Shown: positions 1-64,000 of the stretch, one piece after another
How positions within the stretch are numbered: the stretch's first letter is position 1
How the letters are laid out: the number at the start of each line of letters is the position of its first letter
Origin: an uncultured Candidatus Saccharibacteria bacterium
Lineage (GTDB): Bacteria > Patescibacteriota > Minisyncoccia > Phycocordibacterales > UBA2100
Assembly: GCA_964584225.1 (NCBI GenBank)
Contig: CAZOZG010000002.1
Span: 5,127-69,126 of the forward strand
Reading direction: 5' to 3'
DNA: 64,000 bases
The notes under the pieces: generated by a model
Databases searched by the model: none
What the model saw: the letters and a program-made list of their open reading frames with translations, nothing else
What the model was told of the DNA's origin: nothing
Program-made: the position numbers and the translations under genes

Positions 1-1073
1 TCAAGTGCGTTGAGTTGCTGATTGAGCACCGCTTGGGAGACACCGGCGACCAAGACATACGGCGTCGTTGAGCTCGATGATGATCCAGATCCGGTGGTCG
101 GAGATGAGGATTGACCGCTGCCGCCGTTGCTATACGATCCGTTTGTTCCGGAAGTACCGGAGTTGTCTGTCGATCCCGTTCCGAACACGCGCGACGAGTC
201 AGGCGGATATTGATTTTGGGTCTGATCACTCTGAGGAGGGTACTCGGGAGGAAACGTGTATGACGTTGTCGCGATCGAGCCAACATCTGTTGTACCGTTA
301 GACCCGGGTACATAGGCAACAGGCAGGTTAGAAAGGTCGACGCCTTGCGGCGGAGCGTTGATGGCGAAAACCGTTGAAGTCGGAGAGTAGGGAATCACAA
401 ACGCTCTGACAACCGCACCGGATGTATTCGTCGAGTCAGCGGGTGCCGCAGGTAAAAAGCCACCAAAAAAAGAAAACACCGGACTCAGGTCCTGATCAAT
501 CACTCCGAAGATACCCATGACCGTACTAAAGAACCCTCCGTCACTCGCGGCAGCAACTTGCTCGTTGCGATTGGCCGATTGAGCGACAACGTTGTGATGC
601 GAGCCGACGAAGGAATAGGCCGACACCGCAAGCAAAAGCCCGACCATCCCTACGGAAATTCGATACACCCACGCAAGTTCGATTGGTCTCGCAACAATCA
701 ACGCACTGTGACCAAAATCGCTTGGTCGATAAAAGCCTGGTTCGGAGCTTAACGAAATTGCAAAAAACTCAACGTCAGGCCGAAGGTTGGAAGGCAAATT
801 TATTTCCTTCGGCACACCGATGTCCCAGCCGCGATACTCAAGTTTGCGCGATTCCGAAAGCGCCTGAGCTCGCTGCGCACGTGCAGAATCGTGATTAGCA
901 AGAAACGTATCAAAGGAGGCTCGCTCGATGTACCATTTTTTTCCAACTTGACGCGCAACAAGATTTCCTTGTTTGCAAAGTTTTATGATGTAATCACGAG
1001 AAAGATCCGACGTACTCGAGGCAACGCCGGCAGGTAGGTATTCCACGCCGTTAAAAAAAATTGATTCGTCCAT
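1..1073 (-). CDS. Partial membrane protein with an N-terminal excisionase-like HTH (HTH_17-like) domain, one TM helix and a Ser/Thr/Gly/Pro-rich extracytoplasmic region. The gene continues past the left edge. Paralog of 1455..2444.
   Basis: Manual minus-strand translation from ATG 1073..1071 gives MDESIFFNGVEYLPAGVASSTSDLSRDYIIKLCKQGNLVARQVGKKWYIERASF..., then the hydrophobic stretch MVGLLLAVSAYSFVG, then a low-complexity S/T/G/P tail that stays open to position 1. It is absent from the ORF track because there is no stop inside the window. Confidence 0.5.
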   Translation of the reverse strand, partial: MDESIFFNGVEYLPAGVASSTSDLSRDYIIKLCKQGNLVARQVGKKWYIERASFDTFLANHDSARAQRAQALSESRKLEYRGWDIGVPKEINLPSNLRPDVEFFAISLSSEPGFYRPSDFGHSALIVARPIELAWVYRISVGMVGLLLAVSAYSFVGSHHNVVAQSANRNEQVAAASDGGFFSTVMGIFGVIDQDLSPVFSFFGGFLPAAPADSTNTSGAVVRAFVIPYSPTSTVFAINAPPQGVDLSNLPVAYVPGSNGTTDVGSIATTSYTFPPEYPPQSDQTQNQYPPDSSRVFGTGSTDNSGTSGTNGSYSNGGSGQSSSPTTGSGSSSSSTTPYVLVAGVSQAVLNQQLNAL

Positions 1074-1454
1074 GTAATCCGTCGGGAGAGAATTGACCGT
1101 GTCCGGATTACCTATATTTTACTAGCTATTTTAGCTATGACGTTCGTTTTTTATTAAATACGTTGTGGATAGAGCAAGAATACAAAATTCCGAGTGTAGA
1201 GAAGGAATTTACATTAAGAAAAAAAATGAAATCAATGCAAAATATATCGGGTAATCGAGATCCGAAGATTATCTAATAAATAATAGATATCTCGGGCAGA
1301 TTGCGCCGAAAAAGATCAAATGGCGAGAGCAGATTCAGAATTCAACATCAAAACGATCCACTTTGGGTCTTTATTTTAGTACTTGGATCAAAATCTGCCT
1401 CAGCAATGCACTTCTCGGATACGCGAGAATCGTTTTTAAAGCAGATATCGGCAA

Positions 1455-2444
1455 TTATAGTGATCTGTAAAACGAGATTTCTGGTGACATTACCCTCTCT
1501 ACGGATGCCACAAAGTTCTCATACGGGCTCATTTGCCTGGCAGCAGGAGCACTAGTTGAAGCAGGCTGTACGTTGCTCGTAACGGCACGATGTAGCAACT
1601 TTAGCCCGGCGAAACCGACAAACAGCGCAACTAGTACTCCAAATAATATTGTGTGCAAATAGTTAAACGTAAATTTAACCGTGGCGACTTTCTTTTTTGC
1701 TTTTGTGGTCACCCGTTGTTCTTCGGCAGGAACCTCTACTGGGCGAGGGCGTGTTTCTATTGGACGCGTTTTCGTTCTAAGATCAAGTCTTTTTCTATCA
1801 TCATCCACATCCCAGGTTCGTGATCGGCGTATTTCCGCGTCGCGCAATTCATCAGACTGTGGTTTTGTTTCAGTAATATCTTTCTTTACATCTGGAATTA
1901 ATTCTTTTTTGTCCTCTACGTAGCGCAGTCGTGTAACTGACTGCGTCGTGGAATTCTCGTCTTGAGATAAGCTTGTCGTAATTTTTTTTGCAATACCAAC
2001 TGATTGCGCTTGCACCGCTGCCAGAAGTGCATCCTTTTCTTGCTTATGAGCGACGATTCGAGCGCGATCGACGTACCAGCGATTACCTACCTGCTGCGAG
2101 GGAATTGTGTTTGCGCGTGCAAGCTGACCCACGTAATCCGAATTATAGCCAGTAATCTCCGCTGCTTTTGCGGCCGAGACATATTCGGTACCGTCAAACG
2201 AAATGACGGACTCGGCGCTTTTGTCCGTCGCAGGTGGTGGTATTGTACGCGCACGAGATTCGGAATTTGTTTTATACGATTGAAGTGATTGCATCGATAC
2301 ATACCACAGTCCCCCAATGCGTTTTGCTTCTATAAATCCTCCCCTCGCCAGTTGGCCTATGTAATCTTGCGCGTACCCAGAAAGCTCCGCCGCCTTTTTT
2401 GAGAGGACGTACTCTTTACCCTCAAGAGTAACAGAGTCAGACAT
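1455..2444 (-). CDS. Membrane-tethered protein with two tandem excisionase-like HTH (HTH_17-like) repeats, a charged linker and a C-terminal TM helix.
   Basis: The repeats KEYVLSKKAAELSGYAQDYIGQLARGGFIEAKRIGGLWYV and TEYVSAAKAAEITGYNSDYVGQLARANTIPSQQVGNRWYV match the pattern of excisionase/MerR-type HTH domains. The C-terminal hydrophobic helix is ILFGVLVALFVGFAGL. Confidence 0.5.
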   Translation of the reverse strand: MSDSVTLEGKEYVLSKKAAELSGYAQDYIGQLARGGFIEAKRIGGLWYVSMQSLQSYKTNSESRARTIPPPATDKSAESVISFDGTEYVSAAKAAEITGYNSDYVGQLARANTIPSQQVGNRWYVDRARIVAHKQEKDALLAAVQAQSVGIAKKITTSLSQDENSTTQSVTRLRYVEDKKELIPDVKKDITETKPQSDELRDAEIRRSRTWDVDDDRKRLDLRTKTRPIETRPRPVEVPAEEQRVTTKAKKKVATVKFTFNYLHTILFGVLVALFVGFAGLKLLHRAVTSNVQPASTSAPAARQMSPYENFVASVERVMSPEISFYRSL

Positions 2445-2509
2445 GCCGAGAAGTATACGGCCGTGCCGAGATTCTGCAACCTCGGTAAGCGATACCGGTT
2501 TATATTCCG

Positions 2510-3946
2510 CTATTTCTCGCCTCGGATTCTTGCCTCGATTATTGAGCGGAGCATCGCCGGGTTTGCCGCACCCTTTGTAGCTTTCATTGCTTGACCAACA
2601 AGAAACTGAAGGGCGGCAACCTTACCCGATCGTAGATCAACGAGCACTTTTTCGTTTTGCTGAAAGACATTGTCTATGACATTTTCTAAAGCCTTTACGT
2701 CCTGCAGTTGAAGCAAACCTTTTTCGTTTGCAACCTTCTCAGGATTCTGGTCTCCTTCAACGCATACTAATAGTATGTCCTTCGCAGAGCGGGAAGAAAG
2801 CTTTCCTTCATCTATCATCCGAGTCAAAACCACAAAATTACGGGGCGATATGCCTATATCGGCTTTATATCCTGAATCTCGATTCTCGGCTTCTCGGATG
2901 ATACTCACTAAATCATTTGCAATGTAGTTTGAAGCTAGTTGAACCAACTTAGTGTTACCCTCAAGGAGCTGTAACACATTTTCCACGAACTTGGCAAGTA
3001 CGGGTTCGCGTACATACAGGTCCGCGTCTTCTTTTTTCACTCCACGCTTTGTGTAGCGATCTCTTCTTTGCCACGGCAACTCGGGCATTGAATTCTTCAA
3101 CGTAAGAAACTCGCCCACTTCCGAAAGTTTCAGGCTTGGCAAATCTGGATCCGGAAAATATCGATAATCGGCGCTCCCCTCTTTCGTACGTTGCGGGAAC
3201 GTCGCCTGTTTACCTTCGTCCCAGCCGCGAGTCTCTTGCATCACTTGTTCTCCTTTTTCCAATGCAGCGATCTGGCGTTTGATTTCGTATTCGACTGCGC
3301 GCTCCATTGCACGAAATGAATTGAGATTTTTTATTTCAACTTTCGTGCCAAGCTGCTCACCTTTGCTGACTGAGACATTCGCTTCTACACGCATTTCACC
3401 TTTTTCCATGTTTGCTTCTGACACATCCAACGTTCGCAGCAGCAATTGCAGCTCGCGCGCAAACGCTCCGGCCTCTTCGGACGAGTATACGACGGGCTCT
3501 GTCACGAGTTCCATCAAAGGCACGCCGGCACGATTGTAATCAACTGTCGTCGTGCCCGTCGCCTCGTCGTGGAGTGAACTGGCCGTATCTTCTTCAAGGT
3601 GAACGCGGGTGATCTGCACACCACGCAGCTCCCCCCCACTCACCAATGGGTACTCATACTGTGAAAGTTGGTAGCCTTTGGGAAGATCGGGATAAAAGTA
3701 GTTTTTGCGGTCGAATTCGGTGTAGTCAACAAGCTTTCCCCCAAGTGCAATCCCTACCCGTAGCACGCTTTTCACCGCTTCCCTGTTGATCACCGGCAAC
3801 GTCCCAGGATGCGCCATGCAGACGGGACAAATATTTACATTCGGTTTCGATTCATCGGGATCATTTTTGGAATCGCAAAACATTTTCGTCTGCGTCTTCA
3901 GTTCTGCATGTATTTCGAGCCCTATCGTGGGTACGTATTCGCTCAT
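2510..3946 (-). CDS. gatB: Asp-tRNA(Asn)/Glu-tRNA(Gln) amidotransferase subunit B.
   Basis: MSEYVPTIGLEIHAELKTQTKMFC...PNVNICPVCMAHPGTLPV is the canonical GatB N-terminus. The start is placed at the internal ATG (3946); the track ORF extends 33 codons further upstream. Stop codon is TAG. Confidence 0.9.
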   Translation of the reverse strand: MSEYVPTIGLEIHAELKTQTKMFCDSKNDPDESKPNVNICPVCMAHPGTLPVINREAVKSVLRVGIALGGKLVDYTEFDRKNYFYPDLPKGYQLSQYEYPLVSGGELRGVQITRVHLEEDTASSLHDEATGTTTVDYNRAGVPLMELVTEPVVYSSEEAGAFARELQLLLRTLDVSEANMEKGEMRVEANVSVSKGEQLGTKVEIKNLNSFRAMERAVEYEIKRQIAALEKGEQVMQETRGWDEGKQATFPQRTKEGSADYRYFPDPDLPSLKLSEVGEFLTLKNSMPELPWQRRDRYTKRGVKKEDADLYVREPVLAKFVENVLQLLEGNTKLVQLASNYIANDLVSIIREAENRDSGYKADIGISPRNFVVLTRMIDEGKLSSRSAKDILLVCVEGDQNPEKVANEKGLLQLQDVKALENVIDNVFQQNEKVLVDLRSGKVAALQFLVGQAMKATKGAANPAMLRSIIEARIRGEK

Positions 3947-4021
3947 TACACAGTACTGTAGCAATTCGCCCTCTTGCCAACAAGCGCTGGCCCTGCGTTT
4001 GCGACGCGCTAAAATAGACGC

Positions 4022-4939
4022 ATGCGAGATTTGTCGCGATTGCAATGCGCCTTACTGACCTTGAGTGCATTCGTATCGTTTGCGTGTATCCTCCCCGCCC
4101 CGACATGGGCGATCACCTGCGCGGCATCAGGCTTTACCGATATCGGCGGTGGCGTTTGTCGCGGATTTCTTACATCCGGCACTTCGTGGACGGTCCCAAC
4201 AGACTGGGACTCGTCCAACAACTATGTCGAGGTTATCGGTGGCGGTGGTAACGGTGGCGACTCCTCAGGATCTGCTCATGCGCAGGGCAGCGGTGGTGGA
4301 GGCGGGGGGTACTCAAAAACTTCAAATGTCAGCCTCACCACGGGGAATTCTGTAACGTATCAGGTCGGCGCTGCGACCGGCGATACTATTTTTAATGGTA
4401 CCGGCGCAACCTGCGATGGCTCGCAAACGTCCGAGGTATGCGCGAAAGGAGGAGGGACCGGGTTCGCATGGAATAACGGTGGCAGCATTGGAAGTTTCGG
4501 AGCCGGAGGGGCCGCCTCCGGCGGCGTCGGTACAACGAAACATTCGGGGGGAAACGGGGCCCTCGGAGTCGTTAATGGCAGCGGTGGTGGCGGAGGCGGA
4601 GCAGGCGGACTCAATGGTGACGGAAACGGCGGGTCGGGTGGCACCGGCGGTTCGGGTGATGCGGGTTCTGGCGGCGCAGCCGGAAGTGGGGCGGGTACGG
4701 AGTGGGATGGGTCGCACGGCTCAGGTGGTGGCGGCAACACAGTGATCGGCACATGTTTTAGTTCTCCTGGCGGCAACGGAGGAAACTACGGCGGTGGCGC
4801 AGCTGCTGGCACCTGTACCGCCGGAGGATCAGGAGCATCAGGCTTGATTGCGATCACGTACACGGCACTAGTACCTGCTCCTCGCATTATTCACCTCAAG
4901 GGCGGCCTGCGGCTTCGCGGCGGAGTGCGGTTTCGATAG
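4022..4939 (+). CDS. Secreted glycine-rich low-complexity protein.
   Basis: Signal-peptide-like N-terminus MRDLSRLQCALLTLSAFVSFACILPAPTWA, followed by long GGxGG/GSGG tracts. The Pro-rich antisense ORF 4360..4776 is a mirror artefact of the GGN codons. Confidence 0.45.
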   Translation: MRDLSRLQCALLTLSAFVSFACILPAPTWAITCAASGFTDIGGGVCRGFLTSGTSWTVPTDWDSSNNYVEVIGGGGNGGDSSGSAHAQGSGGGGGGYSKTSNVSLTTGNSVTYQVGAATGDTIFNGTGATCDGSQTSEVCAKGGGTGFAWNNGGSIGSFGAGGAASGGVGTTKHSGGNGALGVVNGSGGGGGGAGGLNGDGNGGSGGTGGSGDAGSGGAAGSGAGTEWDGSHGSGGGGNTVIGTCFSSPGGNGGNYGGGAAAGTCTAGGSGASGLIAITYTALVPAPRIIHLKGGLRLRGGVRFR

Positions 4940-4943
4940 CAAC

Positions 4944-5519
4944 ATGACACGATTTTTCGTCGCGCTCATCGTGATTACAGCGGCTATCGTGGGAGCCTTG
5001 CTTGTACTCCACCAACCTTCCACGCTCACATCTCTACGCTCAGTCAACGAAGCGTCGTCAACAGCGTCCACGACTGCAAGCTCGACGACGAACACCATGG
5101 CGGCAGAAAGAGCAGTCCCACCAGGTACTACCCTCTTCGAAAATGCCCAGTACCACTTTTCTCTTTTCTATCCGACAGAGCTTGCGGTCACGGAATATCC
5201 CGAGCAAGGAGGCGGACGCTCGTTCAGCTTCGAAAATAAAGACGAAAGTCAGGGATTTGAAATTTATGCGTTTCCCTACAGCGATACACAAATCACACAA
5301 AAACGCTTTCTGACGGACGAACCCTCAGGTGTGCGACAACAACCGAATGACGTTGTGATCGATGGCGTAAAAGCGACAATGTTCTTCGGAAATAATGCGA
5401 TTATGGGTGACACGCGTGAAGTGTGGTTCATCAAAAATGGATATCTGTACGAATTGACCACTTATAAATCACTCGATTCGTGGCTCGGCAGTATCATGCA
5501 GACCTGGAAGTTTATCTAA
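4944..5519 (+). CDS. Hypothetical membrane-anchored protein: N-terminal TM helix, Ser/Thr-rich linker, extracytoplasmic domain.
   Basis: N-terminal hydrophobic stretch FFVALIVITAAIVGALLVL, then the linker STASTTASSTTNT. It directly follows the Gly-rich gene on the plus strand, and both run against the local minus-strand polarity. Confidence 0.4.
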   Translation: MTRFFVALIVITAAIVGALLVLHQPSTLTSLRSVNEASSTASTTASSTTNTMAAERAVPPGTTLFENAQYHFSLFYPTELAVTEYPEQGGGRSFSFENKDESQGFEIYAFPYSDTQITQKRFLTDEPSGVRQQPNDVVIDGVKATMFFGNNAIMGDTREVWFIKNGYLYELTTYKSLDSWLGSIMQTWKFI

Positions 5520-5583
5520 CGACCTTCCGCACTTTCAACTCAGCGTGTATCTCGAGCCCTATAGTCGGAATGTATTCAGCCAT
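5512..5583 (-). pseudogene. Remnant 5' fragment of a gatB copy (23 codons then stop).
   Basis: Minus-strand reading gives ATG GCT GAA TAC ATT CCG ACT ATA GGG CTC GAG ATA CAC GCT GAG TTG AAA..., which translates to MAEYIPTIGLEIHAELKVRKVVR*. That is about 80% nucleotide identity to the true gatB start (MSEYVPTIGLEIHAELK) at 3895..3960, and the similarity extends about 15 nt upstream of the ATG. Confidence 0.5.
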
Positions 5584-5600
5584 CACACTACTGTATCACT

Positions 5601-5924
5601 TCAAAACACCCACGGCCAAATAAAGACAACGAAAGCCACGATCGGAAGTATTGAATAGAGTATTGTTTTACCTATGATAATCTTGTTGCCAACCTTAAAG
5701 GACTCAATTATCGACCAGAGAAGAGCCGCTGGTACTCCGAGCGCGACGATGAGAATTGTTGCGATGAGCGGGACCGCGAGAAAAAATCCCAAAGCTTCCG
5801 TTTGCATTTCAAATTGTTGGATCGCCTGGGAACTCGCCTCAGTATAACCTAATAGCGACCAGGCCAGTACATAGAGTCCAGCGATAGCGTTTACGCGATT
5901 TAAAATAGTGAGACCGCTAACCAT
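5601..5924 (-). CDS. Small polytopic membrane protein, hypothetical.
   Basis: 107 aa with three hydrophobic helices. Confidence 0.35.
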   Translation of the reverse strand: MVSGLTILNRVNAIAGLYVLAWSLLGYTEASSQAIQQFEMQTEALGFFLAVPLIATILIVALGVPAALLWSIIESFKVGNKIIIGKTILYSILPIVAFVVFIWPWVF

Positions 5925-5946
5925 CTCGCAATATTAGCACGCAAAG

Positions 5947-8451
5947 TTAGCCAGAAATCGATTCGTGGGTGACGATCCGCCACTCGCCTGTCGCGATCAT
6001 GGGCTCTGCTTTTTTGAATTTCATCTCGAGCGTTTCTTTGCCATTCGTAATCTTCACTTTGTCGTTGCGGCCAAACGCGCGAGACGTCACTCCACCTGAG
6101 CCCGCAGTGATCGCTTGCGCCGCTTTTTGAACAGCCGCAGCTTCACGTGGTGGCGAGCTTTGTCCGCCAATACCGGGCAGCACATGTTCGATCTGCATCG
6201 AATACGTGATTTCCATGTTTTTGAAGAGTCGCAGACCTTCTTTCTTGTATTCCACCAAGGGATCGCGCTGTCCGTAGGCGCGAAGATTGACTGAACTGCG
6301 CAAGTATTCCATCGCTTCCAGATGCTCGACCCACAGCATATCGACGGTCTGCAATAGGAAACGGCGAACGAGCGGATAGAATGACGCGCCAAGCTCTGAT
6401 TTTTTCTTCTCGACAGACACTTTGATGTTTTCGTTGGTCTCAGACAATTGTGCGAGTTCCTGATCGACAGCAGCATCACCACCCGTGAGAAGCGCGCGGC
6501 GGCGTCCGTAGACGCTTTTACGTTGCACGCTCAAGACGTCGTCATACGCCAAGACGTGCTTTCGGGAATCAAAGTTGAGCTCTTCGATCTTCTGCTGCGC
6601 CTTTTCGAGCGAGCGCGTGATCATCGAATTCGCGATCGGCTCGTCTTCAGGGATTTTGAATGTGCCCATCACTCGCTTAATCATGTCGGAAGCGAACACA
6701 CGCATAAGAGAATCTTCCAGTGAAACGTAGAATTGTGTCTCACCCGGGTCGCCCTGGCGGCCGGAGCGTCCACGGAGTTGGTTGTCGATACGTCGAGCTT
6801 CGTGCCGCTCGGTACCCAAGACAAAGAGCCCGCCGATATTTTTGATTTGCTCGTATGCGCTCTGCGGCGCGGGGTTGCCGCCAAGTTTGATGTCGACGCC
6901 ACGGCCGGCCATGTTGGTCGCGATCGTGACACCACCCGGTTTACCTGCTTGTGCAATGATTTCGCCTTCACGTTCGTGATTTTTCGCGTTCAAAATCTCG
7001 TGCGGAATCCCCTCTTGCTTGAAGTGAGCGCTCAGCATCTCGTTCTTTTCGACGGAGACGGTGCCTACCAAGACGGGCTGCCCTTTCTCGTGCAGCTTTT
7101 TCACTTTGTGAGCAATTGCTTTCATTTTGCCCGCTTCGGTTTGGAAAATCAGGTCGTCGGAATCTTTTCGCTGCGGAGAGATGTTGGTCGGTACGACGAC
7201 AGTATTGAGTCCGTAGACCTTGAAAAATTCTTCGGAGCTCGTGATGGCGGTACCAGTCATGCCGGCGAGCTTCGCATAGAGGCGGAAATAATTTTGGAAG
7301 GTAATTGATGCAAAAGTACGACTCTCTTGCTGAATGCGAACTCCTTCCTTGGCCTCAATTGCTTGGTGTAAACCCTCGCTCCACCGTCTCCCGGGTTGAA
7401 GTCGGCCGGTAAATTCATCGACAATGACAATCTCACCGTCTCGGACGACGTATTCTTTGTCGAGACGATACAGGGCTTGCGCGCGCACGGCCGTCTCGAG
7501 GTGGTGTACGTATTTGATGCCGGCGTCGGTGTAGATGTTGTCCAAACCAAGCGCTTTCTCAGCTTTTTCGATTCCTGCGTCAGAGAGCTGGATCTGCTTG
7601 TGCTTTTCATCAACCTCGTAATCTGTTTCTGGATTCAGTGTTTTCGCGATTGCGGCAAATCGATCGTAGAGCGATTCCGCGTCGGCGACTGGCGCCGATA
7701 TAATGAGGGGCGTGCGTGCTTCGTCGATCAAGATCGAGTCGATTTCGTCGACGATTGCGTAATGATACTCTCGCTGGCGGAGATTTTGTGGTTCATATTC
7801 CAAGTTGTCGCGCAAATAATCGAAACCGTATTCGTTGTTCGTACCGTATGTAATGTCTGCGGCATAGCTTTCGCGGCGCGTGCACGGCTTGAGGAAATCA
7901 TGCATGACCTTGAAGCCGCCGAGCTCTTCGCGTTCTTTCTCGTCGACTGCGTGCGTCGGGTCGTAGATATACGACGCTTCGTGATTAATGACGCCAACGC
8001 TCATCCCAAGCGCGTAGTAGATCTGCCCCATCCACACCGCGTCGCGGCGAGAGAGGTAGTCGTTGACCGTGACGACATGCACACCCTTTGCCATCAACGC
8101 GTTGAGGTACGCAGGGAGAGTCGCGACCAGTGTCTTACCTTCGCCAGTGCGCATCTCGGCAATGTCGCCATTATGAAGAATCATGCCGCCGATGAGCTGC
8201 ACATCGAAGTGTCGCTGCCCAAGCGTCCGACGCGATGCTTCGCGGACCGCTGCGAATGCCTCTGGGGCCAAATCATCTAAGGTCTCGCCCGCGGAGATTC
8301 GATTGCGAAATTTGTGTGTCAGTGCCTTCAGCTCATCGTCGGAAAGTGTCTTGAATTTCTCTTCAAGCGCATTCACTTTCGCGACAATTGGCTCCGCCTT
8401 CTTGAAGGCAGCTGTATTCTCATCACCAACCAATCGCTTCCAAAATGCCAT
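5947..8451 (-). CDS. secA: Preprotein translocase ATPase SecA. The C-terminal tail is non-canonical and lacks the Cys-rich zinc motif.
   Basis: MAFWKRLVGDENTAAFKKAEPIVAKVNALEE..., with DEAD motor motifs (GEGKTLVATLP, DEFTGR, TNMAGRGVDIKLGG). An AGGA Shine-Dalgarno-like sequence sits about 10 nt upstream. Stop codon is TAA. Confidence 0.93.
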   Translation of the reverse strand: MAFWKRLVGDENTAAFKKAEPIVAKVNALEEKFKTLSDDELKALTHKFRNRISAGETLDDLAPEAFAAVREASRRTLGQRHFDVQLIGGMILHNGDIAEMRTGEGKTLVATLPAYLNALMAKGVHVVTVNDYLSRRDAVWMGQIYYALGMSVGVINHEASYIYDPTHAVDEKEREELGGFKVMHDFLKPCTRRESYAADITYGTNNEYGFDYLRDNLEYEPQNLRQREYHYAIVDEIDSILIDEARTPLIISAPVADAESLYDRFAAIAKTLNPETDYEVDEKHKQIQLSDAGIEKAEKALGLDNIYTDAGIKYVHHLETAVRAQALYRLDKEYVVRDGEIVIVDEFTGRLQPGRRWSEGLHQAIEAKEGVRIQQESRTFASITFQNYFRLYAKLAGMTGTAITSSEEFFKVYGLNTVVVPTNISPQRKDSDDLIFQTEAGKMKAIAHKVKKLHEKGQPVLVGTVSVEKNEMLSAHFKQEGIPHEILNAKNHEREGEIIAQAGKPGGVTIATNMAGRGVDIKLGGNPAPQSAYEQIKNIGGLFVLGTERHEARRIDNQLRGRSGRQGDPGETQFYVSLEDSLMRVFASDMIKRVMGTFKIPEDEPIANSMITRSLEKAQQKIEELNFDSRKHVLAYDDVLSVQRKSVYGRRRALLTGGDAAVDQELAQLSETNENIKVSVEKKKSELGASFYPLVRRFLLQTVDMLWVEHLEAMEYLRSSVNLRAYGQRDPLVEYKKEGLRLFKNMEITYSMQIEHVLPGIGGQSSPPREAAAVQKAAQAITAGSGGVTSRAFGRNDKVKITNGKETLEMKFKKAEPMIATGEWRIVTHESISG

Positions 8452-8490
8452 TGTCGCACCATCCTACCGCAAAGCGAGCGTTTTAGCGAT

Positions 8491-8522
8491 ATTAAAAAAA
8501 TAATCCCGGCTCTCGCCGGGAT
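8491..8522 (-). terminator. Rho-independent terminator-like hairpin about 40 nt upstream of the secA start.
   Basis: On the plus strand, an 8-bp perfect stem ATCCCGGC (8503..8510), loop TCTC, and GCCGGGAT (8515..8522). On the minus strand the stem is followed by TATTTTTTTAATA (the complement of the A-tract at 8493..8499). Confidence 0.5.
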
Positions 8523-8535
8523 CATTTGCGATGCG

Positions 8536-8577
8536 CTAGCGGCGCTTCTTCTTGCCCTTCTTCTTTTTCTTTGCCAT
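8536..8577 (-). other. 13-codon Lys-rich micro-ORF (MAKKKKKGKKKRR*), a putative leader peptide that ends 14 nt before the terminator hairpin.
   Basis: ATG at 8577..8575, TAG at 8538..8536. The codons AAG AAA AAG AAG AAG GGC AAG AAG AAG sit between the 14-bp palindrome GTGATCGCGATCAC (8581..8594) and the terminator. There is no strong Shine-Dalgarno sequence, so translation is uncertain. Confidence 0.25.
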
Positions 8578-8663
8578 ATCGTGATCGCGATCACTAGAGA
8601 CTAATTTCGACCCGCACGCTCGTCACCGAAGTGCGATGATGCGTCTTTCTCTTTCATTATTGC

Positions 8664-8696
8664 ACTGCGCGCACGGAAAAAATTTTTTTCCGTGCG
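8664..8696. repeat. 33-nt perfect palindrome GCGCGCACGGAAAAAATTTTTTTCCGTGCGCGC.
   Basis: Read directly from the sequence. It lies in the 333-bp spacer between the O-antigen-ligase-like gene end and secA. Confidence 0.8.
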
Positions 8697-8784
8697 CGCA
8701 TGTGGATAACTTTTATTTTTTGAAGATGCGCGCAACGACACATTGCAAAGCACCCGCGCGAGCTCCAAATTCCTTTGCAAAGAA

Positions 8785-10782
8785 TCAACCTTGTGCGGCC
8801 GCAGCTTGCTTGATCCACGCATCTTGATCGGCTTTGTTCGGATAGAGTGGCGCGAGCGTCTGTCGTGCGCCTGTCTCATCGCCGACCCACAGCTGCGCCT
8901 GCGCGTAGTATTGACGTGCTTGATCATTTTCCGGCAACTCTTCAAAGGCTTGCTTGAACGACGCGACTCCGGCTGCTTTGTCGCCAAGGCGGAATTGATT
9001 GGTGCCAAGTTGGTAGAGAATCGTTTGCTTCGCTGGTGAGAGTTTGTGTGCTTGCTCGAGTGCGATTTCTGCATCTTTATAATCGCCGTACGAATCCAGC
9101 AGCACACCTAAGAAAAGCGGAAAGCGCGCATCCAAGGGCGACGCCTGCATCTGCAACGTCATTTCTTGCGCCGCGGTCTCAAAGAAATTTTTCTTTGCAT
9201 CGGTTGAAATATTTGGATTACCTGCGATCTGCGCCGCGGCTTGAATGAGCTGTTCGCGCGCTTCTTGCGTGCCGTAGGTGCCGTACGCAATTGCTTGTTT
9301 GAAGTACGTGAGGTTTGTGTTGATATCAGATTGCTGCGCGAGAGCATTCAAGAGCGTTTTGTTCTCGAGATACGCATGTCCATTCACGTTCCATGCAGCG
9401 ACGCAAAACAGCACCAGCGCAGCGAGCGAGGCGTATGGCAAGAGATGCCGCGCCGAGAAAGACGTCTCGACAAGCGGCATCGTGCTCTCGTGCGTGCTCG
9501 CGCGCCACGCGATAAACGCAATCACACTCGTGAAGAGAATGTAGCTCGTAACGTTATCGAAGACGAAAAGATCGTGGAAGAAGTACGCGGCGAGTAATCC
9601 TGTGAGAATACTTTGCTCGGCAGCGCTAAAGACGTCGCGTCGCCACACAAGATAGAGTGCCGCAACAAAGATCGAGAGATAGCTCAGCAGTCCCAAGAAA
9701 CCGCCTGCAACGAGCCAGTCGAAGACAACGTCGTGCGTGCGATCAAACCACTGCTCTTGCCCATACATGCGTGGATCGTAGTACTTGTCGAACACAATCG
9801 CGTAGTTTTCTTGCCCCCAGCCCAAGAGCGGTCGCTCTTTCGCACCTTGCCACGCCATGCCCCAATTCAAGAAGCGCGCTTTCACCGTACTATCGGTGAG
9901 CGAAATTGATGAGAGGCGGTTCAAGAATCCGATGTTTTGTACAAACGCACTTTGACGATTGACGTAGATCAGTGCTCCTGCAACGACGAGTGCAACCACG
10001 ACACCTGCTGTCCACCACGCAGCTTTCGAGCGACGCGTCCGCACTGCGAAGAGAAAGAGCGCGATCAAGCCGCCACCGATAAGCCCGAGCGTCGTGCCGC
10101 GCGTGCCAGTGAAAAGGAGCGCCACCGTGTCGACAAAAATGACGATTGCATACCACGCCGACATCCAGCCGCGCATGCCCGCCTTTTCCTTTTGCCACGC
10201 ATTTGCCCAGAGCATCGCGGCGATGAAAATATTGAAAAGCATGTACGCTGCGAGATAGATCGGGTTGCCAAAGGTCGCGTCGATGCGCGCTGAAAGGCCG
10301 CCCGAGCCACCTTGCCCGAGAGCTGCATCCCCCAAAATCTGCGCGAAACCCCAGAAAGCAACCAAGACAGACAAGAGAAGCGACATTTCCCAAAAACGTC
10401 GCCAGAGCTTTTCCGTATTGAGCGTCGTATACGCAACGATGAAGTAGAGCAAGAGATGCATCTGCGTCACCCACCCATCCATGCGCTCGTAATTACTCCA
10501 AAAGCTTTTGAAGGGCACTGCGCCTTGTGCGTCCGCGATCGCGATGACGAGCACAAAAAGCGCAAACGCTCCCAAAAGCAAGGAACGCTTCGGCCAGTAG
10601 GCAGGATTACACAGTGCAAGCGCAAGCCACGCACATGCGATTAATTCAACGATGAGGCGGAATAGAAAATTCTTTCCGGTGATGAACGGAAAGAAAAGAT
10701 CGTAGGCGACGTAAAAGACAATGAAGGGAAGTGCGAAGACGCCAACGATGACGATGCCGCGTAGAAACTTCTCAAGCGTCAT
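8785..10782 (-). CDS. O-antigen ligase (Wzy_C) domain polytopic membrane protein with C-terminal TPR repeats.
   Basis: A 665-aa polytopic membrane protein matching the layout of the O-antigen ligase/Wzy_C family (multiple TM helices plus a large periplasmic loop). The C-terminal approximately 200 aa show a TPR-like pattern (AYLENKTLLNALAQQ...YYAQAQLWVGDETGARQ). Stop codon is TGA. Confidence 0.55.
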   Translation of the reverse strand: MTLEKFLRGIVIVGVFALPFIVFYVAYDLFFPFITGKNFLFRLIVELIACAWLALALCNPAYWPKRSLLLGAFALFVLVIAIADAQGAVPFKSFWSNYERMDGWVTQMHLLLYFIVAYTTLNTEKLWRRFWEMSLLLSVLVAFWGFAQILGDAALGQGGSGGLSARIDATFGNPIYLAAYMLFNIFIAAMLWANAWQKEKAGMRGWMSAWYAIVIFVDTVALLFTGTRGTTLGLIGGGLIALFLFAVRTRRSKAAWWTAGVVVALVVAGALIYVNRQSAFVQNIGFLNRLSSISLTDSTVKARFLNWGMAWQGAKERPLLGWGQENYAIVFDKYYDPRMYGQEQWFDRTHDVVFDWLVAGGFLGLLSYLSIFVAALYLVWRRDVFSAAEQSILTGLLAAYFFHDLFVFDNVTSYILFTSVIAFIAWRASTHESTMPLVETSFSARHLLPYASLAALVLFCVAAWNVNGHAYLENKTLLNALAQQSDINTNLTYFKQAIAYGTYGTQEAREQLIQAAAQIAGNPNISTDAKKNFFETAAQEMTLQMQASPLDARFPLFLGVLLDSYGDYKDAEIALEQAHKLSPAKQTILYQLGTNQFRLGDKAAGVASFKQAFEELPENDQARQYYAQAQLWVGDETGARQTLAPLYPNKADQDAWIKQAAAAQG

Positions 10783-10822
10783 GGTGGGTATTCTAGCAAG
10801 AGCTGTTGTGGACCGCTAGCGC

Positions 10823-11884
10823 TTAGAGCGGCTTGATCGTGACCGCTGATTTCTGATTTTTGAGCGCAGTGCGCAAGACCTCTATCACGCGCACGCCGCT
10901 TTCGATTGCGATCGGAGAATCTACAGGCTTCAGCTTCCCTTTCAGGATTGCGTCGATGTGTCGGACTTCACGATAAAAATCGTCGGGACGTTTTTTGTCG
11001 AAAATCTTCACATCTTCCTTTCCTTCGGCATCTTTCCATTTCACGACGTCGCCACGCGGGTCACCGTTGCAGTACCATTCGATGTAGCCCGCGTCGCCTT
11101 GGACGCGCGCCCACTTGCGGGTCGGTTGCGTCACGACATCTTGAATCACACGACCTACTTTTCTTTTGTCGGTGACGAAAGTGAATGCCGCAATCGCATC
11201 GTACTTCGTCTTGCCTTGCTTTTTCATATCGTAGATTGCAGTCATCGACTTCCATGTGCCGAGTCCTGCCGCGCGTGCGAAGAGTTGCCACAGGTGCAAT
11301 GCGTGTGAATGCTCGCCTGAAGCTCCACCACCGCGATCGATATAGCCGAGGTAGGTGTCCTCTGGACCTGAAAGCCACGGATGCGCTTTGAAAATGCCCG
11401 CCCAGTGCTCGCGAAATTCGACGTCGAGTGTGAGCACATCGCCGATCGGCTTTTTCTTGAGTAGATCAACGATGAAGGTGACCGCCTCCGCGACGCCGTG
11501 GTCGTAACCGACGAGAAGAATCGTCCCCTGTTTTTTTGCGGCAGTGACGAGCTCTTTCAATCCTTTGCCTTCTGGCCCGCACAGCGGCTTTTCAAGCAAC
11601 ATTAATTTCGGTTTGCCTTTCAGCTCCTCAAGCGCAACGCGCATGCGCACATCTGGCGGCGTGCCGATCATCACGATGTCGTATTTCCCTTTTGGCTCTT
11701 TGCCTGCGACGAATTGTTTGATAGATGAATCCCATTTTCCGTAGCGAGTCGGGTAAATGTCCTCGCGCATGCGCTGCAGTGCGGCTTGGTCGCGATCGGT
11801 CACGGTTACCTTCCATCCGATTCTGCGCGCCGCTTGCGCCAAGTGGTTTCCGATCGACCCCGCGCCGATAACTTTGGCGTTCAT
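10823..11884 (-). CDS. Gfo/Idh/MocA-family NAD(P)-dependent sugar oxidoreductase.
   Basis: Rossmann start KVIGAGSIGNHLAQAA and the family EKPL motif (LLEKPLCGP). Confidence 0.5.
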   Translation of the reverse strand: MNAKVIGAGSIGNHLAQAARRIGWKVTVTDRDQAALQRMREDIYPTRYGKWDSSIKQFVAGKEPKGKYDIVMIGTPPDVRMRVALEELKGKPKLMLLEKPLCGPEGKGLKELVTAAKKQGTILLVGYDHGVAEAVTFIVDLLKKKPIGDVLTLDVEFREHWAGIFKAHPWLSGPEDTYLGYIDRGGGASGEHSHALHLWQLFARAAGLGTWKSMTAIYDMKKQGKTKYDAIAAFTFVTDKRKVGRVIQDVVTQPTRKWARVQGDAGYIEWYCNGDPRGDVVKWKDAEGKEDVKIFDKKRPDDFYREVRHIDAILKGKLKPVDSPIAIESGVRVIEVLRTALKNQKSAVTIKPL

Positions 11885-11968
11885 GATGAAGGGATACTAA
11901 CAGCTGCAACACAATCAGCAAGTACTAAAAAGAAGAGGGCGCCCCGCAGGGCGCCCTCACAGTATTCG

Positions 11969-12532
11969 TCACGAGACTTCGTACTGCTCCAGATCCAGGA
12001 AAATATCATGCGCGATATGTTCCGCATCACGTGCAGCGTTTACAATTGTCGGCTGAATCTCCGGAGGCCACGGTGTTTGGATCGTGAGCGCCCAGTGATA
12101 CTGCTCTAGCGTTTTGATGGGCGACACGGAATTCTCCCGCGCGCGCATGGCGATGCTTTTTTTGATTTCCTCTTCGGAAGAAACTTCCAAGCGAAAGAAA
12201 CGCATCGGCACATTGCTGTGTGCTTGCGAGAATTGCAGCACCGGGTCTTTAAACTGCTGCCGCGAACACGTGCCTGAGAACACGATAGGCATGCCGCGGT
12301 GCAGCTGGGCGCTTGCTTCGCCACACGCAAGTTCATAGACGCGCGCCATGAGCGCAATCTCTTCCTCTTTGGGTAAGAGCTGCCCCGACGCATCCAAAAA
12401 ATGAGATCGACGCACCACGTCGACATCAATGGAGACTAGGTTCGAATGCTCGCTCATGTATTTGGCGACAGTCGATTTTCGATGTAGCGGCGGTCCTGTG
12501 AGGAACGCCACAAGAGGCCTATATTCAGGCAC
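11969..12532 (-). CDS. P-loop kinase-like (AAA_33/gluconokinase-like) small protein with a degenerate Walker A. Candidate sugar kinase.
   Basis: LVAFLTGPPLHRKST fits G-x5-KST rather than GxxxxGK[ST]. About 187 aa and alpha/beta-like. Confidence 0.3.
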   Translation of the reverse strand: MPEYRPLVAFLTGPPLHRKSTVAKYMSEHSNLVSIDVDVVRRSHFLDASGQLLPKEEEIALMARVYELACGEASAQLHRGMPIVFSGTCSRQQFKDPVLQFSQAHSNVPMRFFRLEVSSEEEIKKSIAMRARENSVSPIKTLEQYHWALTIQTPWPPEIQPTIVNAARDAEHIAHDIFLDLEQYEVS

Positions 12533-12577
12533 TGGATTCCCCCGCTGTTGTTGGTATGAACTATCCCGTACTCTGTC

Positions 12578-13219
12578 TTAGGACGCAGATTGTGTCAAGA
12601 TTTCCAACAACTCGCTCAATTGCGAAATCGATTTGATGCCTGTCCCCTCCCAGCGCGAGCCAAAGCCCACGAATTGACAACCAAACGTGTGCGCCGCATC
12701 TGCGTCGCCTTCGGTGTCGCCGACAAAAAGCGTATCCAAGACAGGCACATGCGCGTGCTGCACAATCCGCCCAAGATTTTCCACTTTGTTGCGCGGCGTT
12801 CCGTATATTCCTTTAAAAAGAGGTGCGACGCCAAGTGCGTGGATGCTTTCCTGCAGCACTTCTTCCGGCGTGAGCGAATTCACGTACAAAGGAATTTTCT
12901 GCGAAAGCACCGTCATGGCCTGCCGCGCATCATCCGACACTCTCAGTTGGCGCACGCGCTTATCGACGACTTCGCCGTATCTGCGGACATACTCAGCGAC
13001 TTTCGCGTCGATCGCGTCTGTCTCTCCCATGCGCTCAAAAACGCCGCGGATGATATCGGCTCGATTTCCGCGTCCTGTGAGATCGGCACGCGCAGAATCA
13101 ATCTCGCGTTTCGGCACGGGCTCACCAAATTCACTAAACATAAGAGAAAAGCCCTGCTGCTTGATGGGCTCCGAATCCACGATCACGCCGTCGAAATCAA
13201 GAACAAGTGCTTTGATCAT
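12578..13219 (-). CDS. HAD-superfamily hydrolase/phosphatase.
   Basis: HAD motif I MIKALVLDFDGVIVDSEP, and motif IV acidic residues in VGDTEGDADAA. Confidence 0.7.
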   Translation of the reverse strand: MIKALVLDFDGVIVDSEPIKQQGFSLMFSEFGEPVPKREIDSARADLTGRGNRADIIRGVFERMGETDAIDAKVAEYVRRYGEVVDKRVRQLRVSDDARQAMTVLSQKIPLYVNSLTPEEVLQESIHALGVAPLFKGIYGTPRNKVENLGRIVQHAHVPVLDTLFVGDTEGDADAAHTFGCQFVGFGSRWEGTGIKSISQLSELLEILTQSAS

Positions 13220-14767
13220 CTAGTCGAATTGATGCCGACCCCAGTTGTTAAGTTTTGTCTTTCGCTCTTCACGTGCCATTTTAGCAATTTTTGGATCTTC
13301 GTACATCGAGTCATCATTGTGGTGCGTCGTCGATATCTCTTCAAAAATCGCACCAGTTGTCGTCCAGAATTTATGCTTCACGCCGCGCTGAATGATTTGG
13401 AGATCGCCCGGGCGCAGCGTCTTCCGGCGTCCATCGAGTTCCATTTCCAATTCGCCCGCGAGCATATGAAATGCCTCTTCCTTTTTGAGGTGGTGATGAA
13501 AGGGATGTACCTGGCCCGGCAATTGAATGAGAATTTTCTTGCAGTACTCGCGATTGATGCAATCGATGATGACGACACCGTACTTGTGGAAATTTTCGAG
13601 CCCATAGTGATGCGAAAGTTCGACTTCAAATTCCGGCGTGATCGGCACGCCCGCTTCATTGAGCATACCTTTCACTGCGTGAATCGCTTGGTAGATTGTG
13701 TGCTTGCGAGAAAAGCCATCGACGCGCACTTTCTCGCTGACAGCTTCGTCTTTTTTATAATTCTTATCAGCGATTAAGCCGTTGAGAAGACGCCCACTGG
13801 GGAGCTGCCCTTTCTCGATCGGAAACGCAAAATAAACATCTGCCGCTTTGATCTCATCGCCCTTCTTGATCGGCTTTTTGGCGAAGACGCCGCGCATCAA
13901 CGACGCAAGATCTTCCTGCTCTTTCTTTTCGAGCTTTTTCTCGCGCGAACCCACCGCGTCCCTCGCGCGCTCCCATGCCTCTACCCATTTCTCGGTTTGC
14001 TCCGGCGTCGCGGAGTACGCATTGAGCTTTATTTCCGGCGTCGCGACACCAACATGTTTTTCATACATGCGTGCACCTTTCGCGTACGCCATCTGAATAT
14101 TCTCGACATTCTCTGGCGATTCGTGTGTTGAAAAACCGACGACCAGATTCGGGAAACGCTTTTTCAAAACGGTGATTTGTTCGAGCTGCAATTTCTCGGT
14201 GGGGGTCGGATAGATCGAGACACAATGCTGAATCGCAAAATGCACATAGCGGTGGTCGAAAAATGTCACGACGTCGTCGATGCGCTTCAGCGGCAGGCCA
14301 CCAAACGAGATGATCACGGGCTTTTTGGCTTCTGCGATTTTCTGCAGGAGTGGGAAATCGGTCGCCGATGCACTCGCGACTTTCAAGACGTCTGCACCGA
14401 GTCGATCCGCCGTTTCCACGGACTTTTCGTCGAAAGGCGTCACCATTACAATCAATTTTTCTTTGCGCGCCGCCGCGATCAGCTCTTTGAAGTGTTGTTC
14501 TGAAAGACGCGTGGAGAGAAATCGTGGCACGTGTTTGTTGTCGGTCTTTTTGAGATGCTTGGGGTGCACGAACGTATCAAGATCGCGGAACTGGAATTTA
14601 ATCGCTGCCTTCAGCTGGTGCTTTTTGGCAATCGCCCCGATCGCCTTGATGATTTTCTTGCCGTGCGCGACCGAGCCCTGATGGTTGTTGGCCATCTCAA
14701 AGGTAAAGAGGTCGTTGAAGTCGAAACGCTCTGTCGGCTCAAGTTGCATGCCGGCACTATGCATCAA
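13220..14767 (-). CDS. NeuB-family nonulosonic-acid (sialic-acid-type) synthase fused to SAF and a C-terminal cupin domain.
   Basis: NeuB-like TIM-barrel N-terminus (FDFNDLFTFEMANNHQGSVAHGKKII...AIKFQ), an SAF-like segment, then a cupin (QVHPFHHHLKKEEAFHMLAGELEMELDGRRKTLRPGDLQII). 515 aa against about 350 for a stand-alone NeuB. Confidence 0.65.
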   Translation of the reverse strand: MMHSAGMQLEPTERFDFNDLFTFEMANNHQGSVAHGKKIIKAIGAIAKKHQLKAAIKFQFRDLDTFVHPKHLKKTDNKHVPRFLSTRLSEQHFKELIAAARKEKLIVMVTPFDEKSVETADRLGADVLKVASASATDFPLLQKIAEAKKPVIISFGGLPLKRIDDVVTFFDHRYVHFAIQHCVSIYPTPTEKLQLEQITVLKKRFPNLVVGFSTHESPENVENIQMAYAKGARMYEKHVGVATPEIKLNAYSATPEQTEKWVEAWERARDAVGSREKKLEKKEQEDLASLMRGVFAKKPIKKGDEIKAADVYFAFPIEKGQLPSGRLLNGLIADKNYKKDEAVSEKVRVDGFSRKHTIYQAIHAVKGMLNEAGVPITPEFEVELSHHYGLENFHKYGVVIIDCINREYCKKILIQLPGQVHPFHHHLKKEEAFHMLAGELEMELDGRRKTLRPGDLQIIQRGVKHKFWTTTGAIFEEISTTHHNDDSMYEDPKIAKMAREERKTKLNNWGRHQFD

Positions 14768-14780
14768 AAATCACCAAAGA

Positions 14781-14818
14781 TCAAGGCGACGCCTTTAGGG
14801 ATCTTAAGGCGTCGCCTT
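14781..14818. promoter_or_regulatory. Intergenic hairpin with a 14-bp perfect stem between the NeuA-like stop and the NeuB-like start.
   Basis: CAAGGCGACGCCTT (14781..14794), loop TAGGGATCTT, AAGGCGTCGCCTTG (14805..14818). On the minus strand it is followed by ATCTTTGGTGATTTTTGA. Confidence 0.5.
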
Positions 14819-14822
14819 GCAT

Positions 14823-15560
14823 TTAGAGTTTCCGCTGTCGCTCGCGCAGCAGCATTTCTGCGAGACGAAAATCGAGTTCAGTATCAATATTGACCGAATG
14901 ATCGAGGGTCATCTCGAAATAGCCGAGGCGTTTCCCTGAAGTCGAGTGTTGTTTCAAAATCGTATCGCGACGCATCACATCCATCGCGCCCGTATGCACG
15001 TAGACTTTCGGAAAAAGTTGCCTCGGCAAATTGTGAGGCTCATCGTGACCCGTCACTTCTTTCGGCAAAAACGGCTCCAGGTGTTTCCCGTCTTTTGCGA
15101 TCCGCCACAGTTTGTACGGATGCTTCGGCGCTTCGTGAATTGGTCGTACCGCGTCGAGCGTCGCATCGTTCAAAAGTGTATCGATGCCGTGATCGATGTC
15201 GTCAGTGGTGCACAAGGGCGACGTCGGCGGCAGTCGCAGGACGACATCGGGTTCGTAGCCCTCTTTTTCTTTTAAAGTCTTGAGCGCGTGCGTGAGAAAT
15301 TCGACGTCGGTCGAACGGTCTTGAGAAATATGTTCTGGCCGCATAAACGGCACTTCGGCTCCAGATTCTTTTGCGACCTTTGCGATCTCTGTATCGTCCG
15401 TAGACACAATCACGCGCGTGACACTCTTCGATCCCTTCGCCGCCTCGATCATCCAGACGATCAAGGGCTTGCCGGCAATCATGCGAACATTTTTCCGCGG
15501 CAGGCCTTTTGAGCCACCGCGGGCTGGAATAACGGCGAGGATTTCCATATATAGCCGCAT
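14823..15560 (-). CDS. Acylneuraminate (CMP-nonulosonate) cytidylyltransferase family, NeuA/KdsB-like.
   Basis: MEILAVIPARGGSKGLPRKNVRMIAGKPLIVWMIEAAKGS matches the CMP-NeuAc synthetase N-terminal motif. An alternative ATG lies at 15548. Confidence 0.7.
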   Translation of the reverse strand: MRLYMEILAVIPARGGSKGLPRKNVRMIAGKPLIVWMIEAAKGSKSVTRVIVSTDDTEIAKVAKESGAEVPFMRPEHISQDRSTDVEFLTHALKTLKEKEGYEPDVVLRLPPTSPLCTTDDIDHGIDTLLNDATLDAVRPIHEAPKHPYKLWRIAKDGKHLEPFLPKEVTGHDEPHNLPRQLFPKVYVHTGAMDVMRRDTILKQHSTSGKRLGYFEMTLDHSVNIDTELDFRLAEMLLRERQRKL

Positions 15561-15580
15561 TATAGGCTCTTTCTCGGGTA

Positions 15581-15609
15581 TTGCAATAGATACGCATTCG
15601 TGTTAGAAT
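15581..15609 (+). promoter_or_regulatory. Sigma70-like promoter for the plus-strand gene at 15659.
   Basis: TTGCAA (15581..15586), 17-nt spacer, TAGAAT (15604..15609). GGAGG lies 5 nt before the GTG start, inside a 98-bp divergent spacer. Confidence 0.45.
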
Positions 15610-15658
15610 GCTGACCGCTTAAAGAGTCACAAAATCCACAGAAAGAACGGAGGTTCAC

Positions 15659-16660
15659 GTGAATATTTTCCTTGTATCGAACGACAAGGCCCCGACCGAT
15701 GCGTTCCTCAAACTCAGTCCTCACCTTATCGACCATGGACACAAAGTCAGCCATGCCGTTTTTGGTGGCGCCGGTGGCGGAGAGTGGGCTGACATTGCAC
15801 TTATAGGAATGTCGACGCCCGAAAAAAACGCTGAAATCGAAATCGCTGCGGCGCGCGAATGCATCCGTCTCGGTAAGCCATTCGGTTTCTACGCAGATGC
15901 GCATGGTGCGTGGACGCGGCCACACTTCGCGGAGTTCCGCGAAAAAGCCAGCTTCGTTTTCGTTGTCGCCGACGAGCCGGGCACCATGAAAATGTGGCCG
16001 AACGCCCGGATCATCAAAACGGGCAATCCGCTGTGGGCTCAGTACTTCAAGCCCGTCGACAGAAAAGCTGCTCGCGAGGCTATGTCGGCGTTCGACCAAG
16101 ATTTCGTCATCCTGTGTCCTGGTACGAAGAACAGGACACACAACTTGCTGGTCTGGAACGCAGTCATCCAGGCAGCGAAGGGCATACATACTGCACAGGT
16201 CGTCCTTTCACCGCATCCCGGCGATAAGACGGACCCAATGATCTATCAAGATCTCGCGCAACTCGCGGCGCAGGATGCTGTCTGCGTCGATATACCGCGG
16301 AACAAGACAGACGAGCTAGTCCCTGGGGCTGACGTCGTGATCAACGGCACATCCGTCCGCGTTCATGCAATTGCACGCGGAATTCCCGTGATCGACTACT
16401 ATGAGCCACTTTCGCAGACATGGCTCGAAAATGACACCGGCAAATCGAGAAGCTACTTCGCCGATTCGGGCGCCGTGCTTGGTTTGTACGGCAAACAAGC
16501 GAGCTGGCCTGCGCTTGCATCACTGTTCGATAAAGTCGCGAGAGATCCGAAGCTTCTGCAAAAGGGCCAGGAAGGTATCGTCGAAAATGTGTCTCAACAC
16601 GAGATGCTTGAGCGCATGCGAATCGTGCTCGAGCAAGTTGCTCAGTCGAAAGCTGCCTAA
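15659..16660 (+). CDS. GT-B-fold protein (MurG/PseG-like C-terminal domain). Candidate glycosyl- or sialyltransferase, or a nucleotide-sugar hydrolase.
   Basis: GTG start. The C-terminal segment PHPGDKTDPMIYQDLAQLAAQDAVCVDIPRNKTDELVPGADVVINGTSVRVHAIARGIPVIDY resembles the GT-B nucleotide-binding half. No confident family assignment. Confidence 0.3.
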   Translation: MNIFLVSNDKAPTDAFLKLSPHLIDHGHKVSHAVFGGAGGGEWADIALIGMSTPEKNAEIEIAAARECIRLGKPFGFYADAHGAWTRPHFAEFREKASFVFVVADEPGTMKMWPNARIIKTGNPLWAQYFKPVDRKAAREAMSAFDQDFVILCPGTKNRTHNLLVWNAVIQAAKGIHTAQVVLSPHPGDKTDPMIYQDLAQLAAQDAVCVDIPRNKTDELVPGADVVINGTSVRVHAIARGIPVIDYYEPLSQTWLENDTGKSRSYFADSGAVLGLYGKQASWPALASLFDKVARDPKLLQKGQEGIVENVSQHEMLERMRIVLEQVAQSKAA

Positions 16661-16705
16661 GCAGCACAACAAGAGGCGTCGGCCCATAGCCGACGCCTCA
16701 TTCTT

Positions 16706-18079
16706 TTACAACATTTCAAGAACCGCCTGCGCGACGCGTTCAGCCGATTTTCCGTCTACCTTATAAAGCATATCGTGTTTCAATACTTCTCTTTCTTTGC
16801 GTAAATACTCTGGATTTTCAAGAAACTTTTTGATTTCTGCTTCGAGTTCATCATGACTTTTCACAAGCGGCGCCGCACCGATCTGAGTGATGTGTTTGTA
16901 GTGATTGCGCTCATACACGCGCGCGACAGAATCCCAATACGACGGGTGATGATCGCCATCGTATCCAATCAAAATCACCGGCCTGTCATTTGCAGAGGCG
17001 TCGAGCGAGAGCGTCGACTCGGTGTTGATGACGACGTCGCTGTGCTTCAATGAATTTGCGAGATGTGCAATGTCTTTGTTGGTAAACGTCCACGCATACG
17101 TATTGCCAACGCCCATGTCGACCGAAAATTGCAGCTTATCAGAGAGATGCGTACCCGGTCGGTCGAAAATGAAGTGCTTCAATTTTAATTTTTCACTCGA
17201 ATCCGGATATTTCGGATGGAATCGCGCCAGAACCTGCAATGGTCCAAACCTTCCCTCCTCAATGCGCTTATCAAGCTCAATCATGATGTCGCTCGTAAAT
17301 GGTGTCTTCCAATCTCCAGGTACCGCAATCAAGATCATCCGCTTCTTGGGGTCACCACCGATGCCTGCGATGAATTGTTCGCGGGGCACGAAAATATCCT
17401 GTCGTGCATACACATCAAACTGCGGAAAACCGGTGATGACGATGTTTTGTGGCTTGTAATCGCCGAGCTCGATTGCCTCTTCTTTGTTGAACTCGTTGAA
17501 CACAAGTAAGCGATCCGCGCGCATGCGTGTAAATGCCTTGGTCGTCAGCACGTCCCAACTTTTCGCGGTCGTCGCCGTTTTCACGCCGTGTCGCTTCGCT
17601 TGCCGCATCAAGCGAAAATCTTCCGGCGAGAACATGTTGGGCGTGAAGACGAGATCAGGGTTGTATGTGTGAAAGAGATCCTCGCAGTAATCGTCAGGCG
17701 GCACCGTGTAGAGCCAGCGCAAAAATTCGCGCCACACGCGAAAGCGTCCAAGAAATCCGAAAACGCTGCCAACGCAAAATCGCCACAGCGGCCAGCCTTT
17801 GGAGCGCCACATATGCCGACGCAAGACAGCTGAGCGTGTCGGCAATGAATTCCATCCGATGAAATACCACAATCGCTCAGCAAAGGTCGTCGCTTCGGGA
17901 TGGCGTTCGATGAAGACGCGATCACTGCCGTAAGACGTGTGATAGTAGTCGAGACTGCCCTGCGCGCGGACGATGAGCACAAATCGATGCCCCGCCTGTT
18001 TCAAATATTCAAACGTGCCTGAGCGCAACACATTTTTCTCCGTGTCACCGTCGTAGACCGATATGAAAATGGTTTTCAT
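16706..18079 (-). CDS. TagF/KpsS-like GT-B transferase (CDP-alditol or CMP-sugar dependent family), tentative.
   Basis: Segments DIMIELDKRIEEGRFGPLQVLARFHPKYPD and VINTESTLSLDASANDRPVILIGYDGDHHPSYWDSVARVYERNHY resemble conserved blocks of CDP-glycerol glycerophosphotransferase / capsule-synthesis proteins. Confidence 0.3.
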   Translation of the reverse strand: MKTIFISVYDGDTEKNVLRSGTFEYLKQAGHRFVLIVRAQGSLDYYHTSYGSDRVFIERHPEATTFAERLWYFIGWNSLPTRSAVLRRHMWRSKGWPLWRFCVGSVFGFLGRFRVWREFLRWLYTVPPDDYCEDLFHTYNPDLVFTPNMFSPEDFRLMRQAKRHGVKTATTAKSWDVLTTKAFTRMRADRLLVFNEFNKEEAIELGDYKPQNIVITGFPQFDVYARQDIFVPREQFIAGIGGDPKKRMILIAVPGDWKTPFTSDIMIELDKRIEEGRFGPLQVLARFHPKYPDSSEKLKLKHFIFDRPGTHLSDKLQFSVDMGVGNTYAWTFTNKDIAHLANSLKHSDVVINTESTLSLDASANDRPVILIGYDGDHHPSYWDSVARVYERNHYKHITQIGAAPLVKSHDELEAEIKKFLENPEYLRKEREVLKHDMLYKVDGKSAERVAQAVLEML

Positions 18080-18804
18080 GGTTTTTGTGCGACGAGAATG
18101 TGCGAGACACCGAAAGGCAGATTGAGTCGGCGATTCACTGATCGCTCGACATCGATAACGTGCGCTAAGATGCCGTTGATCCAGGCAGGAATCCGCGACA
18201 AGCTGTTTGATAGTTTCTCGCCTTCAGGTTTTTTGTGATAGAAGCGCGCTACAAGCCATACCACCGGAAACATACAGATGTTCCAAAAGCCACTGTAGCG
18301 AATCTGCATGTTGTTGCGCGCAAAGAGTCCGACGAGTTCGCCACGCTTGTAGCGCCTGAGATGATGCCCGTAATCATCGTTTTCATTCCAGAGCGACGGA
18401 AACGCCGGCACCAATATGTAGGCCGAACCGCGCGACTTCAAGACGCGCGCGATCTCGGCAACCGTTTTCGTGTCGTCGATGTGTTCGAGTACGTCAGCGC
18501 AGACGATCGCGTCGACCGAATCACTGGGAAGCGGAATGTCTTCGGCTGAGGCAAGTAATGTTTCGTGATAGCCACGCGCACGCGCGTGTGCGAGCGCTTC
18601 TTCTGAAATATCGAGCCCAATCACTTTCTGAGCGTGAACGGCAAGGACGGGAAAATTCGCACCGACGCCGCATCCAAGATCCAATAGGACGCCGCGCTCT
18701 GCGGGAAAGCGCTCGAGCAAATCATTGAGGACGCGTCGGCGCGATACGTACCACCAACTCGTTTCTTCAAAGCCGGCAATTTCCTCGTGGCTATACGTTT
18801 CCAT
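18076..18804 (-). CDS. Class I SAM-dependent methyltransferase.
   Basis: Motif I LLDLGCGVGANFPVL, and post-I acidic residue VIGLDISEE. Confidence 0.7.
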   Translation of the reverse strand: METYSHEEIAGFEETSWWYVSRRRVLNDLLERFPAERGVLLDLGCGVGANFPVLAVHAQKVIGLDISEEALAHARARGYHETLLASAEDIPLPSDSVDAIVCADVLEHIDDTKTVAEIARVLKSRGSAYILVPAFPSLWNENDDYGHHLRRYKRGELVGLFARNNMQIRYSGFWNICMFPVVWLVARFYHKKPEGEKLSNSLSRIPAWINGILAHVIDVERSVNRRLNLPFGVSHILVAQKP

Positions 18805-19405
18805 GATCCTTCACGACGCGAAACATAAAGTGCACTTCTTCAAAGCCTCCGACCCAGAAACACCACACGCGTGAGCAGAAATAGGGCGAGAGGTTCGCGA
18901 AGAGATCAACGATCGAACCGAAGATGACACCAAACCAGTACTGATAACCAGCGAGTGTGATTCGCTTGAGATAGCGCTGCGCAAACCACGAGAGCCGCAT
19001 CGATTCTATTTTGAATTGAACTCCTTCGTAGCCGCCCTTAAATTTTGGATCAAAGTAAAGTGGGAAACTCACATCAAAACCGTGCTCGTGCTCCGGGTGA
19101 GAAAACCCGCGCGAGAAATGCGGCACACGAATCGAGACGAGTCCGCCGTTTTCCACGATCCGATGCAGCTCGCGCATCACCGCGAACGGCTTTTCGATAT
19201 GTTCCATCACGTGATCGGCTTCGACAAGTGAAAAACGATTGTCGGGAAATGGAAACGGCAGCTGATTGATGTTGTGCACGACGTCGGCGCCCACATTGGC
19301 TCGGAAATCCAAGTTGACATATCCGTCTTTCGGAAATTCACCACTCCCGAGATTGAGTTTGCGCGATTCCTCCGCGTGCATTGCGGGCATCGTAGCACAT
19401 CTCAC
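18791..19405 (-). CDS. Class I SAM-dependent methyltransferase (Methyltransf_11-like).
   Basis: LNLGSGEFPKDGYVNLDF...ADHVMEHIEKPFAVMRELHRIVENGGLV. Confidence 0.6.
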   Translation of the reverse strand: MRCATMPAMHAEESRKLNLGSGEFPKDGYVNLDFRANVGADVVHNINQLPFPFPDNRFSLVEADHVMEHIEKPFAVMRELHRIVENGGLVSIRVPHFSRGFSHPEHEHGFDVSFPLYFDPKFKGGYEGVQFKIESMRLSWFAQRYLKRITLAGYQYWFGVIFGSIVDLFANLSPYFCSRVWCFWVGGFEEVHFMFRVVKDHGNV

Positions 19406-21262
19406 CTATCGCATCCACGCGTCGTACCACAGCTGGAATGTCATTAGGGTCCACAATTTTTTGCGATGATCGCGCGTGCCGGATTCATGCTCGTGCAACA
19501 TACGCTGAATTGGCTCTGGTTTGAAAAAGCCACTGCGGCGCACCGAGTCGGTGGATAGCAATTGATGCGAGAGATCGCGCAATTCTTTCTGCAACCAGCG
19601 ACCAATTGGCACCCCAAAGCCTTGTTTTTTGCGCCACACATTTTCCAACGGCAATTTTTCACTCATGAGCCGCTTCAAAAGGTACTTGCCAGTAAGCCCG
19701 CGATATTTATATGAGTACGGAAGTGCAGAGACAAATTCCACGAGCGTATGATCGAGAAACGGTGCGCGCACTTCCAAGCCGTGCGCCATGCTCGCACGAT
19801 CGACTTTGACCAAAACCTGATCCATGAGGTAGGTGCGCGCGTATGACCATAAAAGGTCGTGATGAAATTGTTCTTTGTCTGCATGGATCGAAAAGAATTG
19901 ATCAAGGTGCGCATACGGTGACCGGCGTGCGGGAGTAATCAAAAGATCATTCGCCTCGCGATCATTGAACGCGCCGAGCCACTGTTGATGCCGATAGCGC
20001 GGATCGGTATCCGCGCCTTCGATAAATTTTTTGAGGACGAAATCTGCACTAAAATAGCCGTGACGGACAGGTAACGCATTGATCACAGGCTCGATGAGCG
20101 AACTGCGCAGGGCACGCGGAATTGCGCGATACCAGCTCACAAATTGTTCTGCACGAAAGGTCGGATAGCCAGCAAACAGTTCGTCGGCGCCGTCGCCGCC
20201 GAGCGCGACCGAGACGTGCTTTTTAGTGAAGGATGACAAAAGGTACGTCGGCAGCACCGACGCGTCGGCGAGTGGTTCATCGATGTAGCGAAACACTTCC
20301 GGAATGAGCTCGACGCAACGCGCGGAAGAAAATTGCTCTGCCGTATGCTCAACCCCGATTGTTTTTGCAGCGATTTTCGCATATGTAAGTTCGTCGAAAT
20401 CTGCATCGTCGAAACCGATCGAGAATGTCTTCACCGGTGCACGCGAGGTCTTTTTTGCGTAGTACGCGACCGTCGAGCTATCGATACCACCTGAGAGGAA
20501 CACTCCTAAGGGGACGTCGCTCATGAGGCGCTTTTCAACAGCGCGCGAGAGATGCCGATCGAGCATCTCTCGCGCGTGTTCAAATGAGATCGAGTGTGAT
20601 TGTCGCGACAACGACCAGTAAATTTCCTCTTGCGGCTCACTCCCCTTTTTCGAAACGACGTAGCCACCTGGCTGTACCTTGCGCACACCTTTGAAAATCG
20701 AATATGGCGTCGGAACGTATTCGTACGTGAGATACATGCGCACGGCATCCGGATCAATTTCTTTTTTGAATGCGGGGTGCTGCATCAACGATTTCAATTC
20801 GGAGCCGAAAATCAAGGTGTCGTCGAATACTCCCCAGTACAGGGGTTTCTTCCCCATGCGATCGCGCACAAGATACACGGTGTCGCCACGATGATCGTAG
20901 AGCGCGAAGGCGAACATGCCCTCGAGCTTTTCAAACGCTTTCGCCCCGTATCGCTCGAAGAGCGCAAGAATCACCTCGGTGTCGGTGTTGCTCGTGAATA
21001 CGTAGCCTTGAATTTCTTTTTTGAGTTCTTGGAAATTATAGATTTCGCCGTTGAAAATGATGGTCGTGTGGCCGCTCGCGCTCGTCATTGGCTGATGACC
21101 TGCTGCTGATAGGTCGATAATCGAAAGACGCGTGTGCGCAAAACCAATATGACCTGCATACCAGATACCTCGATCGTCCGGCCCGCGGCGACCCAATGCA
21201 TTCGTCATTTTATCGAGCGTCGCCGTGTCGCCCTTCCCGTAAAATCCGCCGATGCCGCACAT
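19406..21262 (-). CDS. asnB: Asparagine synthase (glutamine-hydrolysing) family amidotransferase.
   Basis: MCGIGGFYGKGD N-terminal nucleophile, and the SGGIDSS PP-loop. Confidence 0.85.
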   Translation of the reverse strand: MCGIGGFYGKGDTATLDKMTNALGRRGPDDRGIWYAGHIGFAHTRLSIIDLSAAGHQPMTSASGHTTIIFNGEIYNFQELKKEIQGYVFTSNTDTEVILALFERYGAKAFEKLEGMFAFALYDHRGDTVYLVRDRMGKKPLYWGVFDDTLIFGSELKSLMQHPAFKKEIDPDAVRMYLTYEYVPTPYSIFKGVRKVQPGGYVVSKKGSEPQEEIYWSLSRQSHSISFEHAREMLDRHLSRAVEKRLMSDVPLGVFLSGGIDSSTVAYYAKKTSRAPVKTFSIGFDDADFDELTYAKIAAKTIGVEHTAEQFSSARCVELIPEVFRYIDEPLADASVLPTYLLSSFTKKHVSVALGGDGADELFAGYPTFRAEQFVSWYRAIPRALRSSLIEPVINALPVRHGYFSADFVLKKFIEGADTDPRYRHQQWLGAFNDREANDLLITPARRSPYAHLDQFFSIHADKEQFHHDLLWSYARTYLMDQVLVKVDRASMAHGLEVRAPFLDHTLVEFVSALPYSYKYRGLTGKYLLKRLMSEKLPLENVWRKKQGFGVPIGRWLQKELRDLSHQLLSTDSVRRSGFFKPEPIQRMLHEHESGTRDHRKKLWTLMTFQLWYDAWMR

Positions 21263-21265
21263 AGG

Positions 21266-22204
21266 CTAGCAGTTTATCTTTTCAGCGATGCGATACGTGC
21301 GTTTGCCCTGCCCTTCGTAATAGATGCGCGTCAATACTTCCGCGATGAGCCCCATGAGAATGAATTGCACGCCAATCAAAATGAGAAAGATCGTGAGAAG
21401 CGGCAGCGGCGTCAGGATAAACGACACGCCCCAGGCAATTTTAAGTACGACAGCCCACAACCCGCATGCTGCTCCGAGAATAATGCTCGCAAAACCGACC
21501 AATCCGAAGAAATGCATCGGGCGCGCGAGGTAGGTCGTCAAAAACTTCACGACCAAGAGATCCAGGAGGACTTTGACCGTGCGCGAGAGATTGTATTTGG
21601 AAACCCCGTGCACCCGCGGGTGGTGCGTTACTTCGATTTCAGTGACACGCCCGCCATTCCACGCGGCATAGGCCGGGATGAAGCGGTGCATTTCACCGTA
21701 GAGCATAACGCCGTCGAGCGCGTTTCTTCGGTATGCTTTGAGCGAACAGCCGTAATCGCTGATGCGAACGCCGGTGACGCGCGCGATAAGCGCGTTGGCC
21801 ATTTTCGAAGGCAGGGTGCGCGTGAGCGAATTGTCTTGGCGATTTTTACGCCAGCCGGAAACGACGTCATACCCTTCATCGAGCTTCGCAACAAGACGCG
21901 GAATATCAGCGGGATCATTCTGGCGATCTGCGTCCATCGGAATGATGATGCCACCCTGCGCGAGCTCGAAGCCGGCAGCCATCGCCGCGGTCTGACCAAA
22001 ATTGCGACTGAACCGCAGTACACGCACTGATGTATCCATCTTCGCGAGTTCACGCAACTCGGCGAAACTTTCGTCACGCGAACCGTCGTCGACAAAAATA
22101 ATTTCATATTCGCCCATTCCTTTCACAACCGGCATGAGTCGCTCGTACAAGGGTTTCAAATTCCCCGCTTCGTTATAAACCGGTATGACGATGGAGTACT
22201 TCAT
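21266..22204 (-). CDS. GT2 polyprenyl-phosphate sugar synthase-like glycosyltransferase (DPM1/ArnC/GtrB-like) with C-terminal TM helices.
   Basis: MKYSIVIPVYNEAGNL...IIFVDDGSRDES...DADRQNDP. The start is set at the internal ATG 22204, which forms an ATGA overlap with the upstream gene's stop. The track ORF is 42 codons longer. Confidence 0.75.
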   Translation of the reverse strand: MKYSIVIPVYNEAGNLKPLYERLMPVVKGMGEYEIIFVDDGSRDESFAELRELAKMDTSVRVLRFSRNFGQTAAMAAGFELAQGGIIIPMDADRQNDPADIPRLVAKLDEGYDVVSGWRKNRQDNSLTRTLPSKMANALIARVTGVRISDYGCSLKAYRRNALDGVMLYGEMHRFIPAYAAWNGGRVTEIEVTHHPRVHGVSKYNLSRTVKVLLDLLVVKFLTTYLARPMHFFGLVGFASIILGAACGLWAVVLKIAWGVSFILTPLPLLTIFLILIGVQFILMGLIAEVLTRIYYEGQGKRTYRIAEKINC

Positions 22205-23580
22205 GAGCTTCGCTGTATCATACGCCGCAATCGAGCAATAAGATACGCCCCGCCGACGACTGCGCCGGTAAAGATCAACGGATTGATGGGATAACGATAA
22301 CGACCGTTTACCCCGGCGCCGGCAGACCACGAGAGACCGAGGTAATAGAGAACGCTCAAGAGCATGACGAGTGCGAAAATGCGCTGCGTACCTCCGCGTA
22401 TCACAAGGACGATTGAGCCGACAAAAAACAGCGCGCTCACGATGACCCAGAACAAGCGACCGACAAGCGGGACAATGAGTACCGGACCTGTCTCACTGAC
22501 GACGCGCTCGAAGGTTGCAATTGGCCCCTCTGTAATCAGCATGTGCGTCGGCGAAAACGTGTAGTCGAAAGAGTGCACGAGATTCCAGTGTTCGAGGTAA
22601 TACGTCCATGCGTCGTTCGTGAAAAACGCGATCGCAACCGAGACGAACGATTTCACCGTTGCGCCAGGGTTGTCGATCATAATGGCGAGCCCCTCGCGGA
22701 AGAGCGTCGGCGATAGCGAAAGATTTTGCTGAATCGTATCCAGCGGAATGTTGTGTCGCTTTGCGAAATCTGCTTCGAGCGCGTCTTTCGCGCTTCGCCA
22801 CGCAACACCGTCGCGATACGAAATAATCGTGGCACCGAGATCAGAGTACACATTTTGAAGGCCACCGGAGGAGAAGCTCACGACGCCAAAAATTCGGTCG
22901 TTTCGAATAAGCCACGGACTCGAAATGATGAGAAACGGAATAATCGCCGCAGCGACGTATTTCAGATATGCGCGCGGCGATTCGACCAAAAGCACGACAA
23001 GGATGAGCAACGCAGGTGTGAATTCTGCGATGGGACGCGTCAGCGCCGCGAGCGCGCAGAGCGCGCTCGCGGCGCATAGTGCAACAACCGATCGCTCGGT
23101 CACGTAGCGAAACACACAGTAGATTGCCAGCGTGTTGATCGTCGCAAACAACGTCTCCGTCAGAATCGAAAAATTGATAAAAATCGAATAAGGCTCAAAC
23201 GCCATGAGCGCTGCGGCGACGAGCGCGATGCGCTCGTCGCTCCCAACCATATACGCAATCTTGTACGTAAAAAGAATCAACACGAGTGACAATACAATTT
23301 GCAACCAAATGACCGGTAGGTCCGAGCCCGTTACCGACTCTGATGCCGCGATCATCAAGGGCAAGAGCGGTGTTCGGATACTGTCCGGCGCATATGGCGA
23401 ACTCGTCGCCATCGAGTATCCGTTCCCCGCGAGCATATTGTGCGCAAGTTGCGTGTAATTCCCGGTGTCACCAAGCACAAAAAAATCGGGTCGACCTGCC
23501 GAGTCGAGCGCCAAGAAAAGCACAAGTCGGAGGAGAAGCGCGAGCCCAAGAATCCACCAGAGCCTTTTGGGAATATTCAT
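22201..23580 (-). CDS. GT-C-fold membrane glycosyltransferase (ArnT/PMT, GT39/83-like), paralog 1.
   Basis: Polytopic. The N-terminal loop LGDTGNYTQLAHNMLAGNGYSMATSSPYAPDSIRTPLLPLMIAA is shared with paralogs 24756..26141 and 42341..43705. Confidence 0.55.
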   Translation of the reverse strand: MNIPKRLWWILGLALLLRLVLFLALDSAGRPDFFVLGDTGNYTQLAHNMLAGNGYSMATSSPYAPDSIRTPLLPLMIAASESVTGSDLPVIWLQIVLSLVLILFTYKIAYMVGSDERIALVAAALMAFEPYSIFINFSILTETLFATINTLAIYCVFRYVTERSVVALCAASALCALAALTRPIAEFTPALLILVVLLVESPRAYLKYVAAAIIPFLIISSPWLIRNDRIFGVVSFSSGGLQNVYSDLGATIISYRDGVAWRSAKDALEADFAKRHNIPLDTIQQNLSLSPTLFREGLAIMIDNPGATVKSFVSVAIAFFTNDAWTYYLEHWNLVHSFDYTFSPTHMLITEGPIATFERVVSETGPVLIVPLVGRLFWVIVSALFFVGSIVLVIRGGTQRIFALVMLLSVLYYLGLSWSAGAGVNGRYRYPINPLIFTGAVVGGAYLIARLRRMIQRSS

Positions 23581-24674
23581 ATGCTCTTCGATGGCGCAGC
23601 ACGGAAAATCCAGCGGAGCGCGAAGAAACTTTCAAGCGCGATCACGATATTGGTAATGACGGCAGCAAGCATGTACCACAATCCAGCGTATTCGACCAAG
23701 ACGTACATCATCACCAAATTGATGGCAAGGTTGAATATCGCGACAGAAAAATGCTGCGACATTTGTGTGCCGATTCTCTCGGTTGCTGCGTTTCTGAAGG
23801 TCCAGTACTTTTGCATCGCGAAACTTGCCATAAACGCAAAGACAAACGCGAGCGCGGAGGAAAACAAATACCAAATGGAGACGTACTCCGTAAAAATATA
23901 GAGAAGCGCGAAGTTGATCACCGCTGCAAGTCCGCCGGAAATGATAAAACGCGTGACTTTCATCGCAGAACTTCTTCGATGTGCGCCGATCCCGAGTCGA
24001 GCGAGGAAAATCGCGAGTACGATTTCGATGCCGTGTACCCAATTGAGCTTTTTGCCACTTTGTTTCGTGCGCGCTGCATACGAAATTGGTATCTCGACTG
24101 CGCGGCCACTCCTGATGAGCACCAGCGTCAGGTCGACTGCATCAAAGACAAAGTCATCGTGCGAGGATTGTAGGAGCTCCCGCACGTACGCGCGCGGGAA
24201 CACTTTGTAGCAAGTGAATATGTCAGAAAGACGTGTGAAAAAAAGAATGTTAAACATCCGCGTCACCAACTCACCACCATGGAAAAAGATTAAGCTATAC
24301 GGGACGTTATTTTGTTGCATCGAACGGGACCCAAAAACAGAATCTGCGCGCCCTTCGATAATCGGTGCGAGCAATTTCATGTATTCAGCCGGATCGTATT
24401 CAAGATCTGCATCTTGAATAATGATGTATTCGCCGCGCGCCGCTTTCAATCCGTCTTTCACCGCTGCTCCTTTCCCACCGTTTCGTAGGCGATAGAGAAG
24501 TGTCACGTTTTCAAGTCCGCGTAATACCGATTTCGTCTCATCGCGAGAGCCATCGTCAACGACGATAATTTCTTTTTGCCATCCGCTTGGAAGAGGCGCG
24601 TTTTTGACGCGCCGAATGAGCTCGGCGATACTCGCCGCTTCGTTGTAGCACGGAATCACAACCGAAAGGGTCAT
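23577..24674 (-). CDS. GT2 glycosyltransferase fused to a C-terminal GtrA-like membrane domain.
   Basis: MTLSVVIPCYNEAASIAELIRRV...VVDDGSRDET, then KVTRFIISGGLAAVINFALLYIFTEYV (GtrA-like). An alternative start lies at 24734. Confidence 0.65.
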   Translation of the reverse strand: MTLSVVIPCYNEAASIAELIRRVKNAPLPSGWQKEIIVVDDGSRDETKSVLRGLENVTLLYRLRNGGKGAAVKDGLKAARGEYIIIQDADLEYDPAEYMKLLAPIIEGRADSVFGSRSMQQNNVPYSLIFFHGGELVTRMFNILFFTRLSDIFTCYKVFPRAYVRELLQSSHDDFVFDAVDLTLVLIRSGRAVEIPISYAARTKQSGKKLNWVHGIEIVLAIFLARLGIGAHRRSSAMKVTRFIISGGLAAVINFALLYIFTEYVSIWYLFSSALAFVFAFMASFAMQKYWTFRNAATERIGTQMSQHFSVAIFNLAINLVMMYVLVEYAGLWYMLAAVITNIVIALESFFALRWIFRAAPSKSI

Positions 24675-24755
24675 ATGAAAAAAGTGGCTCTCCCACTCAT
24701 TAAAAACACTCTCACGGAACGCTGCATCTATCAAGTCGCGTGCTATTGTAGGCGG

Positions 24756-26141
24756 ATGTCAGGAATCTTGGACACACTTTTCAGCCCGTTTCGACGCAAT
24801 CGAGGGCAGTCGTTCTTCGAGCGCGATCACGCGTGGTTTTTCTTGCTTTTCGCCTTTCTGCTGCGCTTTGCGGTCTTTTGTTTTATCCTGGTTTGTTTCG
24901 GGGACACGGGATTTTTCTTGTCGCCCTTTTCCGACGGTCAGGGATACGTCACGATTGCGCAAAATCTTCTCCCCGGTCACGGATTTTCGCTCGATACAGC
25001 CGAACCATATTCCGCCGACATTAAGCGCGTCCCGCTCTATCCGCTCTTTCTCGCGTCAACATTCGCACTCACAGGTGGCGCGTGGTGGCTCGCAGCTCTA
25101 CTGCAAGTCGTCATCGGCTCGGCCGTCGTCTTTTGGATATACCGACTCACTTTAGAGCTGTGGGAAAAACGTGCGGCATTTTTTGCGGCAGTCTTCGCTT
25201 CGATTCAACCATTCGCAATCTTTCTTTCGACGCAACTTTTGGCTGAAGCGCTTTTCTCGGCAGTACTTTTCGCGTCATTCGTGTTTCTTTTCCGCGCGCT
25301 TAGGTCAGAAAAACGATATGTATTTTTGATTGCTGGTCTTATCGCGGGCCTTGCGATGCTCGTGAAGCCTGCCGCTGAATATGTGCCCGTCTTGATGACT
25401 CCCCTCATTGCGCTCGCTGAGCGCGGTGTGAAGCGGCTTTCGAATCCTGTGCTCTATCTCCTCGGGATTGCTCTGATTATCTCGCCATGGATTATTCGAA
25501 ACGACATGGTCTCCGGTATTCCGACCATTTCGTATGAATCGAGCGTTCTCTTTTCGCTGCATCTTGCAGGCTACAACGCCTACAAAGCGACCGGCGCTGC
25601 CGGCAATGAGGCACACTATCGACCAGATGACACTTATGAAGCTGTCGTCGGCACACCACAGAGCGAATATTTCATGCGCGTGTTGCGGACGTTTGCGTCG
25701 GATCCGATCGGGTTTTCAAAATATCTCGCTATCACGACGGTGCCGTTTCTCTTCGGTGATGGGTTCGTCACCATTCACAACGCACTCACGACAAACTCGT
25801 CGGTGCCAGCGTGGGATTTCTCAACCTCCGCCTCGATGCTCGGACGCACCATCGGCTTTGGCGTTTTGCCACCACAGCTTCTGGTGTTGAGTATTGTGAG
25901 TAAAGCACTGTGGGCGCTCGTGTTGCTCGCGGCGTTGTGGGGATTTGTCTCTCTCGTGTTGAAAGGTACACTACACCTCTACGTCGGCATCGCGTGCGCG
26001 CTCGCAATTACGTATTTCATGCTCGCTGGCGGACCCGTGAATTCAGCGCGCTACCGGCAACCCGTCGAACCATTATTCTTCGTGCTTGCTGGAATTGGAG
26101 TCGCGAATATATGGTCACGCATCGAACGTACACAAAAATAA
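24756..26141 (+). CDS. GT-C-fold membrane glycosyltransferase (ArnT/PMT-like), paralog 2.
   Basis: FSDGQGYVTIAQNLLPGHGFSLDTAEPYSADIKRVPLYPLFLAS and multiple TM helices. The track ORF begins at a TTG (24576); ATG candidates are 24675 and 24756. Confidence 0.5.
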   Translation: MSGILDTLFSPFRRNRGQSFFERDHAWFFLLFAFLLRFAVFCFILVCFGDTGFFLSPFSDGQGYVTIAQNLLPGHGFSLDTAEPYSADIKRVPLYPLFLASTFALTGGAWWLAALLQVVIGSAVVFWIYRLTLELWEKRAAFFAAVFASIQPFAIFLSTQLLAEALFSAVLFASFVFLFRALRSEKRYVFLIAGLIAGLAMLVKPAAEYVPVLMTPLIALAERGVKRLSNPVLYLLGIALIISPWIIRNDMVSGIPTISYESSVLFSLHLAGYNAYKATGAAGNEAHYRPDDTYEAVVGTPQSEYFMRVLRTFASDPIGFSKYLAITTVPFLFGDGFVTIHNALTTNSSVPAWDFSTSASMLGRTIGFGVLPPQLLVLSIVSKALWALVLLAALWGFVSLVLKGTLHLYVGIACALAITYFMLAGGPVNSARYRQPVEPLFFVLAGIGVANIWSRIERTQK

Positions 26142-26142
26142 T

Positions 26143-26799
26143 ATGAGCAACGCTGTCGCTGAGGAAAATGCATTAAAGATGGAGCTCGCGGAAATCGTCC
26201 CGGAATACTATTCCCAATCCGGCATCGTGCAGTGGCTTTTTCACCGTCGGCTCAAGAGCGCGCTCGCGTTTCTGAAACGCTTCCCTGCGGCCTCGCTCCT
26301 TGACGCTGGCTGCGGTGATGGCTCATTTATGCAACTCATAGCGAGCGATGACACTTTGAAAGCCCTGCATGCGACTGGACTCGACATTAATCCGCGGATC
26401 ACGTCTCTCAAGAACGCAATGCCGCACTATTCGTTTGTAGTCGGAAGTCTACTCAAAATGGATCTTCCGGACGAATCATTCGATACAGTCGTGTCCCTCG
26501 ACGTGCTTGAACACTTTGAAAACGCCGACGTGCCCGTCGGCGAAATACGACGGGTCTTGAAAAAGGGCGGTCATTTCATCACGAGTGAACCTGTTGAGTC
26601 ACTACTCTATAAATCGCTCCGATTTCTTCTCAAGGGAACATTTTCGCAGGAGTCCGGGCCCGGCTCGAGCCCGCACCACTACAACGCACGCGGAATCGAT
26701 CAGGTCGTCCGCGCGGCCGGTTTTATCCGTCTCGAATCAAAGAAAATTCCCCTCCCCACCCCACTCGATCTCTTTCACATCAACTTGTACGAAAAGTAA
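26143..26799 (+). CDS. Class I SAM-dependent methyltransferase.
   Basis: LLDAGCGDGSFMQLIA...VVSLDVLEHFENADVPVGEIRRVLKKGGHFI. The start ATG lies 1 nt after the upstream TAA. Confidence 0.65.
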   Translation: MSNAVAEENALKMELAEIVPEYYSQSGIVQWLFHRRLKSALAFLKRFPAASLLDAGCGDGSFMQLIASDDTLKALHATGLDINPRITSLKNAMPHYSFVVGSLLKMDLPDESFDTVVSLDVLEHFENADVPVGEIRRVLKKGGHFITSEPVESLLYKSLRFLLKGTFSQESGPGSSPHHYNARGIDQVVRAAGFIRLESKKIPLPTPLDLFHINLYEK

Positions 26800-26835
26800 C
26801 TCACGCGGGAAACGCACGACGATGCGACCCGCGAT

Positions 26836-28017
26836 CTACTGCACTTCGCGGACAGGAACAGGAAATACGTATCGGTGCGGCCCGGATAATTTTTTCTTCA
26901 CTTCATCGAAATAGTCATGCACAAACACGACAAACACGTCGGGCTTGTGCTTTTCCAAATACGACATTGGCACGATCGGTATATGCGTTCCGGGAGTATA
27001 TTTATGCTGCTTAATCGGTGTCTCGTCGACAACAAACGAAATGAGGTCGGGTCCGATATTCCCGAAATTACATATTGTGGAGAGGCGCGCCGGTGCAGCA
27101 AAACCCGCGACGAGGAGGCCTTCCGACTTATACCTTTCAAGCGTTGCGCGAAGATCCGCAATTTGTGTGCGAGCTTCCTTCCCGAACGTAAGCACCCGCT
27201 CGGGCGTCAACCTGTTCGATTCATAGGCAAGATGCTGCGCCACGCTTTCACTCGGCGGTGCACCAGTTCCCTTCTTCTCTACGGTCGCTCGTAGCGAGCC
27301 ACCGTGAGAAGAAGTCTCTTCGACGTCGGACAAGTACATGCCATGTCGCTGGAACAGCTTTTCAAGTGATGTCACGGAGAAATACGAGATACGATCAAGG
27401 TAGAATCGCTCGAAGCGCATGTCTTTGAGTACCGTATCTACATACTCGATCTCGAGAATAAATTTCCCGTCTTCGGTGAGTAATTCTTTTACGTCATCGA
27501 TAAACGTGTGTGGATCGCCTAGGTGCGAAAACATGCTGAATCCTATTATCACGTCTGGCCGACCATGTTTCGAGACAATTTCTTTGACCGTTGTGGCATC
27601 AAAGAACGCGGTGATCGTTGTGAGGCCAGCTTCGTTGGCGATTTTAGATACGTTGATGGCTGGCTCGACACCAATTGCCGCAACACCCATTTCTTTCAGC
27701 GGTTTCAGCAGTATGCCATCGTTGGAACCGATATCAACGACAAATTTTGCGCGTGCCAATGTCTTTGCAAAATTCCTATAATGAGTAACAACGCCAGCAT
27801 TCACGGACGAAAGATGGTAGTAATCTTCAAACATTTTCTCTCGAGAAATTGTTGTCCCAATGTGTACGCTTTTACATGTTGGACAAAAGTACATTTTCAA
27901 CGGGTAAAATTCCTCGGTCGCAAATTCTTCTTTTGTCGGATACTTAATCGCAAGTGGTTGCCGGCCCAGATCAAGAAATTCAATGGTGTTTTCTGCGACG
28001 CATAGTCTGCATTGCAT
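26836..28017 (-). CDS. NDP-hexose C-methyltransferase family (TylC3-like: Zn-ribbon N-terminal domain plus C-methyltransferase domain).
   Basis: CRLC...LGRQPLAIKY...FCPTCKSVHIG has the CxxC...CxxC N-terminal layout of the TylC3-type family, followed by a Rossmann methyltransferase core. Confidence 0.55.
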   Translation of the reverse strand: MQCRLCVAENTIEFLDLGRQPLAIKYPTKEEFATEEFYPLKMYFCPTCKSVHIGTTISREKMFEDYYHLSSVNAGVVTHYRNFAKTLARAKFVVDIGSNDGILLKPLKEMGVAAIGVEPAINVSKIANEAGLTTITAFFDATTVKEIVSKHGRPDVIIGFSMFSHLGDPHTFIDDVKELLTEDGKFILEIEYVDTVLKDMRFERFYLDRISYFSVTSLEKLFQRHGMYLSDVEETSSHGGSLRATVEKKGTGAPPSESVAQHLAYESNRLTPERVLTFGKEARTQIADLRATLERYKSEGLLVAGFAAPARLSTICNFGNIGPDLISFVVDETPIKQHKYTPGTHIPIVPMSYLEKHKPDVFVVFVHDYFDEVKKKLSGPHRYVFPVPVREVQ

Positions 28018-28083
28018 ACGATGTGTTCACCACTATACCTTCTTTTGGTACTCGAGGAAATACAGCGCGTCAGAGTCGTGTCT

Positions 28084-29094
28084 TTACAGCCTCACGCGCT
28101 TGCCTGTCCGCGCCGATGTCCGTAAGGCTTCCATGACCTTCGCTTGCTGGAGAATTCTTGATCTCATCGACTTCATCTCTCCTCTATTCGTCTGTGTGAC
28201 GACATCATAGAAGTAGCGAAAACTAAGCGCGAATTGATTGACCGCCGGCACAGCGATCGTTTCGATCATATCTTTCATTCCATCATTTGTAATCAACTCA
28301 ACAAGCGGCACGAACGACGGCGGGATCGCAAACGCGCGGTTCGTGCGCACGATACCCTTCGATCCCCAGATCGAGTAGGTGTTTTGATAGTGATTATTAA
28401 AACCAAACGCCATAAAGGCGCTTCTGCCGCCGGGAAACTCTAATAGCGCGGAGCCGTGAACGTCGACCTCGTGACCGTTTTTGGAAAGAGTGCACATGAC
28501 TGCATGCGGTTCCTCGGCAAAAATTTTTCGGGCCATGAAGGCGGTGTAGCAACCACAGTCATTCAGCGCTCCGCCTCCTAGATCCTTTCGATAGCGGATG
28601 TCTTCTTGCGGGAACGGAGGAAACCCGTACGCCCCTTGCCACACCAGAGGAATTCCGATGGCTCCCTTTCGGAGGAGCGACATTATCCTCGCGTGCTGGG
28701 GATGAAATTCGGGGACGAAATTTTCATAGAGCGCGACGCCATATTTTTCTGATGCGCGGAGCATGCGCTTGGCGGAGGAAAGACTGCCGGTGATAGATTT
28801 CTCTACGATACAGTGCTTCCCCGCCCGCATCGCTTGCGTCACCCATCGTTCCTGCACGCCGACGGGAAGCGGACTATAGATGATGTCAATGCGTTTGCGG
28901 GCGATGAGCGATTCGTACGATTTTATTTCCAGGCTGTGCTTTGCCGCTCACGCGCTTGCTTTTTCCCGTGTACGACTCGCCATCACCACGAGTTCCGCCT
29001 GTTCTATGCTCCTCAAGGCACCGATGCCATACCGCTCGGCAATATTCGCCGTCCCCAGTATTCCCACGCGCAGTTTCCTTACAGGACGGCGCAT
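28084..29094 (-). pseudogene. Gfo/Idh/MocA-family sugar oxidoreductase (candidate NDP-hexose 3-ketoreductase) interrupted by an in-frame TGA at 28950..28948.
   Basis: Manual translation from ATG 29094 gives MRRPVRKLRVGILGTANIAERYGIGALRSIEQAELVVMASRTREKASA*AAKHSLEIKSYESLIARKRIDIIYSPLPVGVQERWVTQAMRAGKHCIVEKS..., all in one frame. The track shows only the GTG-initiated downstream part 28084..28857. Confidence 0.55.
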
Positions 29095-29852
29095 ACGTTA
29101 CGTGCGAGCGAATTCACGACGTTGTCTACGCGTAAGAGCTTCTGAATCTGAAGGCGCGTCAGCCAGATGTAGTCGTCTGTAATCGGCACGTTCTCATGTT
29201 CGTCGACTTCGACAATCATGGTGCGATTGATCTTTCGATAAAACCGTCCGCCATCTTCGACGCCGCTCACGGTCGTGAGGAGACGCCCCTTGCCGCCCTC
29301 TCTGAAATATTCCACGAGCCGGGGATTCTTCCCTCGATGCGCTCGAGAGAGGTTACCTTCTGAGACCTGCAGAGCCGGAGATATCTGGACGCGGTCTACA
29401 TTTCCCGGCTCGAATTTGGCATAAAACAAGTAGTGGGGGACGCCGCCGATTACCTTGCGTATAACGCCCGAAATCCCGACTTCGGTCTGCTTCACCATCG
29501 GTTGCGACCATGAGGGAACTTCCCGGTCAGCGGCTCCGGTAACCTCGACTCCAATAATTGAGAAGAATTTTCCGCTCTCGTGCGCAATGCAGCCGGTTTT
29601 CGGATCGATCTTCCAATGCTGCATGCCCGTAATATTTGTTTCCTCAACGCGCGCCGGATACTCCGTTTGCTTTTTTCTGAGCCATGCGAGTACGCCTTCA
29701 ACGTCTCCGGATTTTTCAGCGAGCGCAAGCTCTTCGACACGCTCTGCCGCAGCGGTGATTGCTCGCGTGACGGTAAAGCCGGCATTTCCCACCAGTTTCG
29801 CAATATGTTCCGCAATGCCCATAGGTATGTACAGATCGGAGGGTGATGTCAC
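29079..29852 (-). CDS. NDP-hexose 2,3-dehydratase family (EvaA/TylX3-like), single-domain form.
   Basis: The C-terminal block DDYIWLTRLQIQKLLRVDNVVNSLARNVCAVL resembles the conserved end of hexose 2,3-dehydratase repeats. At 257 aa it is about half the usual two-repeat length. Confidence 0.45.
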   Translation of the reverse strand: MTSPSDLYIPMGIAEHIAKLVGNAGFTVTRAITAAAERVEELALAEKSGDVEGVLAWLRKKQTEYPARVEETNITGMQHWKIDPKTGCIAHESGKFFSIIGVEVTGAADREVPSWSQPMVKQTEVGISGVIRKVIGGVPHYLFYAKFEPGNVDRVQISPALQVSEGNLSRAHRGKNPRLVEYFREGGKGRLLTTVSGVEDGGRFYRKINRTMIVEVDEHENVPITDDYIWLTRLQIQKLLRVDNVVNSLARNVCAVL

Positions 29853-30578
29853 TCACGCCGCGCGCTTTGCGACTTCATTTGAGACTCGTAAGAGCGCGTC
29901 AAACGTTCCCGCATCAGACCAGCCGCCCCGGACGACTGCAAAGGTGAGTTTCTTCTTTTTGATATAGACGTTGTTGACATCGGTGATTTCCAGCTCGCCC
30001 CGCGCTGACGGTTTCAGTGTTTTGATTATTGAGAAAACGTTGGAGTCAAAGATATAAAATCCTGTCTGCGCAAGTTCCGACCTCGGCTCTTTCGGCTTCT
30101 CTTCGATCGTGAGAATCCGCTTCCCCGAGGTATCAAAGACCGGCACACCGAAACCTATGGGATTGTGCATCTCCTTGAAAAAGACAAGTGCGCCTCCTTT
30201 GAATTTTTTAAGTTCCTTTTTGAAATCCTTTTCGAAAATGTTGTCACCGAGAATGACCGCAACGTTGTCATCCTTCACAAAATCCTCCGCGTATTTCAGT
30301 GCATCGGCAATGCCGCCATTGTTGGTATCTTGGAGTGCATAGGAGAGCTTGACCCCATACTCAGTGCCAGAGCCGAGAAAGTTCATAAAGTGACCTGCGT
30401 GTTCGCGCCCGCAGACAATCATGATATCGCGTACGCCAGATTTTCTGAGTGTCTCCATCGGGTAGATAATCATCGGCTTGTTGTACACCGGCAGGAGATG
30501 CTTATTAGTAATGCGCGTCAGCGGGCTAAGGCGTGTTCCAAGGCCGCCCGCGAGGATCACTCCTTTTGTCTCTCTCAT
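29853..30578 (-). CDS. rmlA: Glucose-1-phosphate thymidylyltransferase (short form).
   Basis: KGVILAGGLGTRLSPLTRITNKHLLPVYNKPMIIYPMETL. The start forms an ATGA overlap with the rmlB stop. Confidence 0.75.
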   Translation of the reverse strand: MRETKGVILAGGLGTRLSPLTRITNKHLLPVYNKPMIIYPMETLRKSGVRDIMIVCGREHAGHFMNFLGSGTEYGVKLSYALQDTNNGGIADALKYAEDFVKDDNVAVILGDNIFEKDFKKELKKFKGGALVFFKEMHNPIGFGVPVFDTSGKRILTIEEKPKEPRSELAQTGFYIFDSNVFSIIKTLKPSARGELEITDVNNVYIKKKKLTFAVVRGGWSDAGTFDALLRVSNEVAKRAA

Positions 30579-31627
30579 ACCTTCGCGGAATGACCTTTCC
30601 ACAAATCGATGTGCGGATTAAAAACGCCTGTCCGCTGCCTGACGTTGTCTATCCAGGTGCGATGTGCGAGATACCACTCGATTGTGCTTTTAAAGGCCTC
30701 AGGAAACGAGTGCGAGGGTTTCCAACCGAGCTCACGCCGTATACGCGTGCTATCGATGGCATAACGACGATCGTGGCCCGGGCGATCCGGCACGTACTCA
30801 ATCCACGACTCATCGCGACCGAAGTGCGCAAGGATCATCGATGCGATGGTGCGATTATCCGTCTCATTGTCTGCACCGATGTTGTAGACCGCACCCGGCT
30901 TTCCCGCCATGAGGCAACGCAGGAGCGCATCACAATGATCTAAGACGTAAATCCAGTCGCGGACATGCTTCCCGTCACCGTACAGGGGCAATCGTTTACC
31001 TTCGAGCATGCGCACGATAAAAAACGGGATGAGTTTTTCCGGATACTGGTTTGGGCCGTAGTTGTTGGAACAATGGGTAACGACGACCGGCACACCCCAC
31101 GTCGCGTGAAATGCGCGACAGAGCAAATCGCCGCCGGCTTTTGTCGCAGCGTATGGCACATTCGGCTGGAACGCAGTACTTTCATGAAAGCGCTCTTTCC
31201 CCGTCAGGGGAAGCGTGCCGTATGTCTCGTCAGTCGAGACCTGCACGAATTTCGATACTCCAGACGCTTTGACTGCCTCGAGGAGGTGGTAGACGCCCTC
31301 GATGTTCGTTTTGATGAATTCGAGTGCGCCGACATGGATCGAGCGATCGACGTGCGTCTCCGCTGCAAAATTAATCACGTAGTGAGGTCGGAAATTCTCA
31401 AACACTCGTGTGACCGCCTCAGCATCCGCGACATCGCCGAGTACAAAGGTATACCGCGGGTCGTTCTCGATAGCAGTCAGATTTTCAAGATTTCCGGAAT
31501 AGGTGAGCCTGTCGAGATTGACGATGCGCACGTCACTGTGCTTACTAAGAATCGAGCAGATGAAATTTGACCCGATGAAGCCGGCGCCACCACACACCAA
31601 TACGGTTTTACCGTTTAGATCCGACAT
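30575..31627 (-). CDS. rmlB: dTDP-glucose 4,6-dehydratase.
   Basis: KTVLVCGGAGFIGSNFI...YAATKAGGDLL (YxxxK), an extended SDR. Confidence 0.85.
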   Translation of the reverse strand: MSDLNGKTVLVCGGAGFIGSNFICSILSKHSDVRIVNLDRLTYSGNLENLTAIENDPRYTFVLGDVADAEAVTRVFENFRPHYVINFAAETHVDRSIHVGALEFIKTNIEGVYHLLEAVKASGVSKFVQVSTDETYGTLPLTGKERFHESTAFQPNVPYAATKAGGDLLCRAFHATWGVPVVVTHCSNNYGPNQYPEKLIPFFIVRMLEGKRLPLYGDGKHVRDWIYVLDHCDALLRCLMAGKPGAVYNIGADNETDNRTIASMILAHFGRDESWIEYVPDRPGHDRRYAIDSTRIRRELGWKPSHSFPEAFKSTIEWYLAHRTWIDNVRQRTGVFNPHIDLWKGHSAKV

Positions 31628-31660
31628 AGTGATACCGACAGTAAAGCCTAGAACGAGCGA

Positions 31661-32653
31661 CTAGGCAACCGTCTGCTCTCCCATCGAAAGAAGCGATTCT
31701 TCTAATCGACGAAATGTGTCTGCGATGCCTTCCCGTTTCCACGTGTTACGTATGTGGACGGCAAATGGATCACCCTGCCACATATATTCCTCCATCTTGT
31801 CCGCATAAAAATCATAGTAGCCGTTCTCTGCGAAACCCGTTGACGAGAAGTACCCGTTCCGCTTCGGCATCAGTGAGAATCGCTCCGGAAGGCACGCGTC
31901 TATCACTTTATTGATATATCGCCCCTGATCCGCGCTCTTCCAGACGGGTTGCAATAATTCAATGGGCATCTGAGATTCCTTCAGCAGTTGTGCCACGCGA
32001 TAGCCGACATCGCGGGAACTCCCCATGCGCCATCGCTCTTTCATGCTCCACACAGACCGAGCAAAAAAAGAATCACCTCTTGTTTTCTTCACCGGGAACT
32101 CGCCACGCGGATTTGTCGCGCGATGCGTTGCCGTGAAAGGATAGGCGGGGTGAAAATTAAGTTCCATCGCCGGGACGCGTGTTGTGTCGACGAATAAACA
32201 CGTGTGAGTCGGGTAGTATCGTACTTTCTTTGAGTACTGGGGATGCCACGGCGCCCCGAACGCCGCGAGCTCCTGGCGACGCATGTGTGATACAATTTCG
32301 AGCGCCCAATTCGGACGAATGATAAAAAAGTCTGCATCCAAGAACATAATGAACCGGGTTCGGCATTGCGGGAGCAGACTATTGAGGGCAGATGATGCGT
32401 GAAATGGATACACGATGGGCTTCGCATATATCTTTTCGAATTCCGAAATCTCAAAACCTTGAAATATCTCTATGTCTCCGTCGGGAGGAGAGACCTTTTT
32501 CTCGCGCGGTGAGTTGTCGATGACAATCCAGCGAAGCGCGGCGTCTTCGTTGAGCTTTCGCGTGAGTCGCCAATTCATCGACAGTAAGTCGCTCGTCTCT
32601 TTGCGATGATATACCGAACAAATGGTCAGGTCGGGCATAGGAAATGTGTTCAC
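31661..32653 (-). CDS. Divergent GT-A-fold (GT2-like) glycosyltransferase, tentative.
   Basis: LTICSVYHRKE...RWIVIDNSPRE...FIMFLDADFF (DxD-like). Confidence 0.3.
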   Translation of the reverse strand: MNTFPMPDLTICSVYHRKETSDLLSMNWRLTRKLNEDAALRWIVIDNSPREKKVSPPDGDIEIFQGFEISEFEKIYAKPIVYPFHASSALNSLLPQCRTRFIMFLDADFFIIRPNWALEIVSHMRRQELAAFGAPWHPQYSKKVRYYPTHTCLFVDTTRVPAMELNFHPAYPFTATHRATNPRGEFPVKKTRGDSFFARSVWSMKERWRMGSSRDVGYRVAQLLKESQMPIELLQPVWKSADQGRYINKVIDACLPERFSLMPKRNGYFSSTGFAENGYYDFYADKMEEYMWQGDPFAVHIRNTWKREGIADTFRRLEESLLSMGEQTVA

Positions 32654-34020
32654 CGCCAGTGCTTTGGGATCAGCGGCGCGATGTAGGGTAAGCGGCCGGC
32701 GGCTTTGCGAATCAACATCCGTTCGTGCGGATCAAAGTCAAATAGTTCACTTACCGAAAGCGTAAATTCCGGTAGCACACCCTGAAGCCGCAGCGTCCGC
32801 TCGATCATACTCGCGAGTAGAATGAGCGTCGATCCGATACCGATGCCCGGCACGCCCCAGACGTACACCCCGAGCGCGGTCCCAATGACGGTAAATATAA
32901 TCTTCCACACCGTCGACCAAAAAAAGGCATACTGCGATTTGAGCGCGGCGAATGCGGGCGCGTAGACTGCCACGACCGCCGCCGGGAAAATACTCCACAT
33001 GAGTCCGAGCATGATCGGTACTGCCGGGCCGTACTTGGGGAAAATCAGTATCAAAATTGGCAAACCGACAAAGGTGGCCACGAGGAGCGGCACACACAGG
33101 ATGAGTTGCGCTTTCACCGCACTTTTCACATAGCGGATAAATTCGGTCGATTGATCGACATAGCGAGGCAGAAGAGGCGCAAGGACGCTGCCGAGCGGCA
33201 AAAAGGCGGTCACCTGACTATAAATCCCTTCAGCAAACGAAAAGAGGCCGACAGCTTCTGTGCCAAGAAAAAAACGGATAATCCAAATCTGAACCGTCGA
33301 GGCGAGCGTCCCCAGGTACGAATTGGCGACGCCCCACTTGCGATGATCTTGGAGCATGCGCCAAAACGCGTGCGGATCTTCGGCGTGCGAGCGACCGAAC
33401 ACGCGATACGCCGAAAGAGAGCGCGGCAAATACAAAAGCACGGTTACAAATTGTGAAATCACGATCGCATACAAAAGACCGTAGACGCCCATATCAAATG
33501 CGAAAAAGAGAAAACACAGCGCGACAAATTTTACGAACTCTTCGAGATTGGTGTAGAGCGCCTGGTCAAAATAGCGCAGCTCAATCGTGGCGAGCATAGT
33601 CGAAACGACGCGAAACGGCGTCACGAGAAGACTGAATGACGAAATCTTAATGAGCGTGCCAATCGCAGGGTTGCCCGCGAGCGCTGCGGCTCTGTCGGCA
33701 AAGAAAAAGAGTGCCGCCCATGCGACGATGCCCAGAAGCATATTGAGCGAGAGAAACTGCAAAAAAAGTGCTTTCATTTTTCCGAATTCGCCGCGAGTGC
33801 GCTCTGCGCCCATGTCCGCGATGATGACCGAATTGAGTCCAGGCAAAAGAAAAATGCTGATCGTGGAAATGACCGAAAGCACGAGTTGCGAGAGGCCGTA
33901 GTCGTAGACAGTCAGCGTCCGGAGGATGATGAAGACGTTGGCGAAGATGACGACTTTGGCGACGATAGTGCTCACGGTATTCCACGCGACACCGCGCCCC
34001 ACTGTGTTGACGATGCTCAT
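32650..34020 (-). CDS. Wzx-type polysaccharide flippase (MOP superfamily).
   Basis: About 12 TM helices. The start is set at the internal ATG, which forms an ATGA overlap with the GT4 stop at 34017. Confidence 0.6.
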   Translation of the reverse strand: MSIVNTVGRGVAWNTVSTIVAKVVIFANVFIILRTLTVYDYGLSQLVLSVISTISIFLLPGLNSVIIADMGAERTRGEFGKMKALFLQFLSLNMLLGIVAWAALFFFADRAAALAGNPAIGTLIKISSFSLLVTPFRVVSTMLATIELRYFDQALYTNLEEFVKFVALCFLFFAFDMGVYGLLYAIVISQFVTVLLYLPRSLSAYRVFGRSHAEDPHAFWRMLQDHRKWGVANSYLGTLASTVQIWIIRFFLGTEAVGLFSFAEGIYSQVTAFLPLGSVLAPLLPRYVDQSTEFIRYVKSAVKAQLILCVPLLVATFVGLPILILIFPKYGPAVPIMLGLMWSIFPAAVVAVYAPAFAALKSQYAFFWSTVWKIIFTVIGTALGVYVWGVPGIGIGSTLILLASMIERTLRLQGVLPEFTLSVSELFDFDPHERMLIRKAAGRLPYIAPLIPKHWR

Positions 34021-35171
34021 ACAGTTCGCTTGATAGTAGCAAGAATACGTGCGACCCGGGCGTCCCACGTGTATTTTTGCGAAAGCTCGCGCGCGCGCTT
34101 CGCGCGCGCGCTTTTCTCTGGACTCGTCAGTGCCTCCTCGATCCCACGCGCAAGTGCCGTCGGATCATCCGGTCGCACCAAAAAAGCAGATCGCTCATCG
34201 AGTACCTCGCGGACACTGGGTAAATCAGACGCCACGATCGGAATCCCAGAGGTCATGTATGAAAACAATTTCAGCGGCGACGTGTAACGCGCTGAAATAT
34301 CGAATCGACCGGAGTTAGGCAGAATAAGCACATCGGCGGCTGCTTGATTGTCAGCGAGCTCATGGTACGGTCGAATTCCGAAAAACTGCACGCGTGGATT
34401 CTTTGGCGCGAGCTTCGCGATTTGTTCTGGCTGGCCGCCGATGATTCCAACGACCACGTCTTCTGGCAAAAGTGTTACTGCACGCAATAGGACGTCGGTC
34501 CCCTTCCAGGCATCGATACGGCCGATATAGAGCGCGACATGTTTGTCGAGCGGCAGATTGAGCCGCGCGCGAGCCTTCGCGCGCGGCTCGGGATTGGCGA
34601 ACTCATTCAAATCCACCGCATCTGAAGCGACCGTTATTTTGTCAGCAGTGACACCCAGATGAACCAAATCATCCTTTAAACCCTGTGTGATCGCAACGAT
34701 TGTCGTTGCATGTGCGAGCGCTCGGAGAAGCAGTCGGTGCCAGCGCGGAATGTCATGCATCTCGATCACGACTCGATTTCTTTTAGGCGAACACAGAAAA
34801 AGCAGCGGATAATCGCGGCAGTAGATGATGTCGCCTGGTTTCGACACTTTAGAAAAAAACAAACTCACTACAAAAGAGAACACGTCGAATAGAAAAAGAA
34901 CGTACGGGAAAAATCGAGTCCGACTCCCCAGGTCAGGCATCGCGACTCGGCGAATACTAAATGTCGGTCGGATTTTGTAATAGTCAAAAGGATCTTGCCC
35001 CGCAAAGTTGCGCTTCCCCGGCACGACGAGCTCGACCGAAAGCCCTGCATTCGCAAATGCCGCGCACATATGCATTATCTGAAGCCCGTGCGCGCGGCCT
35101 GTCGGAATGCGCGCGGCAGAGATATACACGAGGCGTTTGGATGAGTTAGCGGTGTCTCCCATAGTCATCAT
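34017..35171 (-). CDS. GT4 (GT-B) glycosyltransferase.
   Basis: HVALYIGRIDAWKGTDVLLRAV...ILPNSGRFDISARYTSPLKLFSYMTSGIPIVASD. The start is ambiguous (35162, 35171 or 35207). Confidence 0.7.
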   Translation of the reverse strand: MMTMGDTANSSKRLVYISAARIPTGRAHGLQIMHMCAAFANAGLSVELVVPGKRNFAGQDPFDYYKIRPTFSIRRVAMPDLGSRTRFFPYVLFLFDVFSFVVSLFFSKVSKPGDIIYCRDYPLLFLCSPKRNRVVIEMHDIPRWHRLLLRALAHATTIVAITQGLKDDLVHLGVTADKITVASDAVDLNEFANPEPRAKARARLNLPLDKHVALYIGRIDAWKGTDVLLRAVTLLPEDVVVGIIGGQPEQIAKLAPKNPRVQFFGIRPYHELADNQAAADVLILPNSGRFDISARYTSPLKLFSYMTSGIPIVASDLPSVREVLDERSAFLVRPDDPTALARGIEEALTSPEKSARAKRARELSQKYTWDARVARILATIKRTV

Positions 35172-35952
35172 CGAGCCGGACAATGTCGCGCTCGTCAAAA
35201 TCGCCATACGCGACCTCCACGATGATTCCCCCGCGCTTCGATGCGAGCCGATGCACCTGCTTTTTCTTCACACGAAACACCTCGCCTTTTTTGAGCGCTA
35301 CGGTACGCTCCCCCGAAGCCGCGTGGACAACGGCCGATGCATCGCCCTGCAGCAGGAGCCACCACTCTTCGCGGCGACGGTGATACTGTAAACTCAATCG
35401 CTTCCCAGGCTTGACGTAGATGGTCTTGAGGTTCCAGCCTTTGCCGCTGTCCCAGCCGTAGTATTCGCCCCACGGTCGCAACGTGCGCGAGGCGGGCTTG
35501 CGTGCTGCATGTATCATCCACGACGACGATTGCACCTTGCCTCCTGTCCCGACGTTGAACGCCATCTTGATGCCGTACTTTTTGCACACGGCCGCCTCCG
35601 CAATGTCACGCGTGTTCTTTCGATCGCCACCATTGGCAAAGACTGCAGGCTTGAGGCGCGCGAGCGCGCGGCCAACACCGAGATTTTTCCCGCCCGGCCT
35701 GTCGTCGGTCACGACAACTGCGTCGACGAACGAAAAAGCACCGATCAATTCCGCGCGCTCGCGCGCCGACATGAAGACAAACCCCTTTTTATCCTTGAGC
35801 CAATTGTCGTTGTTCAAAATGACGACCAGCCGATCGCCGAGCGTACGGGCCGCTTGAAACATGCGTACGTGTCCGATATGCAAGGGGTCAAAGCCCCCTG
35901 AGACAGCGACAACCATGGGGCGGTGTTTTCGTGTTCGCTTCAGTGTTGGCAT
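35146..35952 (-). CDS. Sugar-phosphate nucleotidyltransferase (RfaE-domain-II/HxGH cytidylyltransferase-like) fused to a C-terminal cupin.
   Basis: MVVAVSGGFDPLHIGHVRMF...FANGGDR, then the cupin WGEYYGWDSGKGWNLKTIYVKPGKRLSLQYHRRREEWWLLLQGDASAV. Confidence 0.5.
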   Translation of the reverse strand: MPTLKRTRKHRPMVVAVSGGFDPLHIGHVRMFQAARTLGDRLVVILNNDNWLKDKKGFVFMSARERAELIGAFSFVDAVVVTDDRPGGKNLGVGRALARLKPAVFANGGDRKNTRDIAEAAVCKKYGIKMAFNVGTGGKVQSSSWMIHAARKPASRTLRPWGEYYGWDSGKGWNLKTIYVKPGKRLSLQYHRRREEWWLLLQGDASAVVHAASGERTVALKKGEVFRVKKKQVHRLASKRGGIIVEVAYGDFDERDIVRLDDDYGRHR

Positions 35953-35953
35953 G

Positions 35954-36979
35954 CTAATTGAGCATTCGCATTGCCGTTTCGACGTCAGCGCGCACCATCA
36001 TGGCCACGAGCTTCTTAAAAGGGACCGTGGGCTCCCAGCCGAGTTTGCGACACGCTTTGGAATAATCGCCCCGGAGCGCGTGCACTTCCGCGGGGCGATA
36101 AAACTCTTTTGACACGCGGACGATGATTCGATTGCCTTTTGTGACGCCGACCTCCTTCAGTCCGCTGCCTTTCCAAGTGAGCGCAATACCAAGCTCTTCG
36201 CACGCAGCTTCGACAAATTCGCGCACTGAATGGCTTTCGTTGGTCGCTATAACGTAATCGTCGGCTTTCCTTTGCTGCAGCATCAAATGCATCGCGCGAA
36301 CGTAATCTCCCGCAAAGCCCCAGTCGCGGCGCGCATCCAGATTTCCAAGCGCAAAGCTCTCCTGAAGACCGAGCGCGACCTTGGCCAAAGAAACGGTTAT
36401 TTTGCGTGTAACGAAATGCTCCCCGCGGCGCGGCGATTCATGATTGAAAAGAATGCCGGAGGTAATGTGAACGCCTAAGCGTTCGCGATAGCCGACAACA
36501 AAATCCTGATGCGCTTTGAGCTTTGCCTCAGCGTACGGAGAGACAGGCTGGAAGGGAGAGTGTTCGTCTTGTGGCGGCTTTGTCTTCCCGAACATCTCAC
36601 TTGTCGATGCCTGATAGATGCGGACTTTGGGATTGATTTTTATCGCTTCATTGACGAGGCGCCCGACGCCGTAGTAGTTGATTTCCATTGTCTCTTCGGG
36701 GCATTTGAATGAAATGCCGACGTCTGAAAGTGCGGCAAGGTTGTAAATCTCATCCGGCCTCGCCTCTTTCAAGACGCGCGCGAGCGACGCGCCATCGCGT
36801 AGATTACCGTACCGCATTTGTATTGAGCGATCATCGGCGAGTTTGTGAATGCGCATCAAAGGATCAAGGCTCGTCCGACGCATGAGACCCCACACTTCGT
36901 AGCCCTTGCCGACCAAATACTCGGCAAGATAAGAGCCATCCTGGCCGGTAACGCCTGTGATGAGCGCGCGTTTTTTCAT
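35954..36979 (-). CDS. gmd: GDP-mannose 4,6-dehydratase.
   Basis: MKKRALITGVTGQDGSYLAEYLVGKGYEVWGLMRRTS...YAEAKLKAH. Confidence 0.85.
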   Translation of the reverse strand: MKKRALITGVTGQDGSYLAEYLVGKGYEVWGLMRRTSLDPLMRIHKLADDRSIQMRYGNLRDGASLARVLKEARPDEIYNLAALSDVGISFKCPEETMEINYYGVGRLVNEAIKINPKVRIYQASTSEMFGKTKPPQDEHSPFQPVSPYAEAKLKAHQDFVVGYRERLGVHITSGILFNHESPRRGEHFVTRKITVSLAKVALGLQESFALGNLDARRDWGFAGDYVRAMHLMLQQRKADDYVIATNESHSVREFVEAACEELGIALTWKGSGLKEVGVTKGNRIIVRVSKEFYRPAEVHALRGDYSKACRKLGWEPTVPFKKLVAMMVRADVETAMRMLN

Positions 36980-37058
36980 ATCGACCCACTATACCCTCTC
37001 GCGTGCGTTTCGAAAAGAGCCTGTATTTGAGCGCTTATACATGCTATGCTAGCCCGTC

Positions 37059-38321
37059 ATGGCAAGAATTATTGAACGAACAACCTGCCGAATATCGGGA
37101 GAAACGCTGAAACCGCTTTTTTCGCTCGGCGACATCTACATTTCTGACTTTTTGCCCACAGAGGCGAAGCCGCGCAGCCCGAAAGTGCCGCTCGAGCTGA
37201 TGCTCGCGCCGAAATCCGGCCTCGTGCAGCTCAAACACACCGCGCCCTCAGAGGACATGTACAAAGTCTACTGGTATCGCTCCGGCACCAACGAATCGAT
37301 GGTGGCGGAATTGAAAGACATCGCGGAGTCGGTGTCGCGCCACATGCGCCTCGGAAAAGGCAGCATCTGGATTGATGTCGGCTGTAACGACGGCACGCTC
37401 CTTTCGTTTCTTTCAAAAGACATCACCCGCATCGGCTACGATCCGAACGACTACAAGAAGTTTTCGTCTCCGCACGCAGACCTCATCGTGAACGATTATT
37501 TCAATGCGAAGGCGTTTCGCGCCTCGAAATACGGAAAGAAAAAAGCGAAGGTCATCACGTCGATCGCAATGTTCTACGATCTCGAGGATCCGCACGCGTT
37601 TGCGAAGGATGTATACGACATTTTGGATGCTGACGGTATGTGGGTCATTCAAATGAGCTATTTGCCGCTCATGCTCACACAACTCGCGTTTGATAATATC
37701 TGTCACGAACATCTCGAATACTACAGTTTGACTGCGCTGAAGTATCTTTTGGACCAACACCGTTTTAAAATCGTCGACTGTCAGCTCAACGACATCAACG
37801 GCGGCAGTTTTCGCATCCATATCCAAAAGAAATCAGCGGCGGCAGATTCCTTCGCGACTGCCCCGTATCGAGACGTCGCGGCCTATCGAGTCGATGCATT
37901 GCTCGAATATGAAAAAAAACTTCGGCTCAACGACCCGAAGACATACAAAGATTTTTATAAACGCTGCCTTAAGTTGCGAGAGCAAACACTACGTTTTTTA
38001 AAAGCAGAAAAAAAGAAAGGTAAGAAAATCTGGGCATACGGCGCCTCGACCAAAGGCAATACGCTCTTGCAGTGGTGGGGCATCGACAGCTCTCTCGTCG
38101 ATGGCATCGCTGAGCGCTCCGAAGCGAAATTCGGACTGAAGACAGTCGGTTCGAACATTCCAATTTCTTCCGAAGCGAAGATGCGAAAGGCAAAACCCGA
38201 TTATCTCTTGGTGCTCCCATGGCATTTCATCGAGTCATTTGTCCGCCGTGAACAAGAATTTCTGAAACGTGGCGGGAGATTCATTGTCCCCTGCCCCCAC
38301 TTTGAGGTCATCCCTGGCTAG
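37059..38321 (+). CDS. C-methyltransferase-family protein (TylC3-like fold; N-terminal Zn site degenerate).
   Basis: TTCRISGETLKPLFSLGDIYISDF...SIWIDVGCNDGTLLSF...MFYDLEDPHAFAKDVYDILDADGMWVIQMSYL. Confidence 0.45.
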   Translation: MARIIERTTCRISGETLKPLFSLGDIYISDFLPTEAKPRSPKVPLELMLAPKSGLVQLKHTAPSEDMYKVYWYRSGTNESMVAELKDIAESVSRHMRLGKGSIWIDVGCNDGTLLSFLSKDITRIGYDPNDYKKFSSPHADLIVNDYFNAKAFRASKYGKKKAKVITSIAMFYDLEDPHAFAKDVYDILDADGMWVIQMSYLPLMLTQLAFDNICHEHLEYYSLTALKYLLDQHRFKIVDCQLNDINGGSFRIHIQKKSAAADSFATAPYRDVAAYRVDALLEYEKKLRLNDPKTYKDFYKRCLKLREQTLRFLKAEKKKGKKIWAYGASTKGNTLLQWWGIDSSLVDGIAERSEAKFGLKTVGSNIPISSEAKMRKAKPDYLLVLPWHFIESFVRREQEFLKRGGRFIVPCPHFEVIPG

Positions 38322-39472
38322 CGCATCAATTCTCGATATACCGCAAGAATTGCATCCGCAGATGCCGCCCAGGTGAATTTCTTGGCGAGGACGAAGCCGT
38401 TCCGTTTGACCTCTTCGTTCCGTTTCGGATCCATGATCTCCTTCATGCCACGCGCGACATCACGCACATCGAGCGCATCCACCAAGACTGCATCGCGACC
38501 GGTGATTTCCGGTCTGGCGGTTTCTGATACCACCGTCGGGGTACCACACGCCATTGCTTCGATTGCTGGGAGACCGAACCCTTCGTTTAAGAGCGGAAAA
38601 ACAAGCGCGAAAGCCGCGCCGTACACTCCCGGCAAATCCGCTTGCTCCACGTACCTAATGACATGAACGCGCTCACGCACGCGACTCTTCTTAAGAAAAG
38701 CCCCGACGAGTGGCAGTTCTGTGCCGGTAGCTCCAACGTTGACATAGTGCATCCTCGTGTCACCGCTTTCGTTGCAGTACATCTCAAATGCTTGCAGACA
38801 GCGCACCACATTTTTTATCGGTATAAGTCGGCCCACGCCCAAAAAGAAGGACTCGGGTAGATCGTATTTCGAACGCACGGCCCGGATCAAATCGCGAGAG
38901 GCAGGCTTGAATGAATCATCCGCGCCATTGTGAATGACGCGTATCTGTCGGGCTTCGAAGCGATAGTATTTCGCAATATCGCGTGCCGCGTAAGACGAGC
39001 CAGCAATCGCTATATCGATTTGCTTTCGCCATAGTATCAGAGTCCAGTTGAAGACATGCCGGGCTGCATTGAAGCGATTGTATGCGGTGACATCCCCCGC
39101 GCCGTGTACGGTGACGACCAAATGCGTTGCCGGTGCTCTCCAAAAGAATGGATAGAGGCGGGGCTGGAACCAATGCATGATGTCGAACTGTTCGCGTGTC
39201 GTCAATATGAAATACATGAAGCGGAGCGAGCGTCTGTTGAACACGCGGAAGCGGAATTCTGGAATGATAATTTCACGAACGCCGTGCTGGTAGATTTCGT
39301 CGTCGAAACGCTCGTAGTGTATGAACGTGAGTTCAAACTCATCGCGATGCTTGAGCAATGTCTCTACGCACTTACGTGCGACCACGGCCGTACCTTTGGC
39401 GAGGCGTCCGTCGATCGTCGATGTCATGAGCGCGAGTCGAATCTTTGGCTTCATACGTGCAAAATGTCGCAC
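38318..39472 (-). CDS. GT4 glycosyltransferase.
   Basis: GVGRLIPIKNV...EGFGLPAIEAMACGTPTVVSE. Confidence 0.7.
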   Translation of the reverse strand: MRHFARMKPKIRLALMTSTIDGRLAKGTAVVARKCVETLLKHRDEFELTFIHYERFDDEIYQHGVREIIIPEFRFRVFNRRSLRFMYFILTTREQFDIMHWFQPRLYPFFWRAPATHLVVTVHGAGDVTAYNRFNAARHVFNWTLILWRKQIDIAIAGSSYAARDIAKYYRFEARQIRVIHNGADDSFKPASRDLIRAVRSKYDLPESFFLGVGRLIPIKNVVRCLQAFEMYCNESGDTRMHYVNVGATGTELPLVGAFLKKSRVRERVHVIRYVEQADLPGVYGAAFALVFPLLNEGFGLPAIEAMACGTPTVVSETARPEITGRDAVLVDALDVRDVARGMKEIMDPKRNEEVKRNGFVLAKKFTWAASADAILAVYRELMR

Positions 39473-39527
39473 CTAGAGTATGCAGGGAGCGATGGGAAAA
39501 AACAAGAAACCGTACTAGACTTCTCGC

Positions 39528-41300
39528 ATGTGCGGGATTTTCGGCATCAATGAAAAGAATGAACCACTCGTCGACGCAGCGGCTGCGTGCATTCGTCACC
39601 GCGGGCCAGATTCCTACGGCAAATGGATTGGGGAGTCTTTTTCTTTTGGTTTCGACCGACTCGCGATTATCGATCTCGATCAACGCGCCAATCAGCCGAT
39701 GTGGGACGATGCGCGCGAGCTCGCCGTTGTTTTCAACGGGGAAATCTATAATTTCAAAGAGCTGAAGAGTGAACTCGAAAAAGAATTTCAGTTTCGTACG
39801 ACCTCTGATACAGAAGTCTTGCTCTACGGGTATAAAAAATACGGACCAGCATTCGCCGAGCGATTACGTGGCATGTTTGCTTATGCGATCTACGACTCGA
39901 AGAAAAATCGTGTGGTGCTGTTTCGCGATCACGCTGGCATCAAACCCCTCCTCTACTATTTCAAAGACGGCATCTTTCTCTTCGGTTCTGAGATGAAAGC
40001 AGTTATGCGTGCGCTTTCACAAAAACAGATCGCGCCGACGCTCGATCGCGATGCAATTCAAAGTTACTTCGGGCTTGGCTATATTCTTTCTCCGGCGACG
40101 ATGTACAAACACGTTCGCAAAGTGCCTCGTGGCTCGTATCTCGAATTCGATATTGCGAAGAAGCAAATTGTTGCCGTAGAACATTTTAAAAGTCCCGGGG
40201 CGAAGGCGAAAAGTGATGACGAGCTTTTCACGATTATCGAACAAAGCATTCTTGATCACCTGATCGCAGATGTGCCCGTCGGTCTCTTTTTCTCAGGGGG
40301 AACGGATTCATCGCTTATTGCATCGATCTTGCACGCGCACAAGGTGGACCTTGAGACATTCAGTATCGGAGTCGAGGGACGAGACACCGACCGAAAATAC
40401 TTTTCCGAAATAAGCGAAACGCTCGGCATCAAGGCGCACGCGTTCGATTTCACACCCGCGGAATTCAACGCGGTCTACGAACCCGTCATGAACAAAGTGG
40501 ATGAACCATGCGCCGATATTTCGATTTTTCCCACGTACTTTGTCTCTCAAAAAGCCGCGGAACGGGTGAAAGTGGTGCTTTCTGGCGAAGGCGGTGACGA
40601 ACTTTTCTTTGGATACGCGCGGCAGCGCGCGCTCGCGCGCCTCCGCGGCGCGCGCTGCCGCGCTTCCCTCACACTTGTCGAACAACTTTTCTTGCGCACA
40701 CCAACCTTTAAAGGCAAAAACTTCGTTTTCGAGAAGATCTTTACGCTCCTACGACAGCCCGTGAGCGCGTACCTCCTCTTCATGTCACCGTCGCGTGACC
40801 TTACCAATCCTGCTGCGTGGGCTGCTGCAAAAAAATCTCTCGTAGAGCAGGCGAATGAACCACTCTACTTCGACCGCGATCTGTATCTTGAAAATGATTT
40901 ATTGCGTAAGACCGACTTCGCGACATCACTAAACTCAATCGAAGGCCGCGTTCCCCTTCTCGACCCACGTATCATCGCAGCCGCACCGGCGTTTGCCAGT
41001 GAATACAAACCATCGGCACCGTCGAAACCAGTGCTGAAACGGCTTCTCGCTCGTTTTTTGCCGAAAGAATTGGTGTACCGCCCAAAAAGTGGTTTTGGGA
41101 TTCCGCTGCTGCGAATGCTGCCTCATTCAGAGGCTTTGCGACGTGATCTCGATTTGGCAATTGCTTACCTGCAAAAAGAGAGGCTCTTGTATGCAACATT
41201 GCCACGCACACGTGAAGAACTGGTGGCTCGGTATCCGAATCTGTGTTTCGCGATGATCAGTCTTTACCGTGCGCTCACGAACAACGCATCACAAGCCTGA
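39528..41300 (+). CDS. asnB: Asparagine synthase-family amidotransferase, second paralog.
   Basis: MCGIFGINEK, SGGTDSS. Confidence 0.8.
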   Translation: MCGIFGINEKNEPLVDAAAACIRHRGPDSYGKWIGESFSFGFDRLAIIDLDQRANQPMWDDARELAVVFNGEIYNFKELKSELEKEFQFRTTSDTEVLLYGYKKYGPAFAERLRGMFAYAIYDSKKNRVVLFRDHAGIKPLLYYFKDGIFLFGSEMKAVMRALSQKQIAPTLDRDAIQSYFGLGYILSPATMYKHVRKVPRGSYLEFDIAKKQIVAVEHFKSPGAKAKSDDELFTIIEQSILDHLIADVPVGLFFSGGTDSSLIASILHAHKVDLETFSIGVEGRDTDRKYFSEISETLGIKAHAFDFTPAEFNAVYEPVMNKVDEPCADISIFPTYFVSQKAAERVKVVLSGEGGDELFFGYARQRALARLRGARCRASLTLVEQLFLRTPTFKGKNFVFEKIFTLLRQPVSAYLLFMSPSRDLTNPAAWAAAKKSLVEQANEPLYFDRDLYLENDLLRKTDFATSLNSIEGRVPLLDPRIIAAAPAFASEYKPSAPSKPVLKRLLARFLPKELVYRPKSGFGIPLLRMLPHSEALRRDLDLAIAYLQKERLLYATLPRTREELVARYPNLCFAMISLYRALTNNASQA

Positions 41301-42344
41301 GAGAATATCGATGAGTTTTTGGAGTTGTTGCCCGTCTTCGCGATCGGCACGCACTTTTTGAAAACCCGCCACACCGAGCTCGCGTATGCGCTCTAGTGAA
41401 GCAGTGACGCCGCGAATCGCGTGTGCAAGCGCAGGGGCGGTGCGCTCCTGCACGAGCGCACCGCACTGCTCGTCTACAAACTCGTGCATACCTGGAATAT
41501 CGAAAGCGACCACAGGCATCGCCGCACGCTGCGCTTCCGCGACGACGTTGGGACACCCTTCCCGCTGCGACGGTAAAACAAAGAGATCGTGCGTGCGGTA
41601 GAGCTCCTCGACTCGAGCAGGCGCGACAGCACCGAGGAACGAGACGCGCGAGCCTAAGGAAGCGGCGCGCGCTTCAAGCGCGCGCCGCTCTTTCCCCTCT
41701 CCTGCAATCGTCAGCGTATACTCGCGTGGCAACTCCTTCATCGCGTCAATCAAAATCGCCTGATCTTTTTTTGGAGTGAGACTTCCGACCGTCAGGAGTT
41801 TTGTCCCGGCGAACACACGAGCTGGCGACTCTGTGGGGAGCTGAATGCCGTTGTAGAGAATCCGCATGCGCCGCGAGAGCCACGGCGCATGTGCGCACAG
41901 AGAATCCGCCACCGCGTGAGAAACAGCGATGATCGCGTTTGATGTGAATCCAAGCGCAATGTCAACGAATTTGTAGAGCACGGGTTTGATGTCGGCCATG
42001 TTCGCTTCGCGTGTCACGAGCGAGAGTCGTGGCGAAAAGATTTTTACACATCGCCCAAAAGTATTTGTCTCGTTGAGTGTCGTATATAATACATCGATTT
42101 TGTGCTCGCGACACAGAGCGCTCAGCCGCCGCAGCGCACCAAAGTCAAAAATCGATCGGGCGCCGATGTTCATAACACGCTCCTGAGGCACCCGAAGTTC
42201 TCCAATGCGAGCTCCGGGCGTAAACAATGTCACGGCATGTACTTCCCATCCGCGCTCATAGAGCTCATTGATTTGGGAGATAAAGACTGACTCAGCTCCG
42301 CCGAGTGCAAAAGAATTTATAAGAAACGCGACACGTTTTTTCAT
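41289..42344 (-). CDS. GT4 glycosyltransferase.
   Basis: MKKRVAFLINSFALGGAESV...REGCPNVVAEAQRAAMPVVAFDIPG. The start ATGA-overlaps the upstream stop. Confidence 0.7.
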   Translation of the reverse strand: MKKRVAFLINSFALGGAESVFISQINELYERGWEVHAVTLFTPGARIGELRVPQERVMNIGARSIFDFGALRRLSALCREHKIDVLYTTLNETNTFGRCVKIFSPRLSLVTREANMADIKPVLYKFVDIALGFTSNAIIAVSHAVADSLCAHAPWLSRRMRILYNGIQLPTESPARVFAGTKLLTVGSLTPKKDQAILIDAMKELPREYTLTIAGEGKERRALEARAASLGSRVSFLGAVAPARVEELYRTHDLFVLPSQREGCPNVVAEAQRAAMPVVAFDIPGMHEFVDEQCGALVQERTAPALAHAIRGVTASLERIRELGVAGFQKVRADREDGQQLQKLIDILSGL

Positions 42345-43705
42345 ATGAAGCGATGTCGAATCCATAATGCGAATGTGGCGACAACGTCCATTGCAATCAG
42401 AAAAAGGAACGGTTCGATGGGAATTCTGTAGCGAGGATTCGCGACTGGGCCCGCGATGAGCGCAAGAATGCCAACCAAGGCGATCGTACCGAGCACAAAG
42501 ACGATCAGACGACTACGACGATATATCCACGACGCAGCAAACAAACTCAACCAAGCAAAAAGCCATACGAGCCGTTCGAGGAGAATTGGAATGTTTGAGA
42601 AAATACTCTGGATGACGCCTGCATAATCGCCACGCACCAAGCTCTCGGTCGGCGTGTGGTACATCTGTGGCGATCCGGAAAGAATTCCGAGGTCATGAAG
42701 CTCCAGATAGAGCGTCCCGATGCTTGTGCCGAAGAAAAATGGTGCGGTCGAGAGTACGTGATATCGGGCATAGGCAAACGGCTGTGAGAGAATCGCCGCG
42801 CGCACAACCGCTTTTTCCTGCGCAGTAAATGCGAACGACTGCTGCGCATCGGAGTCGCTCGTGCCGATCTCAGCAAACATGTCCGCGTGAACGTCGTCGA
42901 TCGACTTTCCCATCTCAGCGGCTTTAAAACCAGCGACGTCGTAATACCAGAGCGTATAGGTACCATTTGGTGAAAGTGCAAAATGACCCGCGACGTGCTC
43001 GTTGCGAATCATCCACGGGACGAGGACAACAAACGCGCACAGGAGTATCGTTAAAAGACCAATCGCGCATTTTTTTGTATCTGGCCAGTACCGTACTACT
43101 CCCATGAGTGCAATAAATGGCGTCATGTAGAGTCCGATCGGCCGAACGAGAATCGCCAATCCGATCAGGATGCCGCTCAGAGCAAGCGGAATCAACCAGT
43201 GCCGTTTCGTCGTGAGCAGCATTAGATAGAAACCGCTCAAGAAAAGTGCCATAAACAATGTCTCTGACAATGCAAACCACGTGTGCAGGAAAACAATCGG
43301 GTCGATAAGATACAAGAGCGCCGCGGCTATTGCAACGGGTCGCGAGAAAAAACGAACTCCGATGAAATACGTCAATGACGCTGCATATGCAGTCAGCAAA
43401 AGTTGCGCGAAGGGAACGATCAGCAGGGACGAAGAGACTGAAAACAATAAAGCGAGAAACGCTGGATAGCCCGGTGTCCGGAAAACATCCGGTGCGCTTG
43501 TCGCCGTAAGCGCAAAGCGGTGATCGGAAAGCATAGTCCGCGCGAGCGTGATGTAGCCGACCGAATCTGGACTTGCAATCATCTGTTCGACACTGCGCCC
43601 ATGCGCGCTGCCGGCGTTATACATAGCGACAAACAAGGCACCGTAGACAAGGAGACATACGAGCGCGATAACGCTTGCAATTTGAATGTCAGTCAACTTT
43701 TTCAT
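42341..43705 (-). CDS. GT-C-fold membrane glycosyltransferase (ArnT/PMT-like), paralog 3.
   Basis: PDSVGYITLARTMLSDHRFALTATSAPDVFRTPGYPAFLALLFS, polytopic. Confidence 0.5.
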   Translation of the reverse strand: MKKLTDIQIASVIALVCLLVYGALFVAMYNAGSAHGRSVEQMIASPDSVGYITLARTMLSDHRFALTATSAPDVFRTPGYPAFLALLFSVSSSLLIVPFAQLLLTAYAASLTYFIGVRFFSRPVAIAAALLYLIDPIVFLHTWFALSETLFMALFLSGFYLMLLTTKRHWLIPLALSGILIGLAILVRPIGLYMTPFIALMGVVRYWPDTKKCAIGLLTILLCAFVVLVPWMIRNEHVAGHFALSPNGTYTLWYYDVAGFKAAEMGKSIDDVHADMFAEIGTSDSDAQQSFAFTAQEKAVVRAAILSQPFAYARYHVLSTAPFFFGTSIGTLYLELHDLGILSGSPQMYHTPTESLVRGDYAGVIQSIFSNIPILLERLVWLFAWLSLFAASWIYRRSRLIVFVLGTIALVGILALIAGPVANPRYRIPIEPFLFLIAMDVVATFALWIRHRFI

Positions 43706-44715
43706 GACAGCAGCGCAAAAAGACGCTGGGAAAGAAGCGCCAGAGAATGCTCCCGCTCAACATACTCCCTGCAACTTCGTGCGATGTGCTCACGCTCAGC
43801 AGGAGCGAGAGACAGCGCATATCGTAACGTCGACACAAGTGTTTCAGTCGATCCGTCTGTGACGAATAACTGCGTCGGGATAACGTCTTTCACCGCGTCA
43901 TTCGCGACAATCGGAAGACACCCGGAAGCCATCGCTTCGCCGATTGTTTTATCGAATGAGCCCGACGGCGTGAGATTGCAGTAGATCGCGTGCGCGCGAT
44001 AAATGGCTGGAGTCTCCTCGTTACGTACGGCTCCATGAAATTCAAGAGACGGAATCCCCGTAAATTTTGATTTCACTTCCCGTGCATACGACTCGTGGCC
44101 CACCGTCGCGTCGCCATACACATCGGCATGTACGTGCTCACGTTCGAGTGACGCAAGAGCTGCGAGAAAGACTTCCAGTTTTTTGACAGGATCGAGTCGA
44201 CCCAAAAAAAGGATCGAATCCGCCGGTGCCTTGTCGGTCGGCGTAAAGAGCGTCGTATCAATGCCAATCGGCATGCGCGTCGCGTTTTGGTAGTGAGCGA
44301 CGTACGCTGATGGTGACGTGTAACAAACTCTCGTCGACAGCATCGCTGCAATACGAGTTTGCCACGTGCCTTTTTTGTGATTGCGCCAGAGAATGACCTT
44401 TTTGCCGAGAAAACGCCAGAGGATACCAGCGAGCAATACATATTCCTGATTCATGTGTACGAATACGGCGTCGTATTGATTGCGAAGCGACCAGACGAGT
44501 CTATAAAAACGCAGAACTCTAGAAACGCGCGGCCTGCCGCGCTCCTTCCCGAGTGAACTCACACGTACATTTGTGGGCAACTGATACCGACCTTCCCGCA
44601 AACAAATCACCTCAATCGCCTCGCAATGCTTTGCAAATTCCACAAGCCATCCATGGAAAAAACCCAAAACCGGGTCGTCGAGGTCCAAGGCTTGCGTGGT
44701 GACAAGCAGCCGCAT
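43702..44715 (-). CDS. GT4 glycosyltransferase.
   Basis: GT-B EX7E-like C-terminal region. GRLDPVKKLEVFLAALA...GEAMASGCLPIVAND. Confidence 0.65.
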   Translation of the reverse strand: MRLLVTTQALDLDDPVLGFFHGWLVEFAKHCEAIEVICLREGRYQLPTNVRVSSLGKERGRPRVSRVLRFYRLVWSLRNQYDAVFVHMNQEYVLLAGILWRFLGKKVILWRNHKKGTWQTRIAAMLSTRVCYTSPSAYVAHYQNATRMPIGIDTTLFTPTDKAPADSILFLGRLDPVKKLEVFLAALASLEREHVHADVYGDATVGHESYAREVKSKFTGIPSLEFHGAVRNEETPAIYRAHAIYCNLTPSGSFDKTIGEAMASGCLPIVANDAVKDVIPTQLFVTDGSTETLVSTLRYALSLAPAEREHIARSCREYVEREHSLALLSQRLFALLS

Positions 44716-44719
44716 TGTG

Positions 44720-45610
44720 TTATTTTCGCACCTTTTTCGCTTTCGCGCCTTTCAAAACACTTTTGCCGTATACGCCCTCCAACAGGTCGAGGTCTTTGTG
44801 CGTGGACGTGAGGAGCTCAATGTTTTTCGCTTCCATTGCCTTCAAAACCTCGAATGCGCGTTTGTCATGCGGAAGATGCTTTTTGAAAAGTCGGCTCAAT
44901 GCCGCGACATCTTTGATGAAGCAACCACCGCCTGCGCCACGGCCGCTTTTGTGCACCGGGTTGCTGTAGCGATTCGAAATCAACGGATCCGCTTTGATCG
45001 CGCGATTCACCACGTCCCAGTTGGCCCCGAATTGCTGCGCGAGATCGTACATGAGGTTGAAGAGAATCACTTGCGTGTAGCCGCTCGCGTTGTGTGTGTA
45101 TTTGAAAATTTCTGCCTCGGCACTTTTCACAATTTCCGAGTGCGGCGCTTTCGGAAGCGTTTTCATCACGCGTTCCGCGGCCATGTAGTGTTTCGCATCA
45201 GAGACTGGTAGACCGACGAGATTGACGAACGGGTGCGCAGCATCGTGCACGTGCGACGCAATCGAGAGGAACTCGGGTCCAAACAACACAATCCGATCGG
45301 AGAATTTCTTCTGCAACATTTCTGTCGTGCCCGGCAAAATCGTTGATTTGATGACGGCAATTTTTCCCTTGCCGACGAGCGGAATCACGCTCTGCACCAC
45401 AGAGATGTCGAAACCTTTCGGCGTCGTCGGCGTCCAGACTGCAATGAAAACAATGTCGCAGTCTTTGATTTTGTCTTTATTTTTGATCCACGGCTTTTCG
45501 AGCGAGTAACGCACGACCTCATAGCCGCGCTCCTCGTAATTATCCGCGTATGCTTTACCGATCCAGCCCTGCCCGATGAAACCAATGCGAGGCTTGCCGT
45601 TTTTCGCCAT
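44720..45610 (-). CDS. UDP-glucose/GDP-mannose 6-dehydrogenase family protein, short form lacking the C-terminal nucleotide-sugar-binding domain.
   Basis: RIGFIGQGWIGKAY, KSTILPGTT, FGPEFL, and catalytic Cys block GRGAGGGCFIKDVAAL. The protein ends about 45 aa after the Cys; total 296 aa. Confidence 0.55.
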   Translation of the reverse strand: MAKNGKPRIGFIGQGWIGKAYADNYEERGYEVVRYSLEKPWIKNKDKIKDCDIVFIAVWTPTTPKGFDISVVQSVIPLVGKGKIAVIKSTILPGTTEMLQKKFSDRIVLFGPEFLSIASHVHDAAHPFVNLVGLPVSDAKHYMAAERVMKTLPKAPHSEIVKSAEAEIFKYTHNASGYTQVILFNLMYDLAQQFGANWDVVNRAIKADPLISNRYSNPVHKSGRGAGGGCFIKDVAALSRLFKKHLPHDKRAFEVLKAMEAKNIELLTSTHKDLDLLEGVYGKSVLKGAKAKKVRK

Positions 45611-45636
45611 AGGAAGGCATTATGGCGATTTTTTGG

Positions 45637-46773
45637 CTATACGCAAGCCTGAATGTCGTCGACGTAGCTTCTCAGATATTCATCAAAATTTTTGTATGGA
45701 TATTCCTTGAGCACACCGGTCCGCGAGCCATCTTTGAACCATTGCGCGAGAGCGTCGGCGAAGCCGGCTTCGGTCGTGACGATTGCGCCTACTTCTCGGG
45801 CAATCCCAACGTCGGTCGACAATACTGGTTTGCCGGCGGCGAGTGCTTCCACGATCACGAGTCCGTACCCTTCGTACTTCGAAGGAACGAGAACGAGATC
45901 CGAAAGTCGGTAGTGTGGCCCAGGATCTCGAGTCTCCTCGAAGAACACGCGATCTGCGACGCCAAGATCGCGTGCGGCGCTCTCGAGCGCCGCACGCTGA
46001 CCTCCCTTTCCAATAATGATCAAACCGGTGTCACTCGGTGCGCTCTGCGCGAAAGCGCGGATCGCAAGTGCGACATTTTTTTCCGGTTCAAGACGAGCGA
46101 CCACAAGAAGTTTCGTCGCAAATTTTCCAAAACGTCTAATCAAATCAGGGTTATGCTCGATGTGCGCGAAGCGATCAACATCAGCGTAAATCGGCAACAC
46201 GACGACGGGTGACGCCAGGTTGAAACGCGTTTCGATGCTTCGTTTGATGTGTTCGGAGACGACGCGCACTCGCGACGCGCGACGCAGCACGTATCCGGCA
46301 ATCCAAACGCGCACGCGATTTACGAGTGAGAGCCGCGCGAACGCTGGCGCCAGAAAATCCGTGTGCACTTGCACATGCAATTTCGCGCCCAGGCGCTCTG
46401 CGATTTTCAATCCTGCGTAGCCGGTTTCAAACGGATCCTGTACCGTGACGATATCGGCTTTCTCAAGCGCACGACCGATACGTATCGCATCAAAAATCCT
46501 GCGAACGCGCGATGATGAATTGGTCGGAATGAGCATCACTGAGCCGATCGTCTCTTTTTTGTACGAGCCGCCGCACATCACGATGATGTCGACGCGTGAG
46601 AAGAAACGCGTATACGCCAAAATGCGCTCCCGCACTTTTGAATTTTTGTCAAAAACTGCCGTCTCCGTACCTACAACGATGAGCGATTGTGAGCTATGAT
46701 GCTCCGAATGAAACGATTGCTGCTTCGCGCCGCCGGTTGTGTCGGCTTGCCCGCTGTGTTCAGATTCTTCCAT
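45637..46773 (-). CDS. GT4 glycosyltransferase. The start is uncertain; the track ORF extends to 46914.
   Basis: EGYGLVIVEALAAGKPVLSTDVG. The N-terminal domain begins near SLIVVGTETAVF. Confidence 0.6.
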   Translation of the reverse strand: MEESEHSGQADTTGGAKQQSFHSEHHSSQSLIVVGTETAVFDKNSKVRERILAYTRFFSRVDIIVMCGGSYKKETIGSVMLIPTNSSSRVRRIFDAIRIGRALEKADIVTVQDPFETGYAGLKIAERLGAKLHVQVHTDFLAPAFARLSLVNRVRVWIAGYVLRRASRVRVVSEHIKRSIETRFNLASPVVVLPIYADVDRFAHIEHNPDLIRRFGKFATKLLVVARLEPEKNVALAIRAFAQSAPSDTGLIIIGKGGQRAALESAARDLGVADRVFFEETRDPGPHYRLSDLVLVPSKYEGYGLVIVEALAAGKPVLSTDVGIAREVGAIVTTEAGFADALAQWFKDGSRTGVLKEYPYKNFDEYLRSYVDDIQACV

Positions 46774-47682
46774 AGAAATACGTTGACAATCGTACTCTAT
46801 CACGGCGTCGCGCCGAAGCGCGACATCGGCAAAGAAAACAATCTGTATAATTACCGCGGCAAATATATCGCGCCGGAAGATTTTGAATGGCAAATGCAGT
46901 ACATCAAAAAGCATTACACTGTGCTCGATCTTGAAAAAGCGCTTTCACGGATGCGCGAAAATACGCTGCCGAGAAATGCACTCGCGATTACCTTTGACGA
47001 TGGTTACCGGAATTTTTACGATTACGCGTATCCGATTCTCAAAAAAAACAACCTGACGGCGACGATGTTTTTAGTGAGCGACTTTGTGCTCGAAAAGAAA
47101 CCGCTGTGGGTCGATAGACTCGAGTATGCTATGGGTAACTTGAAGATCGAACGCGCAGAGAAAATAAAGAAAGACTCTGTTATGCGTCAGGAGTTGAAAC
47201 GAGCTAGCTCTGTCGAGCGGGAACAACGTTTGAGGGCGCTTGAACAAGAAACCGGCGCGCTACTTTCCGATTTTGACGGCGAAAAAGCAGTGTATGCGCC
47301 ACTTTCGGTCGAACAGATGCAGGAAATGCGCGCGCTAGTCTCCTTCGGCGCGCATACAAAAACGCACCCAATCCTGAGCACAGAATCAAGCACCGACGCC
47401 GAGCGCGACATCCGCGAATCGAAAGAATCTCTTGAGCGGGCACTCGGAAAGCTCTCATCAGTGTTTGCCTATCCCAACGGACAGCCCGGCGATTGGACTG
47501 AAGCAAACGAGCAATCGCTCAAGAGACTTGGTTTTACCTACGCTCTGACGACGACCGAGGGGACAAACACGAGCACGACACACCCTTTTCGACTCACCCG
47601 AGTTGTGTTAGACAGTACCAATCGCTCCGGTGCATTTGCAGCAATCCTCACTGGCGTGCGATCATTCTTGAAATCACTATGA
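46696..47682 (+). CDS. Polysaccharide deacetylase (NodB-homology) family.
   Basis: ALAITFDDGYRNFYDYAYPILKKNNLTATMFLV...FGAHTKTHP. Confidence 0.7.
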   Translation: MMLRMKRLLLRAAGCVGLPAVFRFFHRNTLTIVLYHGVAPKRDIGKENNLYNYRGKYIAPEDFEWQMQYIKKHYTVLDLEKALSRMRENTLPRNALAITFDDGYRNFYDYAYPILKKNNLTATMFLVSDFVLEKKPLWVDRLEYAMGNLKIERAEKIKKDSVMRQELKRASSVEREQRLRALEQETGALLSDFDGEKAVYAPLSVEQMQEMRALVSFGAHTKTHPILSTESSTDAERDIRESKESLERALGKLSSVFAYPNGQPGDWTEANEQSLKRLGFTYALTTTEGTNTSTTHPFRLTRVVLDSTNRSGAFAAILTGVRSFLKSL

Positions 47683-48428
47683 CCACGCGCACAGAAGTCA
47701 CTTTTTTCAACGACACGAGTAATTCCTATCTCGCGGAATACCAGCGTGAGACGCCGGAAGGCTACTCGTTTCGCGTGCGCCGCGAAAAAGTCTTAGCGAT
47801 GTTGCCCGAAGGCAGTGGCAAAAAGATTCTCGATCTCGCTTCAGGCCCTGGGACCATGATCAAGGGTCTCCGAGCGAAAAACTACGATGTGACCTGCGTC
47901 GACGCGGCGCCCGACATGATTGAGCTTGCAAAAAAAGAAGCGAGCACCGACCCGTACGTCGTGTGCGAAGTTGGCGACGCATACGGATTGCGTTTCGCCG
48001 ACAATGCTTTCGACATCGAAACCGCAATGGGACTTATCGAATATCTCGACGACGAACACAAGTATTTGAATGAAGTAAAACGCATCGTAAAACCGGGCGG
48101 CACTGCCATTATTACGTTCCCGAATATCTGGAGTCCGTGGCGCGCGTGGAACCGCGTATTACGCGCCGTTCGCAATAGTGTAAAGCCACACAAAGCAACA
48201 GGCCTCCTGCATCGCGAATACACTGCAAAACGCGTACGCGCGCTCATGGACGAACACGGTTTTGATACTGTAGATGTGTTGTACTACAACCTCAAACTTG
48301 TTCCCTACCCCTTGGATCGGCTGTTCCCGCGGTTTACTGTGTGGTTCTCTCACGTGTGCGAGAAACTCGACAGGACACCGTTGCGCTGGTTTGGCACTGC
48401 TTTTATCGTTGAGGCACGCAAGCGCTAG
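47679..48428 (+). CDS. Class I SAM-dependent methyltransferase.
   Basis: KILDLASGPGTMIKGL...DVTCVDAAPDMIE. Confidence 0.65.
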   Translation: MTTRTEVTFFNDTSNSYLAEYQRETPEGYSFRVRREKVLAMLPEGSGKKILDLASGPGTMIKGLRAKNYDVTCVDAAPDMIELAKKEASTDPYVVCEVGDAYGLRFADNAFDIETAMGLIEYLDDEHKYLNEVKRIVKPGGTAIITFPNIWSPWRAWNRVLRAVRNSVKPHKATGLLHREYTAKRVRALMDEHGFDTVDVLYYNLKLVPYPLDRLFPRFTVWFSHVCEKLDRTPLRWFGTAFIVEARKR

Positions 48429-49405
48429 ATCAGCTCGAGCATTTCGCGCGCGACATCTTTGTACATACGTACTGTTTTGAATGCTCTGACTCGCTCGCAC
48501 AGTGCCTGATACTTCGACGTATCTGCCAAATCTTGTATGCCGCTGATCATGTCTGATTCACTTAATGGATCGACAATGACACCGTATTCGCGGAATTGTT
48601 CGGCGTAGCCCGAATATTTCGTGAGGAGAAACGGTTTGCCGCAGCGTAAGGCGTCGATGACAGAATTCGGGGCGACGTCAGAGATCGAAGGGACGGCAAC
48701 GGCGTGTGCACGCGCAATGCGTGAAAAAAGCTCATCGCGACTCATGCTGGAGAGTTCGACGAGGGAAAGATTCGTATGTGCAGCCTCGAATGCTTTTCGG
48801 AACGCAGATTGATTTTTTAGCTTCAGATTGCGACCGAAGACAAGTACCTCGCCGCTTGATTCCTGTGGTGCGATGCGCTCGGGTATCACATTCTCGACAA
48901 CATGACAGCGCGCTTCGTCTAAATCATAGTAATCCTCCCATACGTTGATGAGCCAGCGTGTATTGAACACGAGCGTCGCGTGATTGAGCATCCAGCGCAC
49001 CGAGCGAAATGCTACCCGTTCTTTATTGTTCAACCGATCTAAATGTTCATACAGTTGCGGAAGTGGCACAAGATCACCGGTGCGCTCGACATAGGATTCC
49101 CACGCGAAATCGCCTCCGACACGGATAAGTACCGGCTTACGCAATAGCATGCCGACGAATGCCGCAGGCACACCGACACTGTACGTATCGAATGCAAAAA
49201 TCGCATCGGCACCGACCGACGCGAAGAAGAGTTTGATCCCATACAAAAGGTGGCGAACGCCACTTGGCAATTTGCGCAGCGAACCGAACAACACGAGCGG
49301 GGCCCGGTGCCCGGATGCTTCAAGCGCTTTTTTTACACCTTCAGCATAGAGCGCAGGCCCACCGATTTCTGGCGGGTAAATTCCCGTCGCAATCACAATC
49401 CGCAT
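48425..49405 (-). CDS. GT4-like (GT-B) glycosyltransferase.
   Basis: MRIVIATGIYPPEIGGPALYAEGVKKALEASGH. The start is the internal ATG 49405; the track ORF is 50 codons longer. Confidence 0.5.
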   Translation of the reverse strand: MRIVIATGIYPPEIGGPALYAEGVKKALEASGHRAPLVLFGSLRKLPSGVRHLLYGIKLFFASVGADAIFAFDTYSVGVPAAFVGMLLRKPVLIRVGGDFAWESYVERTGDLVPLPQLYEHLDRLNNKERVAFRSVRWMLNHATLVFNTRWLINVWEDYYDLDEARCHVVENVIPERIAPQESSGEVLVFGRNLKLKNQSAFRKAFEAAHTNLSLVELSSMSRDELFSRIARAHAVAVPSISDVAPNSVIDALRCGKPFLLTKYSGYAEQFREYGVIVDPLSESDMISGIQDLADTSKYQALCERVRAFKTVRMYKDVAREMLELI

Positions 49406-49647
49406 GAGAAATAGACTACAGCAAAGCGAAGAGGCGCGCCATGCGCGCCTCCGCATATAGTACTCACTCCGCATGAAGCCATCGCCCCATCGGAGTCTGG
49501 GTGTAGTCGTGTACCGCTTGCGCAGACACCTGCGCACACGCGACGTACCATTCATACCACCATCCGACGTTGACCCAGTAGAAAAATGCTGCCATGGCTG
49601 ATCCTCCTACTGCCGACAGCAAACACCCGAACTCGACCGGGCGCAAG

Positions 49648-50868
49648 TCAGTTATCCGCTCGTCGTGCAGTGTCAAAGAGACGCGATTGCGCACGCGCGA
49701 TCAAGTTCCAGTCGTATTTTTCCACCACCAGGGCGCGCGCGTTTTTGACTATGCGAGCGACGAGCGCCGGGTCATCAAGGTATCGTCGAACCGCGGCAGC
49801 GACCGATTGCGGATCGCGGACATTGCAGAAAAGTCCCGTCGGTTCATGTTCAGGATTTCTATCTGGATCGAAGAGAAAATCCGGAATACCGCCGACTGGC
49901 GTCGCGACGACAGGAATGCCCGCGGCGAACGCTTCGACAAACGCGCTCCCCATGCCCTCGATAATCGACGGGCGGACAAAAATATCTGAAATCCTTAAAA
50001 GCGCCGGAATGTCTGTGTGATCGATGCTTCCGGCGAAGATAACGCGGCCTGACGCGATTTTATTCGCATGTATTTCGAGTTTACCGCGATCTTCCCCATC
50101 GCCAGCGATCAACAACTTCACATGCGCCGGAAGATGTGGGAGTGCAGCGATAATATCTTCGACGCCGCGCGAAAGCACCAAGCGAGATGCAGTAAACAAA
50201 AACACGTCACCCATTCTTTTATCAAATCGTTTCTTCAAGTCTAGTAGTTTTTGATCGTCAATCGGCGCGGAAAATTGTGCGACGTCGACTGCGTTTGGAA
50301 TGACATCGATCGGCCCATGATAGCCAATGTCGCGCGTCAATCGCTCGATGAAATTTGAAATTACTTTGATTCGGTCCGCTCGCCTATATATGGCCCTATA
50401 GAGACCCCAGATTGCTCGCAGCAACGGCTGGCGATCCTTGATTTGCTGCAGGGAATTACCGTCCTGGAGCTCAAGCACGTACGGAATATTTCTGTGCACG
50501 AGCTTGAAAAAGAGTGCTCCGAATCCTGCTTGGTTGGCCAGCATCGCCCAGACGACATCGTATCGATTCGCCTGATTGAGCGAGAGCGCTTTGAAAAACG
50601 ACGTAACAGGAAAAAGGATTTTCGCGACCTTGCATTGCCAAGGCATCGCGCGATCGGAAATCTTCGGATGATCCGCGGTGAATCCAATGCGATAGACGGT
50701 AATGTTCCCTACCTTTTCGACGCGCGGAAGATTGCGATCGAATCGGAGTGTAATCATGTCAAAGGTGTACTCATTCGGACTGATCCGATCGGTGATTTCT
50801 TTCATCGCAAGTTCTGCGCCACCCACATACGGCACATACGCGAGCGAAAATATGAGGACTCGTTTCAT
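49648..50868 (-). CDS. GT4 glycosyltransferase.
   Basis: MKRVLIFSLAYVPYVGGAELAMKE...EGMGSAFVEAFAAGIPVVATPVGG. Confidence 0.7.
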   Translation of the reverse strand: MKRVLIFSLAYVPYVGGAELAMKEITDRISPNEYTFDMITLRFDRNLPRVEKVGNITVYRIGFTADHPKISDRAMPWQCKVAKILFPVTSFFKALSLNQANRYDVVWAMLANQAGFGALFFKLVHRNIPYVLELQDGNSLQQIKDRQPLLRAIWGLYRAIYRRADRIKVISNFIERLTRDIGYHGPIDVIPNAVDVAQFSAPIDDQKLLDLKKRFDKRMGDVFLFTASRLVLSRGVEDIIAALPHLPAHVKLLIAGDGEDRGKLEIHANKIASGRVIFAGSIDHTDIPALLRISDIFVRPSIIEGMGSAFVEAFAAGIPVVATPVGGIPDFLFDPDRNPEHEPTGLFCNVRDPQSVAAAVRRYLDDPALVARIVKNARALVVEKYDWNLIARAQSRLFDTARRADN

Positions 50869-50879
50869 TTGTATCGCGG

Positions 50880-51320
50880 CTATTTTACGAGCCCGAACAG
50901 CAAGCGCGAAATCGCGTCTCGACTTTTGATTGCGTTTTCCTTGATTTGTTGATATCGCTTCCTCAATTCGTCACGCTCGGCCGCCAAGTGGGATTGCTGT
51001 GCGCCGGTCGCGCTCGGCAACATGTCGTCATAGCCTGCCATAGCTGCTTGAAACCGACGATCGGTAACTACATCACCTAAATCATTTATCGCACTGTATG
51101 CGGTTTCCGATTTTTTCATCGCGGCCGAGACGGTTTCAAAAAATCCAGCTGATTGTTGGTCTCCCGATTTCTGCTTCAAGAAATTTGTTGCGACACCGTA
51201 GCCAAGCGCAGCGAATATGCGGGCGATTTCACCGGGCCCTCGCGCCGACTGCCGCTCAAATGTCTGCCACGGTTCGGCTTTGCTTTCAGGCTTTTCTGTT
51301 GTGCGTGGTCGTTCAAGCAT
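50880..51320 (-). CDS. Hypothetical soluble protein.
   Basis: 146 aa with no recognisable motif. Overlaps the next gene by 8 nt. Confidence 0.3.
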   Translation of the reverse strand: MLERPRTTEKPESKAEPWQTFERQSARGPGEIARIFAALGYGVATNFLKQKSGDQQSAGFFETVSAAMKKSETAYSAINDLGDVVTDRRFQAAMAGYDDMLPSATGAQQSHLAAERDELRKRYQQIKENAIKSRDAISRLLFGLVK

Positions 51321-51591
51321 AGCTTTCGCTCAATGTCTTTTCTTCCGCTAGGGCGGCGTCCCACTTGGTCAGATTATTTTCGTTCAGCGCTTCGTGTTTC
51401 TGCCGAATGTTTTTCGTTGCAGTTGCGACGTGCGCTCGGTCTTCACTGAGAAATTGGACCAACTCATCGCAGTATTCTGGCGGGAGCGTTGCGACGACTT
51501 GTTGCCACAGATCTAGATCCGAACGGGATACGCCGTATGCCGGATCACTCACGATCTCTATAATCGATTGCGCAGTACCCATACGCTGCAT
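51313..51591 (-). CDS. Hypothetical small acidic protein.
   Basis: 92 aa, first gene of a two-gene unit. Confidence 0.3.
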   Translation of the reverse strand: MQRMGTAQSIIEIVSDPAYGVSRSDLDLWQQVVATLPPEYCDELVQFLSEDRAHVATATKNIRQKHEALNENNLTKWDAALAEEKTLSESYA

Positions 51592-51613
51592 TCTATATCG
51601 TCCTTGTCATAAG

Positions 51614-51643
51614 AAAAACCCCCAGCCTGAGCCAGGGGTTTTG
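51614..51643 (-). terminator. Rho-independent terminator (bidirectional-looking) downstream of 51667..52137.
   Basis: AAAAACCCCCAGCCTGAGCCAGGGGTTTT: a CCCC/GGGG stem with an inner GC pair, flanked by an A-tract and a T-tract. Confidence 0.5.
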
Positions 51644-51666
51644 TATTTGGCCACTAGGAATGTGCT

Positions 51667-52137
51667 CTAGTGCAGCACGTTGGCAACGTCTTCGAGAGCG
51701 TCGGCGCTTGCCGAGTGCCCTTTCGAGCGCAAAAACCGGGAGCCGTGCTTGACGGCAAGGCCAAGACCGGTCTTGAGCGAGTCATGCAGACGCGTTTTCT
51801 GTTGCTCGTCGAGCGATTGGTACGCACCGTATGCACGGCCGACGGGCGCAGGTTCCATCCTCCGACTCGTCGCGATGCTAAACAGTGTCGCCAACCAGGG
51901 GCCCGATATTGCGAGCAGCATCGAGACAACGACGCCGACAATTGCGAGGCCCGGAGGATGCTCCAGGTGACTCACGAAATAAATCGTCGACGCGATGTAC
52001 AGTGTCGTGCATGCGAAGCTCCAGGCGATGAAGAAAAACAGCGCCCGACGCAATCGCGCGTAGCCAAACAAGAAGCTGACAATGAGCACAAGTAGTGGCA
52101 GCATCAGTAAAACTTTCATAGTCCCTCCTTTGGACAA
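51667..52137 (-). CDS. Hypothetical membrane protein (3 TM helices).
   Basis: Hydrophobic helices LLMLPLLVLIVSFLFGY, FFIAWSFACTTLYIASTIYFV and LAIVGVVVSMLLAISGPWLATLF. Confidence 0.4.
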   Translation of the reverse strand: MSKGGTMKVLLMLPLLVLIVSFLFGYARLRRALFFFIAWSFACTTLYIASTIYFVSHLEHPPGLAIVGVVVSMLLAISGPWLATLFSIATSRRMEPAPVGRAYGAYQSLDEQQKTRLHDSLKTGLGLAVKHGSRFLRSKGHSASADALEDVANVLH

Positions 52138-52194
52138 AAAGTCTCTGATTTGATCCAGTCGGTATTATACTTTGGAATCCTTACGTAGTCAAGC

Positions 52195-53064
52195 TCACTG
52201 CTCTTGGGCTTTCAGCGAGTCGATATACTGCTTGACGGTCATTTGCGTTTTCCAGCCAAACTCCTTCTCGGCGCGAGATGTGTCGACGATCGAATCCATG
52301 CGATTACCTGGCCTCTCTGGAAGCATTTCGATGTTGTCGGTAAACATCTTTGCAATATCGAGAATCGAATATGATTCGGGCGCGCCAAGTCCGTAATCGT
52401 CGCCCTGCCCCTGTTCCCCGACCATCATCAGCCCACGCGCGAGATCATCGACGTGGGTGAAGTTTCGCTTTTGCGTCCCCGGCGCACGCACGGTGATCGG
52501 TTTCCCTTCTTTATAGAGCGTCTTGAAAATTCCCATAACGCTGCCGTACTTCGGGTCGGTGCTCTCGCGCGCGCCGTAGGCATTGTAGAAATACGTGACG
52601 GCGTATGGGAGCTGGAACCAATTGCCGTAATTCCGGGCAAGCTCCGTATTCGACGCCTTCATCCACGCATATGGCGATTGATCGCGGCCCATGCCGCCGT
52701 CGGCGAATTTCGTGGAGGAGCCCGCATAGACCAATTTGCAGCCGCGCGCACGCCAGTATTCGAAAACTTTGTGCGTGCCCAAGACGTTGCTCTCCCACAC
52801 GAGCGGGAGATCACTGAAGCTCTGCTCGACACGCGAGTATTCGCCGAGGTGAAAAATGATCTTTGGTTTTTCTTTGCCCAAGAGTTCTTCGATGTCTTTG
52901 GTGTGCCCTTCGACGTATTCTGCAACAGTGACATGATTTTCCTTTTTACCGATGAAGTAATTGTCGAGCGAGACGACGCGATATTTCGGCAGCAACATCT
53001 CAATGAGGCGAGAGCCGATCATGCCCGCCCCGCCCGTGACGATCACGGTTTCTTTTCCAGCCAT
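52195..53064 (-). CDS. Extended-SDR NAD-dependent epimerase/dehydratase, UDP-glucuronate decarboxylase (UXS)-like.
   Basis: VIVTGGAGMIGSRL...SLDNYFIGKKENH resembles the VDNFFTGRK motif of UXS. YxxxK is present (YAWMK). Confidence 0.55.
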   Translation of the reverse strand: MAGKETVIVTGGAGMIGSRLIEMLLPKYRVVSLDNYFIGKKENHVTVAEYVEGHTKDIEELLGKEKPKIIFHLGEYSRVEQSFSDLPLVWESNVLGTHKVFEYWRARGCKLVYAGSSTKFADGGMGRDQSPYAWMKASNTELARNYGNWFQLPYAVTYFYNAYGARESTDPKYGSVMGIFKTLYKEGKPITVRAPGTQKRNFTHVDDLARGLMMVGEQGQGDDYGLGAPESYSILDIAKMFTDNIEMLPERPGNRMDSIVDTSRAEKEFGWKTQMTVKQYIDSLKAQEQ

Positions 53065-53104
53065 TGAGCTTCACTCTACAACAATTTTGTGGCTCTATCC
53101 AACC

Positions 53105-54934
53105 TTATTCGTGACTTCCGCCGTTGAGGACTTTTTGCAATTCTTCGGGCGAGACTTCGCCATTGCTTTTGCTTTCGGGAGGACGTGGTGCCGGAGGCCG
53201 TGGAGCTTCTGCTGCTGGAGCGCGGACGGGTTGTGGCTGCGGGCGAGGATGCGGCGAGGGATTACTGTGTGTCTTTGCAGACATGCGAGAGCGTAAGACA
53301 TCTGCGGGAGAGCGCTGTCCAGATGCGTTTGACGGATTTTCCTGGGGCGCGGCGGCAGGCCTTGCCGCAGCGATTGCGTCGCGGAGCGCTCCGCGCTCCG
53401 CGGGTGCGGCTTGCGGCTGCGCCTGCGGCGGACGAGGAGCATTTTGAGGTCGCACGTATCGATCTTCTCGGCGCGGGATGAATTCGCGCGGCTCGCGCTG
53501 CATCTGGGGACGTGGCCCACGATCGGATCGGTCATCTCGTGGCGCGCCATCGCGCGGACCGTTCCATCGCCGCTCCCCCATCCCGCGTCGCTCGGCGGGT
53601 GCGCCCGCGGGTCGCGGGGGCGGTGCGAATTCTGCCTGACGTTTATTGACTGATGCTTCAATGTCGGTGCGTTTCCTCCCAAACTCTTCGCGTGAATTTG
53701 AAATCACATCATCGCGATACGAAACAGGCGGCGCCTCGATGGGCGCGATGGTGTCTGCAGAAAATGGTGGTGAGCCTACACCGTCGATCATGAGCGTGAG
53801 ATAGATTTGTCCGATTCCAAGGCCTGCCAGATCCTCGGCCGTAAATGTCGGGTCAAACACGGTTTCCAAAACTTCCGCGTCAAAAGGCCCGACGCGGAAA
53901 CACACGAGCGTCCCGATGTTGCCGAAAACCGCATCTCGCACTTTTTCTTCCATTTGCTCGATGTATTGGTTGGCGAGTGTGAGCGCAAGTTTGTATTTGC
54001 GCGATTCGGAAAGAATGTCGGCGAACGCCTCGTTCATCATCGACTGGAACTCGTCGACGTAAAAATAAAAGCGAGGCAACTTCGCCATCCGGAGAGGCGG
54101 CTCGTCGGCTCGCGAAATCGCCGCGAGATAAATCTTCACGACAAGCATTGATCCTAGAAGCGCGGCATTGGTCTCACCCATGCGCCCTTTTGAAAGGTTC
54201 ACAATGAAAATCTTTTTCTCATCCATCATTTGGCGGAGATCGAAAGTCGACTTCGGTTGCCCGACAATATTACGAATCAACGGGTTCGAGGTGAATTGAC
54301 CGACTTTGTTTTGAATCGCCGGCGTCGCTTCACGCGTATAGGTATCGGTAAAGCTCGCAAATTCTTCCGTCCAGAACGATTTGACTATCGGGTCGGTGAT
54401 GCGCTCAATCACCGCGGCGCGAAATACTTTGTTGGTGAGCATTCTGTTGACGTCGAGCAATGTGGAGCCAGGGTACTCGAGCAGTGCGAGCAAGGTGTTT
54501 TGCAAAATATATTCCATACGTGCACTCCACGCATCGACCCAGATACGCTTCAGTGCGCCCATGAGTCCGGAGACGACGAGATGTCGTTTCTCGTAGCCGA
54601 CGTCTTCCATCACGTTGAAGCCAACCGGATAGTCGGTGTCGAAAGGCGCGAAATAGACGACGTCTTTCAAGCGGTCGTGCGGGACGAAATTGAGGAGTCG
54701 CTCGGCGGTCGCACCGTGCGGATCGATGAAGGCGATACCTTCCCCGTTTTGGATGTCTTGGATCGCCATGTTCTCGAGCATTGTGGATTTACCCATGCCG
54801 GTCTTACCGATGATGTACATGTGCTTCCCTCGGTCGTCGGCGCGAATACCAAACATCTCGCGTTTCCCGCGCATGTGGGTAGCGCCAAAATACGTAATAC
54901 GTTTATCCGGATCGCTTTGGTCATTCCCGGCCAT
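53105..54934 (-). CDS. VirD4/TraD/HerA-like (DUF87-type) P-loop ATPase with an approximately 200-aa Pro/Arg/Ala-rich disordered C-terminal tail.
   Basis: Walker A IIGKTGMGKST; Walker B-like YFYVDEFQ; then low-complexity PPPRPAGAPAERRG...PRPQPQPVRAPAAEAPRPPAPRPP. Confidence 0.5.
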   Translation of the reverse strand: MAGNDQSDPDKRITYFGATHMRGKREMFGIRADDRGKHMYIIGKTGMGKSTMLENMAIQDIQNGEGIAFIDPHGATAERLLNFVPHDRLKDVVYFAPFDTDYPVGFNVMEDVGYEKRHLVVSGLMGALKRIWVDAWSARMEYILQNTLLALLEYPGSTLLDVNRMLTNKVFRAAVIERITDPIVKSFWTEEFASFTDTYTREATPAIQNKVGQFTSNPLIRNIVGQPKSTFDLRQMMDEKKIFIVNLSKGRMGETNAALLGSMLVVKIYLAAISRADEPPLRMAKLPRFYFYVDEFQSMMNEAFADILSESRKYKLALTLANQYIEQMEEKVRDAVFGNIGTLVCFRVGPFDAEVLETVFDPTFTAEDLAGLGIGQIYLTLMIDGVGSPPFSADTIAPIEAPPVSYRDDVISNSREEFGRKRTDIEASVNKRQAEFAPPPRPAGAPAERRGMGERRWNGPRDGAPRDDRSDRGPRPQMQREPREFIPRREDRYVRPQNAPRPPQAQPQAAPAERGALRDAIAAARPAAAPQENPSNASGQRSPADVLRSRMSAKTHSNPSPHPRPQPQPVRAPAAEAPRPPAPRPPESKSNGEVSPEELQKVLNGGSHE

Positions 54935-54985
54935 GAGGAAAGTATAGCAAATCTTGCACGTTCGATTGCTTCGTGGTCCTGCGTG

Positions 54986-56119
54986 CTACTGGTACTGAAT
55001 GTAAATCGGCGACGGTGTGAGCTTCAATACTTGCGCAGGTGTCATCATGCCGGTCGATGGTGGCTTGAGGTCGTTTTTGTAGAAAAGCTTGAAGCCGGTG
55101 AATTGCACAGGCTCATCTGCAACGATGTTGACGAAGGTATTGATTTTCTTCGCCTGATCGCCCCAGCCGTCCATATCCATCACGATCTGCACTTCTGGCA
55201 ACGGCTGTATTTTCTCCGCATTCGTGACCATGTCTTGCGTAAAGCGATGAATCATCAGAATTTTCGGGGGAAGGTCGTGATCACGTACAATGCCCGCAAG
55301 ATACGTGGCGACCCAATTGATGTCGGTCGCATCGAGTGTGCCAATTTCATCGCCTGGCGGGATTGCGTGTTTCATCGAGAACTCGGGATCGACGCCGACC
55401 ATGACATTTGGCATCGCGAGATATTTCTCATACTGCGGCAATTCTTTTTGCACCGTCGAAAAACCAACCTGAAAATCCAAAAAAACGAGTCCGTGGACCT
55501 GTTGTGCGAGCTCAAGCGCTTTATCGATTTGATCGTCTGGCATGCGGGCGCGATACATGCCATCGGCGCCTTTCGAGGCTTGCGCGGTGACGACGATGTA
55601 ATGAAGGGCAGGTACGACCGGAGTCGAAGGATCTGCGGCGGCCCATTGCACTGTCGTTGACGCGAGACGCTGGAGCATTTCTTCCGGCGGGTACTGACCA
55701 AGGACACCCATTTGAGTGGAATAGAAATTGCCGTAGTAGGCGACAATACGATTGAACGGCAGGAGCGCGCCATCATTCGGGTAGACGGCTTTCGCTGGCC
55801 ATGCGGGCCTATGCGTTTTGGTGTTCGTCGCAAAGCCGTTCGCGTCGAGTGGAGTCGTCGTGCCGGCGAGAAACGCGAAGTACCAAGGACTTGAAGTGGC
55901 GATGTGCGCGAGTGCGAGTAGCTTTTCGTCGTACGCGCGCTTATCGAGGGGCGGACGCGTGATGCGTACTGTGTCGACGGGGTTGTCGCGATCGAAGGAA
56001 ACTTGCGGCGCGGCGAGCGAGATAGCGCTCGCCGCGCCGCCCAACACGATCACAATGCCAGCGAGGTAGCCAGCGTTACGCCATGTCATTCCCATCTGTT
56101 TTCGGAGCGCTTTCAGCAT
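54986..56119 (-). CDS. Hypothetical secreted or membrane-anchored protein, possibly a TIM-barrel glycosidase-like fold (very tentative).
   Basis: N-terminal anchor GYLAGIVIVLGGAASAISLA. The track ORF extends to 56182; likely starts are 56119 or 56092. Confidence 0.3.
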   Translation of the reverse strand: MLKALRKQMGMTWRNAGYLAGIVIVLGGAASAISLAAPQVSFDRDNPVDTVRITRPPLDKRAYDEKLLALAHIATSSPWYFAFLAGTTTPLDANGFATNTKTHRPAWPAKAVYPNDGALLPFNRIVAYYGNFYSTQMGVLGQYPPEEMLQRLASTTVQWAAADPSTPVVPALHYIVVTAQASKGADGMYRARMPDDQIDKALELAQQVHGLVFLDFQVGFSTVQKELPQYEKYLAMPNVMVGVDPEFSMKHAIPPGDEIGTLDATDINWVATYLAGIVRDHDLPPKILMIHRFTQDMVTNAEKIQPLPEVQIVMDMDGWGDQAKKINTFVNIVADEPVQFTGFKLFYKNDLKPPSTGMMTPAQVLKLTPSPIYIQYQ

Positions 56120-56388
56120 AAGTCTGACTCTGATGCGGCATGACCGGCTGCTTGGGCAGGCGGCTGCGGACAATAATGCCAAGTATGATCACGAGCACCC
56201 CCGCAGCAAACGCCAACACGTCGTGCCAACTTTGCGGTACCCCCAAAAAAGGCTGTAGTGCAACAAACGTCCCGGCAAGTATGATGAGCGCATCAAGCGT
56301 CATATAATCGATTCCGGAAAGTATATCGCACGTTGTGTGAATGGTACACTTCATCCCATTACCATCTGTCGTAGCTCATCTTAGACAT

Positions 56389-56766
56389 ATGATTGATCAT
56401 GCAGGCGTGCACGTTAGCGATTACGAAAAGTCGAAAGCATATTACACACAAGCACTCGCCCCGCTTGGCTATACGCTCATTGCCGACTACGCAGAGTACA
56501 AAGCTGCGGGTTTTGGTGAAAGCGGCAAGGCAGATTTTTGGATCAGTGGCGATGGCGCCGAACAGGATAATCACGTTGCATTTTCCGCAAAAGATAAAGC
56601 AACGGTCAACGCATACTACAAAGCGGCGATGGCCGCAGCTGGCACAGACAACGGTGCACCCGGCTATCGCAAAGATTACTCGCCCGGCTACTACGCGGCA
56701 TTCGTGAAAGACCTGGATGGTCACAACATTGAGGTCGTCTTCCACGATCCAAACCCGAGCGCCTAG
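56389..56766 (+). CDS. VOC (glyoxalase/bleomycin-resistance) family protein.
   Basis: MIDHAGVHVSDYEKSKAYYTQALAPLGY...HVAFSAKDKATVNAYY...GHNIEVVFHD. The track start of 56341 is an alternative. Confidence 0.55.
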   Translation: MIDHAGVHVSDYEKSKAYYTQALAPLGYTLIADYAEYKAAGFGESGKADFWISGDGAEQDNHVAFSAKDKATVNAYYKAAMAAAGTDNGAPGYRKDYSPGYYAAFVKDLDGHNIEVVFHDPNPSA

Positions 56767-57431
56767 GGTTCAATGATGACGACAAACTCGCCGCGGGCCT
56801 TCTGGCCCGCGGCGAGTTTTTCTTCCAACTCTTTCGGCGCACCAGAAAGTACTTCTTCGTGCATTTTGGTGAGCTCGCGAGCGATTGTGATGCTCGCTTT
56901 TGGTACAAATGAACCAAGCTCCTTCAACAATTTCAAAATTCGGTGTGGCGATTCGTAGAGTACGACGGGGACATCGCTTTTTGCAATTTGTTTGATCGCG
57001 GTTTGCCTTCCCTTTTTGTGCGGTAGAAATCCAATAAACGTAAAAGACTGCGCATCGATACCTGCGATCGACAGTGCAGCAGTGAGCGCGCTTGGGCCTG
57101 GTACTGCGTCGACGATGCCGCCGTGCTCGCGAACAAACGCAACCAAGCGAGAACCGGGGTCCGAAATTCCTGGCGTCCCGGCGTCAGTCACGTAGCAAAT
57201 GTGCTCCCCTCGCTCGAGCCGTTCGAGCACTTCTTTCGCGCCTTTCATCTCCGTCGCCGCATCGAGTCGATGGACCGATTTACGCAAACCGTAGTGGTTT
57301 AAGAGCTTTAGGATTTCACGCGTGTCTTCCGCATAAATTGCCGTGCATTCTTTCAGGTTCCACAGTGCGCGGAAGGTGATGTCGCCCATATTTCCGATGG
57401 GAGTTGCGACGATTGAAAGTTTGCCTTGAGC
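56763..57431 (-). CDS. rsmI: 16S rRNA (cytidine1402-2'-O)-methyltransferase.
   Basis: KLSIVATPIGNMGDITFRALWNLKECTAIYAEDTRE...VTDAGTPGISDPG...LYESPHRILKLL. Confidence 0.8.
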   Translation of the reverse strand, partial: AQGKLSIVATPIGNMGDITFRALWNLKECTAIYAEDTREILKLLNHYGLRKSVHRLDAATEMKGAKEVLERLERGEHICYVTDAGTPGISDPGSRLVAFVREHGGIVDAVPGPSALTAALSIAGIDAQSFTFIGFLPHKKGRQTAIKQIAKSDVPVVLYESPHRILKLLKELGSFVPKASITIARELTKMHEEVLSGAPKELEEKLAAGQKARGEFVVIIEP

Positions 57432-57450
57432 CATGCGAAAGACGCTACCA

Positions 57451-58092
57451 TCATTCGCTCGCATTGAGAAGCTGCCACAGCTCATCGGTATCAGTCGCGA
57501 CTCGCACGCCAGTATTACTGAGTGCGTTCATCGAATTGAATCCCCACGATACCGCAATCATATCGATGCCCGCGGCGCGGCACGCCTCGACGTCACGTAT
57601 TTCATCTCCGATGTATACAGTGGACGATGGGTCGAGGTGTTCCTGTCGAATTGTTTTGCGTAGCGCGTGGGATTTACCAAAAATTGACGCTCCTGCTCGC
57701 ACAAAATCTGGGCGAATGGTAGCGCTTCTGAGTATCGCCGTGACGGTACGATCCGAATTTGACGAGACGATTCCGACGCGCACGCGCGCACCTTCGAGGC
57801 GTTCGATCAGGTCAGGGATACCCTCTACAACCTCCACATGAGCGACCCGTTTTTCGAATTCTTCCCGACCTCTGCGCTGCATCTGATAGACCTTCCACAT
57901 ATTCCAGCGCGCGGTGCCAAGTCGGCGCGTGAGCACATCGCGCGCATTTTCCTCTCGCAACGCCGTGATTTCTTCTGATCGAATCGGCGCGAAACTAAAT
58001 TCCTTTGCAAGCACGTTGATCGTCTCCAGCGTGGCGAGTTCGCTTTTTGCGATCGTGCCGTCAAAATCAAAAATGACCGTTTTGTATCGCAT
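57451..58092 (-). CDS. HAD-superfamily hydrolase.
   Basis: MRYKTVIFDFDGTIAKSE (motif I), and VYIGDEIRDVEA (motif IV). Confidence 0.65.
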   Translation of the reverse strand: MRYKTVIFDFDGTIAKSELATLETINVLAKEFSFAPIRSEEITALREENARDVLTRRLGTARWNMWKVYQMQRRGREEFEKRVAHVEVVEGIPDLIERLEGARVRVGIVSSNSDRTVTAILRSATIRPDFVRAGASIFGKSHALRKTIRQEHLDPSSTVYIGDEIRDVEACRAAGIDMIAVSWGFNSMNALSNTGVRVATDTDELWQLLNASE

Positions 58093-58093
58093 A

Positions 58094-59365
58094 CTAATCA
58101 GCAATTTGCTCAGCAACTTTGTATATATCGCCCGCGCCCATTGTGATAATGAGTGTACCTTTGCCTTCATCGAGTAAACGATCACGGATCGCGTCAAAAG
58201 AATCGAGCGCGGTCACGTTGCGCCCAGCCGCGCGAGCGAGCGTGTGATTGGAGACAGTCGGATCGGGTGCTTCACGTGCCGGGTAGATAGGCGCGACGAT
58301 CGCTTTATCGGCGCTTGCGAGCGCGGCTGCGAATTCTTTCTGTAAACTTTTGGTTCGACTATAGAGGTGCGGATGGAATGCGACAACGATTTTATGACCG
58401 GGAAATTTCCATCGCGCAGCATCGATTGTGAGAGCAATCGCCGTCGGATGGTGCGCGTAGTCGTCATACACGATTGCACCGAGCGGCGTTTCGCCCTTGT
58501 ACTCGAAGCGACGCCACGACCCTTTGAAATCGGCGAGCGCGTCATTAATCGCGCTTTGTTCGATATCGGGAAACGCAGCGCGCGCCGCGGCCGCCGCGGC
58601 GCGCGCATTCATTTTGTTGAATTCCCCCAGGAGACCAATCTCGGGCACGTCCACTTTCGTGAAATCGATTACCGTCGCTGAAACATTCCGCAACGCCGGT
58701 GCGACATTCGAATCCTCCGGATTTGTCACGATGAAACCGTGTCGTGGGACTTTTTCAGCAGCTTTCCGGAACGTCTCCTGCAGCGCAGCGAGATCGGGAA
58801 AATAATCCGTGTGATCTAATTCGCAGTTGGTAATAACCAAAATCTCAGGAGACAATTTCAAAACGTGATCACGATACTCACACGCTTCAACGACAAAAAG
58901 ATCATCGCGACCTGCAAGAAAATTCGATCCAAAATCTCGCACGATCGATCCGACGATCGCCGTCGGCTCTTTATGCGCGTCGCGCAAGATTTTCGCGAGC
59001 ATGCCGGTCGTCGTCGTCTTGCCATGCGTCCCTGTTATGGCGATCGTGCGCGCATCTTTCGACACCTCACCGAGCGCTTCGAAATACGACATCCCTGGAA
59101 TCTGCATTTCCTTCGCGCGAATACGTTCGACATTGTCGCTCCAGACCGCATCGCTGTAGATCAAAAGCTCACTGTCAGCCGGAATATTGCATTGGTCGTG
59201 TCCAATCGCGACTGTGATTCCCTTTTGTGCCAACAAGGCAGTCGTCGGCGATTCTTCTCTATCTGAACCTCTCACATCAGTCCCTCGATGCTTCAGCAAT
59301 TGCGCGAGCGCGGACATGCCGATGCCTCCGATCCCGACCATATAGATCTTTTGCGGGAGTTGCAT
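58094..59365 (-). CDS. murC: UDP-N-acetylmuramate--L-alanine ligase.
   Basis: IYMVGIGGIGMSALAQLL...AITGTHGKTTTT. Confidence 0.88.
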   Translation of the reverse strand: MQLPQKIYMVGIGGIGMSALAQLLKHRGTDVRGSDREESPTTALLAQKGITVAIGHDQCNIPADSELLIYSDAVWSDNVERIRAKEMQIPGMSYFEALGEVSKDARTIAITGTHGKTTTTGMLAKILRDAHKEPTAIVGSIVRDFGSNFLAGRDDLFVVEACEYRDHVLKLSPEILVITNCELDHTDYFPDLAALQETFRKAAEKVPRHGFIVTNPEDSNVAPALRNVSATVIDFTKVDVPEIGLLGEFNKMNARAAAAAARAAFPDIEQSAINDALADFKGSWRRFEYKGETPLGAIVYDDYAHHPTAIALTIDAARWKFPGHKIVVAFHPHLYSRTKSLQKEFAAALASADKAIVAPIYPAREAPDPTVSNHTLARAAGRNVTALDSFDAIRDRLLDEGKGTLIITMGAGDIYKVAEQIAD

Positions 59366-59442
59366 AAGTACCAGTATACAGATTAAAGTGCTGACGGTTG
59401 TAGAACCTTAACGTACCCTATAGTGCTTCAGAGGAGAGTCCA

Positions 59443-60243
59443 ATGGCGCTACCTTCGAGTATTACAAGCGAGGTCGGCGCTTCGGTGCAACCTCCCAAGA
59501 TCCTGATCGAAGATTTGCACTTCCGCTATGGTACCAACCACGTCCTCAAAGGCGTGAACATGCCGATTCGCGAACGATGCGTGACTGCCATTATCGGGCC
59601 ATCGGGTTGCGGCAAATCTACCTTACTTCGTGTTCTTAATCGCATATACGATCTTTACCCAAATCAGCGTGCGGAAGGGAAAGTGCTGTTGGACGGGGTG
59701 AACATACTCGCGCCTGGTACCGACCTCAATCTCTTGCGAGCGCGCGTCGGTATGGTGTTTCAGAAAGCGACGCCGTTTCCGATGTCGATTTATGAAAACA
59801 TCGCATTCGGCATTCGCTTGTACAACCGCTTGCCGAAATCTGAAATTGATGCACGAGTACAACACTATCTGAAAAAAGCGGTGCTTTGGGAAGAAGTAAA
59901 AGACAAGCTGCGCACAAACGCCAACAGTCTGTCGGGTGGCCAGCAGCAGCGCTTGTGCATTGCCCGCTCGATCGCGATTCAGCCCGAGGTGCTTTTGTTC
60001 GACGAACCGTGCTCTGCGCTTGATCCGATATCAACCGCAAAGATCGAGGAGTTGCTCGATGAGCTGAGAAGCGATTACACGATTGTGATCGTCACTCACA
60101 ACCTGCAACAAGCTGCACGAATCGGTGATTTCACCGCCTTCATGCTGCTTGGTGAGCTTATCGAATTCGATAGCTCGCTCAAGATAGCAACGAATCCGAG
60201 CCGTCGAGAAACGTCGGACTACATCACTGGTCGTTTTGGTTGA
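59443..60243 (+). CDS. pstB: Phosphate ABC transporter ATP-binding protein.
   Basis: [20 protein letters not shown]...[22 protein letters not shown]...[34 protein letters not shown]...YITGRF matches the PstB signature along its full length. Confidence 0.85.
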
Positions 60244-60282
60244 GATTTGCCGCTTTGCGCATACGCGCAAAGCGGCAATTTT

Positions 60283-61605
60283 TTATACTGCCGACACAAT
60301 TTTCAAAAATTGATCGTTGCGATCAAATTCGTTCTTAAAATATTTCCCGAAAGAAGCAAACGCGGGGCTGTAAAGTACGGTTTCGCCTGGCTCGGCAACC
60401 TGGAACGCACGCACGACCGTCGCCTTCAATCCCTCTTCCTCATACACCTGGACGGCCGGTTGTAGGGCAAATATATCTTCTCGAATCCGTTCCGAGCCGC
60501 GCTCTTTGAAGAGAACAACCTTCGAACACCACTTCGGGATCTCTTGTATCAATTCCGACATATCGAGTCCCTTATCATCGCCGCCCATGATCAGCACAAC
60601 GCCCTTCTTATGCTGATCACCGACTGCACGAAGGGCCGCGATCGTCGCTGTGGGTGTCGTCGAATTATTATCGTTATAGATTTTCACGCCGTTCACGTCC
60701 CGCAAAAATTGCAATCGCCCCTCGACACCTTCGAACGATTCAAGTCCGTCTTTCACTTCTTCGTCGGAAAGTCCGAGTGCCATGAGCACAGCTGCAGCGA
60801 GAGCCGCATTTTCACGATTGTGTTCTCCGACGACCCGCAATTTCCAATCATGTGGGAGAGGCACGGGCGTCATGGCCCCGACTGAGGGTTTCGTTGCAGC
60901 GACGCGCTCCGCGATCGAGGTACCAACGATTAATTTATCGTCTTTCGTTTGAAACTTGAAAATGTTTGTTTTGTCTGCAAAATACGTTTCCATATCAGGA
61001 TAATAATTGAGATGATCGGCAGAAAGATTCGTCACGACGGCGATGTGCGGACTGATTTTGAGTTCTCCAAAACCTTGGAGCTGCCATGAGTCGAGTTCCA
61101 AGACTGCAACGTCGCCTTTTTTCACACTGTGCAGCATGGCGAGCGTTGATTTACCGCGAATATTGCCACCGAGCAGCGCGTGCTTCCCAGCACGCACGAG
61201 AGTTCGATAAATCATGTGTGTCACGGTGGACTTGGCGCGTGTACCGGTAACACCGACGATTGTTGCGCCCATTTCCGACGCATATTTTGCAAAAAGCGCG
61301 GTTGACATCATGACAGGCACGCCCGCTTTCTGGGCAGCGGCGATTTCTGGCGAGTTCAGCGGCACCCCTGCCGCCTTCAATACCATGTCTGCATCTGTAA
61401 AATCAGCCATGTCGTGACCACCAAGATGAAATGCAACGTTCTTAAAATGCTCGAGTTTTTTAACGGACACGGCGAGTTCATCCGATGTCTTTTTGTCCGT
61501 TACGACGATTTCAGCCCCACAATTGGCTAAGAATTCGACATCACCTACCCCGCGACCGAGGAGTCCAAGACCCATTACCGTGATCTTTTTGCCCTCAAAT
61601 GGCAT
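60283..61605 (-). CDS. murD: UDP-N-acetylmuramoylalanine--D-glutamate ligase.
   Basis: KKITVMGLGLLGRG...GVTGTRAKSTVTHMIY. Confidence 0.85.
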   Translation of the reverse strand: MPFEGKKITVMGLGLLGRGVGDVEFLANCGAEIVVTDKKTSDELAVSVKKLEHFKNVAFHLGGHDMADFTDADMVLKAAGVPLNSPEIAAAQKAGVPVMMSTALFAKYASEMGATIVGVTGTRAKSTVTHMIYRTLVRAGKHALLGGNIRGKSTLAMLHSVKKGDVAVLELDSWQLQGFGELKISPHIAVVTNLSADHLNYYPDMETYFADKTNIFKFQTKDDKLIVGTSIAERVAATKPSVGAMTPVPLPHDWKLRVVGEHNRENAALAAAVLMALGLSDEEVKDGLESFEGVEGRLQFLRDVNGVKIYNDNNSTTPTATIAALRAVGDQHKKGVVLIMGGDDKGLDMSELIQEIPKWCSKVVLFKERGSERIREDIFALQPAVQVYEEEGLKATVVRAFQVAEPGETVLYSPAFASFGKYFKNEFDRNDQFLKIVSAV

Positions 61606-61669
61606 GCAAACATTCGACATCGTGCTGCAACTATATCACTTGCGCTTCAAAGTTTCTCATTCTCGAATC

Positions 61670-61699
61670 TGTTATCCACTTGTCGAAAATCAGTGCACA
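61670..61699 (+). promoter_or_regulatory. Sigma70-like promoter upstream of the DUF4430 gene.
   Basis: TTGTCG (61670..61675), 18-nt spacer, TACAAT (61694..61699). The predicted transcription start near 61706 leaves an approximately 180-nt leader. Confidence 0.4.
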
Positions 61700-61705
61700 A
61701 GAGTA

Positions 61706-61885
61706 CAATGCGCGTCCCAGTTGATTGTGGAAGTCGGGTTTCATCCCCGCACTGTGCCGCAACGGTAATGTCCTTCGCTGTAGCGAGGGAACGAGTCCGG
61801 TCTTCGATCAACTGTACATCCCGAGCAGGACAGCACCGCATACGGTGTTCGATCGAAAGATCTCTGCTTCGGGCAGGGATTTTTT
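61706..61885 (+). ncRNA. Candidate cobalamin riboswitch / structured 5' leader ending in a T-tract immediately before the ATG.
   Basis: GGAAGTCGGGTTTCATCC...CCCCGCACTGTG...GGTAATG (61729..61770) resembles the GGGAA..GGTG.AA.TCC...CCCGCCACTGTAA core of cobalamin riboswitches. A CCCGAGCAG / CTGCTTCGGG stem and TTTTTT (61880..61885) precede the start codon. Downstream genes are DUF4430 (B12-binding-type) proteins. Confidence 0.3.
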
Positions 61886-62383
61886 ATGCGAAAACACATC
61901 ACAATCATCATCGCACTTATCGCGGCCGCGATCAGCGTCGTCACGTTGTCGACACTACAAGAGCGCACGAGCACAGCAGTCGCCCCATCGGCGCAACAAA
62001 ACGTACAGCAATCTGAACCGGCGCCTGCATCGCAGGCGCCGGCTGCGAGCCATTCTTCGAACCCGACTCCCGCCGCATCTTCCAATGCGCCGGCACCCAA
62101 TGTCACTCTCCTTGTCGGCAGCTCTTCGTACCACACATTTATCCCAACGGGATCGACGGTCTTTGATCTCATGCGGACACTCGCCTCAACCACGGACTTC
62201 CGTTTTACCTATCGCACGTATCAATCGCTCGGCGCATTTATCGAATCGATCGATGGCATGGCAAACGCGCACGATTGGTACTGGTTTCTCTACATCAATG
62301 GCAAATCGTCGCAGACCGGAGCAACGCAAACAGCACTCAACCCTGGCGACACGGTCGAGTGGCGATATGAGAAAAATTATTAA
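61886..62383 (+). CDS. Secreted DUF4430-like protein (intrinsic-factor/transcobalamin beta-domain-like).
   Basis: Signal/TM anchor ITIIIALIAAAISVV, then an S/P/A-rich linker, then GSTVFDLMRTL...AFIESIDGMANAHDWYWFLYINGKSSQTGATQTALNPGDTVEWRYE. Confidence 0.4.
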   Translation: MRKHITIIIALIAAAISVVTLSTLQERTSTAVAPSAQQNVQQSEPAPASQAPAASHSSNPTPAASSNAPAPNVTLLVGSSSYHTFIPTGSTVFDLMRTLASTTDFRFTYRTYQSLGAFIESIDGMANAHDWYWFLYINGKSSQTGATQTALNPGDTVEWRYEKNY

Positions 62384-62392
62384 TTAGTAGTA

Positions 62393-64000
62393 ATGCGCAT
62401 GACGTATAAAAACACGTTTGCAAGTTTGGTTCTCACTTTTAGTATTGCGATCACACCGACCTTCGCATTTGCGGACGATGCGAGCTCGACGCCGCCACTC
62501 GATGCAAGTTCGACTCCCCCGACCGCCACTTCAACAGAGCCTACGGCGACATCATCGCCACTGTCGATCACCGCTCCAGGAGATCAAACATTTTCGACGA
62601 CGACATTTCCTGCGTTTCCGTTACTGGATTTTGCGACAGCGTCCGACACTCCGGATTCGAATCCAACTGTCAGCTTTTCTCCGACATCATTTCCGCATGG
62701 CACGACGACGGTGACATGGACGGCGACCGATGCCGCGAACAACGTCGCAACAACCACCTCGAACGTCGGCGTCTTTCTCGGCGTCGAAGGTTCTATCGAT
62801 GTGCCGCCGAATTGCATCGTGACCGATAGCGACGGAGTCGCACATCAATACCCTGAAGCGAGTTCGACAAGCACGTACCTTGGAATCTGTGCGCTTGAAG
62901 CAGCAAAAGAGAGTGGCCTCATTTCTTCAGTTGGACTCTCGAATCAGTTTCCGAGTCTCGGCTTGTTTGTGACGAGTGTCGATGGAATCGCTGCAGACCC
63001 AAATAGTCAATTCTGGGCACTCTTTCAAAATGATGGTTTCGCGAGCGCAGGACTGAGCTCGCTTCCGGTACATGCGACTGACACGATCGCTTTGAAACTC
63101 GAGGACTTCAATGGCAACAATCTGGGTGGCAAGGTCATCCTGCATATCAATAGTCTGGTGAGCACGAGCTCGAATGCAACAAGCACGAGTGCTACGAGCA
63201 CACCGGAAAATCCGCCGCCCCCGCCCGGAGGCGGCGGTGGCATTTCGCACCTATTCCTCAACATCCCAAACGCGTTTGCGTATCTTACGAGTAAACAAAA
63301 CGCCAACGGTTCCTTCGGCGCACCAGGGGACGACCCGATCAAGACAGACTGGGCCGCGATCGCGTGTGCGGTCCCGAATGCACCTGCGCAGCCGTGCAAT
63401 AAGTTGCGCGCGTACGAACTCGCGGCTACGCCAACGCTCTCCGTCGTTACCGACGCGGAGCGACATGCAATGGCGCTTGAAGCATTGAATATCGATCCCT
63501 ACACAGGTGCTTCCGTCAATTACATTGCAACAATTGTGAATGCCTTCGACGGCACGAGTATTCCCGGACCGGTACAAAATGATATTTTCGCACTCTTCCC
63601 ACTCCTGCACGCCGGCTATGCACCGACCGACGACATAATTCAAAAAATCGGCGCTTCGGTACTCGCTGCACAAAAGCCTGACGGTTCGTGGGGCGATCCG
63701 GACACGACGGCTGCGGCAATTCAGGGGCTCGGCATGCTCTTCACAGGAGACCCGGCGAAAGATGGCGCGCTCGGCGCAGCACTCGGCATGGCCGAAGGAA
63801 AGCTACTCGCGACCGAAGGCTCCGACGCGTCATGGGACGAAAACGTCGACTCGACGAGTTGGATACAAACGATGATGAACTCGGTGCAGGAGGGCGATCC
63901 AGCTCATGCAATTCCCTTCACGAGCTCCGCCGGCCTCGTCCCCAACGATGCGATCGCGCGTACCCAAGCGACAGACGGCGGTGTGCAACCAAATAGCGTG
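62393..64000 (+). CDS. Partial large secreted surface protein (continues past the right edge): signal peptide, T/S/P-rich region, HYR-like segment, DUF4430-like domain, G/P linker, and prenyltransferase/squalene-cyclase-like alpha/alpha-toroid repeats.
   Basis: Manual translation from ATG 62393 stays open to 64000: MRMTYKNTFASLVLTFSIAITPTFAFADDASSTPP...TWTATDAANNVATTTSNV...GICALEAAKESGLISSVGLSNQFPSLGLFVTSVDGIAADPNSQFWALFQNDGF...PPPPPGGGGG...KQNANGSFGAPGD...QKPDGSWGDPDTT. Not in the ORF track because it has no stop in the window. Confidence 0.5.
   Translation, partial: MRMTYKNTFASLVLTFSIAITPTFAFADDASSTPPLDASSTPPTATSTEPTATSSPLSITAPGDQTFSTTTFPAFPLLDFATASDTPDSNPTVSFSPTSFPHGTTTVTWTATDAANNVATTTSNVGVFLGVEGSIDVPPNCIVTDSDGVAHQYPEASSTSTYLGICALEAAKESGLISSVGLSNQFPSLGLFVTSVDGIAADPNSQFWALFQNDGFASAGLSSLPVHATDTIALKLEDFNGNNLGGKVILHINSLVSTSSNATSTSATSTPENPPPPPGGGGGISHLFLNIPNAFAYLTSKQNANGSFGAPGDDPIKTDWAAIACAVPNAPAQPCNKLRAYELAATPTLSVVTDAERHAMALEALNIDPYTGASVNYIATIVNAFDGTSIPGPVQNDIFALFPLLHAGYAPTDDIIQKIGASVLAAQKPDGSWGDPDTTAAAIQGLGMLFTGDPAKDGALGAALGMAEGKLLATEGSDASWDENVDSTSWIQTMMNSVQEGDPAHAIPFTSSAGLVPNDAIARTQATDGGVQPNSV

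Follow-up and report, generated by a model that had tools for sequence, protein, structure and literature searches.

Two described processes come close to the arrangement reported here. The 5′ end of dusA is a site at which genomic islands and prophages insert, providing the gene with a new 5′ end; these dusA islands encode a tyrosine integrase, have att repeats of ~21 bp, are tens of kb long and occupy the same site in >200 genomes (Farrugia et al., 2015; PMC4482086). Homology-facilitated illegitimate recombination (HFIR) is a described process that leaves displaced pieces of genes behind (PMC3240628), and it has been put forward to explain Rhs loci as well as effector and immunity genes displaced within T6SS clusters of Vibrio (PMC5361080).

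The locus considered here belongs to an uncultured Kaiserbacterium and lies in a stretch of 64 kb, the whole of which is called the window below. It has an intact gatB, a second gatB start (the stub) and two genes of opposite orientation between them (Table 1). An earlier note on this DNA had described the second site as a displaced gatB gene start, and had offered two candidate origins, a site-specific islet carrying its own gene-start mimic and a segmental duplication. The displaced start is borne out by the analysis, given that the second site is derived from gatB at both the DNA and the protein level, while neither of the suggested origins is the one that we favor.

Table 1. Features of the gatB locus, in window coordinates.
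Feature	Position	Strand	Description	Basis
HTH_17 membrane protein	1455..2444	-	Conserved downstream neighbor of gatB; no part of a mobile element	Pfam HTH_17
gatB	2510..3946	-	Intact, 478 aa; resident functional gene	Pfam, NCBIfam, N-terminus
Repeat copy A	3897..3967	-	Promoter box, ATG and first 17 codons of intact gatB	Repeat family D1, BLASTN self-hit
gatB box	3955..3963	-	Extended -10-like, TGCTACAGT; 8 nt upstream of gatB ATG	Putative function, from sequence
Insert gene 1	4022..4939	+	Secreted glycine-rich protein, 305 aa, Gly_rich_2; C-terminal tail ...PRIIHLKGGLRLRGGVRFR	PF21722
Insert gene 2 (memb191)	4944..5519	+	191 aa; TM helix, linker and predicted PsbP/Mog1-like fold domain	AlphaFold2, Foldseek
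gatB 5′ stub	5512..5583	-	23-codon ORF: MAEYIPTIGLEIHAELK, then VRKVVR and stop	tblastn, alignment
Insert/stub junction zone	5520..5532	.	Breakpoint within 13 nt; gene 2 stop codon at 5517-5519	
Repeat copy B	5534..5602	-	Stub with its own promoter box	Repeat search, BLASTN
Stub box	5590..5598	-	Extended -10-like, TGATACAGT; 6 nt upstream of stub ATG, the usual orthologue spacing; apparently intact	
Small membrane protein	5601..5924	-	Putative, 107 aa; ORFan in the variable secA-gatB spacer	Homology and domain searches
secA	5947..8451	-	Conserved upstream neighbor of gatB in Kaiserbacteria	Pfam SecA domains

The repeated gatB start

The resident GatB matches the Pfam families GatB_N (5.8e-106, 354 bits) and GatB_Yqey (2.8e-30, 106 bits), and scores 541 bits against a cutoff of 338 with the NCBIfam equivalog NF004012 over residues 2-475, indicating that it is complete. 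Its N-terminus, MSEYVPTIGLEIHAELKTQTKMFC, agrees with that of Kaiserbacteria orthologues.

A BLASTN search of the window against itself aligned copies A and B of the repeat over 71 columns with 76.1% identity and one gap (E = 3.7e-6), so that the similarity is well above background when the two starts are aligned as the earlier note had proposed. This is one of only two repeats at E <= 1e-4 in the whole 64 kb. The repeat search returned an ungapped match of 55 nt at 76% (3897-3951 against 5534-5588), and the period of the repeat, from the gatB ATG at 3946 to the stub ATG at 5583, is 1637 nt. The peptide MSEYVPTIGLEIHAELK at the gatB start and its counterpart in the stub are identical at 15/17 residues, while the coding part of the repeat is identical at 38/51 nt (74.5%). 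The figure of about 80% given in the earlier note was therefore essentially right, if slightly generous. Upstream of the two ATGs, 15/17 positions are identical, leaving aside an indel of 2 nt, and the copies share no exact match longer than 11 nt. A tblastn search with gatB found the stub as the sole second site in the window (E 4.8e-5), and the motif PTIGLEIH occurs at two sites only in the 64 kb. The stub is real and is derived from gatB.

The part of the stub that comes from gatB is 5533-5583, which is 17 codons and perhaps 19. A resemblance to the orthologue codons ACG-CGG-ACG persists in codon 19 (CGG) and in part of codon 18, and over 19 aa the stub peptide is identical to GatB of the Kaiserbacteria locus L081 at 17 positions, but the similarity is gone by codon 21. 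As the note had described, the frame then ends after 23 codons, at a TAA (5514-5512) that follows VRKVVR. The stub is a dead-end gatB start, fused to unrelated sequence that ends its translation. A leader peptide or regulatory uORF was considered and rejected as an explanation, since no other Kaiserbacteria gatB locus carries a stub.

The window comes from a metagenome-assembled contig, and conserved gene starts are potential points for chimeras, so that reads from two co-occurring Kaiserbacteria strains could in principle have been joined wrongly at the gatB start. Two Logan contigs from run SRR12313478 speak against such a join. One (L090) equals window 4258..1626 at 100% over 2633 nt and spans the gatB-side junction, and the other (L091) equals window 4676..5870 at 100% over 1195 nt and spans the stub-side junction, which makes misassembly unlikely. 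Furthermore, the longest exact match is too short to mislead an assembler, and a chimera at the repeat would merge two gatB genes into one hybrid instead of leaving a stub that faces the end of a convergent gene. An assembly artefact is thus extremely improbable.

The gatB start has no Shine-Dalgarno sequence, which suggests a start of the leaderless type. A box of the form TGnTAnnGT is found at the same position in gatB of L081, L082, L084, L172, and L173, and the extended -10 sequence TGnTAnnnT lies 5-9 nt 5′ of the ATG at >=10 other gene starts in the window. The small membrane protein gene, whose stop codon is 17 nt before the stub ATG, has a box of its own, TGCTAATAT, 6 nt 5′ of its ATG. 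A generic sigma-70 scan missed the boxes of gatB and the stub, and the same scan found no minus-strand terminator between the two. The upstream similarity of the copies is largely a matter of generic promoter architecture, kept in gatB orthologues. Of the span that the earlier note regarded as shared, the 17 codons and the matching upstream positions stand, but the upstream likeness is largely that of the promoter architecture itself.

Divergence of the two starts

The stub and the resident gatB differ at 13 places in 51 nt. Nine of these fall on third positions, and the peptide changes at only 2 residues, both conservatively, with synonymous changes alone in 8 of the 10 differing codons. Under random substitution the probability of <= 2 amino-acid changes is <= 1e-5, and that of >= 9 third-position changes is ~0.002. 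In 100,000 simulations, <= 2 amino-acid changes were reached 0 times with uniform substitution and once with a transition-biased model. The variant residues, A2 and I5, are both present in functional GatB orthologues.

The distance between the two starts (13/51) was compared with their distances to five other Kaiserbacteria gatB genes, which are 10-16/51 from the stub and equally 10-16/51 from the resident gatB. Differences that are mostly synonymous, together with a distance like that between orthologues, point to starts that diverged inside working gatB genes in different lineages. Given that the differences are nearly all synonymous and the distance is that found between species, one of the two starts must come from another Kaiserbacterium. 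Divergence of this kind, dominated by synonymous change and at species level, is what a foreign allele left by HFIR would show. On the sequence comparisons, the stub therefore comes from a diverged, once-functional gatB allele and not from a decayed local duplicate.

The simplest route to a direct repeat would be a local segmental (tandem) duplication that copied the gatB start, with later divergence of the unused copy. In the upstream non-coding stretch (TACAGTA..GTGT) the copies are indeed more alike mutually than either is to the orthologues, a likeness that agrees with a donor fairly closely related but might also point to a local origin. However, a copy of 23 codons would be free of selection for GatB function, and the excess of synonymous codons is then hard to account for, as is an amount of synonymous change as large as that between species. 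Neutral decay for that long should bring many more replacement changes, or stops, and not 2 amino-acid changes for 13 nucleotide changes. The segmental duplication suggested in the earlier note is accordingly contradicted by the low number of amino-acid differences and the orthologue-like distances, and we consider it highly unlikely.

Gene order around gatB

Gene contexts of other Kaiserbacteria were obtained via homologous proteins and the contigs encoding them. The order Wzy/TPR, secA, spacer, gatB, HTH_17 is found in L081, L082/83, L084/85, L172, and L173. The SecA of the window is 71-78% identical to that encoded beside gatB in L081-L085 and L172, and the HTH_17 gene has the same position after gatB in L081-L085, L172, and L173. 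The content of the secA-gatB spacer differs: a Y1_Tnp gene in L081, 23S_rRNA_IVP in L082/83, nothing in L084/85 or in L172, and UPF0150 in L173. The comparison with relatives that the earlier note had called for thus gives, in seven genomes, secA and gatB separated by at most one small variable gene, with the HTH gene after gatB. It follows that the insertion sits in a spacer known to vary, and this spacer is a variable hotspot. A second gatB start, a stub or the module was in view in none (0/7) of these other Kaiserbacteria gatB loci. The spacer gene of the window itself, which encodes the small membrane protein, has no homologue but itself among 5.8 billion proteins, and no match in Pfam or NCBIfam.

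No close relative was found in the collections searched, in which the best gatB match is 69% identical, nor was a parental "empty site" or a donor sequence. A scan of genome contigs with GatB gave nothing closer than 59% identity among the matches listed. Looking up the exact sequences of the window's GatB, of the small membrane protein and of P0121 yielded no record.

Composition, another check proposed in the earlier note, was uninformative: neither GC content nor codon bias gives a sign of foreign origin. The peak of 66% GC at 4400-4800 is due to glycine codons. GC3 is lower in gatB, HTH329 and the small ORF than in secA and Wzy, and the same gradient in L081, L082, and L084 indicates that this is specific to the genes and is not a signal of transfer. 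No Rfam family is present within 3700-6100 and the window is free of tRNA genes, and thus no RNA gene is involved as an integration target.

The inserted genes

The two plus-strand surface-protein genes that the earlier note placed between the copies were found as described, in a block of 1.5 kb. The first encodes a protein with a signal-peptide-like N-terminus, which matches PF21722 (Gly_rich_2) at 2.2e-6 with 28.3 bits against a cutoff of 24.3, over profile positions 3-225 of 226. Both its N-terminal 117 aa and its C-terminal tail have homologues in the genes found just before memb191 homologues at many other loci. The second, memb191, is membrane-anchored, with an N-terminal transmembrane helix. 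It has no match in Pfam, and its 178 homologues in metagenomes of Paceibacteria/Kaiserbacteria are 40-62% identical. Its AlphaFold2 model has a pLDDT of 85.6, and Foldseek against the PDB returned PsbP and CyanoP with E 6e-6 to 1e-4 and TM about 0.5-0.6, at 9-14% sequence identity. The likeness to PsbP/Mog1 predicted by the model is one of fold only.

The same two genes are found together at 84 other loci (~430 kb), which answers the question raised in the earlier note of whether the block 4022..5519 occurs elsewhere. The usual home of this module is upstream of gap. In none of the 84 loci (0/84) is the module accompanied by an integrase, by gatB or by a gatB stub, and a search for gatB-like motifs found none in any of them; a second gap start was likewise absent from the 10 loci with the module upstream of gap. 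The idea that gene-start stubs are a general by-product of the module was rejected on these grounds. The insert is a conserved, widespread two-gene surface module with no gatB association.

In two of the loci, L137 and L142 of JGI Ga0209542, the module adjoins the secA 3′ end in the same orientation, and the contigs stop before the expected gatB. A donor-like arrangement therefore probably exists, of which half is seen. Between the module and secA of these two loci, comparison of the nucleotide sequences revealed no remnant of gatB.

The geometry of the locus fits a site-specific islet of the dusA kind, inserted at the 5′ end of gatB. Such an islet would have brought a replacement start as an attP mimic and left the native start at the far end, giving imperfect direct repeats resembling attL and attR, with the integrase lost or acting in trans. 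The repeats here (71 nt, 76%) do rebuild a gene start, in that the copy nearer to gatB serves as its working start. However, neither the insert nor the 14 kb checked around it contains an integrase or transposase in Pfam or NCBIfam searches, as the earlier note had also observed; as far as 16 kb away, the neighbors have housekeeping or polysaccharide functions. The insert consists of the two ORFs with flanks of at most ~55 nt and 13 nt. Nor does it recur: the other module loci lack gatB starts and integrases, the other gatB loci lack such an insert or stub, and viral contigs gave no matches to the module. The islet put forward in the earlier note is thus improbable.

A rearrangement linked to Y1 transposases (IS200-like or REP-associated) could also be envisaged, in which Y1_Tnp elements, by their activity or by recombining with one another, moved the module from upstream of gap into the secA-gatB spacer and were lost here later. 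Y1_Tnp-like genes directly adjoin the module in ~18 of the 84 loci; in L137 and L142 such a gene lies between secA and the module, with REP-like palindromes after the module, and the spacer of L081 holds one too. Against this, a tblastn search with two Y1_Tnp proteins from related loci gave no match in the window, and the mechanism alone would not produce a second gatB start with synonymous divergence of the orthologue grade. Transposition of the IS200/IS605 type is not known to make a long target duplication. We regard this route as unlikely.

Proposed history of the locus

The best reading of the locus is HFIR with DNA from a related Kaiserbacterium, to which we give a probability of roughly one half. 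The stub would mark the former gatB start, in the position common among Kaiserbacteria, following secA directly but for one small spacer gene. One recombination event would then have set ~1.57 kb between the old start and the gene body, comprising the two-gene surface module and, once more, a complete gatB promoter and start. This DNA would have been taken up from a related organism in a transformation-like manner. One end is suggested to have integrated by homology, inside gatB or inside secA, and the other to have been joined illegitimately, no more than 13 nt from the insert gene 2 stop codon, where sequence comparison brackets the junction to 5520-5532.

Two versions of this event may be considered. 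In one, a donor piece consisting of the module plus gatB would have displaced the resident gene body from its own start. In the other, a donor piece with the end of secA, the small gene and the gatB start would have replaced the stretch between secA and a module that was already resident.

If the stub promoter is active, transcription would run antisense through the whole surface module and on into gatB, and the scar would couple the expression of a variable surface module to that of a housekeeping gene. The stronger suggestion, that the stub is a datable footprint of inter-species import in a CPR/Patescibacteria genome together with a leaderless-type promoter that is still active, is unlikely. 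The locus is a clean small example of gene-order change in the reduced genomes of Kaiserbacteria, in which the synonymous divergence of the scar points to DNA of another species. Closer relatives or read-level variants could show whether uncultured episymbionts recombine with foreign DNA via homology-anchored illegitimate joins. The inserted genes are a widespread and uncharacterised surface module of Paceibacteria, which may merit a study of its own.

Comparison with known systems

As in dusA islands, a housekeeping gene has its 5′ end as the insertion point, a second start keeps the gene intact, and the displaced start forms an imperfect direct repeat. Unlike dusA islands, the locus has no integrase, an insert of only 1.5 kb, a repeat of 71 nt with orthologue-like divergence, and no recurrence.

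In HFIR footprints, such as the "orphan" immunity genes of V. cholerae T6SS clusters and the orphaned 3′ ends of Rhs loci (PMC3240628, PMC5361080), there is a homology anchor on one side and an illegitimate join on the other. The gatB locus resembles them in that a fragment of the old gene is left beside a new module, and in that the old and new copies differ at the level of alleles or species. It differs in that what is left over is a 5′ stub, the promoter and first 17-19 codons of a housekeeping gene, and not the 3′ end of a toxin gene or an immunity gene. In contrast to HFIR arrays, the locus would record a single event, with a putative anchor and possible microhomology. It is concluded that the feature is real but ordinary in kind, with no new element or mechanism.

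The stub also resembles the gene remnants found at intergenic "hotspots", given that it sits in a spacer of varying content between core genes. Most hotspots hold mobile-element or defence genes, whereas the cargo here is a pair of surface-protein genes, and the scar is a copy of the start of the flanking core gene.

The second gatB start

gatB is complete in the window and its ORF is identified as the NCBIfam equivalog NF004012, with 541 bits (cutoff 338). The earlier note had described a second gatB-like start at a distance from it, and all the searches made here agree. The stub, a 23-codon ORF about 1.6 kb upstream of intact gatB, is the sole second GatB site found in the window by tblastn with GatB (E 4.8e-5). 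The top direct repeat of the window is 3897-3951 against 5534-5588 (55 nt, 76%), and self-BLASTN of the window aligns 3897-3967 with 5534-5602 (71 columns, 76%, one gap, E = 3.7e-6). An assembly artefact was dismissed as the source of the stub and insert, because two Logan contigs from run SRR12313478 (window 4258..1626 and 4676..5870) reproduce both junctions at 100% identity.

Self-BLASTN returned only two repeats at E <= 1e-4 in the 64 kb. The one that does not involve gatB is inverted (21021-21057 against 39730-39766; 37 nt, 89%). Its copies lie inside long ORFs and both encode FNGEIYNF..EL, which we take to be a motif of glutamine-dependent asparagine synthase-like enzymes. It therefore represents two paralogues with a common motif, and not a mobile repeat.

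The secA-gatB spacer in related genomes

Identity to the best GatB relatives is 64-69%; where these carry a source name, it is Candidatus Kaiserbacteria, Parcubacteria or Pacebacteria. Matches at 100% are only fragments of the same genome, and nothing closer was found in the searched collections. Seven related loci have the order Wzy/TPR protein, secA, short spacer, gatB, HTH_17 membrane protein. All the Kaiserbacteria genomes examined keep this flanking order, whereas the spacer between is a variable hotspot. A second gatB start is absent from all seven loci. Next to secA, the window's spacer contains a putative ORFan, for which no homologue was found among 5.8 billion proteins apart from its own record. 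Its stop codon is 17 nt ahead of the stub ATG, and the stub is therefore at the exact position of the gatB start in other genomes. It is concluded that the stub marks a former gatB start inside the spacer.

The gene that follows the HTH_17 gene (840-1082, minus strand) opens with a second, paralogous copy of the HTH_17 protein's double HTH module (30% identity). A second double-HTH copy is also present in L081, L084 and L172, at the start of very large proteins. GC at this end of the window is lowest in 1000-1400 (37.5%), a stretch that has no long ORF.

The two-gene insert

Among solved folds, PsbP and CyanoP come nearest to the well-predicted domain of the gene 2 product, memb191 (Foldseek; E 6e-6 to 1e-4, TM about 0.6). 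The memb191 family has 178 detected members, at 40-62% identity. The distal junction of the insert is in 5520-5532, between the gene 2 stop codon (5517-5519) and stub codon 17-19, and the proximal junction is within 3968-4021, between the resident gatB promoter box and the gene 1 ATG. The inserted segment therefore comprises little beyond the two ORFs and a gatB promoter and start. The earlier note's general reading, that DNA was inserted at the 5' end of gatB and a gene start displaced, is right. A two-ORF insert on the 1.5-kb scale separates gatB from a stub at the gatB-start position.

The GC and codon bias check proposed in the earlier note gave no sign of foreign composition or codon usage in the insert. 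Glycine codons account for its GC peak, and the lower GC3 of gatB and the HTH_17 gene recurs in relatives. No Rfam families or tRNA genes were found at the locus.

Feature coordinates (window positions unless a locus is named)
Feature	Position	Strand	Remarks
gatB, complete	2510-3946, ATG 3946	minus	Pfam GatB_N 5.8e-106, GatB_Yqey 2.8e-30
Gene 1	4022-4939	plus	Signal-peptide-like N-terminus; full-length Gly_rich_2, PF21722, above threshold
Gene 2 (memb191)	4944-5519	plus	N-terminal transmembrane helix, low-confidence linker, well-predicted domain, pLDDT 85.6
Stub	start 5583, stop 5512	minus	MAEYIPTIGLEIHAELK then VRKVVR (ORF reading)
Putative ORFan	5601-5924	minus	107-aa hydrophobic membrane protein between secA and stub; promoter-like box present
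Spacer, window	3947-5946		ORFan small membrane protein, stub, two-gene insert
Spacer, L081	7124-8000		Y1_Tnp-like gene
Spacer, L082/L083	L082 7515-8000		23S_rRNA_IVP-family gene
Spacer, L173	390-1197		UPF0150-like gene
Spacer, L084/L085 and L172	L084 7700-8000; L172 1879-1932		Nothing
Extended -10-like boxes	3955-3963, 5590-5598, 5932-5940	minus	TGnTAnnnT sequence
ORF starts preceded by TGnTAnnnT	10782, 11884, 54934, 61620	minus	Box 5-9 nt before start codon
ORF starts preceded by TGnTAnnnT	24756, 37059	plus	Box 5-9 nt before start codon
Host ORF of 37-nt repeat copy	19406-21262	minus	FNGEIYNF..EL
Host ORF of 37-nt repeat copy	39528-41300	plus	FNGEIYNF..EL
memb191 homologues with Y1_Tnp / gap context	L088 8001-9363, L094, L103, L107, L109, L111, L123, L132, L134, L137 187-1628, L142 512-2222, L143, L145, L148, L153		
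...RIIxLxGGxRLRGG... tail	4856-4939; L142 5-502; ends of preceding genes in L119, L146, L148, L155, L161		

Divergence of the two starts

Across the 17 shared codons, the stub and resident gatB differ at 13 of 51 positions, nine of them third positions, but only two amino acids are changed (S2A and V5I). When 13 random substitutions were simulated, two or fewer amino-acid changes were obtained in 0/100,000 simulations with a uniform model and in 1/100,000 with a transition-biased one. Both variant residues, at codons 2 and 5, are found in working orthologues. The stub differs from gatB of L081, L082, L084, L172 and L173 at 10-16 of 51 positions, and so does resident gatB. Given these distances and the dominance of synonymous changes, selection for the GatB peptide acted on both starts while they diverged, and they are now as far apart as the starts of different species. 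Such selection cannot have acted on a truncated 23-codon copy, and therefore the divergence is older than the truncation. A simple local duplication with later decay is thereby ruled out, and the segmental duplication suggested earlier is contradicted. One of the two starts must have come from another lineage.

Promoter-like boxes

Each copy has an extended -10-like box (TGCTACAGT / TGATACAGT) whose end is 6-8 nt from the ATG, and there is no Shine-Dalgarno sequence ahead of either start. Five other Kaiserbacteria genomes have the box in the same position before gatB, and the arrangement TGnTAnnnT-N5-9-ATG is found at the start of at least 10 further long ORFs of the window, among them secA's neighbour, the Wzy gene, and ORF 5924. 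The likeness noted over 15 nt upstream of the two starts is indeed present; because the box recurs in this way, it is largely a generic leaderless-type promoter. We infer that the boxes act as promoters.

In many transcription units the first gene has TGnTAnnnT, with 5-9 nt between the box and the start codon, and lacks a Shine-Dalgarno sequence. Leaderless or near-leaderless mRNAs are suggested, at the sequence level, as the usual design in this Kaiserbacterium.

The module at other loci

The context of the two-gene module was surveyed at 84 other loci with the memb191 family (about 430 kb). The memb191 homologue is typically last in a run of surface-protein genes, and the gene preceding it often has the 117 N-terminal residues and the C-terminal tail in common with gene 1. 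The middles of these preceding proteins vary (glycine-rich, fn3, very large), but they share a basic C-terminal tail of the form ...RIIxLxGGxRLRGG.... This tail may be a signal for sorting or for binding a partner, linked to the membrane protein encoded downstream.

In at least 10 loci the module lies just upstream of gap, its commonest site, and no duplicated gap start occurs there. No match to the module was found in viral contigs. Y1_Tnp genes (IS200-like or REP-associated) very often stand directly before or after memb191 homologues, and a Y1_Tnp-like gene adjoins the module in about 18 of the 84 loci. A Y1-transposase-linked move of the module is suggested by this, but would leave the diverged second gatB start unexplained, and no Y1_Tnp homologue is present in the 64-kb window. 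The module of L137 and L142 has the orientation seen in the window and faces the secA 3' end; a Y1_Tnp gene stands there in place of the ORFan and stub. REP-like palindromes (GAGGTTCGACCTC) directly follow the module in both. gatB, a gatB-like motif or an integrase was found in 0/84 module loci, where the L137 and L142 contigs both end inside a surface-protein gene, before any gatB position.

Mechanism and comparison with known systems

We conclude that the stub is very probably (about 0.9) a real, foreign-diverged gatB start left by rearrangement in a hotspot. It could have arisen by a single recombination with DNA of a related Kaiserbacterium, with a homology anchor on one side and an illegitimate join on the other. 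Donor DNA carrying the module plus gatB might have recombined within gatB, its other end joining after resident gatB codon 17-19. Alternatively, a donor with the secA end, small ORF and gatB start might have recombined within secA, its other end joining past the resident module stop; this would have replaced prior content, such as a Y1_Tnp gene of the kind that L137 and L142 have there. Both versions yield the same product. For homology-facilitated illegitimate recombination (HFIR) as the specific mechanism, we consider the odds to be even.

As a recombination scar, the stub and insert belong to a known kind; the lineage that carries them has been little studied. Interest in the stub is modest and lies chiefly in what it might show about recombination between species in Kaiserbacteria.

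Two known systems are comparable. A dusA island provides its target gene with another 5' end, and the original one stays behind (PMC4482086). A self-targeting element of this type integrating at the gatB 5' end, like the islet with a gene-start mimic proposed in the earlier note, would give the right geometry, with a new 5' end supplied and the old one left behind. However, the arrangement does not recur at the module loci, and no recombinase was found in the insert or in tested neighbours out to 16 kb, in line with the absence of an integrase remarked on before. This model is therefore unsupported. HFIR of the form proposed here has been documented experimentally (PMC3240628), and has been invoked for displaced genes at Vibrio T6SS clusters and Rhs loci (PMC5361080); the same process is proposed for the gatB stub.

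Follow-up and report, generated by a model that had tools for sequence, protein, structure and literature searches.

A glycan locus of modular build and variable content, at a fixed chromosomal site beside secA in a Candidatus Kaiserbacteria (CPR) bacterium

The DNA considered here (a 64-kb stretch, referred to below as the window) contains a long series of sugar-related genes, which raises the question of whether these form a single surface-glycan island and how their products could be assembled. The earlier note on this DNA placed such an island at positions 8785-51591. A Pfam scan of all long ORFs of the window, combined with NCBIfam and PDB-sequence scans of key enzymes, reproduced nearly all of its family calls, rather than disagreeing with the majority of them. 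In our reading, the block 8785-53064 is probably the main surface-glycan locus of its host, a mosaic of cassettes at a fixed site, with Wzx-based assembly, transfer by a Wzy_C/TPR protein and decoration by GT-C enzymes. Genes are on the minus strand unless marked (+).

The left flank of the block is secA (5947-8451; Pfam SecA domains). The encoded protein is 78% identical to that of the best Kaiserbacteria relative, and the host, judged from sequence, is a Candidatus Kaiserbacteria/Paceibacterota (CPR) bacterium of the tiny-genome, groundwater type. Next to secA lies a gene for a membrane protein of the Wzy_C type (O-antigen ligase/polymerase-like) whose C-terminal part is a TPR region (8785-10782; Pfam Wzy_C 75.5 bits, TPR_19 27 bits; 11 hydrophobic segments). 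At the other end is a VirD4/TrwB-like coupling ATPase (53105-54934; Pfam TrwB_AAD_bind 35 bits, with TraD/VirD4 models also matching). When 80 SecA-anchored loci from relatives were compared, this backbone (VirD4-like ATPase … Wzy_C/TPR–SecA–GatB) proved to be conserved. The Wzy_C/TPR ortholog adjoins SecA in about 60 of the 80 (46-60% identity in close relatives) and is a conserved backbone gene, not variable cargo. Orthologs of the ATPase, 54-68% identical, are found 1.4-6 kb from SecA in L041, L048, L050, L055, L068, L069 and L074; this gene bounds the variable site on the right as a conserved flank and does not belong to the glycan machinery.

From the ATPase gene to secA, the distance can be as short as about 1.5 kb in relatives, and it reaches 44 kb here. 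Empty or short sites were found in L048 and L069 (TrwB 1.4-1.8 kb from SecA) and in L050 (TrwB 1.8 kb from Wzy_C). Moreover, other genomes carry parts of the block on their own: L020, L095, L100 and L101 have the CMP cassette, L027 and L101 a GT-C/GT2/AsnB/methyltransferase pair block, L081-L093 the dTDP dideoxy cassette, and L006 and L036 Gmd, a cupin fusion and a C-methyltransferase. Since its content varies at a fixed site in the 80 loci, between the VirD4/TrwB-like gene and Wzy_C/TPR-secA, comparison bears out the proposal that the block is an island. The variable interval and the separate occurrence of cassettes together define a modular, variable glycan locus, of a well-populated but ordinary kind.

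The block spans 44 kb and about 42 genes. It begins at 8785, as proposed, but position 51591 is only the start of a 92-aa ORF, and glycan genes continue to 53064, the edge of a short-chain dehydrogenase/epimerase (SDR) gene (52195-53064). Three small ORFs without a family lie within 50880-52137: 50880-51320 (146 aa), 51313-51591 (92 aa) and 51667-52137 (156 aa, 3 TM segments), the first and third of which gave no Pfam match. A sigma-70-like promoter match (11/12) is present at 52192-52164, upstream of 52137. The view that almost all genes share the minus strand did not hold, as 8 of the about 42 are on the plus strand and there are at least 11 strand blocks. The suggested long operons joined by ATGA-type overlaps were borne out in part: the longest co-directional run comprises 11 genes, but the strand switches many times, same-strand overlaps are limited to three ATGA and one GTGA, and promoter-like TANNNT boxes stand directly at several internal gene starts. 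These boxes coincide with cassette boundaries, which supports the mosaic-of-cassettes reading.

Four activated-sugar pathways (dTDP, GDP, CMP and UDP) had been proposed for the island, and the first three are solid. The CMP cassette encodes a GFO/IDH/MocA-like NAD(P) oxidoreductase (10823-11884; Pfam GFO_IDH_MocA 32.5 bits), a P-loop kinase-like protein (11969-12532; AAA_33 24.1 bits, below the cut-off of 27, and no NCBIfam match), a HAD-family phosphatase (12578-13219; HAD_2 49.9 bits), a NeuB-family PEP-condensing synthase with SAF and C-terminal D-lyxose/mannose-isomerase-like cupin domains (13220-14767; NeuB 141.5 bits, Cupin_2 43.7 bits) and a cytidylyltransferase annotated as a CMP-ulosonic-acid synthetase (14823-15560; CTP_transf_3 91.6 bits; PseF 139 bits with a cut-off of 205.7, KdsB models 44-64 bits). 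In L020, L095 and L100 the same cassette contains the oxidoreductase (74-76% identical) and the phosphatase beside NeuB-cupin; it lacks the kinase-like gene, which is specific to the cassette of the present genome. The NeuB-cupin fusion, of roughly 510 aa and widespread in CPR, scored 148 bits with the NCBIfam NeuB equivalog (cut-off 400) and 127 bits with PseI (cut-off 340), and its best PDB match was 3G8R (259 bits, versus 68-72 bits for NeuB/PseI); it belongs to a subfamily of its own, apart from genuine NeuB and PseI. Together, the synthase, phosphatase, oxidoreductase and cytidylyltransferase would yield a CMP-activated 3-deoxy-ulosonic acid of the Kdn/nonulosonic type.

This sugar may be transferred by a TagF/TagB-like protein (16706-18079; Pfam Glyphos_transf 36.4 bits), a candidate CMP-sugar (ulosonic acid) transferase, orthologs of which (56-69% identical) are present in the cassette of L020, L095, L100 and L101. 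It scored 55 bits with the NCBIfam BFO_1060 family (cut-off 200; E=7e-15), and BFO_1060-type proteins are the Pse/Leg transferases of Tannerella forsythia (PMC5420450). Between this gene and the cytidylyltransferase lies a protein of an unannotated family (15659-16660, +), without a Pfam match, for which a search of 5.8 billion proteins gave only 21 homologues (one 100% identical) and which holds the same cassette position in L020 and L095. Its AlphaFold2 model (pLDDT 93) has a GT-B fold, and Foldseek aligned it with UDP-GlcNAc 2-epimerases (TM 0.66-0.70) and GT4/GT28 enzymes (TM 0.55-0.65); it is predicted to be either a glycosyltransferase or a 2-epimerase-like enzyme. The HAD, kinase-like, GT-B and TagF/TagB-like genes were absent from the earlier list. 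The ORF 15560-16189 (-) was rejected as spurious.

The dTDP cassette consists of RmlB (30575-31627; TIGR01181 431.3 bits, above the cut-off of 365.1), a short-form RmlA-like glucose-1-phosphate thymidylyltransferase (29853-30602; Pfam NTP_transferase 199 bits; TIGR01207 239 bits over profile positions 1-236 of 286, cut-off 360, versus 51 bits for G1P cytidylyltransferase), an EvaA-like NDP-hexose 2,3-dehydratase (29079-29852; Hexose_dehydrat 205 bits, one copy), a KijD10-like NDP-sugar 3-ketoreductase (28084-29094; 336 codons in a reconstructed frame; PDB KijD10 179.8 bits, residues 6-329) and a TcaB9/TylC3-type C-3 methyltransferase (26836-28017; Methyltransf_13/14; PDB TcaB9 215.7 bits, full length). 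The dehydratase and ketoreductase had not been listed before. The dehydratase, which likely starts at ATG 29822 (247 aa), has a single domain, to which both halves of PDB EvaA align (233.5 bits), and the version in relatives is equally single-domain in size. These five enzymes would lead to a mycarose-type 2,6-dideoxy-3-C-methylhexose. The ketoreductase gene, however, has an in-frame TGA at 28948-28950 (codon 49), whereas it is uninterrupted in L081-L093 (Trp at this position in 8 of 13), and this nonsense codon may have inactivated the dideoxy branch in the present genome. The SDR at 52195-53064 (Pfam Epimerase 124.8 bits; best NCBIfam matches RmlB- and GalE-like, all below cut-off) is a candidate NDP-4-keto-sugar reductase; apart from this generic enzyme, no 4-ketoreductase or epimerase in the block was assignable to the dTDP or GDP branch.

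The GDP module includes Gmd (35954-36979; GDP_Man_Dehyd 397.5 bits; TIGR01472 408.8 bits versus a cut-off of 415) and, divergent from it, a second, MtmC-like C-3 methyltransferase (37059-38321, +; Methyltransf_14 156 bits; PDB MtmC 157.8 bits, TcaB9 119 bits), which together could produce a GDP-6-deoxy-3-C-methylhexose. The adjacent gene (35146-35952) encodes a HIGH-motif cytidylyltransferase-like nucleotidyltransferase fused to a type-II PMI cupin (CTP_transf_like 42 bits, MannoseP_isomer 69 bits; RfaE domain II 71.8 bits, GMP_PMI C-terminus 61.7 bits). This is a conserved CPR family (6126 homologues of the same architecture), which in many relatives abuts Wzy_C/TPR and faces Gmd; it is a candidate non-canonical supplier of GDP-mannose, possibly feeding the Gmd branch. 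The fourth, UDP pathway was not substantiated, being represented only by a 296-aa NDP-sugar-dehydrogenase-like protein (44720-45610; UDPG_MGDP_dh central domain 53 bits, N-terminal 48.5 bits), in which Pfam found no C-terminal nucleotide-sugar-binding domain. It scored 104.5 bits with TIGR03026 (cut-off 189.8) and about 53 bits with PDB UDP-glucose dehydrogenases, aligned to about residue 300 of 446-478. Since the NeuB-, PseF-, RmlA- and TagB-like scores are below curated equivalog cut-offs, we infer the product identities, as we do the steps of sugar supply and assembly.

For assembly, the block carries the expected seven GT4 enzymes, with Pfam Glyco_trans_1_4, Glycos_transf_1 or Glyco_transf_4 matches: 34017-35207 (Glyco_trans_1_4 77 bits, Glyco_transf_4 36 bits), 38318-39472 (71 and 51 bits, respectively), 41289-42365 (Glyco_trans_1_4 105 bits), 45637-46914 (Glyco_trans_1_4 88.8 bits; N-terminal TM segment at residue 15), 49648-50868 (Glycos_transf_1 107 bits, Glyco_transf_4 59.8 bits) and two weak ones, 43702-44715 (only the C-terminal domain recognised, Glyco_trans_1_4 50 bits) and 48425-49555 (Glycos_transf_1 33.1 bits). 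A divergent putative GT-A enzyme (31661-32653; DAD motif) is also weak (Glycos_transf_2 20.5 bits, cut-off 23.3; no NCBIfam match). Together with the GT-B protein, these would build an oligosaccharide on polyprenyl phosphate. A Pfam scan of the 64-kb window found no priming phosphoglycosyltransferase (Bac_transf or Glycos_transf_4), and the priming enzyme would be encoded elsewhere.

The oligosaccharide may be modified by methyltransferases, of which six rather than five were found: the two sugar C-3 enzymes of TcaB9/MtmC type and SAM-dependent ones at 18076-18804 (Methyltransf_11 80 bits), 18791-19405 (probable; weak partial domain, 31.1 bits; 71% identical ortholog in L101), 26086-26799 (+; 68 bits) and 47679-48428 (+; 72 bits). 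Further modification may be due to two AsnB-type glutamine amidotransferases (19406-21262, Asn_synthase 342 bits, GATase_6/7, TIGR03108 EPS-associated amidotransferase 552 bits; and 39528-41300, +, Asn_synthase 205 bits, GATase_7 138 bits, TIGR01536 395 bits) and a CE4 polysaccharide deacetylase (46696-47682, +; Polysacc_deac_1 80.4 bits; PgaB/IcaB-like N-terminal match), all as previously called.

A Wzx-type MOP flippase (32650-34068; Polysacc_synt_3 59 bits, Polysacc_synt 57 bits, NCBIfam MOP flippase 46.9 bits; 9 hydrophobic segments) would then move the oligosaccharide across the membrane. In agreement with the earlier note, the Pfam scan of long ORFs detected neither Wzz nor an ABC exporter inside the island, and the pairing of Wzx/Wzy_C with GT-C machinery is real. 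GT-C enzymes are encoded at 22201-23580 (PMT_2/ArnT-like; PMT_2 36 bits, PMT 28.3 bits; 8 hydrophobic segments), 24576-26141 (+; PMT_2 55.8 bits; 8 hydrophobic segments; likely true start at ATG 24756, 6 nt downstream of a TANNNT box and divergent from 24734) and, probably, 42341-43705 (PMT_2 25.7 bits versus a cut-off of 26.1; 9 hydrophobic segments; weak LA_3751/2 family match). Beside the first two lie two GT2 polyprenyl-phosphate sugar synthases, one ArnC/PgfS-like with C-terminal TM helices (21266-22330; Glycos_transf_2 118 bits; ArnC 238.5 bits over profile positions 3-310 of 316, PgfS 171.5 bits; 3 TM segments) and one fused to a GtrA-like TM domain (23577-24734; Glycos_transf_2 109.5 bits, GtrA_DPMS_TM 68.7 bits, AglJ-like 110.6 bits). 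In the Gtr, Arn and Pgf systems, GT2 polyprenyl-phosphate-sugar synthases supply the GT-C enzymes, and the same feeding is the standard explanation for GT-C beside Wzx/Wzy_C here: outside the membrane, the three GT-C enzymes would add single sugars from donors made by the two GT2 synthases.

After flipping, the Wzy_C/TPR protein would transfer the oligosaccharide en bloc or polymerise it. Pfam, NCBIfam and PDB searches do not separate ligase, polymerase and oligosaccharyltransferase for this sequence, the PDB matches being confined to the TPR part. However, the ortholog keeps its place while the neighbouring cassettes change, a pattern that speaks more for a ligase or oligosaccharyltransferase of relaxed specificity than for a Wzy polymerase tied to one repeat unit. 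As for the acceptor, we tentatively prefer a surface protein (S-layer or pili), glycosylated by an O-oligosaccharyltransferase-like Wzy_C/TPR; a wall-linked polysaccharide is possible and is ranked second, as the more doubtful of the two. The cassettes may also serve several separate glycoconjugates instead of one. A surface-protein acceptor has a precedent in T. forsythia, whose 27-kb protein O-glycosylation cluster shares the repertoire of wzx, a CMP-nonulosonate module, a TagB-like transferase, Gtfs, Mtfs, asnB and an NDP-sugar dehydrogenase, and whose glycan contains a 2,6-dideoxyhexose (PMC6120980, PMC5420450).

The locus was annotated from a mechanical list of open reading frames (ORFs) and a Pfam scan of all long ORFs, refined with NCBIfam and PDB sequence searches. 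According to the ORF list and the Pfam scan, carbohydrate-related genes form a nearly unbroken run at positions 8785-53064. The earlier note had placed the right end of the surface-glycan island at 51591, where in fact a 92-aa ORF starts; the glycan genes continue beyond it up to an SDR gene at 52195-53064. Nearly all of its protein family calls were reproduced by HMM annotation (Pfam, NCBIfam and PDB sequences). In agreement with it, the block encodes a Wzx flippase, an O-antigen ligase/polymerase-like membrane protein with Wzy_C and TPR regions (Wzy_C/TPR; 8785-10782, minus strand), seven GT4 and two GT2 glycosyltransferases (one of the latter fused to GtrA), one weak GT-A, three PMT_2 GT-C proteins (of which the third misses the cut-off by 0.4 bits), two AsnB amidotransferases and one CE4 deacetylase, and Pfam scans of the block detected neither Wzz nor an ABC exporter. 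Two statements needed correction: there are six methyltransferases and not five (two of them sugar C-3 methyltransferases, matching TcaB9 with 216 bits and MtmC with 158 bits), and the genes are not almost all on the minus strand, as eight lie on the plus strand and at least 11 strand blocks can be distinguished. Among the four activated-sugar modules claimed, the dTDP (RmlA/RmlB), GDP (Gmd) and CMP (NeuB and cytidylyltransferase) modules stand, while the supposed UDP module is reduced to a lone 296-aa NDP-sugar-dehydrogenase-like protein (TIGR03026, 104.5 bits versus a cut-off of 189.8), which has the N-terminal and central domains only and not the C-terminal one of the three-domain UDP-glucose/NDP-sugar 6-dehydrogenases. 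The block additionally encodes a TagF/TagB-like transferase, a HAD protein, a kinase-like protein, a 2,3-dehydratase, a 3-ketoreductase and a GT-B protein (15659-16660, plus strand), all absent from the previous gene list. Two ORFs, 15560-16189 (minus) and 61725-62387 (plus), look spurious, as they are Arg/Ser-rich and match no family; the former also overlaps a genuine plus-strand gene.

The SecA protein of the window has its nearest relatives (up to 78% identity) in metagenome-assembled genomes of Candidatus Kaiserbacteria and other Paceibacterota. A comparison with relatives, which had been proposed as a check, was performed by tblastn of all window proteins against 80 SecA-anchored loci, and it revealed conserved flanks with differing content between them. 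The HTH-GatB-SecA-Wzy_C/TPR backbone is conserved, and a VirD4/TrwB-like ATPase gene (53105-54934, minus strand) lies on the opposite side of the island. This gene is kept near secA across Paceibacterota (54-68% identity in most carriers, 40% in locus L043), at a distance of 1.4-1.8 kb from secA in loci L048 and L069, and it is separated from the Wzy_C/TPR gene by 1.8 kb in L050 versus 42 kb in the window. In closer relatives the 10 kb beside Wzy_C/TPR holds differing sugar genes; since Wzy_C/TPR is kept while the adjoining sugar genes change, it belongs to the backbone and not to the cargo. No type IV secretion genes other than the ATPase gene were recognisable in the window, and the adjoining 398-aa ORF (54986-56182) could be assigned to no family.

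The GC content of the island genes (0.529±0.021) does not differ from that of the flanks (0.522±0.039) and thus provides no compositional evidence of recent foreign origin. Scans of the window for tRNA genes and Rfam families gave no matches, no integrase is present, and direct and inverted repeats were limited to short, chance-level matches, none of them at the island edges. An integrase-type mobile island was therefore rejected, as tRNA, integrase and boundary repeats are all absent. The island is no mobile element but a locus that varies in content while keeping its site. Variable O-antigen and capsule loci at fixed sites include galF-gnd of Escherichia coli and the pneumococcal dexB-aliA; the island shares with them conserved flanks, cassette-like variable content and a Wzx/Wzy-type core, but it is bordered by secA/Wzy_C-TPR on one side and by a VirD4-like ATPase gene on the other, and its host belongs to the CPR.

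The locus has a mosaic structure, in which the cassettes of the window occur separately in other genomes. The CMP cassette (approximately 10823-18079; GFO, HAD, NeuB-cupin, cytidylyltransferase, ± GT-B protein, TagB-like) is found in the window's order beside Wzy_C/TPR-SecA in three loci (L020, L095 and L100), and its main genes are also present, in a different local order, in L101. The latter carries a collinear GT-C block (GT-C, ArnC-like GT2, AsnB and two methyltransferases), which is partly preserved in L027. The gene order of the dTDP cassette (26836-31627), i.e. RmlB, RmlA, C-methyltransferase, single-domain dehydratase and ketoreductase, recurs in contigs L083-L085 with 60-77% identity. 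The GDP cassette (35146-38321; Gmd, nucleotidyltransferase-cupin fusion and C-methyltransferase) is common immediately beside Wzy_C/TPR, e.g. in L006 and L036.

In the dTDP branch, RmlB scored 431 bits (cut-off 365), and RmlA, in its short form, 239 bits, which falls short of the cut-off of 360 but greatly exceeds the scores of other nucleotidyltransferase models. For 29853-31627, a CDP-sugar pathway was rejected, as the rmlA and rmlB models far outscore the CDP models. The 2,3-dehydratase (29079-29822, minus strand; Hexose_dehydrat 205 bits, EvaA 233 bits) comprises one Nudix-like domain (~247 aa), to which both halves of the two-domain EvaA align. Single-domain EvaA-like dehydratases of 207-247 aa were identified in 13 metagenomic contigs (L081-L093) and constitute a recurrent module; in 11 of the 13 a KijD10-like ketoreductase gene is placed directly downstream, mostly accompanied by a C-methyltransferase gene. 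The dehydratase is not a truncation, because the proteins of relatives are equal in size; a read-through fusion of RmlA and the dehydratase was rejected as well, since relatives carry separate genes of the same sizes. The KijD10-like 3-ketoreductase (28084-29094, minus strand, 180 bits) is interrupted at codon 49 by a single in-frame TGA (28948-28950, minus strand). In 13 uninterrupted metagenomic relatives this position is occupied by Trp (8), Phe (3), Cys (1) or Ala (1), which makes it likely that TGG was changed to TGA or that the base was misread in sequencing; the codon could stem from a nonsense mutation that arose very recently, from polymorphism among strains, from a sequencing error or from UGA read-through at a low level. 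Stop-codon reassignment as the cause of the in-frame TGA and of same-frame abutting ORFs was excluded, because all three stop codons are in use, with TGA at the end of 19 of the 55 genes.

The branch also includes a TcaB9-like C-3 methyltransferase (215.7 bits). No RmlC/RmlD-type 4-ketoreductase or 5-epimerase was matched in the window, the sole candidate being the generic SDR (52195-53064). As in the other branches, where products were inferred from enzyme families, this set would imply a specific sugar, namely a 2,6-dideoxy-3-C-methylhexose of the mycarose type. Actinomycete antibiotic pathways of the dTDP-mycarose/olivose type (EvaA, KijD10, TylC3/TcaB9, MtmC) follow the same scheme, with RmlA and RmlB, then a 2,3-dehydratase, a GFO-family 3-ketoreductase and a SAM-dependent C-3 methyltransferase. 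Unlike those pathways, in which EvaA has two domains and 471 aa, the island has the single-domain dehydratase, a nonsense codon in the ketoreductase gene and no 5-epimerase or dedicated 4-ketoreductase, and the setting is a CPR surface-glycan locus.

In the GDP branch, gmd and the gene of the MtmC-like C-methyltransferase are divergent, and together they would imply a GDP-6-deoxy-3-C-methylhexose. The place of ManC is taken by a 268-aa fusion of a cytidylyltransferase-fold domain and the PMI cupin of ManC (35146-35952, minus strand), which may represent a non-homologous replacement of the ManC nucleotidyltransferase domain. The family of this fusion (6126 matches, with 62-75% identity among the best 120) carries generic annotation only; it is highly conserved and characteristic of this clade, and in relatives the fusion gene usually adjoins Wzy_C/TPR-secA, divergent from gmd. 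A Gmd adjoining a TylC3-type C-methyltransferase is also a feature of the GDP-virenose route of the Coxiella burnetii O-antigen, which is largely an in-silico proposal (PMC3539893, PMC3204966). In contrast to that route, neither a canonical ManC nor ManB or a reductase was found in the island, and the cytidylyltransferase-like/PMI-cupin fusion stands in the ManC position.

For the synthase of the CMP branch, assignment stops at the level of the Pfam family NeuB; its scores lie far below the equivalog values (148 bits versus 400 for NeuB and 127 versus 340 for PseI). Its best match in the PDB is the uncharacterised entry 3G8R, and it carries a fused lyxose/mannose-isomerase-like cupin. Such NeuB-SAF-cupin fusions (~510 aa; 13220-14767, minus strand) are widespread in the CPR (Kaiser-, Sung-, Uhr- and Magasanikbacteria) and always occur together with a phosphatase and an oxidoreductase of the GFO type, to which a kinase is often added (AAA_33 here, APH in L101). 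One 747-aa relative also carries a CTP_transf_3 domain, which supports a functional link of the synthase with the cytidylyltransferase. The CMP-sugar synthetase itself matched CTP_transf_3 with 91.6 bits and PseF with 139 bits, the latter below the cut-off of 205.7. None of the upstream enzymes modifying UDP-GlcNAc (NeuC, PseB/C/H/G and LegB/C/H/G) was detected by Pfam scans of the window. The product predicted for this branch is a Kdn-, Kdo- or nonulosonate-like 3-deoxy-ulosonic acid, which would be made via a phosphorylated intermediate. The adjacent TagB-like protein weakly matches (55 bits versus a cut-off of 200) the BFO_1060 family, i.e. the Pse/Leg transferases of Tannerella forsythia (PMC5420450), and it is a candidate transferase of the CMP-activated sugar; a PDB sequence search with the TagF-like protein gave no match.

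The GT-B protein encoded within this cassette (15659-16660, plus strand) represents a family with 21 homologues in 5.8 billion proteins and no Pfam model. Its predicted structure has a confident GT-B fold (pLDDT 93), and it resembles 2-epimerases by fold alone (TM 0.66-0.70 at 12-14% identity). Family members recur in CPR glycan loci (L095, 10001-11044; L099, 10001-11035; L097, 6402-7478), accompanied in L099 by NeuB and a separate Epimerase_2 and in L097 by Wzy_C, MurB and a deacetylase. The contexts in L099 and L097 suggest that the protein is a glycosyltransferase rather than the missing epimerase. An exact-sequence look-up located the gene on one 3.3-kb Logan contig.

Concerning the assembly machinery, Wzx, with nine hydrophobic segments, is a protein of the MOP family and exceeds the cut-offs of Polysacc_synt_3 (59 bits) and Polysacc_synt (57 bits). 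The Wzy_C match of Wzy_C/TPR (75.5 bits versus a cut-off of 31.7) does not discriminate between a polymerase, a ligase and an oligosaccharyltransferase; a PDB sequence search with this protein returned TPR matches only. One GT2 synthase (21266-22330) matched the ArnC model with 238.5 bits over positions 3-310 of 316 and PgfS with 171.5 bits, both below the equivalog cut-offs and thus allowing a family-level assignment only, while the second (23577-24734) is fused to GtrA (GtrA_DPMS_TM, 68.7 bits). The GT-C proteins scored 55.8, 36 and 25.7 bits with PMT_2, the last against a cut-off of 26.1. The combination of a GT2 synthase, a GtrA-type transmembrane module and an external GT-C is shared with the Gtr systems of Shigella and Salmonella O-antigen glucosylation, with ArnC/ArnT and with Pgf of Streptococcus mutans (PgfS/PgfM1/PgfM2), from which the island differs in that GtrA is fused to the second GT2, three GT-C paralogues are present and all scores lie below equivalog cut-offs. 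No ORF of the 64-kb window matched the Pfam models of a priming phosphoglycosyltransferase (WbaP/Bac_transf or WecA/Glycos_transf_4), which may be encoded elsewhere in the genome, and no Wzz/PCP chain-length regulator was matched in the window.

In the mechanism that we favour, the GT4, GT-A and GT-B enzymes would build an oligosaccharide on polyprenyl phosphate, which would gain methyl, amide and de-N-acetyl modifications, be flipped by Wzx and then be transferred or polymerised by Wzy_C/TPR. The two GT2 polyprenyl-phosphate sugar synthases would supply the three GT-C enzymes with sugars to be added outside the membrane, following the logic of Gtr, Arn and Pgf. The presence of the same Wzy_C/TPR ortholog beside changing cassettes favours a role of this protein as a relaxed-specificity ligase or O-oligosaccharyltransferase. 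It has the Wzy_C domain of protein O-oligosaccharyltransferases of the PglL/PilO type, and in such a role it would transfer a lipid-linked glycan to Ser/Thr of an acceptor protein. Against a complete, self-contained system speak the lack of a priming phosphoglycosyltransferase in the window, of identifiable 4-ketoreductases or epimerases save the one SDR, and of a known acceptor.

The same genes could instead direct the synthesis of a Wzx/Wzy-dependent heteropolysaccharide, either a capsule or a secondary cell-wall polymer, in which Wzy_C/TPR would be the repeat-unit polymerase or a cell-wall ligase and the acceptor would not be a protein. Wzx, Wzy_C and many glycosyltransferases are the canonical polysaccharide set, and MurC and MurD, encoded in the window, show a peptidoglycan wall as a possible anchor. 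We regard this as a serious alternative that nevertheless falls short of being probable, because a Wzz/PCP co-polymerase, an LCP-family ligase and an export component are all absent from the window, and an orthologous Wzy_C/TPR beside differing cassettes is atypical of repeat-unit-specific Wzy polymerases. Somewhat more doubtful is the co-location of several independent systems with targets of their own, i.e. (i) a Wzx-dependent oligosaccharide, (ii) Pmt/Pgf-like protein glycosylation by a GT2 synthase and GT-C and (iii) a TagF-type polymer or CMP-sugar capping. The separate occurrence of the cassettes in relatives, the strand blocks with promoter-like boxes at cassette starts and the adjacent, self-sufficient GT2/GT-C pairs would fit such an arrangement, but there is one flippase and one Wzy_C protein for the whole block, and Gtr-type GT-C modules are classical decorators of the glycan from a Wzx pathway. 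This explanation overlaps the mechanism of a flipped and externally decorated oligosaccharide without contradicting it, and is compatible with the cassette structure.

Two further explanations are unlikely, because Lpx, Waa, Lpt and scaffold genes are absent from the window while Wzx, Wzy_C and GT-C are present. An LPS O-antigen cluster, with Wzy_C/TPR as a WaaL joining O-antigen to lipid A-core, would agree with the Pfam name of the Wzy_C domain ('O-antigen ligase') and with sugar modules resembling those of O-antigen clusters, but it is hardly credible given that the 64-kb window also lacks Wzz genes, that a TPR extension is no feature of WaaL and that Paceibacterota and the CPR are described as having neither LPS nor an outer membrane. 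Equally remote is a biosynthetic cluster for a glycosylated secondary metabolite, which is brought to mind by the 2,3-dehydratase, 3-ketoreductase and C-3 methyltransferase typical of antibiotic deoxysugar pathways (the source of the best structural homologues, EvaA, KijD10, TcaB9 and MtmC), as PKS, NRPS, terpene and RiPP core genes are absent, polyprenyl-phosphate sugar synthases accompany Wzx, Wzy_C and GT-C in the block, and a 2,6-dideoxyhexose is known from a bacterial S-layer O-glycan, that of T. forsythia (PMC5420450).

The gene repertoire of the T. forsythia S-layer O-glycosylation cluster (PMC6120980) is closely parallel, comprising Wzx, a CMP-ulosonic acid module with an adjoining TagB-like transferase, several glycosyltransferases and methyltransferases, AsnB and an NDP-sugar dehydrogenase-like gene, and it likewise varies between strains, between conserved end genes. 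However, T. forsythia is a diderm with the full PseBCFHGI or LegBCHGIF set, where the island has just the divergent NeuB-cupin, HAD, GFO and cytidylyltransferase proteins, and its cluster is devoid of Wzy_C/TPR, GT-C/GtrA modules and C-methyl sugar enzymes, all of which are present in the island.

The locus is no new kind of system and follows the same logic as the O-antigen, capsule and protein-glycosylation loci already known; it is rich, and several of its component enzymes are under-characterised. With approximately 44 kb it corresponds to about 5% of the chromosome of a typical relative (the CPR host genome being ~0.7-0.9 Mb, inferred from the genome sizes of relatives). Members of the CPR/Patescibacteria, whose genomes are very small, rely on attachment to other cells, and surface display probably shapes their choice of partner and their phage sensitivity. 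The literature already describes Patescibacteria in general as rich in genes for glycosyltransferases and surface modifications, and their phages as carriers of rml and gmd (PMC12911398); full-text literature searches retrieved no paper on glycosyltransferases of Kaiserbacteria or nonulosonic acids of Parcubacteria. The interval between the TrwB-like ATPase gene and Wzy_C/TPR-secA offers a concrete marker locus for surface diversity across Kaiserbacteria, as well as a set of testable enzymes. Taken jointly, and tentatively, the core Wzy_C/TPR beside secA might be a general relaxed-specificity O-oligosaccharyltransferase or ligase across Kaiserbacteria and Paceibacterota, and the TrwB-secA interval a glycan-diversity hot spot of cassette shuffling, with phages and host attachment as the selective pressures and with uncharacterised enzyme variants (the single-domain 2,3-dehydratase, a NeuB-cupin ulosonic-acid synthase acting via phosphorylated intermediates, the cytidylyltransferase-fold/PMI-cupin replacement of ManC and the new GT-B family). 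If this were true, the surface proteins of ultra-small episymbionts would bear C-methyl deoxysugars of the antibiotic type together with sialic-acid-like sugars.

A TANNNT box whose 3' end lies 5-10 nt upstream of the start codon was identified at 19 of 55 gene starts (e.g. those at 10782, 11884, 21262, 24734/24756, 31627, 36979/37059, 39528, 53064, 54934, 59365 and 61620), compared with 5% of all ATG trinucleotides (p ~1e-11); two of these starts had been picked partly by the motif, and the unbiased count is 17 of 53. A Shine-Dalgarno-like motif precedes only four of the 55 starts, a pattern that points to leaderless mRNAs where transcription units begin. The boxes fall at cassette boundaries. 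A generic promoter and terminator scan gave results not above shuffled expectation; its best sigma-70-like match in the 13 kb scanned (52192-52164, minus strand; TTGACT-17-TATAAT, 11/12) is positioned 27 nt upstream of a small membrane ORF (51667-52137), the first in a series made up of small ORFs and two GT4 genes.

Outside the island, positions 1-1454 contain no ORF of at least 100 aa, tRNA or Rfam match and have a lower GC content (0.45-0.47) than the remainder of the window. A gene encoding a Gly_rich_2-domain protein with a signal-like N-terminus (4022-4939, plus strand; GC 0.61 versus 0.46-0.53 in its neighbours) overlaps the longest-ORF start of gatB, the real start of which is probably the ATG at 3946. 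Where the glyoxalase-like gene and the TP_methylase gene converge, a 22-nt inverted repeat (56778-56825, 4-nt loop, 91% complementary) probably acts as a bidirectional terminator.

Follow-up and report, generated by a model that had tools for sequence, protein, structure and literature searches.

A conserved gene set in a candidate-phyla-radiation bacterium, most likely for a CMP-activated acidic sugar without amino groups

We analyzed a 64,000-nucleotide stretch of DNA (the window) from an uncultured Candidatus Saccharibacteria bacterium. This candidate-phyla-radiation (CPR) host most likely encodes a conserved, unstudied gene set for a CMP-activated, sialic-acid-like acidic sugar that carries no amino groups. 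The module is distinct from the NeuC/NeuB/NeuA, pseudaminic and legionaminic routes. We put at about even the chance that it makes and activates a non-aminated, Kdn-type 3-deoxy-2-ulosonic acid by a Kdo/Kdn-like route that uses different proteins; the product would probably be Kdn or a redox-tailored relative of it. The initial annotation had described a CMP-nonulosonic acid module with a phosphatase step and no NeuC. All the genes it named were present, and this core of its reading held, but its HAD subfamily, its use of a kinase as part of the signature and its placing of the oxidoreductase merely beside the module did not. No NeuC (Epimerase_2) or DegT aminotransferase was found among the approximately 55 window open reading frames (ORFs) scanned.

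The central protein (13220 to 14767, minus strand; 515 amino acids) combines a NeuB-type synthase (residues ~20 to 280), a SAF-like domain (~293 to 343) and a cupin (~358 to 515) that resembles D-lyxose/D-mannose isomerases. The public gene call has 514 amino acids, so translation probably begins at the ATG at 14764. Pfam detected NeuB (141.5 bits, 4e-41), a weak SAF match, Cupin_2 (2e-11) and Lyx_isomer (26.7 bits against a cutoff of 20.8). Residues E24, K57, Q59, K129, S132, S154, Y186, S213, H215, E236 and H238 align with Neisseria meningitidis NeuB; judged from this alignment, the domain is of the PEP-condensing synthase type, with its PEP- and metal-binding and catalytic residues intact. 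The nearest PDB entry to this domain was 3g8r (259 bits), a structural-genomics entry named "probable spore coat polysaccharide biosynthesis protein E," which, unlike the window fusion, has 350 residues and no cupin. NeuB, PseI and SpsE structures reached at most 73 bits. The domain fell outside the NeuB/NnaB equivalog (148 bits against a cutoff of 400) and the PseI equivalog (127 against 340), which does not bear out the clustering with synthases of nonphosphorylated substrates that would have counted against the initial annotation.

The fused C-terminal domain, left unnamed in the initial annotation, is a sugar-isomerase homologue. Its profile matched YdaE (2y0o) over chain residues 7 to 170 of 175 (E value of 2.4e-13), and a Foldseek search with its AF2 model (pLDDT 87) returned D-lyxose isomerases in all of the top 10 positions (rmsd 1.7 to 2.3 Å over 165 to 172 columns). 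The likeness to D-lyxose/D-mannose isomerases (YdaE, Thermofilum 7nzo and Escherichia coli O157 Z5688 3kmh) covers the full length in both fold and sequence. It includes the His/His/Glu/His metal site (H424, H426, E431 and H465) and the catalytic lysine (K429), all of which are invariant. Those isomerases are free-standing, catabolic enzymes of free sugars, whereas the cupin here forms the C terminus of a biosynthetic synthase and ends in an additional basic tail that is strongly conserved (PRExRKTKLxNWGRHQFD, with R499, R502 and K503). Three further basic residues (R406, K410 and R461) are invariant in the fusion family, and YdaE lacks them at the aligned positions; these residues and the tail would suit a phosphate. 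A fused sugar isomerase accounts for the origin of the aldose substrate. The cupin would act before NeuB, since aldose-ketose chemistry is impossible on a 3-deoxy-2-keto acid.

The NeuB-cupin fusion is present in 80 other species-level genomes, and its carriers include CPR, Nitrospirota, Gemmatimonadota, Verrucomicrobiota, Planctomycetota, Acidobacteriota, Bacteroidota and Proteobacteria; the gene set is known from at least 10 further phyla. Three partners recur at the fusion loci: a cytidylyltransferase (73 of 80), a Gfo-like oxidoreductase (65 of 80) and a HAD-IA phosphatase (60 of 80), in nearly all loci within 2 kb and in the same direction. In Nitrospira, for example, the operon runs Gfo, NeuB-cupin, HAD, cytidylyltransferase. 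The adjacency is kept across more than 10 phyla while the remainder of the locus changes, and the partners are also joined by three kinds of domain fusion, which link the cytidylyltransferase in one chain to NeuB-cupin (P0061), to the Gfo-like protein (P0159) or to a HAD domain (L066, L067, L078, L079 and L082). This arrangement lies far beyond chance. The notion that the HAD, Gfo-like and P-loop proteins are neighbors by accident, serving other sugars in a general polysaccharide locus, draws on the unrelated sugar genes that fill ~16.7 to 53 kb of the window (GT2, GT4 and PMT_2 glycosyltransferases and dTDP/GDP-sugar enzymes); it could apply to the P-loop gene, but for the other partners, including the cytidylyltransferase, it is contradicted by the conserved adjacency and the fusions, and as a whole we find it hardly credible.

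The oxidoreductase (10823 to 11884, minus strand) is a divergent NAD-dependent protein of the Gfo/Idh/MocA fold, with an N-terminal PF01408 domain (32.5 bits; cutoff, 24) and no sequence relative in the PDB below an E value of 0.01. Its AF2 model (pLDDT 93.6) has the Gfo fold, and Foldseek aligned it with YjhC, AFR, GenD2, levoglucosan dehydrogenase and RgNanOx (TM 0.72 to 0.80) at 13 to 18% identity; GxGxxG, D30 and E98-K99-P100 are conserved. Far from lying merely beside the module, it belongs to the core and is linked to the synthase more tightly than any other partner: the homologues score 284 to 611 bits, lie at a median gap of 4 nucleotides and are co-directional in 65 of 65 loci. Such a core enzyme suggests that the product is not plain Kdn, since we know of no Kdn route that requires an oxidoreductase. 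It would contribute an extra NAD-dependent redox step, most likely tailoring or epimerization of the ulosonate around activation; supply of the ketose is a less likely role.

The phosphatase gene (12578 to 13219, minus strand; HAD_2, 49.9 bits) adjoins the fusion at a median gap of 0 nucleotides and, in many operons, sits between the synthase and cytidylyltransferase genes. All four catalytic motifs are intact, with D8, D10, S115/T117, K145, D168 and D172 invariant, as are K20 and R53 of the cap. The protein is a C1-capped HAD-IA enzyme of the COG0546/phosphoglycolate phosphatase type and not a member of the C0 KdsC/Kdn-9-P phosphatase subfamily, a result that weighs against the initial annotation, by its own rule, and against the route proposed below. 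Its best NCBIfam models were phosphoglycolate phosphatases, each below cutoff, and its match to animal NANP was generic (E value of ~1e-6, rank above 30). The cytidylyltransferase (14823 to 15560, minus strand; CTP_transf_3, 91.6 bits) is a CMP-ulosonate synthetase of the NeuA/PseF type, which scored 139 bits with the PseF model (cutoff, 206) and no more than 64 bits with KdsB models. Five loci have neither the Gfo-like nor the HAD-IA gene, and in every one of them a small HAD domain is fused to this enzyme. The displacement of HAD-IA by a non-orthologous phosphatase ties dephosphorylation to the activation step, and the fusions argue for the sequence ulosonate phosphate, ulosonate, CMP-ulosonate. 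Together with the HAD-IA adjacency, they indicate that the phosphatase is an integral step.

From these domain identities, intact active sites, linkages and fusions, we infer in which order the steps run, that the intermediate is phosphorylated, which sugar is made and what the oxidoreductase does. The proposed route would lead from a ketose phosphate through an aldose phosphate, an ulosonate phosphate and the ulosonate to the CMP-ulosonate. The cupin, a homologue of Mn/Zn-type D-lyxose/D-mannose isomerases, would convert a central ketose to a manno- or lyxo-configured aldose; its substrate would most likely be a phosphate ester, as in fructose-6-phosphate to mannose-6-phosphate. The fused NeuB domain would condense this aldose irreversibly with PEP, which would draw the unfavorable isomerization forward. 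The HAD phosphatase would then remove the terminal phosphate, the NeuA/PseF-like enzyme would form the CMP-sugar, and a TagF-like glycosyltransferase, with a Wzy_C-TPR protein in CPR, would place the sugar on a surface polymer or protein.

A route through free sugars, with no ulosonate phosphate, is possible, although we consider it rather unlikely. A free ketose would arise from its phosphate through the HAD enzyme, or else be made by the Gfo-like enzyme; the cupin would turn it into mannose or lyxose, and NeuB would condense the free aldose. The structures nearest to the cupin are indeed free-sugar enzymes crystallized with D-mannose and D-fructose (7nzq, 7nzp and 3mpb), and to our knowledge all characterized D-lyxose isomerases and bacterial NeuB, PseI and LegI act on nonphosphorylated sugars, which counts against a phosphorylated route. 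Moreover, the closest relatives of the HAD protein are broad sugar-phosphate and phosphoglycolate phosphatases. HAD-IA was not seen in 14 of 50 loci with full flanks, 10 of which had no recognizable phosphatase nearby, four cytidylyltransferase-HAD fusions being counted as phosphatases. The production of Kdn in Serratia marcescens with only neuA and neuB in the locus (PMC9000132) fits as well. Against this stand the position of the HAD gene between synthase and cytidylyltransferase, its fusion in five loci to the very enzyme that uses the dephosphorylated ulosonate, and the basic residues and tail of the cupin, which may bind a phosphate.

The module has several known counterparts. Kdn synthesis in Bacteroides thetaiotaomicron uses Kdn-9-phosphate synthase (BT1714), Kdn-9-phosphate phosphatase (BT1713) and CMP-Kdn synthetase, and animals make Neu5Ac through Neu5Ac-9-phosphate with NANS, NANP and CMAS. 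Both share with the module a NeuB-family synthase, a HAD protein, a NeuA-family cytidylyltransferase, the absence of NeuC and, if the intermediates here are phosphorylated, the logic of the route. In the module, by contrast, the HAD protein is C1-capped HAD-IA and not of the C0 KdsC-like family, the synthase is fused to an isomerase, and a Gfo/Idh/MocA oxidoreductase belongs to the core. The Kdo pathway (KdsD, KdsA, KdsC and KdsB) matches the proposed route reaction by reaction through its four steps, namely, ketose phosphate isomerization, PEP condensation, dephosphorylation by a HAD enzyme and CMP activation. Here, however, the isomerase is a cupin rather than a SIS protein and is fused to the synthase, the synthase is NeuB rather than KdsA (families generally regarded as unrelated), the phosphatase is HAD-IA where KdsC is HAD-IIIA of the same superfamily, and the cytidylyltransferase is NeuA/PseF-like and not KdsB-like. 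The S. marcescens KL1/KL2 capsule NeuB (~746 amino acids) carries a COG1082 sugar-phosphate isomerase/epimerase domain (PMC9000132). As in the window, a NeuB fused to a sugar-isomerase-type domain is clustered with a NeuA-type cytidylyltransferase and no NeuC, and the demonstrated product is Kdn, an ulosonic acid lacking nitrogen, which sets a precedent for the proposed route. That fused domain is a xylose-isomerase-like TIM barrel instead of a cupin, and no Gfo-like or HAD gene has been reported there. A metagenomic representative of this TIM-type design (L087) shared only 29% identity with the window NeuB domain over 259 aligned residues.

A diamino product of the pseudaminic or legionaminic type, with its hexose precursor supplied by genes elsewhere and the cupin acting as an epimerase, seems to us improbable. 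PseF is the top model of the cytidylyltransferase, the glycosyltransferase matches two families associated with Pse/Leg loci (BFO_1060 and TIGR04396), and PseB/PseC-like genes (Polysacc_synt_2 plus DegT) adjoin the fusion in a few loci (L044 and L068). Nevertheless, none of the PseI, NeuB and PseF scores comes near its equivalog cutoff, the cupin resembles D-lyxose isomerases specifically and not RmlC or FdtA, and the window module and most of the 80 loci lack dehydratase, aminotransferase, acetyltransferase and hydrolase genes. In L083, the module adjoins a separate canonical NeuB, NeuC and NeuA set, which argues that the two sets make different sugars.

The small P-loop protein (11969 to 12532, minus strand; AAA_33-like, 24.1 bits; cutoff, 27), counted by the initial annotation in the signature, is an optional, lineage-specific accessory found in 3 of 80 fusion loci. 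Its family comprises 115 cluster representatives among 1.84 billion proteins. D36, D38, R126 and R130 are conserved, and the Walker A motif is GPPLHGK[ST], in which the window protein has R18 (CGA) in place of the conserved Gly. GGGGGA, a Shine-Dalgarno-like motif 5 nucleotides upstream of a GTG, supports the 187-amino-acid form. In L087 and L088, the gene lies next to a NeuB-AP_endonuc_2 fusion and a CMP-transferase. A GC-rich, terminator-like hairpin with a T-tail (11935 to 11958, minus strand) separates it from the Gfo-like gene, with a 10-bp stem of 9 G-C pairs followed by TTCTTTTT. A bidirectional one (16673 to 16699; stem of 11 to 12 bp, 9 G-C pairs) lies between the convergent genes at 15659 to 16660 (plus strand) and 16706 to 18079 (minus strand); overall, the region holds no more such sites than expected from shuffling.

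The latter gene encodes the TagF-like (Glyphos_transf) glycosyltransferase (PF04464, 36.4 bits; cutoff, 22.1), a candidate CMP-ulosonate transferase or polymerase. It scored 55 bits with the BFO_1060 family (cutoff, 200), and its homologues occur in 33 of 80 loci, every one co-directional. The plus-strand gene is real and encodes a conserved CPR-only protein (homologues in L002, L003, L004, L006 and L009), but its earlier label, PseG/MurG-like, is unsupported, with no match in Pfam, NCBIfam or PDB sequences. An overlapping ORF (15560 to 16189, minus strand) had no homologue in any locus and is probably spurious. On the other side of the module, a gene at 8785 to 10782 (minus strand) encodes a Wzy_C (O-antigen-ligase/O-oligosaccharyltransferase-like) membrane protein that carries TPRs at its C terminus (Wzy_C, 75.5 bits; TPR_19). 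In CPR, this protein probably uses the glycan at a later step, and its homologues were found beside the module in 7 of the 80 scanned loci and in L083. Pfam also identified putative accessory tailoring genes on the minus strand, namely, a SAM methyltransferase (18076 to 18804), a methyltransferase-like ORF (18791 to 19405) and an AsnB-type amidotransferase (19406 to 21262). Of the 80 loci, 15 have an AsnB homologue close to the module, and 23 have methyltransferase matches, mostly weak.

Six genes on the minus strand and one on the plus strand occupy the interval 10823-18079, which the initial annotation had read as a CMP-nonulosonic acid module working through a phosphorylated intermediate. 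The 515-aa protein encoded at 13220-14767 (minus strand), referred to here as the NeuB-cupin fusion, combines a NeuB domain with a weak SAF match, Cupin_2, and Lyx_isomer. The same strand encodes a 245-aa cytidylyltransferase (14823-15560; CTP_transf_3, PF02348, 91.6 bits versus a cutoff of 22.6), a 213-aa HAD protein (12578-13219; HAD_2, 49.9 bits), a 187-aa protein with an AAA_33-like P-loop (11969-12532; 24.1 bits, below the Pfam cutoff of 27), and a 353-aa protein with a Gfo/Idh/MocA N-terminal domain (10823-11884; PF01408, 32.5 bits versus a Pfam cutoff of 24), which we call the Gfo-like oxidoreductase. In agreement with the earlier assignment of a TagF-like GT-B protein, the 457-aa product of 16706-18079 (minus strand) matched Glyphos_transf (PF04464) with 36.4 bits, above the cutoff of 22.1; its score for the BFO_1060 family, 55 bits, fell short of the 200-bit cutoff. 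The absence of NeuC was likewise borne out, as a scan of approximately 55 larger ORFs in the window found neither Epimerase_2 nor a DegT aminotransferase. The names carried by homologues (Minisyncoccia, Kaiserbacteria, Uhrbacteria, and the like) put the window in the Candidate Phyla Radiation.

A real gene lies on the plus strand between the cytidylyltransferase and TagF-like genes (15659-16660). Its 333-aa product has homologues in five related loci, while the minus-strand ORF that overlaps it (15560-16189) had none when these loci were searched. The label PseG/MurG-like had to be dropped for this protein: Pfam and NCBIfam gave no match, a six-sequence profile found nothing in the PDB below an E value of 0.15, and none of these searches indicated similarity to GT28, PseG, or MurG. 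Between the convergent 333-aa and TagF-like genes there is a strong, GC-rich, bidirectional hairpin (16673-16699). In a scan for promoters and terminators, site counts did not rise above the shuffle expectation.

To find relatives of the fusion, we scanned one genome per species and obtained 285 genomic stretches. The best 80 of these carry the full-length fusion with 47 to 61% identity and come from the Candidate Phyla Radiation (CPR), Nitrospirota, Gemmatimonadota, Verrucomicrobiota, Planctomycetota, Acidobacteriota, Bacteroidota, Elusimicrobia, and Alpha- and Deltaproteobacteria. A cultured carrier is Rhodocytophaga aerolata KACC 12507 (Bacteroidota), which has a minimal two-gene version. 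We then used the window proteins to search six-frame ORFs within 10 kb of each of the 80 fusions. The cytidylyltransferase was recovered in 73 of the 80 loci, the Gfo-like oxidoreductase in 65 (284 to 611 bits; always co-directional), and the HAD protein in 60 (median gap 0; co-directional in 59). The TagF-like transferase was found in 33 loci and the 333-aa protein in 5. Nitrospira has a clean four-gene operon in the order Gfo-NeuBcupin-HAD-CMPt, CMPt being the cytidylyltransferase. The conserved unit therefore consists of four proteins: the synthase-isomerase, the cytidylyltransferase, the Gfo-like oxidoreductase, and the HAD protein. The oxidoreductase, which had been placed beside the module, is indeed there; its role, however, is not peripheral, as it is the tightest partner of the synthase (median gap of 4 nt).

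De novo clustering of the neighboring ORFs, in which single linkage merged fused stop-to-stop ORFs, gave only one further widespread neighbor, a generic SDR epimerase/dehydratase cluster (37 loci) that we judged nonspecific. A KpsF/GutQ-type isomerase was also considered as a general partner and rejected, being confined to the R. aerolata locus L078. Immediately after its NeuB-cupin gene, that locus has genes for a KpsF/GutQ-family arabinose-5-P isomerase (11532-12527 of the locus; 273 bits, exceeding the subfamily cutoff) and for a Wzm/Wzt ABC transporter, an arrangement seen in this locus only. The Nitrospirales loci L047 to L065 (e.g., L052, 3579-8778) keep three more genes upstream of the four-gene operon. 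A class I/II aminotransferase is encoded in 14 loci, an 817-aa protein carrying an ELM1-like glycosyltransferase domain in 11, and a protein of approximately 470 aa that matches no family in 18.

The NeuB domain matched PF03102 with 141.5 bits (cutoff, 22.1) over profile positions 12 to 241 of 241, and it did not reach the NeuB/NnaB equivalog (TIGR03569; 147.8 bits versus a cutoff of 399.65). Clustering with pseudaminic-type synthases had been named as an observation that would speak against the initial annotation; the PseI equivalog (TIGR03586) was not reached either (127.5 bits versus a cutoff of 340.25). The closest solved relative was 3g8r (259 bits), a structural-genomics entry without an assigned function, whereas structures of NeuB, PseI, and SpsE scored at most 73 bits. 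We know of no PDB entry for a Kdn-9-P synthase of the Bacteroides thetaiotaomicron BT1714 type. We take the metal- and PEP-binding residues of Neisseria meningitidis NeuB to be E25, K53, Q55, K129, S132, S154, Y186, S213, H215, E234, and H236. In an alignment of 18 diverse family members, the equivalents E24, K57, Q59, K129, S132, S154, Y186, S213, E236, and H238 are invariant, and H215 is nearly so (kept in at least 90%). T110 is also among the kept PEP- or metal-binding residues in the alignment with the N. meningitidis enzyme and is invariant or nearly so. The retention of these residues, the low equivalog scores, and the proximity to 3g8r together argue that the domain is an active PEP-condensing synthase of a separate clade.

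The C-terminal 160 residues of the fusion matched Lyx_isomer (PF07385) with 26.7 bits (cutoff, 20.8), and this match covers profile positions 83 to 123 only. A profile of the cupin aligned with residues 7 to 170 of the 175-residue chain of Bacillus subtilis YdaE (2y0o; E value, 2.4e-13), and also with the Thermofilum D-lyxose isomerase. When the cupin's AlphaFold model (pLDDT, 87) was submitted to Foldseek, the ten best PDB matches were all D-lyxose isomerases (2y0o, 7nzo/p/q, and 3kmh/3mpb), with an rmsd of 1.7 to 2.3 Å over 165 to 172 columns and 18 to 27% identity. D-mannose or D-fructose is present in several of the matching D-lyxose isomerase structures. The His/His/Glu/His metal site (H424, H426, E431, and H465) and K429, the lysine of the HxHxxKxE motif, are invariant in the family alignment. 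Profile and model thus agree in suggesting a D-lyxose/D-mannose-isomerase-like domain and not a generic cupin. Because a 3-deoxy-2-keto acid offers no substrate to an aldose-ketose isomerase, the cupin would, on chemical grounds, have to act before condensation, converting a ketose to a manno- or lyxo-configured aldose. Fusion with the irreversible PEP condensation would draw an unfavorable isomerization forward.

In the HAD protein, the catalytic motifs DxD, S/T, K, and DxxxD are all intact (D8, D10, S115/T117, K145, D168, and D172 in 21 sequences), and the cap has two invariant basic residues, K20 and R53, in the same set. Approximately 95 cap residues separate motifs I and II, which makes the protein a C1-capped HAD-IA enzyme. 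The best NCBIfam models were HAD-IA/phosphoglycolate phosphatases, far below cutoff, and a 21-sequence profile placed COG0546/phosphoglycolate-type phosphatases first (2ah5; E value, 1.6e-18). Animal NANP (2gfh, 4knw, and 2w4m) was matched over its full length at E values of about 1e-6, behind more than 30 other HAD-IA proteins. The proposed kinship with Kdn-9-P/Kdo-8-P phosphatases (KdsC/YrbI; HAD-IIIA, capless C0) did not hold up, since a cap is present and KdsC (1j8d) was matched only partially (E value, 9e-5). Both the cap and the profile ranking place the protein outside this subfamily, and the family to which it belongs does not reveal its substrate.

The cytidylyltransferase reached neither the PseF equivalog (TIGR03584; 139.2 bits versus a cutoff of 205.7) nor the KdsB equivalog (TIGR00466; 44.5 bits versus a cutoff of 155.2). 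Its fusions link the members of the unit: P0061 (747 aa) is a single CMPt-NeuB-cupin chain, and P0159 (569 aa) joins the cytidylyltransferase to the Gfo-like oxidoreductase. Five loci (L066, L067, L078 from Rhodocytophaga, L079, and L082) lack both the Gfo-like and the HAD-IA genes, and in all five the cytidylyltransferase is long (330 to 370 aa). The last approximately 100 residues of these long forms contain the HAD motifs FCFDIDGV, LFTARG, and FGKPAADFYIDDR, and this tail weakly matches the TIGR01689 capsule-biosynthesis phosphatase and HAD-IIIA models. A phosphatase of another HAD subfamily would here replace the free-standing one, joined to the very enzyme that uses the dephosphorylated acid. 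The minimal two-polypeptide version holds exactly the isomerase, synthase, phosphatase, and cytidylyltransferase. We regard these CMPt-HAD fusions as the strongest evidence in this analysis that the phosphatase step would be intrinsic to the pathway and come just before CMP activation. Read in this way, the fusion implies that the ulosonate would first arise as a phosphate, just as it does in the Kdo (KdsC) and Kdn (BT1713) pathways.

According to the model to which these data led us, the cupin would convert a ketose phosphate, most simply fructose-6-P, to an aldose phosphate, which the NeuB domain would condense with PEP to an ulosonate phosphate. The HAD protein would then release the ulosonate, and the cytidylyltransferase would activate it to the CMP-ulosonate. 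Redox tailoring dependent on the Gfo-like oxidoreductase would take place somewhere along the route, followed by transfer by the TagF-like enzyme and, in CPR, also by a Wzy_C-TPR protein. We hold this sequence of steps with roughly even confidence. In the main alternative, the phosphatase would act first, leaving free sugars to the isomerase and the synthase, and the characterized relatives of these two enzymes do use free sugars; the CMPt-HAD fusions and the gene order speak against this, not decisively, and we consider it rather unlikely. A diamino product of the pseudaminic or legionaminic type is very unlikely, given that the precursor genes are absent, that the equivalog scores are low, and that a Parcubacteria locus (L083, 5678-14124; GCA_019661965.1) has a canonical set beside the module. 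In that cluster, NeuB-cupin, HAD, and a CMPt-Gfo fusion occur together with a canonical NeuB (262 bits to NeuB_NnaB), an Epimerase_2 protein (NeuC), and a second cytidylyltransferase (NeuA) only a few genes away. Judged by their gene content, the two sets evidently would make different sugars, giving two CMP-ulosonic acids in one CPR genome. Set beside the neighbor counts in the 80 loci, a chance neighborhood of the core genes is excluded.

The Gfo-like oxidoreductase is very divergent, and no sequence relative was found in the PDB below an E value of 0.01. Its model (pLDDT, 93.6) has the Gfo/Idh/MocA fold and superimposed with TM scores of 0.72 to 0.80 on more than 50 structures of that family in Foldseek. 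Escherichia coli YjhC was the best match, followed by 1,5-anhydrofructose reductase, GenD2, levoglucosan dehydrogenase, and RgNanOx, at 13 to 18% identity throughout. Since YjhC, 1,5-anhydrofructose reductase, GenD2, levoglucosan dehydrogenase, and NanOx score alike, we rejected an assignment of function from this ranking. The motifs GxGxxG (G7-x-G9-x-x-G12) and EKP (E98-K99-P100) are present, with G9, G12, and E98-K99-P100 invariant in the family alignment. D30, an acidic residue after strand 2, is conserved and suggests NAD as the cofactor. YjhC and NanOx carry out a transient C4 oxidation on sialic acid derivatives. Because of this chemistry and the CMPt-Gfo fusion, we favor by analogy a tailoring or epimerizing step on the ulosonate around its activation; supply of the ketose is a possible role that we do not favor. 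A second Gfo-family gene in the window (28084-28857, minus strand) is a 257-aa ORF with C-terminal Gfo/Idh/MocA domains and only a Rossmann fragment, so either its start is mis-set or it is truncated.

To our knowledge, the established Kdn routes require no Gfo-like oxidoreductase, and for this reason the product may not be plain Kdn. We tentatively raise the possibility that the compact isomerase-synthase/phosphatase/oxidoreductase/cytidylyltransferase assembly makes an undescribed CMP-activated ulosonic acid instead. This could be a stereoisomer or keto derivative of Kdn made by the Gfo/Idh/MocA partner. It could also differ in chain length, either C8 from xylulose-5-P via lyxose-5-P or C10 from sedoheptulose-7-P via glycero-manno-heptose-7-P.

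The module shares with known CMP-ulosonic acid pathways the combination of synthase, HAD phosphatase, and cytidylyltransferase. Not described in the literature that we searched are the fusion of NeuB to a D-lyxose-isomerase-like cupin, the divergent Gfo/Idh/MocA partner in the core, and the interchangeable HAD types. In the full-text literature (NeuB, nonulosonic acid, or Kdn with cupin, MocA, or CPR/Patescibacteria), we found no description of a NeuB-cupin fusion, and a large phylogeny of nonulosonic acid synthases makes no mention of cupin, fusion, or 3G8R. The Streptomyces teichulosonic (Kdn) acid cluster is named in papers as SCO4873-4882. A protein search returned 5,749 protein-cluster matches to the fusion family at an E value of 1e-5 or lower. 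Database names for these are generic ("N-acetylneuraminate synthase family" or "cupin" only), and many genomes have therefore probably been wrongly scored as sialic acid producers.

Sialic acid-like sugars govern the recognition of bacterial surfaces by hosts, phages, and partner cells, and CPR/Patescibacteria live attached to host cells. If correct, the model would add a third widely distributed route to such sugars, beside the NeuC/NeuB and Pse/Leg routes, and a start from central sugar phosphates would suit the minimal metabolism of CPR/Patescibacteria. The assembly is common in CPR and occurs in at least 10 other phyla; the widespread module may make an undescribed sugar, and a novel product would mean a widespread, overlooked bacterial surface sugar. 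The cultured R. aerolata carrier and the clean Nitrospira operon make the prediction directly testable.

The P-loop protein was found near the fusion in only 3 of the 80 loci. As a single sequence it had no relative in NCBIfam or the PDB; a word-indexed search returned only itself, and an exhaustive one returned 115 cluster representatives. The public gene call is a 162-aa protein that begins at Met26 and lacks the P-loop (12457-12532). The GTG at 12532 is preceded, at a distance of 5 nt, by GGGGGA, which resembles a Shine-Dalgarno element, and alignments with homologues begin at residue 3; both favor the 187-aa form. The family Walker A motif is GPPLHGK[ST] and the window copy reads GPPLHRKS: codon 18 (12479-12481) is CGA (Arg) in place of the GGA (Gly) kept in at least 90% of the family. 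One other member, P0256, shares this change, and a protein with R18 may be catalytically impaired or atypical. The family conserves DxD (D36 and D38) and the lid arginines R126 and R130, and its profile has weak similarity to adenylate, shikimate, and gluconate kinases. The term kinase-like is thus reasonable, but the gene falls outside the conserved module.

On two metagenomic contigs, L087 (3157-10749) and L088, a homologue (P0248) clusters with a 626-aa NeuB-SAF-AP_endonuc_2 fusion, a cytidylyltransferase, an SDR, and an aldo-keto reductase; four other homologues (P0242 to P0245) come from contigs no longer than about 2 kb and have no gene context. This fusion has the architecture of the Kdn-yielding NeuB of Serratia marcescens (PMC9000132); identity between the NeuB domain of the metagenomic fusion and that of the window is only 29%. 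Fusions of NeuB with sugar isomerases of non-homologous fold have thus arisen at least twice. The P-loop family is tied recurrently but loosely to isomerase-fused NeuB pathways, as an accessory and not a defining component. In L087, a 359-aa protein adjoins the P-loop gene; the idea that it might be a hidden Gfo-like protein was rejected (hhalign probability, 0.3%). In the window, a strong, GC-rich, terminator-like hairpin with a T-tail (11935-11958) follows the P-loop gene, separating HAD and Gfo-like genes that would otherwise be contiguous.

Other glycan genes surround the module. Directly after it, 8785-10782 (minus strand) encodes a Wzy_C (O-antigen ligase/O-oligosaccharyltransferase-like) membrane protein with C-terminal TPRs. 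It accompanies the module in L083 and in 7 of the 80 loci, the latter all from CPR-type assemblies. For a CPR cell, which presumably has no LPS, this suggests en bloc transfer of a glycan to protein or to a wall polymer. Two AsnB-type glutamine amidotransferase paralogues are encoded in the glycan region (19406-21262, minus strand; 39528-41300, plus strand). AsnB lies near the module in 15 of the 80 loci, which suggests a possible amidation of the acidic sugar. A second sugar block (26836-38321) comprises an NDP-hexose 2,3-dehydratase, a glucose-1-P nucleotidyltransferase, a 4,6-dehydratase, a GDP-mannose 4,6-dehydratase, and two C-methyltransferases (26836-28017 and 37059-38321). This block suggests branched or deoxy sugars; for a CPR genome, these would be unusual. 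In the 268-aa product of 35146-35952 (minus strand), a cytidylyltransferase-like nucleotidyltransferase domain is joined to the C-terminal cupin of mannose-6-P isomerase, which places mannose-6-P metabolism close by. Finally, a 609-aa ORF (53105-54934, minus strand) with a TrwB/VirD4-like type IV secretion coupling domain adjoins peptidoglycan Mur ligase genes.
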